Under the pieces are notes generated by a model. That model was not told the DNA's origin and made no database searches. It saw only the letters and a program-made list of their open reading frames with translations. A stretch of 64,000 nt of DNA, from assembly GCA_964036045.1 (NCBI GenBank), contig OZ038378.1:145700001-145764000 (forward strand). The letters are read 5' to 3'. Below are positions 1 through 64,000 of this stretch, piece after piece (positions within the stretch are counted from its first letter, which is position 1; each line of letters opens with the position of its first letter). The stretch is from Eutreptiella sp. 'Long Island Sound 2002'. Taxonomy: Eukaryota > Protista > Euglenida. The position numbers were made by a program, and so were the translations under genes.

Positions 1-1267
1 AAGTGGCAGCTCAGGACAGGGAGACCCAAGACCAGAGATGTATTAGAAGGGCTGTGCACCGTAGTAGGAGGGGGGGTACCTCCCCTGACCCCCCCTACCT
101 CCCTCCCCTTGGACCCCCTCCCCCCATCCCTCCTCCTCTTGTAATGTTTGAGGCTGGCAGCCAAAATTTTGCTTCGGCGCCGAAGATTTACGCTTCAAAA
201 TTTTTCGGCCCCCCTTCGGCGGGGACCATAGGGGGACCCTGGGAGGAGGGAGGGTCCGGCTGAACCCCCCCCCCCCTCCCTCCCTCCCCCCTTCAGACCC
301 CCCCCCCCTTCTAATAGTTTGCATTTGTTTGCCTTTTAATTAGGTCACACCCCCCCCTTCTAATACTTCCCTGCCGGAGACCGATCCCTGCCGGAGACCG
401 ATCCTGTGCAAGATCCCTATCAATATCGATGGGCAGTTCGGGTCGAACCGGCAGCAATTCAGTGGCCACGGTCGGCAGTTGGCGGCCCCTCCTCTCTGCT
501 GAGGTTTCTCTGACTGGCTTCCAGGCTGACCATGCCCTGAAGCTGGAGTGGCCACGGTTGATTGGCTGGGGGTGGTCAACCCCCCGTGGGCAGCGGTGCC
601 GTCCGGTTGTGGGTTCTCACGGAGGAGCGTTCATGTCCGCCTCAAGTGCGCCACGATCCAAACCCCCAGAGGAACTCCTTCCACCGGCCCCTCACATGCA
701 CTTGACCTTTGGACACCCCAAGCGCTCCTGCGGCGCCAGTTTGCTCCCCTGGTCCATTTTCATCGGAGATTCTCAAAACAGGACAGGCCAAAGTCCCACT
801 GACCCCGTCCACTGAGCACCAAGTGTCTGGGACTCCACCGGACCATCGCGGCGGTCCGCTCCGCTTGAGTGACAGCGGGTGGTCATGGCAGGCCCTTACG
901 GGCAGCCTTCCTCCCCAAGTGCTGGTCCCTCAATCCCGCTGTGTTTCACAGAGATACCCACCGTAAGGGCCTGGTGGGCCGGGCAAATCCTCCTCAACTC
1001 TGCAGTCAACCTCAGCAGGGGCCTAGACCTGAAAAAGCTCCCTCGCTAATAGCAGCTTCGTTGCAGTCGCCCCAGCCCTGACCATAATTGACCTCTACCC
1101 TCAATTACTGCGCCTCCATTCACAAGCGTTGCCAAGACGGTGAGAGGGTGGCTCACTGCCCCTAACCCTGCGACCAGCCTCTGCACACCAGCGGTTTGGA
1201 CCTTAAAGGCGTTGGTCTGGTCGGTGGTAAACTTTGGCGGGAAAAATTCTATTGCCTATCGGCAAGA

Positions 1268-2240
1268 CACCTCGAAGAGGGAGGGAGCACAGTCGGTCAA
1301 TCAATCAGCTAGTCACGAAGTCATTCAGAAGCCACCCATCCCCCCTCCAACACCCAAACAGGGTGAAAAACACATATAGAGGGGCCTTTACGTAGGATAT
1401 TTGATCCTTGTGGATGGTCAGAATGTAAAAAAACAATCAGTTTCGGGGCTGGCGTGAGTGACGGACTGACAATTGTCTTTCTGCGATGTTGTGTGCATGC
1501 ATGTCCTCTTTTGTGCCCTTGTCCTTGTGCCACTGTTGCTATCTGATTTGTAGTCTGTTATTTTGATCATTCGTTTGCTGTTTATCCCAAGGCATGATAG
1601 TTGATGTCCAACCTCCAACCCCTTGTAAAATCATTATTTTGCCCACTGAGACGATCCCTGGATGGATTTTCTGAGTCTGAGGCCTCTATCCCCTGAAACT
1701 GGATATCACTGTTTTGGAGGGGTGGGGGGTTGGGGTGGCGGTGGGGGTGGGGGGTCAAAAGTTTGTGCTCAGAAGGGTTTGAACGAGGGTCAGATTGGGT
1801 AGAGCTGACAGGTTGGCCGGCACTGCTGGCAGTTGGCCGACCGGGAATTGAACCGCCGACCTACACGACCTACACGCCTGTGGTCAGCTGCATTACCATT
1901 GACCGCTGCTTGTTCTGACAGGCCTGTTCTGTCAGTGGAGTTTGCGTCGCAGTGCCTGTGCAGTGATGAAAACGGGGGCTTTGGCAACGTCCTGCAACCG
2001 CCTGTTTGACCGCCACTGGGGCCACTTCTGAGGTCCCTTTCTGAATGCATCCCTGACACTGCTTCACCGCCTTCCCGAAAGCAGTGCCTGTCAGAACATT
2101 GCATAAGCAGGTTGGGCCCCAGCCCCCTTGGGAGCCCCCCCCTCCCCCCAAACACCCAAAATAGGGTAAAAAACACACAAAGAGGGAAATCCCCTGGCCC
2201 ATCGGCACGACACCTCAAAGAGGGAGGGACCACAGTCAAT
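1268..2240. repeat. Degenerate copies of the CACCTC(G/A)AAGAG dispersed repeat family, with a tRNA-like segment at ~1835-1910 (minus)
   Basis: cacctcgaagaggg at 1268 and cacctcaaagaggg at ~2211; cttgtaaaatcattattttgccc at ~1622 is shared with 48.6 and 50.0 kb; reverse strand has a B-box-like ggttcaattccc. Confidence 0.6.
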
Positions 2241-2999
2241 CAATCAGAGAGCTAGCCATTCAGAAGGTCCCCCATCCCTTTCCAAAACCCAAATTGGGTG
2301 GAAAACACATATAGAGGGTCTACAACATGGTTTATTTATGATATTGATCATTATGAATGTCCAAAACATCAAAAAAATCGGTTTTGAAAAATTTCATTTT
2401 TGAGCTGCTAAGAGTGGAAACTTGCATAAGTAGGCTGTGCCCCAGCCCGTTGCCCCCGTCCAAACACCCAAATAGGGTAAAAAGCATACGAATAGGGTCC
2501 AAACATGCTTTACGTAGGATATCTAACCATTCTGCATGGCTAGAATGAAAAAAAATCAGTTTGGAAATTTCCATTTTTCAGCTGCAAGAGGCTAGAAGTT
2601 TGCATGAGCAGGTTGTGTGTACCCCCCCCCCCCCCCACCCCGCCCCGCAAAAGAAACACCCAAGTCGGAGGAAAAACACATATTGAGGGTCTAAAACATG
2701 CTTTACATGGGATATTTGATGATTTGGAATGCTCAAGGTATAACAAAAATTAGTTTCGGACAAATTTTCCATTTTGGAATTGCCGAGGCCGAAAAACTGC
2801 ACCAGCACGTCGTGGCCCACACCTTTTGGATGCCCAACCCCTTTTTGCCACCGAAAAGAAAATACCCAAATAGAGTGAAAAACCAACAAAGAAGGATCAA
2901 AACATGCTTTACAGAATGGTCAAAAAATCAATTTTTCAAAAATACTCTTTTTGACCTTTAGACGGTACAAGACACCTACTGCTACTGAAACCCTTTACA

Positions 3000-3590
3000 A
3001 ACATTAATTATGAAGTCTTTGGGGGGCTCATGGCTCGGGCTAGATGGGCCCATTGCTTACTATGTGGGTCCCCATTGGTGCTGAAGTACCCGTATTGTCA
3101 CCAAATGATGATGCGAACCCATCGTAGGTGCAACAGAAGGGTTTGGGAAAAAATCGAAATATGAAAAGTTTTCAAGCCTCACTGAAGAACCTATGCAGCA
3201 GTAATTTAGGGGCATTTGGGGAGCCCATGGCACGGGCTACATAGAGTTTGCAGCCACTAGGTGGGTCCCCCAGGTTGCTCAAATGCCCGCATTGTCACCA
3301 AATGATCACCGAAACTGATCTTAGAGGCATTGGAAGGGTTTCGTCAAAAATTGCAATTTGAAAAATTCAAAGTGCCACTAACTTGAAAAGCTTATGCGAT
3401 ACTAGTTTTGGAGCTTTTGACGGCCCATGGCACAGATTACATGTTCCCAACAGCCACTAAGTGGGTCCCCATGGGTGCTCAAATACCCACATTGTCACCA
3501 AATGATCACCCACACTCATCCTAGGGGCAACGGAGGAGTGTCGTGAAAAAATTGAATTTTGAAAAAATGTTTAGCTGCCACTAAACGGCC
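3000..3590. repeat. Three degenerate ~190-bp tandem units
   Basis: Recurring ...gggtcccc...attgtcaccaaatgat motif; reverse complement of the units at 34325-34690. Confidence 0.6.
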
Positions 3591-4084
3591 CACGTAGATT
3601 GAAAACATCTGAGTCCTCACTGTAAGGTTTGGAATCGATTTTGGCGATTCATCGATTAATCGATTAATCGGCAATGATCGGCAAGCCAAACAAAATGATT
3701 GCAATCTACCGATTATTTTGCTACCTGCATTGAAATCGAATCGATTATTTCGGCGCGCAGCGGCACACCACAGTTGAGCCGCCAGTGCAATCAGCAAGGA
3801 ATCAAAAATGGCAAACTGTCGCTGAACTGCAGAAGAAGCGAAAACGTATGATGCACACCACTGTGGTTTTTCTTTTTAAAGGCACCGGGGTCATGAGCAC
3901 CAGGCAAAACGCAATATACACAGGTTGCAAAAACGAGTCTGAAAGTCAGCTTCTGAGCAGTGCCGGTGTGGTACGACACCACGACTGTTACATGGACGAT
4001 GGTTGCAGCATGAAACAGCGCGTACAACCGCCATCGCGAACCTGAACCTGATGCATGATCATCCTGATTATAATGATCAGAATC

Positions 4085-4200
4085 TGAACGACAACGAGAT
4101 CACCGAACGTCAAAGCAGCAGCATTGAGGAGACTTTCCACTCCAGCAGAAGTGGCAGGCGTCGCAAGGTACTGTCGCGCCTTTCTACTAAGGTTGGGAAA
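4085..4200 (-). repeat. Diverged second copy of the hAT dimerization-domain coding segment
   Basis: Minus-strand translation FPNLSRKARQYLATPATSAGVESLLNAAALTFGDL, vs FPNLSRMARQYLATPATSVGVERLFSAAGFTFRDL at ~4330-4440. Confidence 0.75.
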
Positions 4201-4245
4201 AGTGGTGATTGTAATGATCAGAATCTGAACAACAAATACGCACGC

Positions 4246-5064
4246 TTAAGGATAACAATACAAAGCGTGCGTGTAGTTGTATGCGGCGAACAACCTGTAG
4301 CCGACCGTTTCCTGTTTCATAGCGTGCGCGAGATCACGGAACGTGAAACCAGCTGCGCTGAAGAGCCGTTCTACTCCAACAGAAGTGGCAGGCGTCGCAA
4401 GGTACTGTCGCGCCATCCTACTCAAATTGGGAAAAACAGTTCGGTGTCGACGCCACCATTCTATGACATTCCTCTGCATGCTTTCTACTGGCAGTGCCAT
4501 ATATGCTGACAGTTCGTCGTCAGGTTGCAAATCTGGAACATGAACACGTGGACCTGCTGCCTCTTCGAATACATCCTGAAGAAGAGCTGACAGTCCTGTC
4601 TTCTTTTGTGCTGCAGGTTTTGGTTGAGGGCGTTCAGCATGCTGAGGCTGCCACTTCTGTGTCCATTGCGCCCTGAAGGCTTCAACAGCAGTGTCCCTCT
4701 GTCCCTGTGAAAGAAACCTGAAGGACTTCAATCGAGGATCAAGAAGTGTGGCAATACTATATTGTTCAAAGACATGGTCTGGCAGAGCCTTAATGAAGCG
4801 ATCCTCCAAAGCTGTTCGCAGGTTTGCACGTGCTACTCTGACCTCTGGTGTAGTTTGTTGTGGTTGAACAACTGAGTCGTCCCAATTGCACACTATCTCA
4901 CCTTTGCGAACCTTGTGGATGAGCATGTACACACTGGGTAATACAAGCGATGCTGTCACATACTGAGTACCTTCAATGTCATTCACCACTGTGGCTGCTG
5001 GATAAAGTACTGCCACAGAGTGCTCGGTTACCTTCCAATCATTGTAGTCCATGTGACATGTCAC
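4246..5064 (-). pseudogene. hAT transposase C-terminal half with dimerization domain
   Basis: IATLLDPRLK and EWWRRHRTVFPNLSRMARQYLATPATSVGVERLFSAAG are classic hAT C-terminal motifs; the central catalytic region upstream is missing. Confidence 0.9.
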
Positions 5065-5839
5065 ACTTTTTTTCCGTCTCCTGAATGAACCACTCCTTGT
5101 GATGTGCCATCAGATGTGCACGCAGATTCGTAGTGCCACTGCAGTGTTTGATTCGAATGCCGCAGACTCCATTTCCTCTGTGCAGGACACACCTGGCAAA
5201 CCCTGGGTCCTCACCGTCTTCTGTGAAAGCTGTCCAGACAACCGAAGTTCGCCGACCTGTTTGAGCCTGCAGTGGTGCTGATGTGGCAGAATCTAATAAG
5301 GCAGTGCCAGACTCTGATTTTTGCTTCTTCTGGCGCTCTTCTTCCTGCGCATCTCTTGTTCTCTTGCGCTTCTCGAGGTCAGCCCGTTCATTTGCTTCAC
5401 GCTCCTCGTTGAACCGCGCGATGAAGGCCTCACAGCCACTGAGATTCTCAAGCAGCTCCCATGTTTGGGCGGAGGCAGGAAAACCCTTCCACTGGACCAG
5501 CCATTGTTTTTCACTGTTGCCTTTGTCGTTCTTTGCCATGCGTTCTGCAATACTATCTTGAGCATCGTAGGTATCACACAGGCCCGCAGGGTCTGCAATG
5601 TGTTATGGAGTGCGGCGAGGTCGCCCCGGTTTTCCTTTGGCTGGCAGTCTGGTTGCAGGTGCCTTTGGCTTTGGTTTCACACCACGGTTTCCCATGATTT
5701 CGCCTGCAAGGAGACAAAAATAAGTAGTACAACAAGTAGTGCAGCCTGACTGGGTGTCTAGAAAGTCGGACCATGCCTCCTCTGGTGGCCTGCCACCAAT
5801 AGGTAAGTTTGGCAAGCCACCGAGTGTGGAAGCCAGCAT
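5039..5839 (-). pseudogene. hAT transposase N-terminus: chromodomain + BED zinc finger
   Basis: 5603-5839 and 5039-5539 are in frame across one TAA. YDAQDSIAER..QWLVQWKGFPASAQTWELLENLSGC is chromodomain-like; TSVVWTAF..ARC..C..GTTNLRAHLMAHH is BED-like. Confidence 0.8.
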
Positions 5840-5899
5840 GGCTCTGATGGCCCGGCCCTGACGGCTGATTAGATGTAAAGTGTTTGGAATTATGGTACC

Positions 5900-6000
5900 G
5901 TGATGATGTCATCGTGATGACGTCATCAGTGATACCGTGATGACGTCATCGTGGTGACGTCATCAGTGATTGCATGATGATAAGCAAAGATGACATCATC
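5900..6000. promoter_or_regulatory. Cluster of TGACGTCA-type palindromes upstream of the hAT transposase
   Basis: Three exact TGACGTCA plus near-matches within 100 bp; regulatory role is inferred. Confidence 0.35.
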
Positions 6001-6220
6001 ACTACAAATCCTAGTGAATTTTCTATGTGCAATAAAAATTTTGTTGGAAAATGAAAGATCCAAAAATGAAGGGGCAATAATCGGAACAATCGGTTATTTT
6101 TTGCAAAACAATCGGAAAAAACTGATTATTTGAAGGGGCCATAATCGGAACAATCGGTTATTTTTTGAAAAACGATCGGAAAAAACTGATTATTTTTTTT
6201 GAAACCAATTCCGAACCTTA

Positions 6221-6487
6221 GAAACGAGCTTTGATTTTTGCTCCCAAACTTGTTGTTTCTTCCTTGAGAACGATGAACCATGGAAAGAAATAATCCACAT
6301 TGCGCCGTGCGCAACGCCGGATGGCACCAATTTCTTCATATTCATATATCAATTTCCGTGCATGGAAATATTCAAGCGAAGCCCTATCATAAGGACAAAG
6401 TGGTGGCGCCCTAGACACACAATGAGGTAAATGTACGTGGTAAAGCAGCCCGTTGTCGGGTAGGGATGGGGACGCCGGAGTAGTCAT
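6221..6487 (-). pseudogene. Reverse transcriptase N-terminal fragment (DIRS/YR-like), truncated by the hAT end
   Basis: EYEEIGAIRRC..YFFPWFIVLKE..KARF resembles DIRS-type GAI..F.V.K..K.R; homology stops exactly at the TIR at 6220. Confidence 0.5.
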
Positions 6488-6513
6488 GAGCTACTACTGC
6501 TTGGTGTGTTGGC

Positions 6514-7632
6514 TTAACCGGAGCCGGCGCCTCGGGAACTGTAACCCGATTGGCGGTATCCTTTTCTACCTTTGCCTCGGCCTTTTCGACCGCTCCGATA
6601 ATTTTGTGGGGCGTTGTTGCTGTAGCGCCCTTGGCCTTGATTGTTTTGAGGCATGTTGCGAGGGGCTGAAGAATAAGAAGAAGCCTTGTTCAACTTTTGA
6701 TTGTGGGCGGCTAATGCTAAGTCCTCTCTGGAAAATAACGGGTTTTTGAAAGACATAGCGTCGGGGATGGACTTTTGTTTGCGGTATTCTTGAATACGTA
6801 CCAAAAGGTCGGTAGTGGCGGCAAAAGTTCTATCAACAATTGAATCCAAAACAACGTCGGATGGGGTTGCTTGTGGGTCAACAAGTTTGGCGTCAATCAC
6901 GGCCAACATACGCAAAATGTTAAGAGTGGCATTCTCCCAACTTTTATGCACTTTATCCACGGCAACATTGCCATCGCACCTATGATTATTGCATGCTGCA
7001 TCATGCGGAATCCTTTTAAAAAATGGAATATCCTTTAAAAGCCGTTTACGGTCTTCAAATTCTAATTGAACCTTCATGCTATGCCAAATGTTTTGGAAGC
7101 TCTCCGATAATTCCAATTCTTCAACGGACCATGGTAACGTAGGAGTAGGGGCACCGGCACCAAGCGCATCGCACAAAGCAAAAGTTGCTTGTTTGGCATC
7201 CCCGTCCAATACTTTTGGTAGGGAATTTAAACGCCAATGCAACGCAAGTGCAACCAAAATAACGTCACGATACACATCGAATCTTGTTGACAACACCCCC
7301 ACCTTGGACATGTCAAATATCAGCCGGGACAAATTTTCTTGTCCATATCCGGCACCAGAGCAGTGACCACCACCTTGAATGATATTATCTTGTAACCCTT
7401 CGGGGGCAATAGCTACCAAGGGAACCAGATCTTCCATAAAAAATTTCCAGGCGTGGTCCAGCGTGCCCTGGTCACCAGAAAATAAATCGGCCCAGGAGTT
7501 GAACGGGATGGGGTTCATCACTGCCATTTCTTCAATGATTCCAAATAAATTTCTTCTGTGATTTGTGAGGCAGGACAAACCGCCAACTGCCGGCGACAAA
7601 AAACAGTGCCGGCGACAAGAGACACACTCCAA
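6514..7632 (-). CDS. gag/ORF1-like protein of a retroelement (372 aa open frame; likely ATG ~7527)
   Basis: Long helical ORF with a basic G/R/Q/N-rich C-terminal tail, directly upstream of the RT fragment; no recognisable domain. Confidence 0.5.
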   Translation of the reverse strand: MECVSCRRHCFLSPAVGGLSCLTNHRRNLFGIIEEMAVMNPIPFNSWADLFSGDQGTLDHAWKFFMEDLVPLVAIAPEGLQDNIIQGGGHCSGAGYGQENLSRLIFDMSKVGVLSTRFDVYRDVILVALALHWRLNSLPKVLDGDAKQATFALCDALGAGAPTPTLPWSVEELELSESFQNIWHSMKVQLEFEDRKRLLKDIPFFKRIPHDAACNNHRCDGNVAVDKVHKSWENATLNILRMLAVIDAKLVDPQATPSDVVLDSIVDRTFAATTDLLVRIQEYRKQKSIPDAMSFKNPLFSREDLALAAHNQKLNKASSYSSAPRNMPQNNQGQGRYSNNAPQNYRSGRKGRGKGRKGYRQSGYSSRGAGSG

Positions 7633-9179
7633 GCCCGTCTTGTGCTGCAGAGGCGCCTTTTAACGGAAATTGCAGCGTCACATTTCGAACAAACTACTCT
7701 TCTTTTGTGGGCACAGCTGCTGATGCAAAAACACAAGGATTCGTAATGCCCTTCCCTTCTTACCGTGGTTACAAAGTGATTTAGAGTAACAGTGCCAGAT
7801 TTCGGATGCATTATTATTCTTTAAATTTACGTTTACGGTATGCGGTCCGGAGCATTATTCTTTACTTTACATTTACATTGACGGTAACGCTATGAGCGCT
7901 ATTTACGAGCGCCGGGCACCAGTTGGCGGGTACAATCGGAGCGCTTCTTGAAAGGAAAAGTCACATTGAACTCTTGAACATTGAACATTGGATCTTTGAA
8001 GCAATGAATGCACTTTTTTCATGAAAAATAATGTTTTTCCTGTATTGTTGTTATGGTGAATCATTGCTGGATGCGGCACGTCAGTGCTTGATTGTGAGCG
8101 GACTGGCAGAGAGGTGAAGAAGTAGAATTGACGGACGATGAAAGGGACACAGTGTTGCCGGATCCTCTGGTCGAGTGCTGCACTCGGTCAAGGTGGCGCG
8201 TCAAGAGACCCAAGAGGGACTAGCACGTTGACAATGCTTTAGTCATACTTCAAATCGGTGTTTCTTTGGTCTACTTTGCTTTGGTCTGTTGCTTGTCTTA
8301 TGTGCCTTCGAGAGGGTGAGAGGGAGGTACCAGAAAGGCTGACAAACTTGGGGGTCCAGCTGAACCCACTCCATCCCCCGCCCCCTCCTCCAATCTACTT
8401 CTTTCTTGGAAGGGAGTCCACATTGGGCGCCGAAGGCGCAGAAGCAAAAATTGAGGAAAACAACCAATTACATTATCAGAGACCCCCGTCCATTGAACAA
8501 TAACATTTTATATTATCCATTTTTCGGCCAGATTATTTTTTTTTTAACATTTACATTTTACATTTTCGTTTGCTGTGTGCAATATTATTCTGTAAATCAC
8601 TTTGTCACCACAATATTCGATATGTCGTGCTTGATTATGTTTTCATCCGAACCGCCCCCACAGTTCCTTTTTGAATTTTCACCACACGGTGATGGCACTC
8701 AAATGTAGATGCTGTGCAAATTGGACGGTCATTTGATTGTCACATTCGTCACAAACTACCCTTTTTTTGTGGGCACAGCTGCTACTGCAAAACCAGCAGC
8801 ATACCAGTCCATAAAGATTAGCACATTAGATTTGTGGAGGCCATCGTAGTTCCGAAATTTGCAGCCGCACTCCACTTATACATGTGCCTATGCGTGGCAG
8901 TAACTTCACTAGATGGGTGTAATGGTGACTGGGGGGGGGAAATGCCCAAAAAGGGGAGATTTTGGAGTATGAAAAGGGAGATTTGGAATTATAATTGAAG
9001 ATTTCTTTGGCAAAAAATACTGTAGTACACGTTGAAGGAATTGAAGATTTGTTTGACAAAAAATACACCTGCAAGCATGGTGAATACACAGAGGGCTCTC
9101 TTCGGGTACACTAGGGGTTCCCAAGGGTGGGTGGTGACCCCATTCCATGCCTGCGTAAGCCGTGACCACTCGGATTCGA

Positions 9180-9330
9180 ACCACCAAAATCCGCCTGCGG
9201 CCTCACCGGTGGGTATCCGCTAGTCGTGGACACGGCACTATTACGATGTGTGAAATCGCATGCGATCCGCCATTTGCCAGGGTCAGAAATGGTGGGCCAG
9301 AAGTGGTTTTTCAACTTCTGATTTTTCGAT
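9180..9330 (-). pseudogene. RT motif fragment
   Basis: FWPTISDPGKWRIACDFTHRN resembles the K-W-R-x-x-x-D-x-R-x-L-N RT motif; frameshifted downstream. Confidence 0.4.
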
Positions 9331-10469
9331 TTTCCACTGCAATGGAGATCATGCCACTGACGTTAATACCAAAAATGTCGATCATACCGGCCGAATTGCG
9401 AATTCGACTTTTTCACACTTTGTGGTGTCGTTCCTTGTTGCCGTGTTACGTTTTGTTACTGTGGGCGACTTGAAATCAGTAATGTGTGCCTTTCGTACTT
9501 TAATATTGCGCACAGCCCTACGTAATGCCATACACTTCCTATTTGACATGCTGCTGGTGCAAAAGCACAGCCCTTAGTAATGCCCTACCCTTTTTCTTTT
9601 TCACATCCAGTCTTTGTTTTTCTTTTTATTGGAACTCCTCCCACATTTCATTGTTAAATTTTCAACACTCATTGACGGCACCCAAGGGCAGATGCTGTGC
9701 AAATTTTAGGGAAATTTGATCGTCACATTTCGAGCAAACTACCCTTTTTTTGTCATGGTGGGCACAACTGCTAAAGCAAAAGCACAACCCTTCATAATGC
9801 CGCCATCACAGGCTCCTTCATAGAACAGATATGGCACACAACAGTGCATGGAGGGAGAGGTCTGAGGAATGGGTCAGGACAAATGATCTTTCTACGAGCT
9901 CTCAGAACATTGTCTCACAGTTCTGGTGTTGCGAAATATGAACATAGCAACATAGCATGGGGGGGGGGGGGGGGCAATATCAGACGCAATGCGCATGGTG
10001 TGTGGGTTTTTCCAAAGACAGTTTCGGCTAATTTAGAGGCTACTGCGTCCAACTTGGCAGTTGGGGTTGGGGGCCCAAAGACGTTCACAATATGCATGTG
10101 TGCCTTTTTTTTGCTGGTGCCATGTCCTTTGTAATGTTGCCTTTTTGGTAGGCGTGTAATTTGTCTTCTTTCGGCCTGTTGATGCACTGCTTGCATGTGA
10201 GCTCACCCAAGGGGGCCCTCACACCCTGCCATAACTCTTCGCACCGCAACCTCCGCCAAGGGACAGTATTTATTAAATACAATGGCTTCAAAGGTAGACC
10301 ATTTCCTGGACAAGTTGTTTAAATACCTGACGCAGTGCGTGCACGGTGCCTAAACTCCCCCAACAGGGTGCAGAAAAATCACCATGTGGAACTGATGCTT
10401 TTTTTTTACAAGCAAGTGCCCACAGGTGCTGAGTTGATAAGTGAAGCGCTGGGGACACCACTACCAATT

Positions 10470-10880
10470 CTCGAAAAAGCCGGGCCGGGTGCCTTTACTC
10501 AGCCAATGCCTGCAGTTGGCACTGGCGTTGAGGGCCTGCACGAAGTCGACCAAGAGCCTCTCGTTTGTCACCACCGGATCGTCCCCCGCCAACCGGTACG
10601 CCCCGTACGCCCGTAACCCCCGTAGCCCCCGCCAACCGGTACGGGTCGGTGTAGTCCCCGCGACGCAAGGACCAGGAAGTTATACATACCCCAACCGGTT
10701 CCCCTGGGTCGCCCCCCGCAGATCATACTGATGAATCTCGACAAAGAAGGCGTCACCGGAACCACATTTCGTTCCCCACGTTCCCGCCCTCTGGACCCAC
10801 GAACAGTCCTGCGCCGTGGAACAGCCTGACCTGCTCGTCCAGCGTTCGGGGGAGTTGGTAAATTATGTGCTTGCTGCAGC
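10470..10880 (-). pseudogene. Glycosyltransferase family 61 (DUF563)-like exon fragment, frameshifted
   Basis: YQLPRTLDEQVRLFHGAGLFVGPEGGNVGNEMWF, then GDAFFVEIH and GMYNFLVLA, fits the GT61 pattern EQVxLFxxAxxxVGPHGAxLxNxxF..VVEI..Y..LA. Confidence 0.5.
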
Positions 10881-11099
10881 ACCAGTGGTGTAAAAAACAA
10901 CTGTGGGAGCAGTGCCTAAAGAAAGAGAATCAATGGGTACATGTCGAATTAGAAGGGTAGGTTGTCCCTTCTCCCCGCGGCAAACAACACAGGCGCATCT
11001 AGCACAAGGCGACGTAAACTTTTCTCCGGTGCCCTCAACGCAGGTCCACTTAGGGCAGACTTTTACTTTGGCGCCGACTGAAACTTACCGAAACTTACC

Positions 11100-11960
11100 T
11101 GGGGGGGGGGGGGGGGAAGCCTTGAAATGATGGTGCTCTGTTGGCAGTTGGCGGTGTCAATCGACTTCTCGCCATTCACGAAGATCTCGACCAGGCCTTC
11201 CTTCGCCAAGGCCTACCCGGGTCATGGCGCTGGCACCGGCCGGTAGGTGCAACTCTGGTGTTTCGTAGCAGTGAAATCACTTTGGGGTGGGAGGTTGCTC
11301 TGTGGAAAGTGACGCCATGTGGGGTTGTGCACTTGCCCCCCCCCATTTTTTGTCGCCGGGTTTCTACACCAAAACACGTATTTCCACGTTAAAGCAGGTA
11401 GGAAAATCAACCTTTGTTTTTTTAGTAGGGTCCACGATCCAGTAGGCCACCGTGTCGGCCCACCGTTTCTGTTTCTCCATGGTGGCGGGTTGTGGCACCA
11501 ACACATTAAGGACCACGATAAGACCACTCTCCTGCTAATATCCCCGTGCCAAAAGAAACTGCTACAGTTCCCGCTGAGCCCAGGCCCGACATAAACCCCA
11601 CAATTGACCCGGACCTTTATCGACGATGTGGACCACCGCTGCTTCGAGAAGATCACCGGCGACATGCCGAAACCGTTGCCGTAATTCACCTGTATTGGTG
11701 AGCTGCACCAAGGGGACAAGGGACCGTAACTGTTCATCCGACAGAGGGGGTACATTCAGCACAGCAACTAACTGTGCCAAGCTCTTCACAGCCTCCTTCC
11801 ATGACGCACATCCAGAACAAGGAAGGGGGTCATTAGCGTGTAGGAGTAGTCCTGCATGCTCAATAGACGCTGGTAACAAGCAACAATGCCCCTGTACACG
11901 ACACATGTCACCCGCTGCCCGCCACTTTGACCTCACTCCCCCCCCCAAATACTTATGCAC
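11100..11960 (-). pseudogene. Degenerate retroelement ORF, possibly Penelope-like RT N-terminus
   Basis: VHIVDKGPGQLWGLCRAWAQREL*QFL..GY resembles the Penelope-like I.PADKG..VV..Y..L..Y region; several stops. Confidence 0.3.
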
Positions 11961-12997
11961 TCATGCAGGACCTGCATGATAGTGTACCCGCCCATCGTTG
12001 GCCTCTGGGTAGGAAGGTCGTTTGGTGTTGCTGTATCTCATTGTCAAGGCCAAATCTCATGTTTCAGCCGTAGTCCTATGGCGGCCCATAGCGGCGGCGT
12101 CAGCCCCTCTCGTCAACAAATCCAAATTGCATGTAGCCGCTTGGGCTTTCACCATGTTTGTGCAAACATTGGTGTGGGAAATACCGGCTGGCTTTCTTAC
12201 CCTAAATCCCGAAGACATGGGTCCCTGGATCCAGCAGTTGGGGACATTGGGGGGCACATGCATACGTGAGGCAGATTGCAAGAAGCAGTTCAATGTTATC
12301 CCACCCTCGGCCGTCGCGGCACACATGTACTGGGAAGCTTCATGGCTCAAACTGCGGCGTCAATGGAGGGCCACCACCCTTGTCTTGAGTGTGTGTAAAA
12401 CCAATGAAAAATACAACCATCCAGGAGAGGGTAAGCAGAGTGTGTCGGCGTATGCTCCACCCTTACGGCGATGGGTGTATCCGTGTGTCTGCGTTCCATT
12501 GATGTGCTTTCGTATCTTATCCGACCTTACTTATCCAAACGCCTTGGGTTGCAGATGGGAATTGAAAATGGGCGTCCCACTTCAGAGTTTCTGGGCTGTT
12601 TCACAACGGCAGGTGAGCAACACGTTTATTGGAGCACTGCACTTTGTGTCCATGTGGGGTGGGATCCTCCTCAACAATGTGGCGTGGATGCAAGTGGCTG
12701 ATCTGTCCCATTATCCCAAGTCACTTGTGCAATCCTCGATGATCTACGCTGATCTGCGCTGCAATACGCGTCTTAGCCAGGACGGTTCGGTGGATATTCC
12801 TTTGGCTACTAGCACAACTGGGGTGTCCCACAGTAAGGGGGTGCATAGTAACCCCCCCAAAATGGACACCTCTGCCATTACCACATCTGCCCATATTGCT
12901 AGGACCTAGGCACATATTTATGTTCTCCATGTCCAAAATAGGGGAGGACATGTGTCTCTCCGCCCGTATGCCCTCGGTAGACAAAGTTGAAAAAAGT

Positions 12998-13192
12998 CAG
13001 TAACCCCCCCCGTTTGGGTCAGTAAGGGTTACTGACCTTGGGTCAGTAACCCCCTTACTGAGCAGTAACCCCCCTTACTGAACCCCCCTTACTGACTCCG
13101 TAACCCCCTTACTGACTCAGTACCCCCCCCTTACTGACTCAGTAACCCCCCCCTTACTGACTCAGTAACCCCCTTACTGACCCCCCTTACTA
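12998..13192. repeat. Internal block of CAGTAA-C5-TTACTG palindromic units (element 1, block 1)
   Basis: Tandem cagtaacccccttactga units related to the TIR. Confidence 0.9.
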
Positions 13193-13330
13193 AGTTTTGC
13201 GCTGTGTCCTTCCTGCACACTTTTGTTCTCCTTTTAGACTTTTTGTGGCCCCGGAGTGCCATGGCTTGTGCTGGGCTGCTGGCTGCCTTCCCGCCCGTCC
13301 TAACGTGGGTCAACCATGTCAATAACCTAG

Positions 13331-14167
13331 TTGGGACACGCGGGTACGGGGGGGGGGATGGGCACGGCGTGGGGCGGAGGCGGTGGGCAAGGAAGTGTGT
13401 GGTGTGGTGTCGTGCAGGCGGAAGGTGGGTGGGTCGAGTGCGCGGTGTTTCAGGTGCAAGCAAGCGTTGTTGTGTGGGACACACAAGGGTGTGTTGTGCG
13501 CGGACTTGGGCAAATCCGTGGCGTGGGCGGGCCGGCAACGGGGCTTGCAGAAACTGCGCAGCAAGCGTGGCTTGAGGAGCAGCACCGCATGGGGCCCTCC
13601 GGGAGGGGGATCAAGCGAGAGGCGCCCGAGGATGAGCAGCCCCCCTCCCCTGCTGGACAGTCGAAGACCTCGTCCCAGTCCTCCTCCCCCCCGTCCCAAG
13701 GGAAGGACAAGAGGAAGAGGCAGGGGCAGCAGAGGAACGTCGAGGGCGGGCGGGGGGGGGGGGCTCCTCAAGTTGGGGACGGGTTGACGGTGTCGGAGCT
13801 CCGTGCGGTTGTCGGGCGTGCTGTCTCCGAGTCGGTCAGTGAGGTAGTCCCAGAGGACACACAAGACGCAATGAGCGCGCTTGTGGGACTACCGGACCGC
13901 CCCGAGAGGATCGTGAAGGAGGCCGCCAAGGGTAAGGCGTCCAAAGCAGAGGCGGACCTGGCCGCAATGCGGCAAGTGACCGCTCAGCAGAAAGGTAGGA
14001 TCGTGGAGTTGGAAGCGCAAGTGCGCACGCTCCAAGAGGCGGTCCAAGCCGAAAAGCAGAAGACCGCCGAAGAACGCTCGGCACGAGAAAAGGCAGAGAC
14101 AGAGGCACAGGTGGTAGCAATGCACAAGAATGAGTTGTTGCAGGTGATCGGACAAGGGAAGAAGTAG
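13331..14167 (+). CDS. Accessory ORF of element 1: low-complexity region + coiled coil; probable Cys-rich N-terminus in another frame
   Basis: 278-aa frame with heptad-rich AMRQVTAQQKGRIVELEAQVRTLQEAVQAEKQK; overlapping frame 13383 gives CGVVSC..CFRC..LCGTH..C. Confidence 0.55.
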   Translation: MGHAGTGGGMGTAWGGGGGQGSVWCGVVQAEGGWVECAVFQVQASVVVWDTQGCVVRGLGQIRGVGGPATGLAETAQQAWLEEQHRMGPSGRGIKREAPEDEQPPSPAGQSKTSSQSSSPPSQGKDKRKRQGQQRNVEGGRGGGAPQVGDGLTVSELRAVVGRAVSESVSEVVPEDTQDAMSALVGLPDRPERIVKEAAKGKASKAEADLAAMRQVTAQQKGRIVELEAQVRTLQEAVQAEKQKTAEERSAREKAETEAQVVAMHKNELLQVIGQGKK

Positions 14168-14210
14168 TGAAGCATGCAGGTGCACGCGTCGTTGGGCGTG
14201 CGACTGATCG

Positions 14211-14440
14211 CATGAATGGATGGGTGGTTGCACGCGTGAATGGGCGCGTGAATGGGCGCGTGAATGGGTGCGTGAATGGGCGCGTGAATGGGTGCGTGAA
14301 TGGGCTCCCGAACGGATGGGTCATTAGACACGTGAATGGGCGCGTCAATGGGTGCGTGAAAGGGCTCATGAAGGGATGGGTCATTGGATGCGTGATTGGG
14401 CGCGTGAATGGGCTCATGAATGGGTGCGTGATCGGGTGCC
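14211..14440 (+). repeat. 12-bp tandem repeat (gtgaatgggcgc)n
   Basis: Directly visible array. Confidence 0.9.
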
Positions 14441-14685
14441 TAAAGGCACGTCGAATTCCTTTTCTGAGCAATGACAATGTGGTTGGCGCAGTGATGATGT
14501 GTTTCATGAGAGGTCCACCGATATCAACAATCTTTCCAACTCTTGTGACTTGAGGGTGCAGACAATGTCCTTTTGTGTTGTGCAACGCTTTGCTAGTGTC
14601 CATGGCATGGGCATACCATCTAAAAGAGTGAAACCACATTCAACCCCTAGGAAAACAGTTGCCTCGGTACACCACTTTCTAGGTC

Positions 14686-14782
14686 AGTAAGGGGGGTCAG
14701 TAAGGGGGTTACTGACTCAGTAAGGAGGTCAGTAAGGGGGGGGTTACTGAGTCAGTAACCCCCTTACTGATCCCCCTTACTG
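14686..14782. repeat. Internal CAGTAA-G5-TTACTG block 2, just upstream of the transposase
   Basis: Same unit as 12998-13192. Confidence 0.9.
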
Positions 14783-14792
14783 CCCCCAATTG

Positions 14793-16497
14793 ATGAGTAG
14801 AGACCAACGCAACAAGGATGCCGTTTTCCTAAGGCACTTCTTGCGTTGTGCCTTGGTCTTGGGGTCTTTGAGGGCTTCCAGTGGTGTAAGGGTGAGACGT
14901 TGTAGGTGCGCCTCAAACGTATCCACCGCCGCTTCCATTATAAAAAGCTGTGCACGCGTGGCAAGCGCCCTGCTAGGCACCATCGGCCACGCGCTGCGAC
15001 GTCTACGTCCACGTGTGGGGTGCCCCGAGTCGAGCCAGCGATGTAAGGAGGTGGGCCACATGGTGGGCCCTTGATGGTCGTGACGATGGACGATGCCTCC
15101 GTGCCGTCGACCGGCTTGCCGGCCTAGACAGGGAAGTTGAAGACCTTGAGCAGGATAGGGATATAATGTGGGGGGGTACAAGGTACACTTTTGAGGTGTT
15201 TGTCACCGGGGATGGAAAGCTGATGTTAGTCAGTAACCGTGGCGACAAGTGTTGGTGTTGTGGCAATGTGGAAAGCATGGTTCCCACCGTTTTTGTCGAG
15301 GCCCTGTGCCGTTGGGGCTCTTTTCTTCTTTTCTTTTCAATATTTTTTGAACATGATTAGCAGTTTTAATGAAGTACTGAATTTTTGGAACCTTCGGGAT
15401 CGAGTTCTGCAGAGGTGCTTTCTGACTGGCCTACCATGCGTACTGTAGGTGCATGCCAGCATTGGTGGTCAATGGTTAACTGTGTGATTGAATGTTTGTC
15501 TACTAACGTGGACATGTGCTATGTTGAGCGAGTCTTTGGAACAGCGAAAGGTGTGAGGTTCGAATTGGCATGAGTTATGCACGGGGCTATGGTAAACAAT
15601 GATTCGTTTTGAAGATTTGTGACCGACTATCCCAATGTGTCTTTCACGCTGGTTTCAGCCTATAATGCATTTGTGAGCAGCTGTTCTTGTGCACCGTTTC
15701 TCGCCGTGCTTGCCACCTCCGTCCCACCAAGGCGGCGCATTGGTGATTATAATCATTGTGCCTGCCGTGTTTTAAATGCCATTGTGACACGGGTGGGTTG
15801 GATGGTTGAGGATTGGGTAGCAGCCGACCACAGCAAGCGTGGTGCTGTGAAGGAGTTACAGGAACTCCATCAGCATGTACAAGCTGAGGCAGAGGCAATC
15901 CCACCTGCTGAACGCTTGCAGCAGAAACAAACAAAGGACGGAAAGTTTAGTCTGACCTCTAGTGCCTTGTTCTGGAGGAATCACCAAACACCAGACAAGT
16001 TGGTTGTGATCTTGTGTAGCCACTTTGAGCGTGAGGTGGTCGGGGAGAGAGGAATGCATACCCATGTCCTCATTAAGCTATTGTTGCGGTCTTTCGCAGG
16101 TATGTATAGTCTGTGGAGGGAAAAGGAGTACCTCACCCCCACTCAAGTTGCCCAAGCTCAGGCACATGCCCGTCAGTTTGGCGAGTGTTGGAGTGCCTTG
16201 GGGTGGAAGCCCACACCGTGGGCCCATTGGGCCGCGTGTCACAGTGGCAAAATTTTGGGGATGTATAGGTCTTTGTACCTGTTCTCTAGCATCCCCATTG
16301 AGTACCGCAACCGGACCTTCAAAGTCCGGTTGAAAAACAGTATGAGAGGTTGGTGCTTGAAGAAGCCGCGAGTGACGAGGCGTGGTATGGCCCATGTGGT
16401 CAACACGGATGCACTCGCGGTGGATGTACAATTGCGCAAAGCCAAGGGAGGACAAGGGGAGGCTTTGTTGGCACGCAAACGACGAAGGGCTGAGTGA
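14793..16497 (+). pseudogene. CMC/Transib/RAG1-like DDE transposase (disrupted)
   Basis: FEVFVTGDGK, CWCC, IGDYNHCACRV, TPWAHWAACH and FSSIPIEYRNRTFK occur in the order of RAG1 YDEK, CTLC, LHCD, TNYFHKTLAH, SEGNESGNK; stops, frameshifts and a ~370-bp interruption near 15320-15690. Confidence 0.75.
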
Positions 16498-16550
16498 TAC
16501 ATTTGATACTTGCCTGATTTCTTCATGCCCTAGTGTTGCTACGGTTAAAA

Positions 16551-16720
16551 CACAGTAAGGGGGGTCAGTAAGGGGGTTACTGACTCAGTAAGGGGGGTCA
16601 GTAAGGGGGGGTTACTGAGTGAGTAAGGGGGTTACTAAGTCACTAAGGGGGTCAGTAACCCCCCTTACTGAGTTGGGTTACTGCGGTAGTAAGGGTGTCA
16701 GTAAGGGGGGTTACTGAGTT
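16551..16720. repeat. Internal CAGTAA-G5-TTACTG block 3, downstream of the transposase
   Basis: Starts cacagtaagggggg, like the TIR. Confidence 0.9.
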
Positions 16721-17681
16721 TTGGGGGGGTTTCGCGAAATCGACACACCATGGAGTTCCGGGTAAACGAAGTTATACACCTCTAGAGTGGACATAGGGAA
16801 GTGTGTTGGACCACCCAGGGTGGAGAAAAACAACCGGGACACATGTTTGGGAGGGGGGGCAAAGTCAAACTCGAGAAGGGGGGGTTACTATGCACCCCCT
16901 TACTGTGTTACACCCAAACGGTCTTGTCCGGTCCAGATTTTTGTGTGAAGTGTGACTTTTGTGTGAAAGGTTGGGTCAGGGGTATTTGCATGTGGCGCAT
17001 CTTTTGGTTTTGGTGTTTTTTGATGATTCCATGAAGGTCAAGAGTTTTGCATGTAGACCATTTTGGCAGACCACAATTAAGACCGGTCTAGAGTGGTCTT
17101 TGTACCAACTAGAACGAACAGTTTGCGCAGCTTACCACACTTCACTCAACATGCACATACGACACACATACAGATCGTGCACACACATACCACCTACTCC
17201 ACACGTTGTAAGGATGATTCCCTAAGGTTCCCAGGGTATTGGAACACGGTATCATTGCATGATGGGCATGTAAATGTAGAATAATTGTGACAGATTAACC
17301 TTATGCAGTTTGTCCAGAGACTGGTCTGCACCGGTTTGGACCGGTCTTCTGATAAACTGAAACGAACCGCGCGGTCTGACCACTCGGTCTTTACGTTGCA
17401 GTTTATGGCGGGGTAGGTGTTTTGCACTCTCTTTGCTTTGCCATGCTTGTGTATGCATGCTCCCCAAAGGACTTTAGGCCACTGTGACGGTTTAATATGC
17501 CTTCCTGTGCAGCAAATGCAGGAAGCGCATTTCACACAGTTCGTACAAAGACTGGTCGGGACCGGTCTGGACCGGTGTCCATTTAAACTGAAACGACCGG
17601 TTCGTGCAGCTTGTGCACTTTGTGCCGTTTTCCATTTTTCAAGATGTTTTTCCACCTTTTTCCTTTAGTTTCTTCCTTGCC

Positions 17682-18020
17682 ATGCCTGTGGAAGGTCCCA
17701 GCCAAGCCCTCCCCCATGCCACCAAGGATGATAAGGTGGTCCCCCAGTCCTTCAAGAACATTGAGAGAGGTCAATGGGTAGTTTTCTTGAAGAAGGATTC
17801 GCACGGGGCACGTTATAGTGGGTTGGTGTCAAAGGTGGACAAAGGGAAGGTGACCCTTACAAACACAAAGGAGTACACCGAAGACAAAAACGGAAATGTG
17901 AAACGGCAACAAAACAAGGGTGATGTGGTGTTTGAGGCCGAAACGGTGGTAGGGAGTTGGATCATTCAAAAGGGTGCCAAGGCAAAGTCCGCCAAGGAAC
18001 GGGTGCAACAACGGGCTTAG
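17682..18020 (+). CDS. Small Sm/LSm-fold-like protein (112 aa)
   Basis: GQWVVFLKKDSHGARYSGLVSKVDKGKVTLTNTKEY..GDVVFEAETVVG resembles Sm1/Sm2 motifs as in the LSm14 N-terminus; ATG to TAG intact. Confidence 0.45.
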   Translation: MPVEGPSQALPHATKDDKVVPQSFKNIERGQWVVFLKKDSHGARYSGLVSKVDKGKVTLTNTKEYTEDKNGNVKRQQNKGDVVFEAETVVGSWIIQKGAKAKSAKERVQQRA

Positions 18021-18416
18021 GGGAGTCGGGCGGAGAGGTCCTAGAGGGCGTGTTCCGGTCAGTGGGGGGGAGGGGGGGGGGGGGGGGGGGCTCTAGCCGC
18101 CCAGCCACCCGGCTGCCCAGCCGCCCGGCCACCCGGCCACCCAGCCACCTAGCCACCCAGTGTAACTACGAAGACAGTGAAGTTTCGCTAAAACGCGGTA
18201 AATTGCGGCAAATCAAGGCAAAAATTGAGAACCCCACTTACTGCCCTCCTCCCACTTGTACCCCTATTCCACAATGTTTTTGGAACAAAAACCAAGCATC
18301 CTTGCTTTTGAATCACCCAAAACGCTGCCGCCATCACCCCACGGCAGCGTTTTTCGTGTCCGGTCGTTCTCTCTTCACCCACAGTCAAAACGGGGGCTTT
18401 CCCTGATTTTACCTCA

Positions 18417-18560
18417 TTTTGACACGCGCTAAAACTAGTTTTGACGCGCGCTAAAACAGGTTTTGATGTGCCATATACCTACTTTTGTCCTAGGTTTGCA
18501 ACCCTGCATTGCAAGCTAAAACTGGTTTTGACGTGCGCTAAAACTAGTTTTGTCTTAAGC
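18417..18560. repeat. TTTTGACG(T/C)GCGCTAAAA repeat block (element 2, block D)
   Basis: Directly visible; same orientation as the other three blocks. Confidence 0.9.
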
Positions 18561-18667
18561 TAAATCATGGTTAAATGCAACCGTAGCCCTTCCTTGGGTA
18601 CATACACACATGTACATGATCATGCACGCTGAGGCACATGGCACGAGCACAACAACAATCTGTCTTC

Positions 18668-20467
18668 TCATTTCTGTACCCCCTTCAAGTGCTTCCAAGC
18701 ACTTTTGTTCTTCAGGTATGCCTCTTGCTTGGTCCACGCCGGTTCCCACACATTAAACCCCTTATTTAACAAACTATAGTCCATATTGTCGTTTCGGATG
18801 AGTTCACCCCAACTCTTGCGCACTCCCCTGAGCCTGCTCCCCTTCCCTCCCCCCTTGAAAGACCTGTTTCTGACCTCCTGCTTCAGCGCCTTGTGTCTCC
18901 CCTCTGCCTTGAACCCCGCCGTCAGGCTCAAATCCCCGTACAAACCTGCCACCTCAACCATGTGGTCTACCCACAAGTGGGGCCACAAACTAATACTAAG
19001 TCCTAAAGCCCTGTGCACTGCCCCCATCACCTTCAGGTCAGCCCTCAACTCATTCACCTTGGTCGCTGTCAAGAAACCCTTTTCCCATACCAGGTTAGCG
19101 GTCCTTCCCATGCAAAAGCACCCCCCACTGCCTGAACCCCTCCCCCCATGGCACGCGCACACCGTTATGCACAATGTCGTGTTGCAAAAGGTTGCTGTTT
19201 TGGAGCTCGTCGGCAATGCACTCCCATCCCTGAGCCTTAATCCATTCCCCTGCCGCAGTCTGTTCAATGTGCACTCCCTCCCTATCCTCCCCAACCACAT
19301 CCTGCGCGGTCACTGTTCGAGCTTGGATTCTTATGGGGTCCAGGTAGAACTGGACCCACTCCGACGCTCTTTTTTCCGTAAACGCATGTTGGTCACGTAA
19401 TGCATTGTAAAGCCCTGTGCACCCGCAACACACCATGCGGTGTGCCCCATGCAGCCCGTACTCCGGTGGCCTCTGTTTAGGCTTCACCGCACTCAACACC
19501 ACCCCTATGTGTTCCCACTCATCCTTAATTCTTCCATGTCCACTGCCAAATTGGTTCACACACACCTCATGACTCCTCCCACACAACCAACACACAACCG
19601 CCAAGGGGTGGGCAGTGGTCCACCCCTTGCACGCGCTCAACGCCACATGCCCCTTCCCATCGGCTATGATCTCAAACTCAACGCTACACTCGAAGCCGTT
19701 ACTATCTATGTACGTTGTTTGTTGTACGTCTTTTATCTCATCGTTCAATTCGGCCACCGCACTCAACCGCTGCAAGACACTCTTTTTCTCCGGACCATGC
19801 ACGAACACCCACGAACCGTAGGGTAATGAGCTTCGCACATCCCCCACGCTGAAGTGCAAGAAGCTCCGATTGTGGCTCCGCGTGCCATCGATCGCGATCA
19901 CCACCAAAACTTTTCCACGATGCAATTGTGGTGCCCGAGTGGCCCACATTACCTGCGTAACAAAAGGAAAACGCACTGCGTGCACCTCATGGGTGTTTAT
20001 TGAGCGACGCAGTGCACTTCGAGCACCCCCCACACCTCCAATTTTTGTTTTAACGACGTTTTGCACCCCCGCACTTGGGCACGAAGCAGACGGGACCCTT
20101 GCAACGTCTCCGTCTCCAAGCTGAGTTCCGTGACCTGGGGCACACTTAACGCACGCCTCTGCGAAAGCACTGTTGCCATGGGCGTGCACCAAACGGACGT
20201 TGTGAAACCATACTGGAGCTGGCGCAGGGAAAGTCCTTGCCGCCGCATGTCCCACAATGCAGCCTGCACACAAAGTTCAGGCCCGGCATGAGGTTCGGCA
20301 GCTGCTGCATGACATATCAATTCAAGCGAACGGCGTTGCCGGGGCACCAGCCGCACATCCCAGTCCTCCCCCAATATAGCGTGCACCTGCACACGCAGAG
20401 CCCTTAGGCGCTCACGGCGGGTGGTATGGTTGCGGGATCCCAACTCATGATACTGCAAGTATGCCAT
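18668..20467 (-). pseudogene. CMC/Transib/RAG1-like DDE transposase (~600 aa, two frameshifts)
   Basis: VVIAIDGT (D1), EFEIIADGKGH (D2-x-K), CWLCG, YGLHGAHR, SLWPHLWVDH (HxxxxH), GFKAEGRHKALK (E); pieces in ORFs 19997-20626, 19095-20273 and 18668-19300. Confidence 0.85.
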
Positions 20468-20519
20468 GGCAGTCTGCGTGGCACAAAGGACAATTGGAGT
20501 GTGTGTTTTGCGGGTTTGC

Positions 20520-20715
20520 CGTGTTTTGACGCACGCTAAAGCGTGCTTTGACGTACGCCAAAGCGCGTTTTGACGTGCGCTAAAGCGTGTTTTGGCGTCA
20601 GGTAACGTGTGTTTGACATGCGCCAACGTGTGTCTTGACGTGCGCTAAAGCGTGTTTTGACGTGCGCTAAAGCGTGTTTTGACGTGCGCTAAAGCACGTT
20701 TTGGCGCGCGCTAAA
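20520..20715. repeat. TTTTGACGTGCGCTAAA repeat block C, upstream of the transposase
   Basis: About 8 units. Confidence 0.9.
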
Positions 20716-20726
20716 ATGCGGTAAGA

Positions 20727-21182
20727 TTAGGCGAACAAACTTGCGGCCCTCATCTGTGCCCACACTGGTCCTTGAATCCAGAGGTAGTGCCTTCCCCCCT
20801 TCCCTCCCGAATGACACGAAAATGTAACGACCGCTGGGCGGTCGCCGTCCGTCCACCAGATTTCCCACAAAACATTACATAGGTGCATCCCCGGCGGCTT
20901 CTCCCATGGATGGCCGTTTGCATTGAGGCGCTGATGGGCTTCACCGTTGGTCCGCGTCGCAATGTCGTTTGCGGCAACTGACAGATACTCTGCCGCATCA
21001 GCGCGGCTGGGCGGCTCACTGATCCACAGCCTGACCCCGTTTGGGGCAACTTCCTTTTGGCAGGTGCGGAAAGCAACACGGTGTCGTAGCCGGGCTTCAA
21101 TCACGGCGCTGCGAGCTGCTCGTTCCTGCTCCTTGTGCTCCGACCGTGTGTGGGTTCTCTTCTTCTTCCCCATGACAAACAA
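20727..21182 (-). CDS. Element 2 small ORF, unknown function (151 aa)
   Basis: Intact frame, basic NLS-like start MGKKKR, co-oriented with the other element genes. Confidence 0.45.
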   Translation of the reverse strand: MFVMGKKKRTHTRSEHKEQERAARSAVIEARLRHRVAFRTCQKEVAPNGVRLWISEPPSRADAAEYLSVAANDIATRTNGEAHQRLNANGHPWEKPPGMHLCNVLWEIWWTDGDRPAVVTFSCHSGGKGGRHYLWIQGPVWAQMRAASLFA

Positions 21183-21286
21183 AGCTGTGGAGAGAGTGCG
21201 GCAATGGGGGGCACATCACGGCCATCGGGCCAGACAGACACCCCCACTACTGCCAACAACTCTCTTACGCCTCACCTTGACTACTA

Positions 21287-22522
21287 TTAACCCCCCCCCC
21301 CCCGGACGATACTTTCGACACTGTACTTCTCCAGCAGTTTGTTGTGTTGCTCTACCGCAACAGGGGGCGCCGCCTGACCCTTCTCCTTTCCCAACGTGTC
21401 AATCAGCCATGAGGTACATTGCAGAGCCGTCACTGCGCTCGTCAAAGATCCATGCAATGCGCCCGCGGCTTCTCGGAGGTATCGCGTCGACCCCGCGCTG
21501 TCCCCCTCGTCACTGACACCTGCCACGGGCGCACTCCCGGCCTGTGGCTTTGGGGCTTTCAGGAGCCGGTCCTGCAAAGACTTGCGCTCTGTTTCCCATT
21601 TGGCTTCCCTCGCACGCCATTGGTCTTCACGTGTCTTGCTTGCTGCCTCGAGGCGCTTCAGCTCCGCTGCATGCGACTGCTGCAGTTGATCCACCTCGCG
21701 CTTATGCGCCTCGCGCATCTGGTCCAGCAAACCCGGTGCCACGTCCTCAGCTTGGCCCGCTCGTACTGGTGGGGGCTTGGCCTTCTTCTTGTTCAATGTG
21801 AGCGGGACTCCCACTCTCCGGCGCTTTTCGCGCCCCCCAAGTGACTGCCCGCCGTCTGACTGCTCAGCTTCCGACTGCTCGCCGGTCGATTTCTCCTCAA
21901 TGTCCACGTCGATGGTCTTACGCAGCAGTCGGTCCTCCCGCTCACGGTGCTAGCGGACCCTGAAGGCATGCGCGCATGCTTCTGCCGTCGCTTGGCAAGC
22001 GTGGCCGTCCAGGGAGCACACCACGTTACACGCGAGCACATGTGACCACTCAAAGCATCGCCTCCTCTGCAGCTGCCCCAAGGTATCAAAGAAGCAACCC
22101 ACAAGGTACACATGCGTTGATCTCTGTCTCGTATACATCAACGGGACAAGCAAGGTCTCCTCCCCCTTCCGTGACGCCACCAGCACCCAAAATGGGCAAG
22201 TCACCGTGAATGAGTCCATGTTGCTGCGAAGCCCGCAGGTGATGATCATTTTCTCAGCAACCAGGCCATCCGCATCGGTAATCTCCACCGCAGTTTTGTC
22301 GAGCGTGGCCTCCTTCTTGAATTGCCGACGCTCCATGAAGTCAATGTCAGGCGTGCAAATGGTCGTGGGATCCATCGGGTCTGCGTCGCCCTTAGACTCC
22401 GCATCGTCTCCGACCGGTGCACCTTCGCCTGCGGGTGACGATGTCAACGGCGGTGCAATTACTAGCTGGCTGCTTGGCGTCAGCTTTGGGTCCTCCAGCG
22501 CGCCGTAGGACAAGGGGTTCAC
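21287..22522 (-). pseudogene. Element 2 accessory ORF (~410 aa): beta-rich N-domain + coiled coil, one internal TAG
   Basis: ORFs 21950-22522 and 21287-21907 are in the same frame, separated by a single stop; coiled coil DQMREAHKREVDQLQQSHAAELKRLE. Confidence 0.55.
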
Positions 22523-22582
22523 GGCCGCAACTGGAAGATGAACCTACAAGAACGTGGAACATGTTTCCACTTGCGTTACCGC

Positions 22583-22790
22583 ATTTTGACGCGCGCTAAA
22601 GCCAGTTTTGACGTGCGCTAAAACCTGCTTTGACGTGTGTTGAAAGCGGTGTACTACAAAGCAAAGCGCATTTTGACGTACGTTAAAGCACGCTTTGACG
22701 TGCGCTAAATCGCGTTTTGACGTACGCGAGACACGTTTTGACGTGCGCTAAAACAAGGAATGACGCGCGCTAAAACAAGGAATGACGCGC
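22583..22790. repeat. TTTTGACGTGCGCTAAA repeat block B
   Basis: About 7 units between ORFs. Confidence 0.9.
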
Positions 22791-24743
22791 GCCAGAACAC
22801 GGTAAACGGTAGGTGCACACCTGGTACTGACAGTTGCACACCCACGTGTCCACCTTCCACTGGGCGGCGTTGCGGAGGTTGTCGACAAGGGTCAGGGCTC
22901 CCCAGTAGTGGGCCATCTGCGAATAGGACATCACTTCGAAGGTCGGTTGTTTCGTGAAACCCCAGGCTGCCGGCACGAAGGCAAACGCAACGTCGCCCAT
23001 TTGCAAATTGAGTCGCGGCACCCTCGCATTGCTAACGGCTGGGGCCCACCATCGATGCACCCAAGGTGTTGAACAGTTTGGTACATCGTCCTCGCCATCG
23101 GGCGCAATGTCCGTGTACTGCACCCCCTTTACCGCCAGCCACATGTTGTAGTCTGCAATGTGCCAACAGAGATGCATGACGTCGCCCATATACTGCCATG
23201 GCACCGGCACGTGCGCGCACTCGCCCATGTCGAACTCCCTCTCGTGTGGTGTCGGTAGTGGAGGCTGCTTGCACGCCATCTCCATGACCTCGGGACCCTC
23301 CACGCACGGCAGAACCTTGCGCACCCCATGCGGCAAAAATGTAAAGACCAGGTACCTGCTCTTACCACCACCAAAGCGCACGAACAAAGGCCCGTTCATG
23401 AGCAGGGCATCCCCAAGTTTCATCGGCAGCGTGTGCATCTTGTTCGCTGTGTGCTGTCCACGATGTGACCCAACCTGCACCTGCAGAGCTTGCGCAGCCT
23501 CAACGTCCTGAAGGGGGACAATGACCATGTGCGTCAAGTGGGCGTACGCGCGGGACCAGTGGTGCATGCGGTGAAGTAGCTCGTATCCTGCCCAATCCTC
23601 CGGATTGGTGTCCTCTGGCCGGGTATACAAAACCGTCCCCAAGGTGTCGCTGTCCTTCAGGAAGACCCACTGCTCGTAGATGGCGGTGTACAAGGCGTTG
23701 TGGAGCGGCAAAGGAAACCAAGTCACCGCGTCCCGCTGGGTTTGCAGTCGCACCCCCGGATAACCAGCACCATGGACAGGCCACACCTCCAACGTCTGCC
23801 GTTCCGGGTTGACAATGTTCTGCAGTTGCTCGTGGATCTCCGGGGGGAAGAGGGCCTGCATGAGGTGGTAGCCAGCGACATCGTAGTTGTTCCAACTTTG
23901 GTTTGGAGCGGCCGGAACCTCCATGGACAGTTCAGGTGGGTTGGTGGAGATTGCTGGACCAGGGGAACCCATCGGAACGTACACCCGGCTGGCCGTTGTT
24001 TCCCACTTTGTGGGATGGGTCACATCCGGCACAATGTGCTCCAGCTGCGCCGCCGCAACTGCAACCATGGGCCCCTGGCCGACCCACTCTTGGCCTTTGC
24101 AGGCCTTATACCTGAGCGGCACATCTGCCGTTGTGGGTTTGGTGACTTTCGCTTTCCGCTGCAAATAGCTGCAGAGCGGCCTATCCACCGGGTCAGTGTC
24201 CCATTGATTTTTTGAAATGTCGTGTGTGGCCCAGCATTCGGTCTGCGGCCCGTTGCCACAGCCAATGGAGACGAGGCGGTGGATCATATCGGAATCCGCC
24301 CGACACATCCTGATGACAACCGCAACCACCTTTGAACCCAACAGCCTGTGGGTTGTGTGAGCGACCGTTGTGAGCGACCCTGGGGTGAGAGGCAAACGGA
24401 CACATGTGGCATCGTACACCACTGCTACATGCACCACACCGTCCTTCTCCGAAGCCATCAAAAGGTTTTCAATCCGCACGGACAGTTGTGGCCACTGGTT
24501 CACATCCCCATCTTCCAACTTCACAACCTCCTTTGTAAATCCTTCCGGGGTCACCTCCAACAGGGGCTCCGCAAGCACCTCCATGGTGCGGACCACACCC
24601 GCCGGCCCCTCCGGCACAACCGGCCCAGCCTCATTGTCGTCATCGGACGATGAGTCGTTGGCGCCCGCGGTGGGCAGGTTGATTTTGGCCTGCTTCCCCC
24701 CCTTTGGTGCTGCCTTCTTTGGCTTCCCCTTCTTCTAGGGCAT
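22770..24743 (-). pseudogene. Element 2 cargo ORF (~657 aa) with a PhyH/2OG-Fe(II) dioxygenase-like fold; TAG at codon 3
   Basis: Reads MP*KKGKPKK.. in frame with the 615-aa ORF; YDVAGYHLMQALFPPE and VPLQDV..LQVQVGSHR..LPMKLGDALLMNGPL..GGGKSRYLVFTF match the PhyH-family pattern. Confidence 0.65.
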
Positions 24744-24784
24744 CCAGAAGACTATAAAAAGGAAGGAGAACAGCAAAAAGCGCA

Positions 24785-24908
24785 TTTTGACGTGCGCTAT
24801 TCCTCGTTTTGACGTGCGCTAAAACTAGTTTTGTCTTAAGCTGCATTGCACTACAGTACAAGCTAAAACTGGTTTTGACGCGCGCTAAAACTAGTTTTGA
24901 CGTGCGAC
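24785..24908. repeat. TTTTGACGTGCGCTAAAA repeat block A
   Basis: Shares aaaactagttttgtcttaagct with block D. Confidence 0.9.
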
Positions 24909-25169
24909 AAACGAAGGCAAACGGAGCAAACACGGCACAAGACAAAAGTTGACGGGGACCCAGGTTTGACGTAAGACGACCCAACCTGTTACCGGAAAAA
25001 GCATGGATTTAGCCTCATTTTACATCAATTTGGCATGGTTTTGTCCTACCACCACCCAAACACATGGAGGGACATGGCAAACACCGTTTAACCAAGTTTG
25101 ACCTCAATTTACCGCTTTTTACCGCGTTTTAGCGAAACTTCACTTTATCCATTTGTCTTCGTAGTTACA

Positions 25170-25390
25170 AGCCACCTAGCCAGCCACCTTGCCACCTAGC
25201 CACCTAGCCGTGTAGCCACCATATTGGGTTGGGCCTTGCATTTTTGCATTTTGCCTCTTTGCCTTTGCTCTCAACATCAGATCACATCACATCACTCTAG
25301 CCATCCGGCCACCCAGCCGCCCAGCCACGCAGCCACCTAGCTAGCCGCCCGGCCACCCATCCACCCAACCACCTAGCCACCTAGCCACCA
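25170..25390 (+). repeat. (agccacc[c/t])n array, continuing 18095-18160 across element 2
   Basis: Directly visible on both flanks of element 2. Confidence 0.85.
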
Positions 25391-25838
25391 TATTGTGTTG
25401 GGCCTTGCATTTTGCCCTCAAGATCACTGATGATGATGATGTGTCCAACACCAAAAAAATTTTCAACGTAAAACTTTTTGTAAAACTTTTTTTCCAACAC
25501 AACAATTTTTGTGTTCAGGAATTTTGTGTTCAAAATTTTTGTGTTGAAAAAAATTTTGTGTTGAAAAAAAAACTTTGTGTTGAAAAGAGGCCACACAACC
25601 TAGTGGCCCCAAATGCACGAGCATACATAGCCACAAGTCAAAAGGGGATGGCTTGCACCCCTAGGGACCCCAAGTGTGGCCGTTTTTCTTCATTTTCGTT
25701 GATTTTGGCCAAATTTCCCCCCAGCCATTTCTGGCCAGCCGTGGCCAGCCACGGGGGGGGGGGGGGGAGGGGAGGGGGGGGTCAACCCACCCAGCCGCGG
25801 CTAGCCGCGGCTAGGAACACCCCCAGAGGGCATTCAAT

Positions 25839-26561
25839 GTGGACAAGCATGATGAGGAGGATGGAGACGAGGAGGAGGAGGACGAAGAGGAGGAGGAGGG
25901 TGCCAACGAGGGGTCGATCGTAGAGGAGGAGCCGTTGGAGGAGGAGGAGGAAGAGGAGAAACCCAAGAAACACGACAAGGGCAAGGGAAGGCGCAAGAAA
26001 ACGTTGCAACAAGAGTTTTTCCAGGAGCCAGACAGCGGGGAAGAGGAGGGGAATCCGAGGCGGGAGGCAAAGAGGCGGCGCAAGGCCTCATAGGAGGAGG
26101 ACGCCAACCTCATGGACAGGGAGGTGGTTCGGGTCAACAACGGGTTGGAACAATACGGGGTATCAATAGACTCGGTGGGGACCCATGTCAAGTTGTGTCT
26201 CAGGAGCAACGTGCATGCTAAGCAGCAACCAGCTGTGCTTGCAGCATCGGGAGGAGCACCGGTTCCCAAAGTGGTGGCAGGCCTTGAGGTCAGGTTAGGG
26301 CTGTGCATGGCATCCACCAATGCGTTCACCTCGTGCAAAGCGTTGAAACTTTGTGCGGCGGGGGAAACCATGCACAGTTGGCAGTGGCGCCTCATGCGGT
26401 ACGTCTTTCTAACCCGAAAAATTGCAGTGCAGGCAAAGCACCTCCCTATCCGTGCCAACCGTGGTACGTGCGTGTGCTATCAGGGCGGCGCATCGACGTA
26501 CAAATGCCAAGCTTGTGGCGTTTCGTTGCACGTTGATTGCTTTGCGGAGTACCATCAGTAG
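25839..26561 (+). pseudogene. piggyBac-like transposase remnant: acidic N-terminus + C-terminal Cys-rich domain
   Basis: HLPIRANRGTCVCY..STYKCQACGVSLHVDCFAEYHQ* matches the piggyBac C-terminal Cys-rich domain; in-frame TAG at 26091-26093; DDD core absent; no TTAA-bounded TIR found. Confidence 0.65.
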
Positions 26562-26736
26562 GGCTGAAGGGCGTTCATATGGCATGGGGGGAAGTGCCCC
26601 ATTGCGAAGCTCCCGCCGTAAAATAGAGCTAACGACCCCGAATGCGGCCACCCCTCGACCGCCCTGGCTGGGAATGGAAGGCATTGGTATGTGGCACAAA
26701 CAGACACACACGTGCAGACACACAAACACACGTACA

Positions 26737-26737
<1 letters not shown>

Positions 26738-26779
<42 letters not shown>
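26738..26779 (+). repeat. (AC)n microsatellite
   Basis: Directly visible. Confidence 0.95.
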
Positions 26780-26786
<7 letters not shown>

Positions 26787-28240
26787 ATACACTATGAAGT
26801 GGAATGAACTCCGCAAACTGATCGGACCGCTCGGTTTAAGGGGTTTTATGCGATTTGCACAAAAACCACACCAGACCGGCCAGACCGGACAAGACCGGTC
26901 CTCCGTGTTCCCGCACGAACTGCACAAACTGCCCGGTCTGCATAAACTGCATAAACTGCGTAAACCGGCGTAAACTAGAAGTTTTGCCAGAATAAACTGG
27001 GTGAAACGGAAAGACCGGGTAGACCGGGAGACCGGACTTTGAAATGCGTACGTGTAGCCAAAGGAATATATGGTCCAGTGGGGGTCAGAAACCACCCACA
27101 CCCCCACACCCCCGCTGCTTAAGTGAATCTGGGTGTCCCCGCAGCCTCAAGGCACCCCCCACCCCCCTGCCCTGCCGCCCCCCGCATTTCAAGGAGCCTT
27201 GTGTATCTTCCTCTCTTTGCTGCTGCCTGGCTGCATGTGTTGGGGGGAGCACACCCATGGGGTGGTGTCCTGTCGTGGGCTGGGGTGGGGTGGGGTGGGG
27301 CAAGGTAGGATTTCGTGGACTCCTTGGACCTCGTGACCCACACAAACTTTCGAAATTCGTCTGCAAGAGGTGGGGCGGTTCCCAGCAGCCGCTCTGGCGC
27401 TGTACTTTCGTGATTAGGGACACTTCCGTTACAGTCCCCCTCACCTTCCGTTACACTTCCATTGCATTTCCATTACACCCCTGTTACATCTCCTTTGCAT
27501 CTCCTGTACAGCAGCCACCAGGCATGCCACTAGTGTTTGGCAGGCAAACTGGTGCTCAGTAGCGATCGGCGCTGTACAAAGGGCCAATCAGTAATACCCA
27601 CCCACCCCCTGCACCACCAGAATTCAGTAGGAACGTGCTGCGTCCACCCTGCTCCATCTGATCATGTCTCAGCTGGCAGACGCCATTCGCAAGTCTCATA
27701 TTGCCGAATTCACATGCAGGACCAGAGGACAGACATTTGTATTGGATGACACCCCTGCGCACATGCATGCATTTGTTTGCCTGGCCCTTTCCCTGTTGTT
27801 ATATATTACATTTGTACCCCCCTTCCCCCGAGCTGCACACCCTACTGCCAGGGGTGTGACATAGTCATGCGGTGCAGACATACACAGGGTTACGTGGTAC
27901 AGGGTACAGGGTACAGAATGTTGACAGCATACCACGACCTCCAAGTCCCTGGCGGCTTGTTTGCCACCATGTTGGTCCGCACATGCATTCTGGCATGCTG
28001 TGCGGTGTTTATGTAGTGGCTTTGCTAATCAGAGGGCTTTGGTGCGGCATGTTGTAGGCTGTCTCTGACCAGCACTAGAGCATGTGTTGCCACTGAAGGG
28101 GAGAGGGTGAGTTCCCTGCCAATGGAATAGCTGTATCCTGCACGTTCCCCAGGCGCCAGAAACTGTGGCTGAAAGAAGGCATGCAACTTCTGTGGAACCA
28201 CGCTGAAAGGCCCAGAAACAATTTGCTCCAATCACTAAAG

Positions 28241-28299
28241 GGTGGTGGTGGTGGTGGTGGTGGTGGTGGTGGTGGTGGTGGTGGTGGTGGTGGTGGTGG
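28241..28299 (+). repeat. (GGT)n microsatellite
   Basis: Directly visible. Confidence 0.95.
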
Positions 28300-29303
28300 G
28301 TGGGTCCAAGGGGAGGAGGGGTCTGGTACCCCCCCACCCCAACCCACCAAGCACGGGGGTCCAGAATATGGTTCTCTGGGTCTCCGGTGTGCAATCTGCG
28401 GATGTGCATGGAGCTCTTTCCACTACGGCTTTTACGGGCCGACTGTGCAGAGGCACCTCAACCGACTTGAATCTTGCATTGGGCCTGATATGACCCTCGG
28501 TGCCGAAGGAGCCGGAAGGAACACTGAATGCCCACCCTTACAACCCCCTATGAGGCCTCCCATTGAACAGTGTGCTCTGGTCAGGTTGCCACTACCCATG
28601 CGTTGCGACACCTTCGGTGTCTTCGCGAAGTGTGTAGCTCTCTGCTTACCGCATTTTCGGGATTGAAAGTCACCAGGGAAGAGTGAGACGAGCGCAGTGC
28701 GAAGTGCGAAACAGGGCGACCAGTGGCGACTAGTGAAGCCGTTCTAGGAGCAGGGATGGTTGAGGTCAATTAGACGGTCCGCACTGGCGCTTCCCCAAAT
28801 TGGTGGACCACTTTTCCTTCGGATGTCACATAGTCCAAGGTGGACCCCACCCAAAGTCCTGGTTCCGCACCGCTACCACTTTTTTCATGTGCCGCCTCTT
28901 TCGGCAATGGAGTAGGACGTTGTGAATTGAGGGCTAAAACGTTCCATTGCTGTGCTTTCGCTCTGCGCATGCCTGGGTCAAGGTTGGCCAGTCAAAACCT
29001 TGTTTTGGGCCGGAGGAGGGGGGCTCCAAGGGCCACAAGCTGATCATCCCGACATCGACATCCCGAATATGAGTGCAACAGAACGTCTCCAAGGGCCAAT
29101 TGGATGTTTCTCAGCCAGAATGCAGCAGAACAGGGGTGAGGGTGAGGGTGCGGATGCAGGTGCGGGTGAGGGTGAGGGTTAGCGTTTGGCCCTTTTGGTG
29201 CAGGGTGAGGGGGGGGGGGGGGCGCAAAATGGGGCTCCAAACCGACCCTTGCAGACCCCTCTGGGGAGGCAGTTCGAAGCATGAGAGTCTTGAATGATGT
29301 GTC

Positions 29304-29806
29304 TGACATTCTGTAGAGTAGATTTTGTTAATGTGTCGTCTGAATGAGCCCTCGTGAACAATGCACTCAGGGCACCTCATCTGTCACAGCGGAAGGCGCC
29401 GATGGCATTGTCACTGAAGAGCCTTTTGTTTTGATTTCGTTGCTTTGCGACCTTGTGCTCTGCCGTGTACAGGTCAGCATTCAACATCTGCATCCCACTG
29501 CATCCCACTGCATCCCACAGTGGGGGGGTCCTGCATAATCGACCCCACCCCTGCCCCGTATGCCACTGGGGGATTGGTGGGAAGGGCGGGGCTGGGTTTG
29601 GCAAAGGCTGGATCGCATGCACAACACCGAAGCCCCAGCCTCAGGACGACGACCGTTCCATTGCAGGGGGGCCGGGGGAGGGGGGGGGTGCGCAGCAGCG
29701 AGGGCACCGTGGCCGCCCCGTCCCGCAAGACCGTGCAGATCCCGCACCCGTTGGTGCCCAACGTACGCAATGCCTTGTACTGAAATACGACTGACTGCCG
29801 CCGCTT
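29304..29806 (+). repeat. ~500-bp block duplicated at 54788-55291
   Basis: Near-identical direct copies, including an exon-like tail VRSSEGTVAAPSRKTVQIPHP.VPNVRNALY*. Confidence 0.9.
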
Positions 29807-29964
29807 GTGGGGGGGGGGGGTGGAGAAGGGGTACCAAGCCCCCCAGTAAATTCTTCCAGAGCCATGCCGGAGAATACAGGAGACGTGGAAGACGCAGAGG
29901 CAACGGATGTATGCGAAGGGGAAGAGAAGACGCAAAAAAGCGGAGCCGGCGCGGTGCCTCGACG

Positions 29965-29987
29965 TGCCCTCTGTTTTATGTCTGCAG
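29965..29987 (+). promoter_or_regulatory. Possible splice (or spliced-leader trans-splice) acceptor upstream of exon 1
   Basis: Pyrimidine-rich tract ending tctgcAG about 65 nt before the ATG at 30052; function inferred. Confidence 0.3.
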
Positions 29988-30051
29988 AGCCAGATTTCTG
30001 CCGTTGCCGCCCCAACGGTTGCGGGTCCTCTCATGACCCGTCCCAGACCGT

Positions 30052-30345
30052 ATGAGACGAGTTCTTGCCACGGTCGTGGGCCTCCTTCTGGCGCTGCTCT
30101 GCGGGGTCCCGCACAGCCTCCGCCGCCAGCGGCAGCCCCGCGCCGCTCTTGCCTGGGAGGCCCCGGCGGCGCCACCCCGGCCCCTGCCGGCCCCTGATGC
30201 GGCCCTTGCCCTCGCCGTGTGGGCGTCGTACCACGACTATAACTTGGCCGTCAGCCTCAACGGCACGGTGGTGCTGGCCCTCCATCTGGAGAACGTGGCC
30301 GGGGTTCCGATGTACGGGAACCGTCACGCGACCAGTCCGGCGCAA
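30052..30345 (+). CDS. Carbamoyltransferase exon 1
   Basis: MRRVLATVVGLLLALLCG hydrophobic leader; WASYHDYNLAVSLNGTVVLALHLE fits HD.S.A..DG..A.E; donor CAA|gtgcgg. Confidence 0.8.
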
Positions 30346-33300
30346 GTGCGGCAGGTCGCACGTGCTCTGTGCATTGGTTCGGCCCGCGGCAATCGGCAGT
30401 ACAAGTGCTGCTAGCACACAATGAGAGTATCCCCCCCCCCCTCCAGGGATGCGCTCGAGGGGAAAGGTGCCCCAAGAGGGTTTCGAGAGCGGTTGTAAAG
30501 GCGGTTACTGACGATTGGAACAGCGGTTGGGAGGCGCGGTCTGGCGGGTGCAAAGCAGTTGGAGGGCCGTTTGGGGCGGACGGACGTGACCGGCAGGGCA
30601 GACCGTCATGGCAGAGGGGGGGGGGGGTACCTCCCCCCATTCAAGCGCAAGCCTGCCCCCCCCCCCCCCCCAGTGCAAAGTCCCCCAGGGGGCAGGGGGG
30701 CGTCAATGGCCCCAAAAGTCTACGGCCGAAGAAAATCTTTCCTCCGTAAGAATGGCGTTGTAGTCGAAAGGTGCGGTTGGGGTCCTCTCATCCCCCCCCC
30801 CCCCCGCAGGGCGGGGGGCGTTATTTGGTGACCGTTCATCCCGGGGGGTGGGGTGGGGTGGGAGACCAGGGAGTGTCCATGGGGGCGGGGGGCTATGCCC
30901 ACATTTGGTCACACAAACCTGATCCCCTTTGCCTGCACCGCCGACACACAGTCTTGTCGATGTGTCCAACCCGCGCTCCCGGTCAAGACACACCCTGCGA
31001 CTGCACCGGCGGTTCTGACCCCAACGGGGGGGGATGGAGGGGGCTGGGATGCACCCTGCTGGCCGGGGTGGCCGTGGTGATAGGGTGGTGTGTCCCATAG
31101 CGCCTCGTCACCCCCGCCATCCATTCTGGTCGGCTGGCTTCATATGGGCGGCCCCGCCGGGGGGTTGGGGATTGCGGTCCGCAATTGTGCGTGATGCCGC
31201 GATTCATGCTTCAATTCCGTGGTCATGTTGCGGGCCGGCGCAAGCTTCCGCAACTTTCTGCAATTGTTCCGCAATTTTGCGCAATTATTCGGCTATTTTC
31301 CGCAATTGTTCGGCAATTGTCCGCAATTGTTTTGCAATTTTCTGCAATTATTCGGCGATTTTCCGCAATTGGTCGGCAATTTTCCGCATTTGTTCAGCAA
31401 TTTCCCACAATCGTTCTGCAATTTTCCGCAATTGTTCGGCGATTTCCCACAAATTTCTGGCAATTTTCCGCAATTGTTCGGCAATTTTCCGCAACTGTTC
31501 GGCAATTTTCCGCATTTGTTCGGCAATTTCCCGCAAATTTCTGGCAATTTTCCGCAATCGTTCGGGATCTTTCCGCCAGTGGTTGGCAATTTTCCGCAAT
31601 TTTTCAGCAATTTCCCGCAACTGTTCGGCAATTCCCCCCAAATTTCTGGCAATTTTCCGCAATCGTTCGGCACTTTTCCGCAATTCTTCGGCAATTTCCC
31701 GCAATTGTTCCGCTGTTTTCCGCAATTGTTCGGCAATGTCCCGCAAATTTCTGGCAATTTCCCGCAATTGTTCGGCAATTGTCCGCAATTGTTCGGCAAT
31801 TTTTCGCAATTGTTCGGCAATTTCCCGCAATTGGTGGGCAATTTTCCGCATTTCTTCAGCAATTTCCCGCAATTGTGCGGCAATTTCCGCAATTGATTTG
31901 CAATTTCCCCCAATTTTCTGCCATCTTTCTGCAATTGTTCGGCAAAGTCCCGCAATTGTGCGGAAGTTTTCCGCAATTGTTCAGCAATTTCCCGCAGTTG
32001 TCTTGCAACTTTGCGCAATTGTTCGGCAGTTTCGCCAAATTTCTGGCAAATTTCCGCAATCGTTCAGGAATTTTCCGCAATTGATCGGCAATTTTCCGCA
32101 ATTCTTCTGCAATTTCCTGCAATTGTGCAGCAATTTTTCGCAAATTTCTGGCAATTTGTGCAATTCTTCGGCAAATTTCCGCAATTTTTCAGCATCCTTT
32201 CGCAACTGTTTGGCAATTTTCTGCAATTGTTCGGCATTTTTCCGCAATTGTCCAGCAGTTTCCTACAATTTCCTGGCAATTTTCCCGAATTCTTCGGCAA
32301 TTTTTCGCAATTATTCGGCAATTGTTCCGCAATTGTTCCGCAATTTTCCGCAACTATTCGCAATTTTTCGCAACTGTTCGGCAGTTTCCTACAAATGTCT
32401 GGCAATTTCCCGCAATTCGTCGACAATTTTTCGCACTTGTTCGGCAATTTCCCGCAACTGTTCGGCGATTTCTTGCAAATTTCTGGCAATTTTCCGCTAT
32501 TGTTTGGCATATTCACGCATTTGTTCGGCCATTTCCCGCAAATTTGTGGCAATTTTGCGCCATTGTTTGACATTTTCCCGCAAATTTTCCGCAATTATTC
32601 GGTACTTTCCCGCTTATGTTTGGCAAGTTTCCGCAATTGTGCGGCAATTTTACTGAACTGTGCCGCAGTTCTCCGCGATTGTCCGGCAATTTGGCGCAAT
32701 TGTTCGGCAACATTCCGCAATTGGTTGGCAATTTTCCGCAAAGTTCTGCCAATTTTTCGCAATTGTTCGGCAGTTTCCCACAAATTTCTCGCAATTTTCC
32801 GCAATTGTTCGGCAATTTTGGGCAATTGTTCGGCAACTTTCCGCAATTGTTCGGCAACATTCCCCAATTTTTCGGCAAATTTCCGCAATTGGTCGGCAAC
32901 GTTCCGCAATTAGTCGGCAATATTCCGCATTTCTTCAGCAATTTCCCTCAAAGTTCTGCCAATTTTTGGCAATTGTTCGGCAGTTTCCCGCAAATTTCTG
33001 GCAATTTTCCGCAGTTGTTTGCAATTTCCCGCAATTGTTCGGCAATTTCCCTCAAATTTTCTGGCAATTTTCCGCAATTGTTCGGCAATTTTCGGCAATT
33101 GCTCAACATTTTTTTGCAATTGTTCGGCAATTTTCTGCAACTGTTCTGCAATTTTCCGCATTTGTTCGGCAATTTTCCGCAAATTTTCTGGTAATCGTTC
33201 GGCAATTTTCGGTAATTGCTCGGCAATTTTCCGCAATTGTTCGACAATTTTCTGCAGCTGTTCTGCAATTTTCCGCATTTGTTCGGCAATTTTCCGCAAT

Positions 33301-36300
33301 TGGTTGGCAATATCCCACAATTCTTCAGCAATTTCCCTTAAAGTTCTGCCATTTTTTCGCAATTGTTCGGCAGTTTCCGCAAATTTCTGGCAATTTTCCG
33401 CAACTGTTCTGCAATTTTCCGCATTTATTTGGCAACTTCCCGCAAATTTTCTGGCAATTTTCCGCAATTGTTCGGCAATTTTCGGCAATTGCTCGGCAAT
33501 TTTTCGCAATTGTTCGGCAATTTTCCGCAACTGTTCTGCAATTTTCCGCAATTGTTCGGCAATTTTCCGCAATTGGTCGGCAATATTCCGCAATTCTTCA
33601 GCAATTTCCCTTAAAGTTCTGCCATTTTTTCGCCATTGTTCGACAGTTTCCCACAATTTTCTGGCAATTTTCCGCAACTGTTCTGCAATTTTCCGTATTT
33701 GTTCGGCAATTCCCCCAAAATTTCTCGCACTTTTCCGCAATTGTGCGGCAATTTTCGGCAATTGCTCTGCAATTTTTTGCAATCGTTCCGCAATTTTCCG
33801 CAATTGTTCCCCAATTTTCCGCAACTGTTCGGCAATTTCCCGCAATTCTTCGGCAATTTTCTGCACCTTTCTGGCAAATCACCTCGAAGAGGTTTGTTAG
33901 ATCAAGCGCAGGTGCATCCGCCATATACCCTCCTTTTTTGGGGCCATTCGCATAGGATACCCCAAGGTATGGTACCGGATGTTCAACCCCTTGTAAAATC
34001 ATCATTTTAGGAGAGAAAATGATCCCCCAATGAATTTTTCGATTTTGACCCCTTCCCCCCCCCCCCCCCCGAACCCAGGTACCCCTTTTTGGAGGGGTAG
34101 TGTGGGTCGGGGGGGGGGGGGGGGGCTCAAAACTACTTTGCGTATTGAGGCCACTGTGTGTGGATTTGGAACCAGGTCCGGGGCGACTTTTCTCTTGTAC
34201 ATGGACCCCCTAATCCATGGCGGGGGTCCCGGGTCCGAACTCCGGGTACCCCCGGTCACCCCCCCCCCCCCCCGCTCTGGGCCCTTACCGGTGAGGACTT
34301 TCGCCGTTTTCACGCTGGATAAGGCTGTTTTAGTGACACCTGCAAGGTTTCCAAAATTCGACTTTTTCCGAAACCCTTCTGTCGCCCCTAAGATCGGTTT
34401 GGGTGATGATTTAGTGACAATACAGGTACTTGAGCACCCATGGGGACCCACGTAGTGGCCGCTAGGCCCATATAGCCCGAGCCATGGCCCCCCAAAAGCC
34501 CCAAAATTTGGGTTGTGTAGGCTGTTTAGTGACGCCTGCAAGATTTCCAAAAATTTACTTTTCCCGAAACCCTTGTGTCGCCCCTAAGATCGGTTTGGGT
34601 GATGATCTAGTGACAATACAGGTATTTGAGCACCCATGGGGACCCACGTCGTGGCCGCTAGGCCCATATAGCCCGAGCCATGGACTCTTCAAGTTGCCTT
34701 GCCGATAGGCAATAGAATTTTCGACAACTTTCCGCAAATTTTCCCGCGCTTTCCCGCAAATTTTCCGCAACTTTCTGCAATTGTTGAGCATCTTTTTGCA
34801 GTTCTTCCGCAAGTTCCCGCAACTTTTCTTCAACTTCCCGCAATTTTTCTGCAAGTGGATTGGATGCTCCCTGACCGCAACCTGCCAGCCCCCCCCCCCC
34901 CCCGGGCGTTGGAGGGAGGGTCCTCCACCTCCTCCACCTCTCCTCCGTACCACACGCCCACAGGTCTGGCACGCGGCACTGAATCGCACAGCGGAGTACC
35001 TCCAGCGGTACCATGACGTCGTAGCCATGAGGTTCCAGACGTGCATGGTGTGCTTCTGCGAGGAGGGGGGCACCGTCCCTATCCCGCCCCCGCCGCTGCC
35101 CTGCGTCAGCACGCTGGACTGCCCGTACCCGCACCACTTCCTGCACGCGGCCTTGGGCCTCTATGACTCCCCTTTCCGCAACGCCTTGATCGTGACCATC
35201 GACGGGGGCGACCCCTTCGGCAATGAAGGTGCTGTTCCGGTGCGTGCGGCCCGACCCAAGGGGGAGGGATTCCGACCCTTTGGGAGGGGCAGACTCTTCT
35301 GCAGTGCACCTGCGGCGGGAGGGGGGGGGGGGCTTTGGGACTCTTTAAGCGGGGCGCACTGTGCGCTGTGCGTGCGCTGTGCCTGCGCTGTGCAAAACGT
35401 AGGCTTTTTTGGACCCATTTCCCCCGATGGCCAAGGTGACCGCAGCAATTACCGTGTTCCCATACAGAGGACTGCTCAGATTCTTATTCAGTTCAAAACC
35501 TCAGATATTATTATTGATTATTGATTAAAGAATTAATTTAACAGGAAATTATTAGAGGGAGTACTAGACACAGTGCGCGCGCGGTGCGGGTATTAGAGTT
35601 GTTCGGTAGACCCTTTCAGCCAGTTTAGAGGCAACTGCGTCCATTCGGGAGCCTTTTAATGTTCCCAATCTGCATGTGTGCCGTGTTTTTGCTTCTGCAA
35701 TGTCTTTTGTCATGTCCTCCTGTTTCTAGGCCTATTGGTTGCACAATTTTGTTGCAAAATCCTGCCCCCCTGTGTCCACAGAGCTCTCATGGCTCCATGT
35801 CTCTCTCATGGCTTCAGGCAGGGGTGTCAGTCGTTTACACCCGCTCGGCTGGCAGGAGTGTGGCAGCGATAGTGGTCGCTCCCTGCACGTAAGGTGATGA
35901 GTTCGTGGCCATCCGCTACGAGGTTGACGGCCGGGTGTGCGACCATCTCCGTACACCAGCGCATCGAATCCGCGCGGACGTAGAGGTTTATGTGTTGTTT
36001 GCAGGGATGGCTTAACAAAGACAGTGACAGTCACAGCCACAGTGACAGTCACGTTTGGTTGCCTATTATTCTCTGCTGTTTTTTTTTTGCCTTACTACTA
36101 CGCTACCAGGAAATAATAGCAACTATCCAGAACCCACCAGGAATGAATAGCAACCATCCACAACCCACCAGGAAATGATAGCAACCATCCAGAACCCACC
36201 AGGAAATAATAGCAACCATCCAGAACCCACCAGGAAATAATAGCAACCACCCAGAACCCACCAGGAAATAATAGCAACCATCCAGAACTCACCCGGAAAT

Positions 36301-39300
36301 AATAGCAACCATCCAGAACCCACCAGGAAATAATAGCAACCATCTAAAACCTACCCGGAAATAATAGCAACCATCCAGAACCCACCAGGAAATAATAGCA
36401 ACTATCCACAACCCACCAGGAAATAGTGGCAACCATCCACAACCCACCCGGAAAGAATAGCAACCATCCAGAACCCACCCGGAAATAATAGCAACCATCC
36501 AGAACCCACCCGGAAATAATAGCAACCATCTAAAACCCACCATGAAAAAATAGCAACCATCCAGAACCCACCCGGAAATAATAGCAACCATCCAGAACCC
36601 ACCAGGCCATAATAGCAACCATCCAGAACCCACCAAGAAATAATAGCAACTATCCACAACCCACCAGGAAATAATGGCAACTATCCACAACCCACCAGGA
36701 AATAATGGCAACCATCCACAACCCACCTGGAAATAATGGCAACCATCCAGAACCCGACAATAAATAATAGCAACCATCCAGAACCCACCAGGAAATAACA
36801 GCAACCATCCAGAACCCACCCGGAAATAACAGCAACCATCCACAACCCACCCGGAAATAATAGCAACCATCCAGAACCCACCCGGAAATAACAGCAACCA
36901 TCCAGAACCCACCCGGAAATAATAGCAACCATCCAGAACCCACCAGGAAATAATAGCAACCATCCAGAACCCACCAGGAAATAATAGCAACCATCCAGAA
37001 CCCACCGGGAAATAATAGCAACCATCCAGAACCCACCAGGAAATAATAGCAACCATCCGGAACCCACCCGGAAATAATAGCAACCATCCACAACCCACCA
37101 GGAAATACTAGCAACCATCCAGAACCCACCAGGAAATAATAGCAACCATCCACAACGAACCCGGAAATAATAGCAACCATCCACAATTCACCAGGAAATA
37201 ATAGCAACCATCCAAAACTCACCCGGAAATAATAGCAACCATCCAAAACCCACCAGGAAATAATAGCAACCATCCACAACCCACCAGGAAATAATAGCAA
37301 CCATCGAGAACCCACCCGGAAATAATAGCAACCATCCAGAACCCACCAGGAAATAATAGCAACCATCCGGAACCCACCAGGAAAGAATAGCAACCACCCA
37401 GAACTCACCCGGAAATAATAGCAACCATCCAGAACCCACCAGGAAATAATAGCAACCATCTAAAACCTACCCGGAAATAATAGCAACCATCTAAAACCCA
37501 CCATGAAAAAATAGCAACCATCCAGAACCCACCCGGAAATAATAGCAACCATCCAGAACCCACCAGGCCATAATAGCAACCATCCAGAACCCACCAAGAA
37601 ATAATAGCAACTATCCACAACCCACCAGGAAATAATGGCAACCGTCCACAACCCACCCGGAAATAACAGCAACCATCCAGAACCCACCAAGAAAAAATAG
37701 CAACCATCCAGAACTCACCAGGAAATAATAGCAACCATCCAGAACCCACCAGGAAATAATAGCAACCATCCAGAACCCACCGGGAAATAATAGCAACCAT
37801 CCAGAACCCACCAGGAAATAATAGCAACCATCCGGAACCCACCCGGAAATAATAGCAACCATCCACAACCCACCAGGAAATACTAGCAACCATCCAGAAC
37901 CCACCAGGAAATAATAGCAACCATCCACAACGAACCCGGAAATAATAGCAACCATCCACAATTCACCAGGAAATAATAGCAACCATCCAAAACCCACCAG
38001 GAAATAATAGCAACCATCCACAACCCACCAGGAAATAATGGCAACTATCCACAACCCACCAGGAAATAATGGCAACCATCCACAACCCACCTGGAAATAA
38101 TGGCAACCATCCAGAACCCGACAATAAATAATAGCAACCATCCAGAACCCACCAGGAAATAACAGCAACCATCCAGAACCCACCCGGAAATAACAGCAAC
38201 CATCCACAACCCACCCGGAAATAATAGCAACCATCCAGAACCCACCAGGAAATAATAGCAACCATCCACAACCAACCCTGATATAATAGCAACCATCCAC
38301 AACCCACCAAGAAATAATAGCAACCATCCACAACCCACCCGGAAATAATAGCAACCATCCAGAACCCACCAGGAAATAATAGCAACCATCCAGAACCCAT
38401 CAGGAAATAATAGCAACCATCCACAACCAACCCTGATATAATAGCAACCATCCACAACCCACCAAGAAATAATAGCAACCATCCAGAACCCACCAGGAAA
38501 TAATAGCAACCATCCAGAACCCACCAGGAAATAATAGCAACCATCCACAACCCACCCGGAAATAATAGCAATCATCCACAACCCACCCGGAATAAATAGC
38601 AACCATCCGGAACCCACCAGGAAATAATAGCAACCATCCAGAACCCACCCGGAAATAATAGCAACCATATAGAACCCACCAGGAAATAATAGCAACCATC
38701 CAGAACCCACCCGGAAATAATAGCAACCATCCAGAACCCACCAGGAAATAATAGCAACCATCCACAACCCACCCGGAAATAATAGCAACCATCCACAACC
38801 CACCAGGAATGAATAGCAACCATCCAGAACCCACCCGGAAATAATAGCAACCATCCAGAACCCACCCGGAAATAATAGCAACCATCCAGAACCCACCAGG
38901 AAATAATAGCAACCATCCAGAACCCACCAGGAAATAATAGCAACCATCCAAAATCCCACCAGGAAATAATAGCAACCATCCAGAACCCACCCGGAAATAA
39001 TAGCAACCATCCAGAACCCACCCGGAAATAATAGCAACCATCCACAACCCACCCGGAAATAATAGCAACTATCCAGAACCCACCAGGAAATAATAGCAAC
39101 CATCCAGAACCCACCAGGAAATAATAGCAACCATCCAGAACCCACCGGGAAATAATAGCAACCATCCAGAACCCACCAGGAAATAATAGCAACCATCCAG
39201 AACCCACCCGGAAATAATAGCAACCATCTTGAGCCCACCTGGGCATCCAAAAGCCTCCAGAAGCCTCCATGGGGCACCATTTTTGGGGTGTCCCGCGGAT

Positions 39301-42300
39301 TGGCTTTCTCTCGGTAGTTTGTTCCAATACGTTACGTGGTGCGCACGAGGTGTGCGCGCGGTGCAGGTAATCCCCCTTAAAATTATTTTAATCATTATCA
39401 AATCTAATCTATGTTTCACACTGAAAATGCTGTCTAAATCCGCTGGTTCCGCCCCGTGCACGTCGCTCCCCTGGTAGTTGGGTGGGGTTCATCGTGGTCA
39501 CGGGAACGCTAACGTACTATTGGGCGCTGTGCATGCGCTCTGCAGAAATGTCCCCCCAAGGGCCTGCGGTGCGGCAAGTTTCGCACCGCAGTCTCCATTG
39601 TGCAGATGGACATGGGGCAGATGGGCGCTGCACATCGTATGCGGGAGTGGGTTGGGTGCACCGCCCACGCCATTGACCCCGCCAGTCGCACCGGCCCCTG
39701 CCCTCCAGACGGCCCTTCGGACGCGACCTGCGCTGCACTCGCCGCGGCGCTTGTGTCTGTACCGGGGGCATATACCAGCTTCCAATTACCCTCCCCAGAG
39801 TTCCACTCAACAACTCAGCACCAGTGGGCAGGGGGGGGATGGGGTGGGGTTACAGACCCCTCCCCCCCCAAGACCCACCCCCGCCCCTTCAAAGATTGGG
39901 CCAATTTTGCTCCGGGCCTTCGGCCAATCAAAAATTTCTCTGGCGCCTTTGGCGCCAGGTAATTTAGACGAAAAAATTTCTTCGGCACCTTCAGCGCCTC
40001 CTCCTCCCACTCAGCACCACCGGGGGGGGGGGGGGGGGGCTGGACCCACCCCACCCAAACCCCCCTTAAGTGGAACTCTGTACCCGCCCATCCACTCTCT
40101 CTCAACTCTTCCAGCGACACAGCAGCTGTTCGAGGGTACATGCTACTGTGTTGGAGGTGTGTCCTCCCATGAGGGACCCCCACAATACAGAGGAGTGTCA
40201 GAATCGGGGACAATGCGGTGAAATGGCAGGTGGTCGCCATTATCCACACCTCCCAGGAATGTATTTGAGGGGAAGGGACCTCAGAGGCGGCCCCAGAAGC
40301 GGTTAACAGGCGGTTCGAGGAGGTTGGAGGAGCGGTTGGGGTGGTTACTGTCGGTTATAAATGCCATTGAGGCTGGCATTTGCCGCATAGGCTGGGCACC
40401 CTGGAGGGGGGGGGGTACCCCCCCCCTTCCAATGCATCCCTGCCCCCTCCCCCTTCCGCGCCCTGCCCCTCCATACACCCCATCGCCCCCCCCCCCCCCC
40501 CGCCCCAAACACACGCGTTTTGTATGGGCGCAGGGAGAGGGCCGGCTCCGACGCCGTGACGGCTCTGGCCTGGGGACCGTCCAGCAATACCCCCTCCGTT
40601 GTGCACAGGATGCACCAACCGCCAACTGCCAACCACTGCCAACCGCCACCAACAACCAATCACCAACCACCAACCGCCGCCAACCACCACCAACCGCCAC
40701 CAACCGCAAGTTGCCAACTGCCAACCGCCAACCGCCGCCAACCGCCAACCGCCAACCGCCACCAACCATGGGTGAGCACATGGAGTGCCCGCGGGCTTTT
40801 TTGGGAAAACTGGTTCTGGAACACTTTTTTTTTTCCCGTTCAGGACCGCCCTGGGCCTGGGGACCATCCAGCAATACCCCCTCCGTTGTGCACAGGATGC
40901 ACCAACGTATGGCTGGGGGACCGCCGAAACCACAGCATCACGAAGTTGAGCGACCACGTGACGCTCAAACTGTGCCTTGGCGTGAGCTACGCGGTGTTCT
41001 CGGGCCTCGTGATGCCCCCGGGGCCCGCAAACCCCTGCCTCGCCTACATTCAGACGCTGAATCTGACGGAGTTGAACAAGGTCTGCGGGTGTAGGTTTGC
41101 CCATGAAGGGCGGTTGTTGAGGAGCTGGTGGGTTCATCGGCTGTGGACCCGAGACCGGGGCTGTGGAGGGGCGTGCAACACTTTCCCAATACATTCGCAG
41201 TCGAGGGCTAGACACGCTTTGTTGAGTGTGTGGAGGCTGGGCGACCTGAAAATTGCTCTGCGGGGGGGGGGGAGGGTGACATGGACGCCCGCCGAAGGAG
41301 GGGGGGGGGGGGGTTGGAGAAATGGGTTTCCGTGTCGGGCCCTTTATTTTGTGTAAGAACGGATGTTGCCCCCGCCCTAAATTCCCCCTCCCGTCACGGC
41401 GGCCAAGGAGGGGGGGGGGTTGGGAAAATGGGCTTCCGTGTCACCCCACCCCCCCCGCAGAGCAATTTTCTTCCCGCCCTGTGGAGGGCTGCTCCGGCTT
41501 AATGTGTGTTTTATACCCCCCCCCAAGCCCTTGGGTCCTGTGATTGATAGAAAATCGGGTTCCATCAAAGAGCTCTTTCTGCTACCGAATGACCCGACAC
41601 CCCCTTTTCTGGCCGGGTCAGCGAGGGCAGGGTGCTGTGTTGTTCTGACCCAGTTGGCACGAGCTGACCCGGTTGTGCATTAGCGATGGGTACGCTGACC
41701 CAGGCTGCCCAAGAAATATTCGATAGTCGTGTGAGCATGGTGACCTCAAAGCAACACTCGGCACACACAGATCTGGTTTGCGCTGCAGTGGCAGGAAGGC
41801 AAAACAATGCAATGAACAAGTGTGTATCCGGCAGGACTTCAACACTTCAACACCTGACGGCATGGCCCCAAGCCCTTTTCCCAGCACGGAACAACACGTG
41901 GGAGACGGAGAGCTCTGAGTCGGGGGGGATCAGAGTTCAGCACGGACGTGAGCGACACACGCCTGGGCAAGTACCGGAGGCATGAACCGTGAGCAGGGAG
42001 GGAAGGGATAATCAAGAGTAATTCCACAGATTCACATCCTACACACCGCGATTCACACGTTACACACTCTGAATCACATCCTACATACTGTGATTCACAC
42101 CCACACACTGTGATTCGCATCCTACACACTCTGATTTTTGACATTCTACACACTGTGATTTTTGACATTCTACACACTGTGATTTTTGACATTCTACACA
42201 CTGTGATTTTTCATATCCTACACACTGTGATTTTTCACATCCTACACACTGTGATCATTCACATCCTACACACTGTGATTCACATCCTACACACTGTAAT

Positions 42301-45300
42301 AATTCACATCCTACACACTGTGATCATTCACATCCTACACACTGTGACCATTCACATCCTACACACTGTGATCATTCACATCCTACACACTGTTATCATC
42401 TCTTATGACCACCCCTTATGACCACCCTTTATGACCACCTCTTATGACCACCCCTTATGACCACCTCTTATGACCACCCCTTATGACCACCCTTTATGAC
42501 CACCGCTTATGACCACCGCTTATGACCACCGCTTATGACCACCCCTTATGACCACCCCTTATGACCACCCCCTATGACCACCCCTTATGACCACCCCTTA
42601 TAACCACGTCCTATGACCACCCCTTATGACCACCCCTTATGACCACCTCCTATGACCACCTCTTATGACCACCTCTTATGACCACCCCTTATGAGCACCT
42701 CTTATGAGCACCCCTTATGACCACCGCTTATGACCACCCCTTATGACCACCGCTTATGACCACCCCTTATGAGCACCCCTTATGACCACCCCTTATGACC
42801 ACCCCTTATGACCACCCCTTGTGACCACCTCCTATAACCAACCCTTATGAACACCTCTTATGACCACCCCTTATGACCACCCCTTATGACCACCCCTTAT
42901 GACCAGCCCTTATGACCACCCCTTATGACCACCCCTTATGAGCACCCCTTATGACCACCCCTTATAACCACGTCCTATGACCACCCCTTGTGACCACCTC
43001 CTATAACCAACCCTTATGACCACCCCTTATGACCACCCCTTATAACCACGTCTTATGACCACCCCTTATGACCACCCCTTATGACCACCCCCTATGACCA
43101 CCGCTTATGACCACCGCTTATGACCACCCCTTATGACCACCCCTTATGACTACCAGTTGTGACCACCCCTTATGACCACCCCAGCACTGGTACTGCAATC
43201 TAAAGGGCAGCATGCGAGGGATGTGCGTCCAAGGTCCTGCGCATGGCTGGTGCGCTGTAAGGACGCTGGTGGCACGTCTGGTGGAGAATGAGCTTCATGA
43301 ACATGACGCTTCGTGGGATGATAAATTGGTGTTCAATGGGGGGTTCCTGGAAACTGACCGACCTCTTCAAGCTGAGGGAAGGGGGCACGCACCATAGCCG
43401 TCGACAAATCTGTTCCGAGGCGGGTGTGGGTTGTTCAGGGTTTGCGCACTTGAGCCATATGCATGGATCGTTACGTGGCAGCAGTAGCCAGAGGCACCGA
43501 CTGGGCGCTTGTGTACCGCGTGCAGAAGGGGGGTGCGGGCATCCTGACCAAAGCACAGTGTTCAATGGGAGGCCTCACAGGGGATTGTAAGGGTGGGCAT
43601 TCAGTGTTCCTTCGGCTCCTTCGGCACCGAGGGTCATATCAGGCCCAGGCCCACTGCAAGATTCAAGTCAGTTGAACCGCCTCTGCACAGTTGGCCCGTA
43701 AAAGCCGTGATGGAAAGAGCTCCACGCACATCGGCAGATTGCACACCGGAGACCCAGGGGATCATATTATGGACCCAGTGCTTGGCACTCGCTTGTTTCA
43801 AACAAGCATCACTTCCACGTGGTAGTTTTTTTGCACCTTCTTGGGGGAGCGCACGCATCGCATCAAGTATTTGAACTAGCTCTCTAGGAAATGGTGAGGG
43901 GGCCACGGCGGTTGGAGAAACACCAAGGATGGCGGCGGCAGAACAGCGGAGGGCTTGGCCACCCCGGCTGCAGGGCGCCGGGGCAGAGGAAGGGAGCAGC
44001 CCGTCCGCGGTGGCCTCTCAGAGGGACAGACCCGGATGTCCATCGGGGACCCTGTGAGAGTATGGGCAGAGCGAACCGATGCAACGTCGCCCTGTGGGGT
44101 CCAGCCCCCACGAATGGGGATGCGGGGGGTCCTGGGACGGGTCTCTCAATAACTTGGGCCATCGGCTGTGCCAGTGGGTGAGCGTTGGCGGATGTCGGCT
44201 GCTGTTGGGACCGCCCACGACCGCACGCCGCGTGACCGTCCAGGAGGCGTAAGATGCCGGCAGTGGAGAGTTCGTGGCGAAAGTTGCCACCGACACAATG
44301 ATGTGGGTGAAGGGCAGGCCTGCGCGTGAAAGGGGTTGCCCCCCCCCCCCCCCCGAGTTTACCTCACCTAATTAGGTCACCCCCCCCCACCATGGATTGA
44401 TATCATTTTGGCGCCATTTGGGGGGTCCACCGGGGGAGGGGGGCTCCTAATGAGACGTGTGAGACTTTGTCGTGACTCGTGGCGGCATTGTGTGCTGTCC
44501 CCTGTCTGCCAAATTGACGGTCCGCAGGACTTTAGGTGCAGTGGACGGTTGTACTCCTTGTGCCTCTCGTTTGCTGCAGCGAAAGGCGCCTGTGACATGT
44601 CACTGAAGAGCTTTTCTCTTTGCATTTTGCTTTGCACCTCTGCTTTGTGCTGAACAGCGCCGGTCGTGCACACGCATCTGTATCCCATAGCGGGGGGGGG
44701 GGGTATGACTGGTCACAAAATTATGAAAGAGCCACAGTGGGAAAGTGCAAATCCTGAAACGATCGTGACCAAAGCAGTTGTCTACAGTCAAATGTCACGT
44801 CACATCCACTTGGGAACAATTCCGATTTCATTGTTCTGTCTTGTTGGAGTGTTTGCACAGACCCACCCCTTTGTGTGCACCTCCGGGCCGCAGGGGGCCT
44901 AAACCGGCCGGTTTTTGGACCCTATCTTATGTGACCGTTTTTTGTAACTTTGTGACCAAAGGTGGTGGGGGGGTCTGCCCCCCCCCCCCCCCCGCCCCGT
45001 GTTATATCCATCACTGCCCCCCACCCCCCGGGATATGACCATCGGTTTGTGCATGCCACTATACGTGGGGCATCCTGCCCCGGGCACGTTGTACACAGCC
45101 ATGGCTGCACGTGCCTGGTCCCTTCTGGTGAAGAGTAGACCCGCCGCCAGCATCCAGCCTGGACCCTGGCACTGGCCAAGGTTCACCCGCCTGCGTGTGC
45201 CGCACTGCGGACCGGCGCATAGGCCCGGCGCATCCATCACTCGGTAGGACCCGCCCACATCTGATGTCCGAGTCCGTAGCTGTCCGCCCCGGCGAATCAC

Positions 45301-48300
45301 GCCTCAGTGCCCAGACACTTGCGGCGGGTCCGGTGACGTTACGCCACCTCCGCGGCTCTGCACAAAGCAGAAATCTGCGAACAGGCTCCGGTGCCGTGTG
45401 ATTGCCAACCGCAGCCAAAGGTCATCAACCCCCCCCTACCCCCCCCCCCCCTCCCACCCGGACATCGCCCCGGGGCACAGTCTTCCCGCCGCCGGTGTGG
45501 GATGTCCACCCGGACACACCCGGCCAAAGGCGGAGGAGTCTTCCGCCATCTGCGTGGGCCAGGCACAGAGTAATGAAACGGGAAAAGTCCGGGGTCCCAT
45601 TGGCACAACCGGTACGGGAATCAGGGGAGGACCGGCAAGGGGGGTCTGGAGGCCGGAGGCCGGTGGCGCCGCCTGCTACAGGCAGCAGGTTCCTGGGGCT
45701 TCTTGCCCCCCCCCCCCCCCCCTGCACAACAGAGCTGGTGCACTCAATATGAATTATGTATGATATAAATTACATCGTGCTGGGGTCTAGGATATACAGC
45801 AGATCGTAATAGATTATCTTCAGAATAAATTACATCAGAAATGATTATATTCGATGTACAATATATCATAATAGATGTTATACAATAGATATTGTTGTGA
45901 TAGATTATGTACGATATAGGGGTTGCGTTAGTGCGCCGTGCACACGTGGGGCACGCGCCGGGTGCGCCGGGCCAAGTTTCAGCCTATTTTCTGCACTTCT
46001 CTCCCTGTTCCCCATTTTCTGTCCCCATTATGTAGCCAACTGTAATTTTGTCCTTTTCTATTTGGGAACTCCCGAGAAGGCAGGGGTTATGTAGCCAATT
46101 GTGATTTTGTGCCCTTCTATTTGCATGAAGACCTTTTCTGTTCACCAGCATTTGTGCTTCGTTATGCCATTTGTGCTTAGGGTTCCTGTGCTGGAGGAGG
46201 GGGTGATGTTTGGGGGTAAAGCATTGGGATAGAGGGCCGGAACATTGATTTGGATGCCGGGCGCGCCGGGCACGCGCCGGGCAACCGTTCCCCCATAGAT
46301 TATATCGGAATAGATTTCCGACGATATAAATGATCCGTAATATACGTGTACGATATGATTCATGTCATAATAGATTACGTACAATATAAATCATATCGTA
46401 ATAGAATATAGACGCTATCAGCAGCAATATCATGTACTTATTGTCTTTACAAGGTGCAGTGCACCAGCCCCCTTGTGCAAGCGCTGCCCTCTGCAGCAAA
46501 GCTTCCGACAATGACGGATTCACCACCTCAAGCCTGGATTGTGCAAGGCGGTGCTTGACCGCTGCAGGCGACAACACTCGGGCAAGGTGGAACCAGGCGC
46601 CTTTCCCACTGTCCGCCACCGCCTTTGAGATTGCTTCGGCCCTCCCCCCCCCCCCCCTCCCCCGCGCCGCCCGTCTCACACGTGCCCCACGCCGCACAGT
46701 GCCACATGCTGCCCGGGGCCCAACTGCTGGTGGAGGAGATCCGCAGGGGCCGTCCGCATCGTCGCTTCGTGCCGCTCATCCGCCATGCCCTTGCGGACCC
46801 CTTCGCCCCCAAGACGTACCTCGGGCTGTTGCAGGAGCACAAGGGGCTGCTGCACCGCAAGGCCGCCCGCACGTTCCTGGCCACGCTGCAGTCGGTGGCC
46901 GAGACTGCGCTGGAAGAGGCAGTGGCGCGGTGGCGCACGCTGTGGAAGGGACGGGTACGCTGTTTGTAAGGGGAGGGTGCCCGCACATGGCTCAAGTGCG
47001 CCAACCCTGAACAACCCACACCCGCCTCGGAACAGATTTATCGACGGCTACGGTGCGTGCCCACTTCCCTCAGCTTGAAGAGGTCGGTCATTTCCCAGGC
47101 ATCCCCCATTGAACACCAATTTATCATCCCACGAAGCGTCATGTTCATGAAGCTCATTCTCCACCAGACGTGCCACTTGAGTCCTTACATCGCACCAGCC
47201 ATGCGCAGGACCTTGGACACACATCCCTCGCATGCTGCCCTTTAGATTGCAGTACCAGTGCTCATACTCATGTGACTTATGTTGAGACCCGGGTCACTTC
47301 GAGCCCACCGTCAATCAGTTGCAGTTCAAGTCACTTCCAGCTCCAGCCCATCTCTTTTTTTGGGGGTCCCGACCAGGGCTCCTTTTAGCAACTCGGCACC
47401 ACAGGGGGTTGGGGGGTGGGGGGTGGGGGGGCACCCCACCCCCCACCCCCCTGGACCCCCCCCACCCCTTACATAATGGTAATGCATGGTGTCTTTATCC
47501 GACACTGATTGCTGACGTCTGACTGACAGCTACCGACCTGTGATTGTCTGACTAATGTAGTCAGACATGATATTCTGTTTTCTGCTTCAGACACCGTGTG
47601 TGTCTTGGGGTTCAACCGCGTTTGGCATAGAGAATACAGATGCACTTGTGTCTTACGGTGGAGTGCATTGCCTCTGGTTTGCATTTGTCTGTTTTTTAAT
47701 GAGGTCTCAGCCCCCACCCCCCCTCCCTTTCTTGGATTGGACCAAAGTTTCTTTCCGGCCTTTGGCCTTTTCTCTGGCGCCTTCGGCGCGAATTAGTGTA
47801 GACCAAAGGATGTCTCTGGTGCCTTCGGCGCCTCTAAGAACTCAGCACCGCTGGGGCCGGGAGGGGGGGGGGGGGCGCTGGAACCCAGCCCCCCCCCCTC
47901 CCGCACCCACCCAGCCTCCCTTCAAAAGGAGCCCTGCTCCCGACCAGGGACGGATGTAATGAAGGTGAATGAATCGACACGTCTCCCCCAAACAGCTGCT
48001 TCAGCAACTGCTTCATTGTCTACGGTCTCATCTGCGCCGCCCGTCAAGACACACCCTGCGACTGCACTGGCGGTTCTGACCCCAACGGGGGGAGCGGGGG
48101 CTGGGACGCACCCTGCTGGCCGGGGTGGCCGTGGTGATAGGGTGGTGTGTCCCATAGTGGCCCGTCACCCCCGCGATCCATTCTGGTCGCCCGGCTTGAT
48201 ATGGGCGGCCCCGCCGGGGGGTTGGGGATTGCGGTCCGCAATTGTGCGCACCATTGCCACCGCCCGCGGTATTGCATGCATTGCCGCCTCCGATGCCGCT

Positions 48301-51300
48301 TATTATTGTGCCCACGTAATTACCCGTCTGCTCGCATGACTGCGCAACGCCCAGTATGACTGCCGGACTCCTGCATGGTTGCTGACATAGTTACGGCCAC
48401 TGCTAATTCCGAGGGCGCCTGGAGTTGAGTGGATGCAAGGCTGCAAGATTGGCGTTGTGAGGCTGGCTTTGCGGCTGTGAGGGCTCCCAAACCCCCTTTT
48501 TGTGGGATCTGGGCGACCAGAAATCACCTCAAAGAGAGGTTGTTAGATCAAGCGCAGGCGCGGGCGTTGTATACCCCCCCTTTTTTGGGGTCATTCGCGT
48601 AGCATACCCCAAGGCATGATATTGGATGTCCAACCCCTTGTAAAATCATTATTTTGCCCAATAAGAGCATGCCCCAATGGATTTTTTGATTCTGAGGCCT
48701 CTATCCCCTAAAACTGGATATCACTTTTTTGAGGGGGGGGGGTTTGGTTTGGTTTGGATCTCGGCTTGCGCCAAAGGTGGTGACCCACGGCCAGTGTGCC
48801 CGTACCTCACCGGCTCGACTGGGTACCCCCCCTGGTTGTCTGGTCTCACAGCCGCCCAGAATGCTGACGATCCCCGTACCTCGTCAAGGCGCTGACGAGA
48901 GGGAGATACCCCGTGCCTGTATGTGTAGGCGCGCGTGCCGTGGGGGGTCCTTGCGGGGGGGGGGGGGGGGGCTTTCAAGGTAGGGGCACACCTTTTGTCG
49001 TTCTCCTGCGGGCCGTGGTTGGCGCGTGTGGGGGGTTGTGTGTGCCCGGTGCTCCGGGCCCCAGCAGCGGGGCATGGGTGCCCTACCCAGAGGCTGCTGA
49101 GGGAGTCTGTGGGTCGGGTGACCTGCAGCTTCCTCCCGCCCACGACTGAACCCCAGAGGGGTGCACGGGGCGTGTGGTCTGAGGTGCTCCTTGATTGACC
49201 CAGAGGGTCACAGGCAGCGTTGCACAGAGTGCCAGACCGGCTGGGAGCGTCCCACTAGAAGGAAGGTCCTGGGCCGTGCTGAGCACTTCCCTGCCCCAGG
49301 AGCACTCTAGGGAGCGGAGCTCCCAGTGAGCCTGCTGCGCCCTGGTCACCTCTGACGAGGCGGGACCCCAAGGGTGACACCGCTTGCCACCCCTCCTGTG
49401 TTTGAGGGGGGGGGGGGATGGGGGGTGGGGGGTGGGGGTCAAAAGTTTTCGCTCAGAAGGCTCCAAGCAGTGGGGAGGCATAACGCCGTCACACCAACGC
49501 CGGTCGAATGGTAACGCAGCCGACGCACAGTTTTTGGTCGGCGGTTCGATTCCTGTTGGGGCGACTGTTGCCAGCAGCGGCGGCTGGCACCAGATTCAAC
49601 CGGAACCGCCGACCAAGAAGACTCCGGCCGGCTGCATTACCATTCAGCCACTGCTTGGTCTGAGGTGAAAGGTCTCCCCACTGCTTAGGGCCGCGTCTGC
49701 CACTGACAAAAAGCCCAAACTGTGTGTTTCTGAATGACTGACTGCTGGCCTGGCTAAGGGACTGATTGGCTGACTGTCAACCTCTCTTTGAGGTGCACTG
49801 CCGAAGGCAATAGGATTTGCTCTGGGGGAGGGGGGGGGGGCTCGGTCAGAAAATGGGCTGACAAGTCCAAGAGCCAATTTTGTTTGTTGTTGCCCCATGC
49901 TGATAGGTGGAAAAATCACCTCGAAGAGAGGTTGTTAGATCAAGCGCAGGCGCGGGCGTCATATACCCCCTTTTTTTGGGGTCATTCGCGTAGCATACCC
50001 CAAGGCATGATATTGGATGTCCAACCCCTTGTAAAATCATTATTTTGCCCAATAAGAGCATGCCCCAATGGATTTTTTGATTTTGAGGCCTCTACCCCCT
50101 AAAACTGGATATCACTTTTTTGAGGGGGGGGGTGGGGGGGGGTGGGGGGGGTGGGGGGGGGGGGGGGTGGGGGGGGGGGTCAAAAGTTTTTGCTTAATAG
50201 GCTACAAGCAGTGGGGACGCACAACAGTGGTAACATGGCCAGCGGTCCAATGGTAACTCAGCCGGTGCCAGATGTGCAGGCGTCGGTTCGAATCCCGATC
50301 TGCTGACTTTTAGCGCCACCGCCAGACTGGGGTTCGAACCGACGCCCACACAGATGTCGGTCGGCTGCGTTACCACTCGGCCACTACGTGCATTGCATCA
50401 TAGGGCCTCCCTGCTGCTTGGGGCCGCATCTGCCACTGACAAAAAACCCAAACTGTGTGTATCTGTCTGACTGCCTGCTTGCTGGCTCAGGGACTGATTG
50501 GCTGACTGTCAACCTCTCTTCGAGGTGCACTGCCGAAGGCAATAGAATTTTTTGAAAAAAGTTTTTAACCCCCACTTGTGTATGTTCAAAGTGAGCAGCG
50601 CGTCATGGGGATTGTTTTGTATGTTGGGGTACCCAGCGACCCCCTGGCCGCACCCCAGGCATAGTAGAGGCAAACTCGGGAGCCCATGGTGGTGGGGGGG
50701 GGGTTTGGAAATTGGGCTTTCCAAGTCCCCCCCGCCCCCCAACCCCATTTTCTTCCCGCCCTGGGATGGCATTCCTCAAGTGCCCTTCATACTGCAGGCT
50801 GCACCCGAGGAACAACATTACCATCATTCAGGCTGTCCTCCGAAAGCTGTGGACAGCCGGAGACAAGCCTTTTTGCAGTGTGGCGCACAACCCAGGAGAG
50901 TGGGGGTGGGGCTGGGAATGTCGGGTTTTCACTTCCGGGAGTAGGGGGGGGGGTCAATAGAGCCCCCCAAAACTGGGGGGGGGGGTTCGGGAAAAGGGCA
51001 CAATTGACAGGCACCATTAATCAGTCATTATGAAGTCTGGTGCCAAAGGCGCCAAAAACTTTTTTGAGCACTAAAATTGGTCCATTTTTTTCACAAAATA
51101 TATGGCAAATGATGACTTTTCTGAACCCCCTCGACGCGCTGATTCCAAAAATCCCATTTTCTTTTTTTTTTCCGATTTTTGGGTCTAGGTCACCTCCGGG
51201 GCCGGGGGGGTCAGTCTTGGTAGGATTTTGGGGCTCCTGTCAATTGAGCCCTTTTTGGGGGAGGGGGGGGTCCGGCCGGAGGGCTCTATCGACCCCCCCC

Positions 51301-54300
51301 CCCCCCGAAACGAAAAACCGGCCTCCCCTGGGGGTGTTTTGGGGCCGGTTCTTGAGAAGGGGACCCCCCCCCTCTTCCCCCGTGGGCGTATGCCAACGGT
51401 GGGGGTGGTGTAAGGGCTGGCCGAGGGGTTGTTCTCGGTGCCAAAGGCGCTGCAAGAAATTTGCTTTAAATTTCCCCACGTCTGGGGGTGTAGTGGGTGC
51501 TGTGCAAAAAATGAGGCCCATTCTCAGGACCCCAAATGTTAGAAAAGCCTACGCTAGCCCCCCAAAGCCGGTTCCAAATGCAGGTTCCTACACTTTGTTG
51601 ATCACCAAGAGCATGTTCAATGTGGTGTGCGAGATGTGGGTGGATGTGTTCCAGGTTGAGCCTTACCTCTGGCACAAATTTTGACAGCCCCCGGCAGCCT
51701 CCGGCAGACAGGAAGATGTGCATCCGGCGGCCGCCGGCAGAGATTTGGGTCACATCTGGCGGCCGCCGGCAGAGATTTGGGTCACATCCGGCGGCCGCCG
51801 GCAGAGATTTGGGTCACATCCGGCGGCCGCCGGCGCAGAGGAAACACCACTCTCCTAGAAGCATAAGTAGACGTTTCTGGGAGGGCAGCGGGGCCGGAAA
51901 CTTGCGGCCACCCACCTCCTTGGCAAGGGGAGGCACACTTGGATACCGTCGCCCCGGACGAAGATGAGTGTGGATGCATCCGGCAGAGAATTGTGTCGCA
52001 TCCAGCGGCCTCCGGCGCGGAGGTGCGCTCTCCTCCGGCGGCCATCGGTACGGCTCATCTCTGATGTGTTCCTCTTTCCAGCGACACAAATACATGACAA
52101 GGTTCATGGTCACCACCCTGCTGTCACTAGGAAACCAACGTCCTCTGTGGATTCTATGTATGGGCCAGCACTCCAGCCCTGAAGTTGCACTCTCGGATCG
52201 TCGCCCATCACCGGCCCTGGGCGGGGGGGGGGGGCGGGCCGGTCCTAGCACGCAACCCCCCCCCCCGAGTTTCGGGAGATAGTGGGGGGCTGGGTCACAG
52301 CGGGAGCGGTTGTAGCCCCCCCCCCCCCGTGTCACCAGCATTTCCTTCCCAGCAATGGCCCACAGGGAGCTGCGTACTGTTCCGATTGCCCTAGCAAGTA
52401 GGATTGACAGCCATTCCGTGTCCCAAAGCTGGGCTTGCTCAAAGTGAGTATGGGATGCCCACTACAAAGAGCTCCTCAAGGCCCTTGGTGATTCAAATTA
52501 GGATACCCTCATACCAAAAGCCAGCAACTGAATGTTCTCTCCCTCAATGTCTTGCTGATCAGTGCCCCTGTTGCCTTCCTTAGGGGTATTGTCTGATCCT
52601 GCAGGGGCTGTGCAGGTTGGTTTGCACGGGGGGACTGACCGGCGACCATGCGACATTCGATAGCCCAGAGGGTGAGCTCAAGCCAAGGTCTTGCACAGTG
52701 GCAGCCTCCATCGGCAGGGTTAAATACGGTAGAAATCCTACCCCCCCCCCCCTTGCGCATGCACGGCCTTGTCTAAGCACGGGTGGGCGTTGAACCGCCG
52801 CTTTGAGGAAATTTTGGGACCGCTGTTTGTGTGGTCCAGAATGGAGGATTGGGTGTTTGTGGGGCGTTTGTACAGGGAAAGAGGGGCTCAGTCATGTCTG
52901 TGATGGTGCATTGTGTTCATAATAACATTGGCGTTGAACCGCCGTTTTTGGCCTGACTTCTGGACCGCGGCCGTGCTTGCGCAAGGGGGGGGGGGTACAT
53001 TGTGAGAATCTGGGTATCCTGTGCAATGTGCTCAACCGTCCAGCACTGAAGTTCTGAAACCTCTCTTACAGTGAGCAACCTTCAATGAGACAAAGGGATT
53101 TTCTGAATTGGGACATAATTAACACCTGAGTTTCAAGGATTGGGACGCATTGAATAGCGGCATATTTTGGCGATTGACATTTTTCCACGGACATTTTTTT
53201 CACCCCTCAGTGTGTGAACACAGAGAGTCTACGGGGGTGATTCCTAAGGTTGATGGCTGTTGTGGGGGCCAGGCAATCGGTTTCAAAAGTCGGTGGGTAG
53301 GTCCTGGCCTTCAACCGCCGTGTTCCCCCCTTTGTTGTATGCGTACCTGTGCACTCATGATTTGCTGTGAGATGTGCTGCATTACGCGCGCGCGCGCCGC
53401 ACCCCCAGCGCGTGCCGCACCCCCACGGCCCGCACTTGTCCTCAGGTGACGGGCTCGTCACCTCCGGGGGATCGGCACGCAACATTTGGCTGAACGCGGC
53501 GCTGCACCGGGCCACAGGGCTGCCCGTCCACACCCCGTCCCTCCCGGGCGATGAGAGCATGGCCGTGGCGATGCTGTACGCCCACGCCCGCCCCCCGGCC
53601 GCCGCGCCCCCCCTCCCGCTGGGCCTCCCCCTCGAGGACCTGCCCCGACTCGAGGCGTTGGCGGGGCGTACGGCGCCACAAAGGCCGCCCCCTCTCGGGT
53701 CTGTCCTGTCGCGCGGTGACCGCCCTGACTGCGTGCGGAACGTTGTGGGCAGTCAGAGACAGGCCCTCGCTTAGTGCAGTGCACACCCCACGGAAGGGGG
53801 CGTGAGTGTGTGTTAGCGATGTCAGTGAGACATCACACGAAGGTGCTCGCTGATGGAGAGGGATGACTTGGTTGAACCCAGGTTGCAGTGAGCCCCGAGC
53901 ACCAGTCGCTGAATGTGTCCTGTCTGTGTGTTGCTGTGTGTTGGGTGTGTTAGTGTCTGATCCTGGTCTGTGCTGCAGTTTGCGCTGCAGGATCTGAAGA
54001 GTGCTCTGCAAATACTCCAAGTGTGCACCCACTGTTTGTATTGTACTGTATTGTATACTGCAAGAGAGTGTGTGTGCGCGGGGGGGGGGGGGGGTTTGAC
54101 TGCAGCGGTCTGGGATTGGTGGACTGGGGGATCCACTGGGGGTGGGGGCCGTGGTTAGAAGCATGAGAGCGTTGAACGATGTGTCCGATGTTCTGTAGAG
54201 TAAATCACCTTGAAGAGGGTTGTTAGATCAAGCGCAGGTGCAGGCGCCATATACCACCCTTTTGGGGGTCATTCGCAAAGCATACCCCCAAGCTATGGTA

Positions 54301-57300
54301 TCAGATGTCTGTCCCCTTGTAAAATCATCAATTTATGACAGAAAATGATCCCCCAATGATTTTTCGATTTTGATCCTCTAACCCCCCGTACCTGAGTGCG
54401 CCTTTTGGGGGGGCTGGGGTGGGGGGGGGGGGGTCAAAACTACTTTGCTTATTGCGGCCGCTGTGTGTGGATTTGGACCCAGGTCCGGGGCGACTTTTCT
54501 CTTGTACATGGACCCCCTGACCCATGGCGGGGGTCCCGGGTCCGAACTCCGGGTACCCCCCGTCGCCCCCCCCTGTGGGCCCTTGCCGGTTAGGACTTAG
54601 TGACACCTGCAAGGTTTCCAAAATTCAATTTTTTCCAAATCCCTTCTGTTGCCCCTGGATGGATTAAGGTGATGATTTGTGACAATACGGGTACTTCGGC
54701 GCCCATGGGGACCCACGCAGTGGCCGCTAGGCCCATATGGCCCGAGCCATGGCCCCCCCCAAGCCCCAAAATTGCTGTTGTTGAGGCTGACATTCTGTAG
54801 AGTAGATTTTGTTGATGTGTCGTCTGAATGAGCCCTCGTGAACAATGCACTCAGGGCACCTCATCTGTCACAGCGGAAGGCGCCGATGGCATTGTCACTG
54901 AAGAGCCTTTTGTTTTGATTTCGTTGCTTTGCGACCTTGTGCTCTGCCGTGTACAGGTCAGCGTTCAACATCTGCATCCCACTGCATCCCACTGCATCCC
55001 ACAGTGGGGGGGGTCCTGCATAATCGACCCCACCCCTGCCCCGTATGCCACTGGGGGATGGTGGGAAGGGCGGGGCTGGGTTTGGCAAAGGCTGGATCGC
55101 ATGCACAACACCGAAGCCCCAGCCTCAGGACGACGACCGTTCCATTGCAGGGGGGCCGGGGAAGGGGGGGGGTGCGCAGCAGCGAGGGCACCGTGGCCGC
55201 CCCGTCCCGCAAGACCGTGCAGATCCCGCACCCGTCTGTGCCCAACGTACGCAATGCCTTGTACTGAAATACGACCGACTGCCGCCGCTTGCGTCGGCCG
55301 GCGACGGCCCAGTGCCCACTTCCGACAGCCTGTCCTGTGCCAAATAAAGTGCACGCACAGTACTGCAAATGGGGCAATGGCATGGGACATGTACACCGGA
55401 GACCATGGCACTTCAGGGCGAAGTTGTGTTCCCCATGATCAAGGGTAGAAAGTTCGGAAAATGTCAGAGCATTCGTTTTTGAATGGTGCCCTGTGCCCCC
55501 CTCACGCACACACCCACATTCACACGTGTGCCCACAAAAACAAACACAAACACAACACAAACACAGACACAAACACAGACACAGACACAGTCACAGACAC
55601 AGACACAGACACAGACACAGACACAGACACGCAAACGCAAACGCAAACGCAAACACAAAGCAAACGCAAACGCCAACACAAACACAAACACAAACACAAA
55701 CACAAACACAAACACAAACACAAACACAAACACAAACACAAACACAAACACAAACACAAACACAAACACAAACACAAACACAAACACAAACACACACCCA
55801 CACACCCACACACCCACACCCCACGCTCACACCTCCACCACAGTCCCCCAATAGCACACCGACAAGCTTGATAGACTGGTCAACCCCCCCCCCCCCAAAG
55901 CCCTGGGTGCCAGAGCACACGTGCTGTCAGGTAGGCCTACAGCCCTGTGCACAGGAGCACAATAGCTGACCCCCACAGCCCTGTGTGCCAAGGGATACAA
56001 GCTGGTAATACCCCTACGCCCTGTGTGCCGGGAGCACAAAACTGGTGTTAACCCTGCCGTTTGCGCCAGAGCCCACAGAGCCCTGTGCGCCGGAGCTCAG
56101 ACTTCAATGGAGAAGCCAAATATGGAAGAAAACATCAAACGAAAACGGATTACCCCCCGTCATTCCCCATCCGGCCCTCAGCTGCTGGGGCACCTCACGT
56201 CTTGGAAGGGACAACTTGTTCCGAAACACTCTTTGCCTCTCAATGTATGGGGCCGCACCGTGCGCTGTGCCCGCGCTGTGCGAAACGTAGGCTATTTTGG
56301 ACCCGTTCCCCCCCGATGGCCAAGGGGACGGCGGTAACCACCGAGTTCCCAGACGCAGGGCGGCTCAGATTCTTACTCAGTCCCAAAACTCAGATAATGA
56401 GTCAACACAACTGATGTTTCCCACTGAAAAGCCAGAACGCTGTCTCTGCCTTATGGACGTATGCCCCCCCGATGGTGTTCAGGGTGGTACCAGGAACGCT
56501 GACGTACCATTGGGCGCCTTGCGGACGCTGTGCCGCACCGCCCCCTCGCCTTCAAAGTGAGCAGCGTGGGGATCGTCTTGAGGTACGTGTGTTTGGGTAC
56601 CTCGAGTGCCCCCCCTTCTGCCCTCCGCCCCCGACGAGGGACCTCTTTCGTTGGATCGAACTTCGTAATCGTCGTTTAGGCCAGTCCGGCGGGGGGACCC
56701 CCCCCCCCCAAAGGACCCCCCCCCACCTCCGCTGTCTGCTCAACCGCCCCCTCCCCCCCCCCCCCCACCTCCGCTGTCTGCTCAACCGCCCCCCCTCCCC
56801 CCTCGTCCCCCCGCTGCCCCCCCCCCCCCCCCCGCGGCCCCGGTTCTGCAGGTGGCGCGCCTTCTGGCAGCCGGGCAAGTCCTGGCGGTCGTCAGGGGCC
56901 GGCAGGAGACCGGGCCGCAGACCCGGGGATACCGCAGCGTCGTCGCGCTGCCCGTGGCCCGCGGACTGCGGCAGGCGTTTCTGCAGCGGCAGAACCGCCC
57001 CTGGGCGGCGTATCTGGACGTGATACTGGACGTCGCCTCGTTCAAGGACGTCATGCCCGCTGCCGGAGGGTACGTGATGTGAAGGGGGGCTGTGGGTCTG
57101 AGAAGGGGGGGGGGCTTCCAGGTCCGGTACGCAGGGGTCTCGGCAGCATTTTGGCGCCAGAGGCACTGGAAGAGGCCCATGGCGGGGGGGGGTATGCTTT
57201 TTGCACCCCCCCCCCTGCCTGTGTGTTTGTTTGTGTTGTGTGTGGTGTGGTGTGTGGTGTGTGTACTGTGTGTTGTAGGTGGTGTGTCCATTCTGCAGAA

Positions 57301-57314
57301 ACACCCGCCCCCCC

Positions 57315-57352
<38 letters not shown>

Positions 57353-59032
57353 GCCTGCCCGCCCGCCCGCCGGCTGGTCGGCCCGCACGCACGTACGCAC
57401 GCACGCACGCACCCACGCACACACACAAACACAGGGGATTGGATTGGATTGGCAAGGAGGGTTTTCTTTACTAGTTTCCCTTGAACTAGCCCCCCCCCCC
57501 CCCAGGGGTACCCCAGCTCCGGAGGACTCTCGTACCCTACCCATACCATTCCTTACCACACTGTCTCCCGTGGGTCTCCCGTGCTGTCTGTACCCTCTCG
57601 CTGCGGGTTCCACCCGCTGTCCCTTTATCAATCCAATCCGTCTTGCCATTTGCACCCTCACCTCCCTTGAGCACGCACAGAAACCCACAATTGCACCATC
57701 GCGCTTCGGGTTTATCACATCGGGTTCATCGATGACTCTGGGTCTCTCTGTTTATTTCAGTTTATGTCCTCCAGTACAGTTGCTGGTACCCCCTCCCCCC
57801 CCTTACGGCGCCCACGTAGGCCCCCCATAATACCCCTTACCCCTTAAGCATTACCACCTTGGAACAGCTTCTGTCCCGTCGGCATATACTTCGTCTCCAC
57901 TTCTGTGAAGGAGGGAGAAACGGGCTGGGGGCACGCCATGCACGCCCTCTTCATCTGTGGTTAGTAGGACCCGTTGGTAGCCCTCCCACTCCACTAATTT
58001 GCACCTGTACCCCCCCCCCCTCCCACTTCCGTAAACAATGTCCAGTGCACCGATTCCCCTCAATGTTTGCGTCGCACTGCCTCCACCTCTTTGTGGGTTG
58101 TAGGGCACCCCTTCCAGCAGGGCTGTCCTTCGGGAGTAAGACATTTCTTGTTCCTTTTTTCCCAGGAAGGACGGCCTGAGGTTTTGGGTGGCAGGATCGC
58201 TGCCAACCGACAGCGCAGGCCTGTGCTTTTACCCGCAAGGAGGAGGGACCACCCCCCCCCCCCCAGACCCAAGGGACCATCGTGGGAAAACATGAAAATT
58301 ACAAGAGGGACAATCTGGTCGGACCATTTGTGGTACACAAACTTTTGGGTCCCTCCCCCCTCCCTTTCAGCACAGCCCTGCGACGGCGGTTGGCTGGAAA
58401 CTGTCCGGTGCAATGCTGAGGCCCCGCGCCCGTTTTTTTGATTTGGCACTGAGCACAGCCCTTTCCACCGCCGCTCTCGGACAGGGATGTATTGGAAGGG
58501 GGAGAGCCCCCCCCCCCCCCCCCTCCAGGTGGCCCAGGCACTGTCCCCCTAATGGCAGGTGCCAGCTTCAACGGCATTTGTAACTGACAGTAACCGCCCC
58601 CAACCGCTTCGGCAACCTCCTCCAACCGCCTGCCTAACCGCCTCGGAGGTACCTTCCCTTACGATGCTCCCTGCTCTCGGATTCTCCCGCCTCCACAGGT
58701 TCGGCAAGCTGGACTTGGGGCCTGCCGAGTGCCAGCAGCTCCCAGAGCTCTGCTTCCCGCCCGCCCCGGGCTTCACGCTGCCCCCCGACATCGCGCAGTA
58801 CCGGACGCTGGGGCCGGAGGAGGCGTGGTACCGCGCGGTCCTGCGGGAGCTGCAGCCGCGGGTCCCGCGCCCGGCGCTGGTGCTGGCCCCGTTCGTGGCC
58901 AAGGGGGACGGCCTGCGGGTGCGCAGCGCGGCGGCGGCGGTGCGGGAGTGGGCGGCGGACGGCGGCATCGCAGCGCTTGTGGTCGACGACTGGCTGTTCG
59001 CCTGGAAGGGGCGGCACGTGAATGGGACGTGA
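30052..59032 (+). CDS. NodU/CmcH/TobZ-family carbamoyltransferase-like protein with N-terminal signal/anchor; 7 exons, ~624 aa
   Basis: Model 30052-30345, 34964-35228, 40896-41080, 46700-46954, 53409-53732, 56852-57069, 58699-59032 totals 1875 nt, is phase-consistent and all GT-AG; family motifs occur in the correct order. Confidence 0.85.
30975..31190 (+). repeat. ~210-bp dispersed repeat, second copy at ~48040-48248
   Basis: Shared aagacacaccctgcgactgca..gcggtccgcaattgtgcg. Confidence 0.85.
31243..33872 (+). repeat. Satellite of 10-11-bp subunits (ccgcaatttt / ccgcaattgtt / cggcaattt)
   Basis: Directly visible; a further short tract at 34715-34850. Confidence 0.95.
33878..34715 (+). repeat. 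CACCTCGAAGAG-family element with tandem ~185-bp units; related copy at 54205-54780
   Basis: Shared atcacct..ttagatcaagcgcagg start and gggtccgaactccgggtacc core. Confidence 0.75.
34964..35228 (+). CDS. Carbamoyltransferase exon 2
   Basis: HHFLHAALGLYDSPFRNALIVTIDGG fits HHxAHAxxAFYxSPF..DGxG; ccacag|GTC and GAAG|gtgctg. Confidence 0.9.
35522..39394. mobile_element. Putative non-autonomous TIR element carrying the 31-bp satellite, TTAT TSD
   Basis: tgattaaa.. / ..tttaatca ends flanked by ttat on both sides; interrupts a repeat that is contiguous at 56250-56520. Confidence 0.5.
36105..39228 (+). repeat. 31-bp tandem satellite (ccaggaaataatagcaaccatccagaaccca)n, ~100 copies
   Basis: Directly visible; variant units recur at offsets of 961 and 775 bp. 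Confidence 0.97.
40620..40853 (+). mobile_element. ~234-bp CCAACCG-rich insertion flanked by a 53-bp direct duplication
   Basis: 40567-40619 matches 40854-40906 with 1 mismatch. Confidence 0.7.
40896..41080 (+). CDS. Carbamoyltransferase exon 3
   Basis: CTNVWLGDRRNHSITKL..LGVSYAVFSGL; cacag|GA (phase 1) and AAG|gtctgc. Confidence 0.75.
42030..42397 (+). repeat. Minisatellite (cacatcctacacactgtgat..)n
   Basis: Directly visible. Confidence 0.9.
42400..43180 (+). repeat. 13-bp minisatellite (ccccttatgacca)n
   Basis: Directly visible. Confidence 0.95.
43183..43462 (+). repeat. 280-bp repeat with an inverted copy at 46983-47262
   Basis: agcactggtactgcaatc..cttgagccatatgc is reverse complementary to gcacatggctcaag..gattgcagtaccagtgct; adjacent 43540-43780 is an inverted copy of 28345-28580. 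Confidence 0.85.
46700..46954 (+). CDS. Carbamoyltransferase exon 4
   Basis: FLATLQSVAETALEEAV fits D.AAS.Q...E; gcacag|TGC and CGG|gtacgc. Confidence 0.75.
48525..49795 (+). mobile_element. MITE-like element with 18-bp inverted repeat CACCTCAAAGAGAGGTTG, internal insert and tRNA-like pair
   Basis: Perfect IR 48525-48542 / 49778-49795; flanking sequence is shared with other copies, so the true ends may lie further out. Confidence 0.7.
49494..49654. other. Convergent pair of tRNA-derived units (not functional tRNAs)
   Basis: Forward unit gtcgaatggtaa..ggttcgattcc; reverse unit gtggctgaatggtaa..ggcggttcc. Confidence 0.55.
49917..50527 (+). mobile_element. MITE-like element with 18-bp inverted repeat CACCTCGAAGAGAGGTTG and tRNA-like pair
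   Basis: Perfect IR 49917-49934 / 50510-50527. Confidence 0.7.
50238..50387. other. Convergent pair of tRNA-derived units
   Basis: Forward ggtccaatggtaa..ggttcgaatccc; reverse tggccgagtggtaa..ggttcgaacccc (A-box and B-box like). Confidence 0.6.
51714..51835 (+). repeat. ~32-bp tandem repeat (catccggcggccgccggcagagatttgggtca)x3-4
   Basis: Directly visible. Confidence 0.9.
53409..53732 (+). CDS. Carbamoyltransferase exon 5 (both boundaries less certain)
   Basis: LVTSGGSARNIWLNAAL..VHTPSLPGDESMAV fits GGxAxN..N..PxxxD.G; acceptor and donor chosen for phase compatibility. Confidence 0.75.
55535..55800 (+). repeat. Compound (CACAGA)n/(CACAAA)n microsatellite
   Basis: Directly visible. Confidence 0.95.
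56852..57069 (+). CDS. Carbamoyltransferase exon 6 (start of the YrdC-like C-domain)
   Basis: VARLLAAGQVLAVVRGRQETGPQTRGYRSVVALP fits A.LL..G....QGR.EFGPRALG.RSILA.P; ctgcag|GTG and GG|gtacgt. Confidence 0.9.
58699..59032 (+). CDS. Carbamoyltransferase exon 7 with stop codon
   Basis: AQYRTL..WYRAVLREL..PALVLAPFVAKGD..AAV..IAALVVDDWLF fits the family C-terminus; ccacag|G (phase 2). Confidence 0.85.
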
Positions 59033-59269
59033 CGGCCGCGATCGAGGGCGGGCCTGGACACGAGCCAGTCCCGTGATCCTTCGGGCCGTCACGGTCGTCG
59101 GGAGTGGGGGTGAGCAACGGCGATGTCCGGGCAGGAGGGGAGGTGGGGGGGGGGGGGGTAAGTTGATGACCTTCAGCTGCGGTTGGCAATCACACAGCCC
59201 CGTGGCCCGTTCGCAGGTTTCTGATTTGTGCAGAGCCACGGAGGCGAAGGATTCACACCATTTCCCACC

Positions 59270-59730
59270 CAAAACTCCATTCGAAGGTGGACTAGAGCGG
59301 GTCAAAATGGGCTCAAAATGAGTTGAATTCACCATTTGCGCACCCCAAATGGACTAGGATCATTTTTGCAAAAGCATGTTTTTGACCCACTTTTGAGCTA
59401 CTTCTTGTCCCAAAGTGGCACATTTTAAAGGACTTTTGGAATTTCACAGGGGCCAAAATTGCTCAACATGGGGTCAAAATGGGATCACTTCACTTGTTTA
59501 AGCACCCCAAATGCTCCAGGATCATTTTTGGAATCACACGTTTTTGACCCATTTTTAACCCATTTTTGGTCCCAACGCAGCTAATAATAAATTTTCAAGG
59601 TCTTTTGGGATTTTTGGAAGACGAAAACTAGCCACCAGAAGGTCAAAGCGGGCTCGGAGCACTTGTTTGAGCAGCCCAAACTTGGTGGTCTAGGAACAAG
59701 TTTGGAAAAATCATTTGTGACCATTTTTGG
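59270..59730 (+). repeat. Dispersed repeat (caaaatgggctcaaaa..ggatcattttt); related copy at ~63340-63620
   Basis: Shared cgaaggtggactagagcgggtcaaaatgggctcaaaa. Confidence 0.75.
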
Positions 59731-60372
59731 ACCCATGGACGACCCTGTAACCCTACCCTAGCACGCGCATTGTGCGCGCTTCACCACTTCGCGGTGCCAA
59801 AATGAGGCATTGAAGAATGATGACATCGTTATTTACCACCACAAGGGTGCGCACTTCAATCCATGGCTATCAAACACGGCATAGGAAGGTGGAAGTTGAA
59901 AAGTGCTTTCAAAGGCTGATTTTGTGGTATTTTAGGCCAAGAAAGAGGTTGTCAGGGCCACTCATCAGGTGTAAAACAGACTGACAAGGGAGAAAAGTGT
60001 TTGTTCATCATCTAAGTGAGTTCAAAGGCAATTGGACCTCCAGTGACATCCTAGGTACCCATGCTGCCCCTAAAAACGGCACTTTTTTTTTTAACCATTC
60101 TGACAGATTTTGAAATGGAGGTCCACCACTTGCAACACCCGTTCCCCGCCGCCACCGTTGGGTTTCTTGCCCATATTTTGTGTAATTATCCTTCACACCC
60201 ACAGGTATCATCCACCAAAATTTCGGCCGGCTCTGAAGCACCACGACGGAGCTGTGATTTTTGGCCATTTTGCGCGTGCTTGCTTGCTGCTTGCTGCTTG
60301 CTGCTGAACCTAGTATGTCCACCCCTAGACCCTTAAGAGGGTTTTCAAAGCAAGACTGGTTCCACCAGCTCG

Positions 60373-60482
60373 GTGACCCTGACCCCAACGCTGACCCTTA
60401 CCCTGACGCTGACGCTGACCCTGACCATGACCCTGACCGTGACCCTGACCGTGACCCTGACCGTGACCCTGACCCTGACCAC
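60373..60482 (+). repeat. (gaccct/gaccgt)n hexamer array
   Basis: Directly visible. Confidence 0.85.
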
Positions 60483-62299
60483 GTCTGTGATCATAACTGT
60501 CCTTGTAACCCGCATTTGAATGGGGCATAGGGCTTGGGTGCCTACTGGAACATAGGGGGCGCCCTGTGGGCGATGGCCCTGGGGGTTAGGGGCGGAGTTT
60601 TTGAGATACCGAGTCGTAAACTTCAATATTTTGGGGAAGCGGTTGGGAAATGGGGGGCTGATGTGGTGTGTCTTGCGTTAAGGCCGGCACAAGTTGTGAT
60701 TGTCGCACAAATTGTAATTCCCAGTGTCAGGCACCCGTACCCCTCTCTTGCACAACACGACTGATGTGCCCGTGCCCGTGACTGGGGATGTTGCCCACCC
60801 TTCTGCGCTGGCAAGAAGGCTCCCAAGCTGGTCGGCCTTTCAGACACACGCCACATACGCAAGGGGAGGGACAGAACAGCGATGCTTGATTGCCCAATCT
60901 TTGCCTGGGGGGTCGGGGAGAGGTTTCAAAACACGAATTTTTCGGAACAGATGTTGGCTATGTTCACGTGGCGCAGGCTGCCAAAGTAGTCCTGCCCACT
61001 GATTGTAACCTCCTCAGTGGCTTATTCAACCTTTACAACGCACATGCCCCACGGAGCATTGTACTCCATGCCGCTGTGCAGTTCCACACTGTTTTGCACA
61101 CATGTCCAATCCAAAGTGAGGGAGAATCAATGGAAAAGTTTTCACTGCCCTTCTCTGGCACGCGGTAGAGTGCTGACGGTTGGAGATTGCTTTTTGAGGG
61201 GGGCTACGGCAGAGTGTCATAGACTCTATGCCCCAAATTTTTGGACAACTGTTCAGCGACAAGCTGCTATTTCTAGCAAAAACGGTGTCGGCGGGACAGG
61301 ATTTGGGCTCAGACTCTCGATGTGATGGCTGGATATGCCATTCTATCTGAGTAGCCAGGGCCCTGTCAGGATAGAGCAGAGGCAGCTGAGTGAGGTGTGG
61401 GGGGTCATTTGTTACTCAAGTGGTACCATTGAATTTACGCGTGTTCATCATCAAGGCCATGTGGAGAGAGATAATAGGGTTCGGAGTTGGGTGTTATGAC
61501 CACAAAAACGCCGTTTTTTGTTTTTTGTTTTTCCTGTTGTCTTGCCCTCCGGTGCCCGTGTGTTAGTGTTCCATCATGTTTTTTGGTGTGTTTTTTTGTG
61601 TTTATGGTGGAATGCGGTAGAAACACATCTTAGGGTGCCAAGGAGGCATTGTGTTTTTTGTTATTAGGCCCCATTTGTTTCTCTGACGTGTCTTTGCAGA
61701 GTGCGACCAGCGTTCTGGGATATTGGATGTGGGATGCACACGTTCTGGGATGTGGGTCAAAAAACGGGTTTTTTTTTTCAAAAAAAAGACAGCTCTTCGT
61801 TGAATTGCCTGTGGCAAGCCGATTGCACTCGTTTGGTATGTTACATGCGGAGGCCTGTTCTCTGTCTGGGGCATCGGAAGCCCATGGTCATGAACTCAAG
61901 AGATGTCCATATTTGTCAGATTGTATGAGTGTGGTACATTGGCTGTGGACCCCGGTAACACTGGGAAATGAATGGTATGAGCCCTCATGCATGTGTTTAG
62001 AACATGCGAAAGCCTCCATTGAATCGCTACAAGGCTGGTTGATTTGGTCTGCGATGTATGTCAACTGCTTTCTACGATGTGACAGTCTGACTGGTCCCCA
62101 CCCAACGACCGATCCACGGCGGTGCTTCAATGGTGGTACTCGTGCTAGGGAGTTGCCTCACAGCAACCAGCGGGGTGCTGCCTGTGGCGATGGTCAAAAT
62201 TACAAGGGTGGCACTCGTGAAGTTTTTCCGAGTCCGGGATGTCAGAGATTCGTTAGCAGCTCTTGTCCGGTACTGTAGGGCGGGGGCGATGCAGCCCGC

Positions 62300-62840
62300 T
62301 TCTCAAACATAAGAGTGCAAGAGAGCCCCCCCCCTCCCCATATTCAGGTGTGTTTGAAACTAGCACTAGCCACTACCTAGGGCAAGGCCGAAGGAGTGCC
62401 ATGCTTGGCAGCCCACAGATGGTGAGCAAATGGTGCTATGCAGTTAGTCGTTGGTCAACGCTTATTGCTCTTTGGCAAGGATTGACTTAGCGTCACCCGA
62501 CACATTGTATGTAGCTCACCCGTGGCCACCAGTTGTACACACGTGAAGAAGCGATTTGTGTCAACAACAAGCTTTGCGGCGAATTGGACTTATAGTTTCA
62601 AGTATTTATGGCGGGGGCATGCAGTCAATCAGTACGGACTATGGAGCCCCTCAGCTGTGGGGGTGGCGGGGTAATAGCATGAATCCGGCAAGGTGATCTA
62701 TGGTTTCACGTTTGGCACCCCTCAAATGGGGCGGTACTGCATTGTTGCCACGGGGACATTGAATCAAAGAGGGAGAACAACAGGGCATCTTTTCTATTTT
62801 GGGAGGGGACCTCCCCTGCAGATCTGGTGCTTGCACCGAT
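62300..62840 (-). pseudogene. Possible highly degraded piggyBac-like transposase core
   Basis: ATMQYRP.., AGFMLLP..GA..SVL and KLVVDTNRFFTCVQL loosely match QY.P.K, Y..F..Y.G and Y.DNFFTS..L. Confidence 0.3.
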
Positions 62841-64000
62841 CACTATAGACTCTGCTGCAATTCTATATACACAACTAGACAGAAGTGGGCTAGAATCAGG
62901 TTCCCGAGAGGGTCATACCCATGCACCTACGGCTGCAAGCCGCGTACAGCCTATTGAAGGTGCAGTAGGAGGCCACCCTTTGGTTGACCATTCAGATAGG
63001 TGGTCACATGAAGGCACTGATTTGTTTTCTGGGTACGGACTAGGGCGGCTAGTTTTCGGGCCCCAATTTCAGTTACATGCAAGGAGCCAGCAGTTGTCAT
63101 GCAGGGGGTCCTTAAGGAACAATAATTTTTTTTTGTGAAGGACCCTCCTTAAGGACCCCCCGAAAGGGCCTTTTTCCCAGATCCGATGCCGGACAGCCCT
63201 AACCAGGACTGAATATTGGGACCAAGCTGGTGGGGGAAGGAACGGCAGCTACGAGTGTTGAGGGACACGAAGAATGATTCATGCCACTTTCCCCCTGATG
63301 CCACTTTCCCCCTGATGCCACTTTCCCCCTGATACCACCCCCGAAGGTGGACTAGAGCGGGTCAAAATGGGCTCAAAACGAGCTCTATTCATCCGTTTCG
63401 GCACCCCAATTGGGCTAGGATCATTTTTGGAAAAAAAGATGTTTTGGACACATTCGCAAACCATTTGTGGGTCCTAAATAGCCCATTCTCAAGGCTGTTT
63501 CGGACTTGAGAGGGGCCAGCATTGCTCAACCTGGGCTCAAAATGGGCTCATTTCACTTGCCTGTGCACCCCTGGACCATTGGGGGTGGTGCACCAAAATG
63601 ACCCTTTCTCCCAGCCATTATACCAAATATGGGGTTTCTTGGGACTCATTTGAACCCTGAAACCATGCTCCATCCAAAGAAACTGGGTTTTCAGATTATT
63701 TCATCGAACACCTTTGAGATATTTTGTGCTTTTGTGGCACTACGGTCCGGTTCCCCGCCAAAATGTGTAAGTGAGATACCAAGCAACTAATGGAATGGCC
63801 TGCACTAAAATGACTGTGTGGCTTTAATTAAAATGAAGAAAAATCTGACTGTCCAGTAGCCAGCTCAGCATTTAGGCGCACAATTGTGTAATTGGGTGGC
63901 ACTTGAAGGGCAACCGATGGCGTTTGGAGGGTAACCGACAGCTGTTTGGGGGGGGGGGGGGGGGGCGACGGCGGTTGGAGGTTTAACGGGCAAAAAAAAA

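What the first reader, a model, noticed from the sequence alone, without database searches (positions are those of the whole stretch)
23330..23885. PhyH/2OG-Fe(II) dioxygenase-fold cargo that appears to lack its iron ligands
Seen: YDVAGY..FPPE, VPLQD, GSHR, GDxLL and a terminal RY.VF strand match the PhyH double-stranded beta-helix pattern. However, the HxD position reads LHRM and the distal His position reads FVRF. Known: fungal KDZ and Plavaka transposons associate with TET/JBP 2OG dioxygenases, and euglenozoans make base J with 2OG enzymes. Inference: either an inactive fold reused as a reader of modified DNA or protein, or a base-modifying enzyme whose active form is in other copies.
Basis: partly seen in the sequence, partly recalled or inferred. 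Interest (0 to 1): 0.8.

Follow-up and report, generated by a model that had tools for sequence, protein, structure and literature searches.

The report
Transposon carries a selected, iron-less dioxygenase
A multi-copy DNA transposon in a eukaryote carries a gene whose predicted dioxygenase domain lacks two of its three iron-binding residues in every copy examined, yet is kept intact by selection while related genes retain those residues, so it likely works as a non-catalytic binding protein that would help the transposon escape silencing.

Summary
Observation confirmed and sharpened. The segment is the middle domain of a 654-codon ORF (24734-22770, minus) inside a 7,009-bp transposon (18161-25169; TGT..ACA inverted ends, 2-bp AG duplication, RAG1-like/CMCT transposase). 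The domain is PhyH-class by language-model features (0.94), weak fold matches and profile-profile alignment (probability 86%, E 4.6e-6; no Pfam hit). Distant relatives (25-40% identity, four lineages) have HxD (8 of 8 rows) and the distal His (10 of 10) exactly where this family has H-R-M (Met in 31 of 31) and Val/Met/Leu (29 of 29). So the active form is not in other copies of this family but in sister families. Variants shared between copies are mostly synonymous (11:4, against 2:23 for rare ones; Fisher p 3.5e-5), so the ligand-less gene was under purifying selection. Best reading: a transposon-borne pseudoenzyme that binds rather than oxidises, probably serving anti-silencing; the target is untested. 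No TET/JBP or base J link was found. Closest known: red-algal Plavaka PAG3 and fungal TET/JBP cargo; trypanosome RESC14 is a dead PhyH. New variant of a known kind; interest 0.6.

The parts
18161..25169 (.). Whole DNA transposon, 7,009 bp, CMCT clade with PlavakaA-like ends
   Evidence: 16-bp perfect terminal inverted repeat starting TGT, further inverted match just inside (pair I15); AG on both flanks; joints 18158 to 25170 skipping 7,011 nt in runs X2 and X4 (sides of 24-26 nt, flanks are themselves repeats)
18159..18160 (+). Left copy of the 2-bp target duplication AG
   Evidence: joint with both=2
25170..25171 (+). Right copy of the 2-bp target duplication AG
22770..24743 (-). Cargo gene ORF1. 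ATG at 24743 follows a pyrimidine tract and AG. This copy has a stop at codon 3, where P0011, P0067 and P0091 have Gln; the frame is then open for 654 codons. Basic and acidic N-terminal stretch, unknown N-domain, PhyH-type domain, Cys-rich C-domain
   Evidence: homology to the intact sister family in all three parts (tblastn)
23300..23890 (-). Predicted PhyH-type double-stranded beta-helix (about residues 282-478), the finding itself
23565..23573 (-). His388-Arg-Met390: HxD motif with the carboxylate replaced by Met
   Evidence: Met in 31 of 31 near-copy rows, Asp in 8 of 8 sister rows
23373..23381 (-). Val452-Arg-Phe454: distal His replaced by Val, the following Gly by Phe
   Evidence: no His in 29 of 29 near-copy rows, His in 10 of 10 sister rows
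23355..23357 (-). Arg460, in the position of the 2OG-binding Arg (role inferred from position)
   Evidence: Arg in 23 of 28 near-copy rows and 8 of 9 sister rows
22773..23250 (-). C-terminal domain with YxGD, HRW and a terminal CxC(x4)C cluster, also in sister proteins P0102 and P0061; fold unknown
   Evidence: no Pfam or PDB match
18668..20467 (-). Transposase, broken by two frame changes (near 20000 and near 19110). Motifs IDGT (19892), ADGK (19664), CWLC (19592), LH (about 19457), HLWVDH (18979), AEGRH (18907)
   Evidence: ESM Atlas rows with RAG1 RNase H / ZnC2 / ZnH2 families at 0.91-0.92; short deletions at 19109-19112 in other copies
20727..22543 (-). Further ORFs of the element (22543-21950, 21949-21287 in the same frame across a stop, 21215-20727); no credible family match
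18418..24911 (+). 21 copies of a 16-bp imperfectly palindromic, CpG-rich motif (TTTGACGYRCGCTAAA) in four clusters in the non-coding gaps: 18418-18542, 20525-20715, 22585-22774, 24786-24911. Two clusters flank ORF1; many copies are spaced 22 nt apart
   Evidence: 21 of 21 window matches lie inside the element; 0.04 expected from 100 shuffles

Best explanation
This is a cargo gene of a multi-copy DNA transposon whose predicted PhyH-type dioxygenase domain lacks two of three iron ligands in every copy examined yet shows purifying selection, so it is likely a pseudoenzyme that would bind chromatin or DNA of its own element and help it stay expressed. Shown from sequence: the element's ends, target duplication and transposase motifs; loss of Asp and distal His across the family; intact HxD...H in four sister lineages; an excess of synonymous changes among shared variants. 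Inferred: the loss happened once, in the founder of this family (the triad is the state of the bacterial PhyH set and of all sisters); Met390, Val452 and Phe454 turn the metal site into a hydrophobic pocket; the basic N-terminus takes the protein to the nucleus; the protein docks at the 16-bp motif clusters flanking its gene and shields the element or recruits host factors without oxidising anything. Confidence about 0.8 that it is a selected, non-catalytic PhyH-fold transposon cargo; about 0.4 that the role is binding its own element against silencing.
For: Ligand loss fixed in the family and intact in sisters. The five sampled ligand-less rows form one side of a 100/100 branch of length about 1.0, against sister stems of 0.34-0.48 (midpoint root only). 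21 positions across the domain stay identical between the window protein and all covering sister lineages, while the HxD Asp, distal His, a Trp and a Gly differ only in the window family. Selection: of the 40 listed variants in 23445-23607 (40 of 59 rows shown), those in 5 or more contigs are 11 synonymous to 4 non-synonymous, against 0.23-0.28 synonymous expected (p 5e-5 to 4e-4); rare ones are 2:23; Fisher p 3.5e-5. Protein level: 37 changes shared by 4 or more of 84 near copies have mean BLOSUM62 +0.24, against -0.62 for 595 private ones, p 7e-4. Motif clusters confined to the element. Precedents: Plavaka PAG3 with a putative 2OG oxygenase domain beside tandem inverted repeats (10.1101/2025.02.11.637652, passages); VANC targets that form tandem repeats (PMC5735166, abstract and section headings); dead PhyH protein MRB7260/RESC14 organising an RNA-protein complex (PMC5855954 and PMC12936278, passages); likely inactive methyltransferase domains carried by DIRS1 elements (PMC4738411, passages).
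Against: The fold evidence is moderate: no Pfam, PHROGs or NCBIfam match for the window protein, low pLDDT, no Foldseek match at E<=0.001 and Z at most 3.7. The ligand-less profile alone does not align to PhyH (probability 2.7%); it does so only through its sisters, and a family HMM did not pick out the single PhyH sequence above shuffles. The selection test uses one 163-bp stretch, fragmented contigs that are not independent copies, and 40 of 59 rows; the rare class is more non-synonymous than neutral (2 of 25), which is unexplained. No DNA-binding domain was identified. The window copy itself is damaged (stop at codon 3, broken transposase). The contigs around sister genes could not be read, so their being on transposons is inferred only from scattered, broken, 80-97% identical copies.
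Confidence: 0.45

Rival explanations
1. The dead domain is a non-catalytic partner or regulator of the intact sister dioxygenases in the same genome, pairing with them to borrow, steer or block their activity, as TlxI does for TlxJ.
For: Intact and dead genes appear to share an assembly: contig length 1,294,167 is listed for intact P0046 and for dead P0077 and P0090. PhyH-class fungal enzymes form catalytic/non-catalytic heterodimers (PMC12141560, passages), and TlxIJ is among the fold matches.
Against: The dead family is only 25-40% identical to the sisters and sits on a long branch, which makes a preserved interface less likely. TlxI lacks the 2OG Arg and has a shorter loop, a different lesion from loss of the iron ligands.
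Confidence: 0.2
2. The useful parts are the flanking N-terminal and Cys-rich C-terminal domains; the dead domain is kept only as a folded spacer and binds nothing.
For: Both flanking domains are shared with sister families. Selection for folding alone would give a synonymous excess. Positions kept with the sisters are largely Gly, Pro, Trp and aliphatic.
Against: Polar residues without an obvious packing role are also kept across all covering lineages (His388, Gln418, His428, Asn431), and Arg460 is kept in most copies.
Confidence: 0.2
3. The enzyme is still active, with a rearranged metal site built from His388 and other nearby histidines (391, 392, 399, 402, 424, 428), or with metal-free chemistry.
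For: The segment is rich in His; His388, His428 and Arg460 are kept; purifying selection continues.
Against: Both the carboxylate and the distal His are replaced by hydrophobic residues, and the Gly after the distal His becomes Phe. His428 is also present in sisters that have a full triad, so it is not a compensating gain. Model coordinates were too poor to test geometry.
Confidence: 0.1
4. The gene is a neutrally decaying remnant, and the missing ligands are decay in this copy while active copies of the same family exist.
For: The window copy carries a stop at codon 3 and a broken transposase; many database copies are fragments.
Against: The same replacements are in all 31 and 29 covering rows, no variant was listed at the Met390 codon in four runs (40 of 59 rows shown), and shared variants are synonymous-rich.
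Confidence: 0.05

Closest known systems
PAG3 accessory gene of red-algal Plavaka DNA transposons (Bostrychia; 10.1101/2025.02.11.637652, passages read)
   Same: CMCT/EnSpm-type transposon with accessory genes; putative 2OG oxygenase domain found only by remote search (best HHpred hit 2OPW_A, which I recall as human PHYHD1, a PhyH-class protein); tandem arrays of inverted repeats next to the gene; proposed to bind its own element.
   Different: PAG3 has a ParB-like N-domain (not detected here) and is proposed to be catalytic; the passages read report no ligand loss. Those elements are 17-19 kb with a methylase/SET gene; this one is 7 kb. Sequence homology to PAG3 could not be tested, and the preprint's supplements were not seen.
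TET/JBP-carrying fungal transposons, including Plavaka, EnSpm, ESTA and KDZ (PMC12730594, parts 1, 3 and 4 of 7 plus passages read)
   Same: 2OG dioxygenase cargo in CMCT-clade elements, several families per genome; PlavakaA has TGT..ACA ends and 2-bp duplications, as here.
   Different: The cargo there is TET/JBP with HxD/E...H kept, and the TET-carrying Plavaka are all PlavakaB. Here the domain matches PhyH, and this family has lost the triad. The word 'inactive' does not occur in that paper's main text.
MRB7260/RESC14 of trypanosomes (PMC5855954, PMC12936278, passages read; chain 8fnc_14 at rank 36, Z 2.8)
   Same: PhyH fold lacking iron and 2OG ligands, conserved, acting in protein-nucleic-acid complex assembly.
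   Different: A host mitochondrial gene, not transposon cargo; no sequence link shown here.
TlxI/TlxC non-catalytic partners of fungal 2OG oxygenases (PMC12141560, passages read)
   Same: Fold-matched protein without its own activity, beside active paralogues.
   Different: Biosynthetic cluster, lacks the 2OG Arg, heterodimer shown by structure; none shown here.
VANC of Arabidopsis VANDAL elements (PMC5735166, abstract and section headings read)
   Same: Transposon-encoded accessory protein whose targets often form tandem repeats in its own element.
   Different: No homology shown; binding and hypomethylation are demonstrated there and only proposed here.

Membership tests
PhyH-class Fe(II)/2OG dioxygenases (PF05721) | Double-stranded beta-helix core of PhyH type | tested here: met
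   Moderate: ESM 0.94; fold lists led by PhyH-like enzymes though weak; hhalign 86.5%, E 4.6e-6 to a six-protein PhyH set, against at most 18% to cyanophage 2OG-FeII_Oxy_3 sets and 2% to shuffles
PhyH-class Fe(II)/2OG dioxygenases (PF05721) | Score above the Pfam cut-off | tested here: not met
   No PF05721 match for the window protein or its relatives
PhyH-class Fe(II)/2OG dioxygenases (PF05721) | HxD/E iron ligands | tested here: not met
   His kept in 25 of 27 rows, Met at the carboxylate in 31 of 31; sisters HxD in 8 of 8
PhyH-class Fe(II)/2OG dioxygenases (PF05721) | Distal His iron ligand | tested here: not met
   Val 26, Met 2, Leu 1 of 29 rows; sisters His in 10 of 10
PhyH-class Fe(II)/2OG dioxygenases (PF05721) | Arg at the start of the last strand that binds 2OG (role recalled) | tested here: inconclusive
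   Arg460 in 23 of 28 rows, but the PhyH alignment ended before this column
PhyH-class Fe(II)/2OG dioxygenases (PF05721) | Fe- and 2OG-dependent oxidation | not testable with these tools
   Needs an assay
TET/JBP dioxygenases | TET/JBP domain (Pfam Tet_JBP) or fold match to TET/JBP structures | tested here: inconclusive
   No Pfam match and none among the listed fold rows, but the model is poor; the positive evidence points to PhyH
CMCT-clade DNA transposons (EnSpm, Mirage, Chapaev, Transib, Plavaka) | [quoted passage not shown] | tested here: met
   IDGT, ADGK, CWLC, HLWVDH, AEGRH in order; RAG1-family rows in the ESM Atlas; definition from PMC12730594
CMCT-clade DNA transposons (EnSpm, Mirage, Chapaev, Transib, Plavaka) | Terminal inverted repeats and 2-5 bp target duplication | tested here: met
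   16-bp inverted ends and AG duplication; joints across the element
PlavakaA | TGT..ACA ends with 2-bp duplication | tested here: met
   definition
PlavakaA | Transposase groups with Plavaka in a tree | not tested
   No Plavaka sequences fetched; not filed as Plavaka
Red-algal PAG3 accessory proteins | ParB-like N-terminal DNA-binding domain | tested here: inconclusive
   Shallow profile of the N-domain found nothing credible in the PDB
Red-algal PAG3 accessory proteins | Tandem arrays of inverted repeats beside the gene | tested here: met
   Clusters of a 16-bp imperfect palindrome on both sides of ORF1
Red-algal PAG3 accessory proteins | Sequence homology to PAG3 | not testable with these tools
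   PAG3 sequence not available; bioRxiv supplements are closed

The most novel reading that the evidence does not exclude
One genome hosts a radiation of transposon families armed with PhyH-class dioxygenases that chemically mark or unmark their own elements, and this family has turned the enzyme into an iron-less reader or decoy that exploits or blocks the marks made by its sisters: an enzyme/pseudoenzyme arms race among transposons.
Probability: 0.2. Interest if true: 0.85.

Novelty: new variant of a known kind. Interest (0 to 1): 0.6.

Why it matters
Transposon-borne 2OG oxygenases are assumed to act by oxidising silencing marks; PMC12730594 states that their function is not experimentally validated. 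A family that lost the iron ligands and still kept the gene under selection shows the cargo can pay its way without catalysis. The intact sisters give a natural active/dead pair for finding the substrate of a PhyH-class cargo enzyme, which is unknown here and for red-algal PAG3. The motif clusters give a specific DNA target to test.

Tried and rejected
No whole genome is held for this window, so copies were studied through database proteins and run contigs. Single-sequence AlphaFold was useless (pLDDT 31.6). Sequence searches of the PDB found nothing credible for the domain, its profiles, the C-domain, the N-domain or the transposase. No relatives were found in viral, metagenome or prokaryote contigs, phages or plasmids or three cyanophage genomes. 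Complex prediction of an intact sister domain with the window domain gave no verdict. No RNA holder was listed, which says nothing about expression. The A3 versus A4 profile comparison is circular, as the alignments share rows, and is not used. A family HMM against one PhyH sequence was not above shuffles; the profile-profile test replaced it. The PhyH reference set was seeded from the one PF05721 match found plus five tblastn relatives, so it covers one branch of PhyH. A SET/post-SET reading of the C-domain (recalled resemblance of YxGD and CxC(x4)C) got no Pfam or PDB support. Earlier scan findings: none returned. Literature: searches listed no paper whose title or abstract start describes a ligand-less PhyH-type transposon cargo; the library lacks most subscription papers, and the original fungal KDZ/Plavaka paper could not be opened, so inactive TET/JBP copies may be described there. 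Host identity was not established: one candidate host exon gave no match.

Full report
Observation. An ATG at 24743 is followed by a stop at codon 3 in this copy, where P0011, P0067 and P0091 read Met-Pro-Gln. His388-Arg-Met390 is at 23573-23565 and Val452-Arg-Phe454 at 23381-23373.

Setting. The ORF lies in a 7,009-bp element, 18161-25169, with 16-bp perfect inverted ends beginning TGT and an AG dinucleotide on both flanks. Contigs of runs X2 and X4 join 18158 to 25170, skipping 7,011 nt with two ambiguous letters; the sides are short (24-26 nt) and the flank is itself repeated. The element encodes a transposase, broken here by two frame changes, with IDGT, ADGK, CWLC, HLWVDH and AEGRH in order; ESM Atlas rows carry RAG1 RNase H and zinc families at 0.91-0.92. 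C(2)C and H(3-4)H motifs define the CMCT clade, and TGT..ACA ends with 2-bp duplications describe PlavakaA (PMC12730594). I did not test Plavaka membership by tree. A 16-bp imperfect palindrome occurs 21 times in the window, all inside the element, in four non-coding clusters, two of which flank ORF1; 0.04 are expected by chance. The window is repeat-rich eukaryote-like DNA (hAT and chromodomain ORFs; satellites); the stretch is also held by estuary metagenome runs. The host lineage was not determined.

Fold. No Pfam, PHROGs or NCBIfam family matches the window protein and no PDB sequence does. The ESM Atlas gives PhyH clusters at 0.94. AlphaFold with 27 rows gives mean pLDDT 39.7, higher over a run of strands at model residues 180-244. 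Foldseek has no match at E<=0.001, but its top rows are FtmOx1, SptF, TlxIJ, SnoN and AsqJ; in viral models rank 2 is an annotated phytanoyl-CoA dioxygenase (E 2.6e-3). VIA-align reaches only Z 3.7, with ColD, KanJ, AsqJ, EasH, PtlH and human phytanoyl-CoA hydroxylase among the leaders. For an independent test I built a six-protein PhyH set from plasmids. The sister profile aligns to it at 80% (E 1.3e-5) and the whole-family profile at 86.5% (E 4.6e-6, 168 columns); cyanophage 2OG-FeII_Oxy_3 sets give at most 18%, and 100 column shuffles each give at most 7% and 2%. The ligand-less profile alone gives 2.7%. The fold is therefore PhyH-class with moderate confidence, reached through the sisters.

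Ligands. Near copies are many: a cluster of 37 members, 15 listed, plus further clusters. phmmer against 1.84 billion representatives also returned distant relatives at 22-40% identity. Among the 100 proteins then held, near-copy rows (60% identity or more) have Met at the carboxylate column in 31 of 31, His at the first ligand in 25 of 27, no His at the distal column in 29 of 29, and Arg460 in 23 of 28. Distant rows have HxD in 8 of 8 and the distal His in 10 of 10. These columns align to HRD and IHRG of the bacterial PhyH set. A 16-row tree separates five ligand-less rows by a 100/100 branch of about 1.0 from four intact lineages (midpoint root; other near copies and P0060, P0062, P0066 were left out). 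Since the bacterial set and all sisters have the triad, loss in the founder of this family is the parsimonious reading (inference). Homology to a sister family runs through the N-domain, the 2OG domain and the C-domain, so the whole gene is shared. Equal contig lengths suggest that intact and dead genes share an assembly. That sisters ride on transposons is inferred from scattered, broken copies 80-97% identical within a lineage.

Selection. Laying four runs on 23325-23645 listed 40 of 59 variant rows, all in 23445-23607. Rows seen in 5 or more contigs: 11 synonymous, 4 non-synonymous (one of the four is private to the window copy). Rows in fewer: 2 and 23. Expected synonymous share is 0.23-0.28; p 5e-5 to 4e-4 for the shared class, Fisher p 3.5e-5 between classes. 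At protein level, shared changes are more conservative than private ones (mean BLOSUM62 +0.24, n=37, against -0.62, n=595; p 7e-4). This is the pattern of a gene selected in transposing lineages and decaying in inserted copies. All these lineages lack the ligands, so the selection postdates the loss. Limits: one short stretch, non-independent contigs, a threshold chosen by me, 19 hidden rows, and an unexplained deficit of synonymous changes in the rare class.

Mechanism. Best reading: a pseudoenzyme cargo. The pocket is refilled with Met, Val and Phe, the N-terminus is basic, and motif clusters flank the gene, so I propose it binds its own element or its chromatin and protects expression without oxidising (inferred; 0.45 overall, about 0.8 for 'selected non-catalytic PhyH-fold cargo'). 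Rivals: partner or blocker of the intact sister enzymes (0.2), folded spacer between functional flanking domains (0.2), rearranged active site (0.1), plain decay (0.05).

Comparison. [quoted passage not shown] Fungal CMCT and KDZ elements carry TET/JBP genes with intact triads (PMC12730594). Dead PhyH folds are known as host proteins (RESC14; PMC5855954, PMC12936278), non-catalytic partners are known among fungal 2OG oxygenases (TlxI; PMC12141560), and DIRS1 elements carry likely inactive methyltransferase domains (PMC4738411). It works like none of these for certain, and it is not a member of the active PhyH enzymes, since two defining ligands fail. Searches listed no description of a ligand-less PhyH cargo beside intact sister families; subscription papers and supplements were not seen.

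Verdict. Real, in many copies, under selection. New variant of a known kind. Interest 0.6.

Noticed in passing
window 13060-16650: A second CMCT-type element: inverted arrays of a short repeat at both ends (pairs I11-I13) and ORFs at 14977-15360 and 15613-16497 with GDGK...CWCC and WAHWAACH...EYRN; 31% identical to the C-terminal transposase piece of the main element (E 3e-6).
   Followed up: partly
window 17366-26911: Nested insertions: run contigs also skip 17366 to 26911 and 17497 to 26417, so the 7-kb element sits inside at least one or two other repeats.
   Followed up: no
window 26094-26561 (+): ORF ending in a Cys/His cluster with weak C1/RING-like Pfam scores (E about 0.03); resembles a piggyBac-type C-terminal zinc finger (recalled).
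   Followed up: no
window 4246-5602 (-): hAT transposase fragment (Dimer_Tnp_hAT, E 3e-15) next to a chromodomain ORF (E 4e-10): possibly a chromodomain-bearing hAT element.
   Followed up: partly
window 17592-18020 (+): 142-aa ORF with weak Sm-like domain scores (SM-ATX, LSM14; E about 0.16) just outside the element's left end.
   Followed up: no
window 34964-35227 (+): Candidate host exon with AG and GT borders, resembling a NodU/CmcH carbamoyltransferase segment (recalled); no Pfam or genome match.
   Followed up: partly
window 31000-33900 and 35980-39300: Two long satellites: a short-period low-complexity array and a 31-bp array of about 100 copies.
   Followed up: no
P0102 and P0066 C-terminal tails: Tails repeat a WRA...GARQ-like pattern, similar to what the window's motif clusters give when translated; a hint that sister genes are also followed by short-repeat clusters.
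   Followed up: partly
window 43183-47262: 280-nt inverted repeat pair, 95% complementary, 3.5 kb apart (pair I1); likely another element.
   Followed up: no

What the first reader, a model, noticed from the sequence alone, without database searches (positions are those of the whole stretch)
30052..59032. Carbamoyltransferase-like host gene with a secretory leader and a degenerate adenylation domain
Seen: the Kae1-like metal ligands are kept (HHFLH, IDGG, PGD), but the YrdC-like KxR and NTSFN motifs read AFLQRQNRP and VLAPFV, and the N-terminus is a hydrophobic signal/anchor. Known: NodU/CmcH/TobZ are mostly bacterial cytosolic O-carbamoyltransferases that form carbamoyl-adenylate in the C-domain. 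Inference: an intron-bearing, possibly horizontally acquired enzyme moved to the ER/Golgi lumen, perhaps modifying glycans with a different donor, or a pseudoenzyme.
Basis: partly seen in the sequence, partly recalled or inferred. Interest (0 to 1): 0.75.

Follow-up and report, generated by a model that had tools for sequence, protein, structure and literature searches.

The report
Membrane-anchored half-dead carbamoyltransferase gene in Euglena
This Euglena gene, split into seven pieces over 29 kb, encodes a relative of bacterial sugar-modifying enzymes that has a membrane/secretion leader, keeps its transfer site and has lost its own fuel-making site. It belongs to a large, undescribed family found across euglenids.

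Summary
On the + strand, 30052-59032, seven GT-AG exons (586 codons, no internal stop, GC3 0.88 against 0.55 intron GC) rebuild a complete CmcH/NodU/TobZ-type carbamoyltransferase: 170 bits to a canonical-only profile, best shuffle 5.

The protein starts with a 16-residue hydrophobic leader and a Pro/Ala-rich stem. It keeps the catalytic His, the HxxxH, DGG, GGxxxN and PGD motifs of the Kae1-like half. The YrdC-like half has lost the KxR/SxN tetrad, HxDGxAR and NTSFN.

The gene is not a one-off. It falls in a euglenid clade (Euglena gracilis, E. longa, Jenningsia, Neometanema and intronless genomic copies) with the same leader and the same erosion. That clade also holds leader-bearing members with an intact adenylation half: Entosiphon, and by its published sequence E. 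gracilis EG_transcript_5832, which proteomics has detected. The family is therefore old in euglenids, not a recent transfer.

Best reading: a lumen-facing transferase, or a partner subunit, that depends on an adenylate made in trans. A pseudoenzyme is the main rival.

No RNA evidence was found for this copy, and localisation is inferred only.

The scan has noted four similar genes elsewhere in this genome.

The parts
30052..30354 (+). Exon 1 (101 codons). ATG at 30052; hydrophobic leader aa 4-19 (30061-30108); Pro/Ala/Arg-rich stem aa 20-51 (30109-30204); start of the Kae1-like domain with the catalytic His in SYHD (30226-30243); sequon NGT (30259-30267). An alternative donor lies at 30345.
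   Evidence: ORF list, sequence, hydropathy, intron-1 scoring with the mixed HMM, coordinates. An AG at 30045-46, 5 nt before the ATG, could be a spliced-leader acceptor; this is inference only.
34964..35228 (+). Exon 2. Holds the helix with sequon NRT (34982-34990), the metal-ligand motif PHHFLHA (35129-35149), and TIDGGD with the metal-ligand Asp (35195-35212).
   Evidence: tblastn hits at 35081-35323; HMM hit E 1.2e-9; acceptor ccacag| and best junction score.
40896..41008 (+). Exon 3 (CTNVWLGDRRNHSITKLSDHVTLKLCLGVSYAVFSGL), with sequon NHS (40928-40936) in the same alignment column as sequons of the E. longa and E. gracilis paralogues. The 3' boundary is uncertain; an alternative donor lies at 41080.
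   Evidence: Weak HMM hit. The exon is needed to keep the reading frame. It adds 12 bits (canonical HMM) or 29-42 bits (euglenid HMM) over absent or shuffled versions and exceeds all 100 shuffles. Sequon column.
46700..46961 (+). Exon 4, the helical middle of the Kae1-like domain (..AARTFLATLQSVAETALEEAVARW..).
   Evidence: HMM hit to profile positions 202-275; junction scoring, acceptor cgcacag|.
53446..53702 (+). Exon 5. SGGSARN nucleotide-site motif (53463-53483); LPGDES with the fourth metal ligand Asp (53541-53558); inter-domain linker.
   Evidence: Best-conserved exon. HMM E 6e-19; 21 hits at E<=1e-3 in 1.84 billion representatives; tblastn hits.
56852..57078 (+). Exon 6, the start of the YrdC-like domain. 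GRQETGPQTRGYRS (56897-56938) is partly kept. FLQRQNRPWAAY (56978-57013) replaces lN..K-x-R-E..RPFAP. The 3' boundary is uncertain; the alternative is 57073/58709.
   Evidence: Pfam Carbam_trans_C E 2.4e-6; PDB GdmN/NovN/TobZ hits; alignment.
58699..59032 (+). Exon 7, the rest of the YrdC-like domain. FTLPPDIAQYRTL (58772-58810) replaces HxDGTARxQTV. LVLAPFVAKGDG (58877-58912) replaces NTSFN..G.P. Terminal sequon NGT, then stop TGA at 59030-59032.
   Evidence: HMM hit E 5.9e-6; alignment; motif scan.
30355..58698 (.). Six introns of 4609, 5667, 5691, 6484, 3149 and 1620 nt (GC 0.55). They are filled with satellites and interspersed repeats; no other recognisable protein family was found.
   Evidence: Tandem arrays; intron sizes and composition; ten longest ORFs give no Pfam hit.

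Best explanation
This is a real, apparently intact seven-exon Euglena nuclear gene. It encodes a divergent paralogue of the class III (CmcH/NodU/TobZ) O-carbamoyltransferases.

The protein has a 3-residue basic tail, a 16-residue hydrophobic segment and a roughly 32-residue Pro/Ala-rich stem, followed by the two-domain catalytic body. That is the layout of a type II, or secreted, endomembrane enzyme.

The Kae1-like half normally takes carbamoyl-AMP and transfers the carbamoyl group to a hydroxyl. Here it keeps its catalytic His, its four metal ligands and its nucleotide-site motifs. The YrdC-like half normally makes carbamoyl-AMP from ATP and carbamoyl phosphate. Here it keeps its fold-defining residues but has lost the ATP-binding KxR/SxN tetrad and the HxDGxAR and NTSFN motifs, so it cannot make its own adenylate.

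Most likely (inferred) it works in the lumen of the secretory pathway as the transfer half of a split system. It would receive carbamoyl-AMP, or a related acyl-adenylate, from a co-localised paralogue with an intact adenylation half (the EG_transcript_5832 / Entosiphon type), either by diffusion or inside a hetero-oligomer. It would then place the group on a glycan or another secreted acceptor.

Shown: gene structure by homology, family membership, motif states, family-wide pattern, phylogenetic position.
Inferred: topology, donor, acceptor, expression.
For: - Gene and family. There is a collinear 170-bit match to a canonical-only HMM. All six introns have GT-AG solutions, and six of six acceptors read ..CAG. 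CDS GC3 is 0.879 against 0.549 intron GC.
- Fold. The nearest paralogue, P0001, folds with pLDDT 88, and its top Foldseek hits are TobZ, GdmN, NovN and VtdB over both domains (TM 0.72-0.77, E 1e-32).
- Motif states. Literature: the GdmN metal ligands are H133/H137/D156/D333 and the base is H27 (PMC9633730); the KxR/SxN tetrad is essential for ATP binding (PMC6004061); the two-step mechanism is described in PMC6022934. PDB titles list the TobZ H14N, K443A and S530A variants.
- Differential erosion. The window keeps 24 of 43 canonical-invariant columns in the N-domain but only 11 of 35 in the C-domain. All seven degenerate paralogues show the same bias.
- Selection on the transfer site. Across those seven paralogues, the five catalytic or metal residues are kept in almost every case, while about 58% of other invariant N-domain columns survive.
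- Leader. Kyte-Doolittle maximum 2.67. The AF2 model of the paralogue shows helix 2-25 followed by a disordered stem.
- Lumen. The window has 4 sequons against 0.8 expected; the family has 39 against 13.2. Some sequons share alignment columns across paralogues that are under 30% identical.
- Possible donor in trans. E. gracilis EG_transcript_5832 has the same kind of leader with intact KVR, HYDGSAR and NTSFN, and was detected by proteomics in an organelle fraction. Entosiphon P0182 has the same intact state. There is a precedent: TC-AMP passes from Sua5 to Qri7/Kae1 without contact (PMC6004061).
- Glycan context. A canonical member of the same subfamily, P0025, sits beside a polysaccharide deacetylase and a GT2.
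Against: - No transcript evidence exists for this copy. Nothing more than 47% identical to exon 5 was found among 1.84 billion representatives, a collection that includes the E. gracilis transcriptome proteins. No RNA run holds the stretch.
- The branch is very long (2.2-2.6 substitutions per site). There is a 3-residue insertion in the DGG loop, and PGD-ES replaces PxD-xG, so the transfer site may also be impaired.
- No carbamoyl phosphate, ATP or adenylate supply is known in the euglenid Golgi.
- Charged residues flank both sides of the hydrophobic segment, so topology is not settled.
- Cleaved signal peptide against signal anchor could not be decided without a dedicated predictor.
- Two intron boundaries (introns 3 and 6) are ambiguous.
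Confidence: 0.55

Rival explanations
1. Pseudoenzyme. The protein is made and folds, but no longer catalyses transfer. It would serve as a glycan- or ligand-binding protein, or as a regulatory or scaffolding partner (for example a dead subunit paired with an active paralogue).
For: - The adenylation half is dead.
- 19 of 43 otherwise invariant N-domain columns have changed, including PGD-ES in place of PxD-xG and an insertion in the DGG loop.
- Branch lengths are 3 to 7 times those of canonical members.
- One family member, the Neometanema protein P0019, has even lost a metal-ligand Asp.
Against: - The catalytic His, both His ligands and both Asp ligands are kept here and in nearly all degenerate paralogues, although about 42% of other invariant N-domain columns are lost. 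That points to selection on the transfer site.
- The nucleotide-site motif GGxxxN is kept.
Confidence: 0.25
2. Silent or decaying gene copy. It would be an unexpressed paralogue in a repeat-rich region whose open frame has not yet been broken.
For: - No matching protein was found in the collections that hold the E. gracilis transcriptome. No RNA holder was found.
- Introns of 1.6-6.5 kb are packed with satellites.
- A 97.9%-identical 514-bp repeat lies 245 bp upstream of the ATG.
- It has one of the longest branches in the family trees.
Against: - 586 codons across seven exons carry no stop or frameshift.
- Consensus splice sites are present at all six introns.
- There is strong codon-position periodicity (GC1/2/3 = 0.74/0.51/0.88) against 0.55 in the introns.
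- The catalytic residues are retained.
- The RNA runs on hand are tiny, about 4 Mb each.
Confidence: 0.15
3. The leader is the signal-peptide part of a Euglena plastid-targeting (class II) presequence, so the protein works in or on the plastid rather than in the ER/Golgi.
For: The paralogue EG_transcript_5832 is 'Chloroplast enriched' in the organelle comparison of PMC7403612. It is also listed in the plastid proteome with SL, SP and 'class II' (bioRxiv 10.1101/573709). Plastid proteins in Euglena do travel through the ER and Golgi.
Against: - In 5832 the catalytic domain starts about 5 residues after the hydrophobic segment. In the window gene the linker is 32 residues, Pro/Ala-rich, with one Ser and no Thr. 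Neither leaves a transit-peptide-like region.
- The same kind of leader is present in Entosiphon, Neometanema and Jenningsia, which I know as heterotrophic euglenids without plastids; their lifestyle was not checked here.
- The same plastid list contains SP-only lysosomal and Golgi-type hydrolases, which suggests endomembrane carry-over.
- TargetP had placed these paralogues in mitochondria alongside mannosidase II and glucosidase II.
Confidence: 0.1

Closest known systems
TobZ (Streptoalloteichus tenebrarius), GdmN, NovN, VtdB: solved class III O-carbamoyltransferases (Pfam Carbam_trans_N + Carbam_trans_C)
   Same: Same two-domain order, Kae1-like then YrdC-like. Same catalytic His, HxxxH, D and D metal ligands, and GGxxxN motif. 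The paralogue model superposes on TobZ over both domains (TM 0.72-0.77).
   Different: - It has an N-terminal hydrophobic leader and stem.
- The KxR/SxN tetrad, HxDGxAR and NTSFN are lost.
- It is eukaryotic, intron-bearing and one of a multigene family.
- About 20% identity.
Leader-bearing euglenid carbamoyltransferases with an intact C-domain: Entosiphon sulcatum EP01012_P010441 (P0182) and E. gracilis EG_transcript_5832
   Same: - P0182 falls in the same euglenid clade (99/94). EG_transcript_5832 was not in the tree and is grouped here by its P0182-like sequence.
- Same kind of leader placed directly before the Kae1-like domain.
   Different: They keep GPRALGHRS, K-x-R..RPVAP, H-x-DG-x-AR and NTSFN, so they should make their own carbamoyl-AMP. 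Their branches are short.
Degenerate euglenid paralogues: E. longa EP00668_P034749 (P0001), E. gracilis EG_transcript_4949 (P0023), Jenningsia P0024, Neometanema P0019, and intronless copies P0004, P0012 and P0018 from ENA assembly ERZ25074135
   Same: Leader in all full-length copies, intact Kae1-like site, eroded YrdC-like motifs. The window gene groups with the E. longa / E. gracilis 4949 / Jenningsia branch (95/89).
   Different: Only 25-32% identical to any of them. Some of those copies are intronless, whereas this one has six long introns. No transcript is known for this one.
Kae1/TsaD/Qri7 with Sua5/TsaC (t6A synthesis)
   Same: The same two folds. In that system the adenylate (TC-AMP) is made by one protein and used by another, which is the mode proposed here for the degenerate paralogues (PMC6004061).
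   Different: That system uses separate proteins, tRNA as acceptor and a cytosolic or mitochondrial location. Here the dead YrdC-like half stays fused.
NodU/NolO (rhizobial Nod-factor 6-O-carbamoyltransferases) and the 'NolO-like' proteins of echinoderms, cnidarians, Trichoplax and dinoflagellates
   Same: - The listed animal and dinoflagellate proteins belong to the same subfamily; rhizobial NodU/NolO themselves were not compared here.
- A sugar acceptor is known for NodU.
- A subfamily member (P0025) lies next to NodB-like and NodC-like genes.
   Different: - Those proteins have intact adenylation motifs.
- The animal members lack a leader, while the dinoflagellate members have signal peptides.

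Membership tests
Class III O-carbamoyltransferases (CmcH/NodU/TobZ; Carbam_trans_N + Carbam_trans_C) | Collinear Kae1-like N-domain followed by a YrdC-like C-domain | tested here: met
   The spliced model matches the canonical-only HMM in one stretch (profile 4-520 of 532, aa 54-580) at 170 bits; 200 shuffles reach at most 5.0. Exon 6 reaches Pfam Carbam_trans_C at the cut-off.
Class III O-carbamoyltransferases (CmcH/NodU/TobZ; Carbam_trans_N + Carbam_trans_C) | Metal site of two His (HxxxH) and two Asp (GdmN H133/H137/D156/D333) | tested here: met
   PHHFLHA, TIDGG and LPGDES align with the invariant columns. Literature: PMC9633730.
Class III O-carbamoyltransferases (CmcH/NodU/TobZ; Carbam_trans_N + Carbam_trans_C) | Catalytic base His near the N-terminus (TobZ H14 / GdmN H27, 'HD' motif) | tested here: met
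   SYHDYN aligns with HDA/HDS of the canonical members.
Class III O-carbamoyltransferases (CmcH/NodU/TobZ; Carbam_trans_N + Carbam_trans_C) | YrdC-type KxR/SxN tetrad for ATP binding (K-F-R-E and NT-S-F-N; TobZ K443, S530) | tested here: not met
   In the alignment the K reads Q and the R is kept, while S and N read P and V. There is no SxN in the whole C-domain, and the only KxR is KGR near the C-terminal end. The tetrad is essential according to PMC6004061.
Class III O-carbamoyltransferases (CmcH/NodU/TobZ; Carbam_trans_N + Carbam_trans_C) | GPRALGxRS and HxDGxARxQTV motifs of the C-domain | tested here: not met
   The window reads GPQTRGYRS (partly kept) and FTLPPDIAQYRTL (lost). It keeps 11 of 35 canonical-invariant C-domain columns.
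Class III O-carbamoyltransferases (CmcH/NodU/TobZ; Carbam_trans_N + Carbam_trans_C) | Forms carbamoyl-AMP from ATP and carbamoyl phosphate and transfers the carbamoyl group to a hydroxyl | not testable with these tools
   Needs an enzyme assay.
Euglenid leader-bearing, C-domain-eroded carbamoyltransferase paralogues (unnamed) | Falls in the euglenid clade | tested here: met
   Careful IQ-TREE run: the euglenid clade has support 99/94, and the window groups with Jenningsia, E. longa and E. gracilis 4949 at 95/89. The branch is long, so the exact position is unsure.
Euglenid leader-bearing, C-domain-eroded carbamoyltransferase paralogues (unnamed) | N-terminal hydrophobic leader before the catalytic domain | tested here: met
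   Kyte-Doolittle maximum 2.67 at aa 4-18. The full-length euglenid copies score 2.0-3.1 (the truncated P0018 has no leader), against at most 2.11 in 67 leaderless homologues.
Type II Golgi/ER lumenal enzyme | Short basic tail, a TM segment of about 16-20 residues, a Pro-rich stem, and a lumenal N-glycosylated catalytic domain | tested here: inconclusive
   The layout fits. Sequons are about three-fold enriched and some are positionally shared. However, Arg residues flank both sides of the hydrophobic segment, and neither a dedicated predictor nor an experiment was available.
Euglena plastid class II presequence | Signal peptide followed by a transit-peptide-like region rich in hydroxylated residues | tested here: not met
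   The linker has 32 residues, is Pro/Ala-rich, and has one Ser and no Thr. The same kind of leader occurs in Entosiphon, Neometanema and Jenningsia, which I take from my own knowledge to lack plastids.

The most novel reading that the evidence does not exclude
Euglenids run a split carbamoylation (or related acyl-adenylate) system inside the secretory pathway. One leader-bearing paralogue with an intact YrdC-like half (the EG_5832 type) would make the adenylate. A radiating set of 'half-dead' paralogues, this gene among them, would act as acceptor-specific transferases that decorate glycans or secreted metabolites. That would be a eukaryotic endomembrane modification system with no described counterpart.
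Probability: 0.15. Interest if true: 0.8.

Novelty: new variant of a known kind. Interest (0 to 1): 0.55.

Why it matters
Class III carbamoyltransferases are known as leaderless enzymes, mostly of bacterial natural-product and Nod-factor pathways, in which two fused active sites are linked by a tunnel.

Here a whole protist lineage has done three things to that enzyme. It has put it behind a secretion or membrane leader. It has multiplied it. In most copies it has kept only the transfer site.

If these copies are active, they would point to an unknown O-carbamoyl or acyl modification of euglenid glycans or secreted products. They would also give a natural example of a fused two-step enzyme reverting to supply of the intermediate in trans. 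If they are inactive, they are a clean case of family-wide pseudoenzyme evolution.

There is also a practical consequence. In published E. gracilis organelle tables, paralogues of this family (EG_transcript_5080 and 5832) are filed as 'mitochondrial' by TargetP, and one (5832) as 'plastid', which is probably misleading.

Tried and rejected
- RNA evidence. The one run search found only DNA holders (X1-X4) and three tiny RNA-guess runs holding none of the words.
- Read laying. On 56300-59100, X5-X7 gave nothing, and X1 gave low-depth DNA with repeat-driven joints. No junction could be confirmed.
- Pfam on single exons. Only exon 6 scores. The N-domain exons needed family-specific HMMs.
- PDB search with the raw exon-2 ORF gave only spurious synaptobrevin hits caused by a Pro-rich read-through.
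- Word search with an alignment of the degenerate paralogues was swamped by bacterial candidates and did not return more euglenid copies.
- The ESM Atlas search confirmed only the family.
- Literature searches for Euglena, NodU, carbamoyltransferase, Golgi and HGT found no description of this family.
- My first junction for intron 1 (30294/34919, acceptor gggag|) was rejected in favour of 30354/34964 (acceptor ccacag|), which restores the conserved LE..RYF-like segment.
- Other genes inside the introns: none recognisable.
- The spliced protein itself could not be sent to the structure, word-search or atlas tools because it has no reference. A paralogue, P0001, was folded instead. All work on the spliced model was done in scripts.

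Full report
**Setting**

Earlier notes of this scan identify the genome as Euglena. My own results agree with that.
- The nearest relatives of the gene are transcript-derived proteins of E. longa, E. gracilis, Jenningsia and Neometanema.
- Contigs of ENA assembly ERZ25074135 that carry paralogues share interspersed repeats with the window at 70-84% identity.

The window is GC-rich (0.43-0.62 in 2-kb bins) and full of satellites.

Yes.
- Stop-free stretches on the + strand contain the quoted strings.
- One stretch hits Pfam Carbam_trans_C (E 2.4e-6, 27.6 bits against a cut-off of 27), and hits the solved carbamoyltransferases GdmN, NovN and TobZ.
- A search of 1.84 billion representative proteins with the best-conserved exon (53436-53720) returned 21 hits, none above 47% identity. 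Several are full-length proteins.
- With these as guides, tblastn and family HMMs located seven collinear coding blocks.

**Gene model**

For each intron I listed all frame-compatible, stop-free GT..AG pairs and scored the joined peptides against family HMMs. The resulting model has these exons:
- 30052-30354
- 34964-35228
- 40896-41008
- 46700-46961
- 53446-53702
- 56852-57078
- 58699-59032

It encodes 586 aa with a single terminal stop. All six acceptors read pyrimidine-rich ..CAG.

Two boundaries are ambiguous: the donor of intron 3 (41008 or 41080), and intron 6 (57078/58699 or 57073/58709).

My first choice for intron 1 was replaced, because 30354/34964 has a proper acceptor and restores a conserved segment.

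Exon 3 is short and weakly conserved. It is nevertheless needed to keep the frame, and it raises the HMM score above all 100 shuffled versions.

The CDS has GC1/2/3 of 0.74/0.51/0.88 against 0.55 in the introns, which is the signature of real coding sequence.

The whole model matches an HMM built only from canonical family members, in one stretch covering profile positions 4-520 of 532, at 170 bits. 200 shuffles reach at most 5.0.

No RNA evidence could be obtained, so the junctions remain predictions. Conventional GT-AG introns are the majority type in E. gracilis (PMC6366073).

**Motif states**

In alignments with degenerate and canonical relatives the window protein keeps:
- the catalytic base His (SYHD);
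- the HxxxH pair (PHHFLHA);
- the DGG Asp, with a 3-residue insertion after it;
- GGxxxN (SGGSARN);
- the PxD Asp (LPGDES).

These correspond to the GdmN residues H27, H133, H137, D156 and D333 (PMC9633730).

In the C-domain:
- GRxExGPRALGxRS reads GRQETGPQTRGYRS;
- lN..KxRE..RPFAP reads FLQ-RQNRPWAAY (K to Q in that alignment);
- HxDGTARxQTV reads FTLPPDIAQYRTL;
- NTSFN reads LAPFV.

There is no S-x-N in the whole C-domain, and the only K-x-R is KGR near the C-terminal end. The KxR/SxN tetrad is essential for ATP binding in this fold (PMC6004061). TobZ K443A and S530A were crystallised with unreacted substrates (entry titles).

Of the columns invariant in ten canonical members of the same subfamily, the window keeps 24 of 43 in the N-domain and 11 of 35 in the C-domain.

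**It is a family trait**

The following proteins all carry the same eroded C-domain motifs, and all but the truncated P0018 also carry an N-terminal hydrophobic segment:
- E. longa P0001 (a complete transcript ORF);
- E. gracilis EG_transcript_4949 (P0023);
- Jenningsia P0024;
- Neometanema P0019;
- P0004, P0012 and P0018; P0004 and P0018 were traced to ERZ25074135, where they are uninterrupted ORFs.

A fragment, P0017, is intermediate: KGR and HGGTAR are kept while NTSFN is lost.

All seven degenerate proteins lose more of the C-domain than of the N-domain. Mean identity among them is 0.23 (C) against 0.26 (N), whereas canonical members show the reverse, 0.50 against 0.45. The five catalytic or metal residues are kept in nearly all of them, while only about 58% of other invariant N-domain columns survive. 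This argues for selection on the transfer site.

The scan has noted four other such genes in this genome. I did not examine them.

**Intact, leader-bearing relatives exist in the same lineage**

Entosiphon P0182 has a leader and fully canonical motifs.

The published sequence of E. gracilis EG_transcript_5832 reads MRPRSALAALAVLGVLLLAGLWPRQR, followed at once by the catalytic domain, with intact KVR..RPVAP, HYDGSAR and NTSFN (PMC7403612 supplement). It was detected by proteomics as 'Chloroplast enriched', and it is listed in the plastid proteome with an SL and a signal peptide only.

TargetP-based tables had filed EG_transcript_5080 and 5832 as mitochondrial, next to mannosidase II and glucosidase II. 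These automated placements are therefore unreliable.

**Phylogeny**

In a 78-row tree, the euglenid rows together with P0002/25/26 and P0005/22 are separated from other bacterial carbamoyltransferases with support 100.

A careful 54-row tree shows:
- all euglenid rows, including the canonical Entosiphon protein, form a clade (99/94);
- that clade lies inside a 21-row group (99/96) with dinoflagellates and unnamed, probably protist, sequences;
- animals plus Chromosphaera form another clade;
- myxobacteria form another clade;
- the window groups with Jenningsia, E. longa and E. gracilis 4949 (95/89);
- degenerate rows have end branches of 1.4-3.8, against 0.68 for Entosiphon.

A single origin of the erosion is neither shown nor excluded. 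The gene is therefore not a recent horizontal acquisition. The ultimate origin of the subfamily is open, since it is patchily distributed across eukaryotes, myxobacteria and archaea.

**Structure**

The spliced protein has no reference, so it could not be folded. The paralogue P0001 was folded with a 76-row alignment: pLDDT 88, pTM 0.85. The model shows a helix at residues 2-25, a low-confidence stem at about 26-89 with only short helical stretches, and both domains at pLDDT above 90. Foldseek ranks TobZ first (E 1.7e-32, TM 0.72-0.77 over about 583 columns), then GdmN, NovN and VtdB. The eroded C-domain is therefore still predicted to adopt the YrdC-like fold. The caveat is that the alignment is dominated by canonical sequences.

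**Topology**

The N-terminus reads MRR, then VLATVVGLLLALLCGV (16 hydrophobic residues), then a 32-residue stem with 9 Pro and 4 Arg, then the catalytic domain. This resembles a type II Golgi enzyme or an uncleaved signal anchor. There is no classical -3/-1 cleavage site, although P0004 has one (AQA|GG).

N-glycosylation sequons are enriched. The window has 4 against 0.8 expected and the family 39 against 13.2. Canonical members have 1.7 against 1.1, and at least the eleven aligned carry the NTS of NTSFN as one of their sequons. N201 of the window shares its alignment column with sequons of P0001 and P0023, and other columns are shared between Euglena and Jenningsia or P0018.

This favours a lumenal catalytic domain but does not prove it.

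A plastid presequence is unlikely. The linker is short and poor in hydroxylated residues. The same kind of leader also occurs in Entosiphon, Neometanema and Jenningsia, which I take from my own knowledge to lack plastids.

**Mechanism**

Shown: an intact-looking transfer site fused to a dead adenylation site, behind a leader.

Inferred: the protein cannot make carbamoyl-AMP. If it is active, it must receive an adenylate from elsewhere. The obvious candidate is the intact leader-bearing paralogue, either by diffusion (as TC-AMP passes from Sua5 to Qri7; PMC6004061) or within a hetero-oligomer (GdmN is a homodimer; PMC9633730).

A glycan acceptor is suggested only by context. NodU acts on a sugar, and a canonical member of the same subfamily, P0025, lies beside a polysaccharide deacetylase and a GT2.

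Rivals are a pseudoenzyme, a silent copy, or plastid targeting.

**Novelty**

I found no description of this family in the searchable literature. Its members appear only as auto-annotated 'K00612 carbamoyltransferase' in supplementary tables. I rate it as a new variant of a known kind. This particular gene is one divergent member without expression evidence.

Noticed in passing
window 31246-33865; 36105-39239; 42030-42393; 42402-43182; 55533-55805: The introns hold large tandem arrays: a 21-bp unit with about 125 copies (intron 1), a 31-bp unit with about 101 copies at 91% match (intron 2), 24-bp and 13-bp arrays (intron 3), and (CACAAA)n (intron 5). In the ORF list the 21-bp and 31-bp arrays appear as long, repetitive open reading frames on both strands.
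   Followed up: partly
window 29295-29807 and 54779-55291: A 514-bp direct repeat at 97.9% identity. One copy ends 245 bp upstream of the gene's ATG and the other lies in intron 5. It looks like a young interspersed element.
   Followed up: partly
window 43212-43397 (+) and 47048-47233 (-): Near-identical 61-aa ORFs in opposite orientation, in introns 3 and 4. They are probably inverted copies of one repeat family.
   Followed up: no
L003:6533-11346 (JGI metagenome contig Ga0453689_0001210): A canonical member of the same subfamily (P0025) sits between a polysaccharide deacetylase and a 739-aa GT2, a NodB/NodU/NodC-like trio. DnaB, radical SAM and FGE-sulfatase genes lie nearby.
   Followed up: no
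L001:3001-4662 and L002:3001-4302 (ENA ERZ25074135): Paralogues lie as uninterrupted ORFs in a Euglena-like genome assembly, one of them beside a reverse-transcriptase ORF. Some family members may therefore be retrocopies.
   Followed up: no
proteins P0151-P0170 (not in the window): Echinoderms, a jellyfish, Trichoplax and the ichthyosporean Chromosphaera carry leaderless 'NolO/NodU-like' carbamoyltransferases with intact motifs. They form one well-supported clade (100/100), so this is an animal-lineage enzyme with no known role.
   Followed up: partly
published tables for E. gracilis (PMC6366073 suppl. 7; PMC7403612 suppl. 9; bioRxiv 10.1101/573709 suppl. 2): The paralogues EG_transcript_5080 and 5832 are filed as mitochondrial by TargetP, and 5832 as plastid by fraction enrichment. 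The 5832 sequence has only a signal-type leader directly before the catalytic domain.
   Followed up: partly
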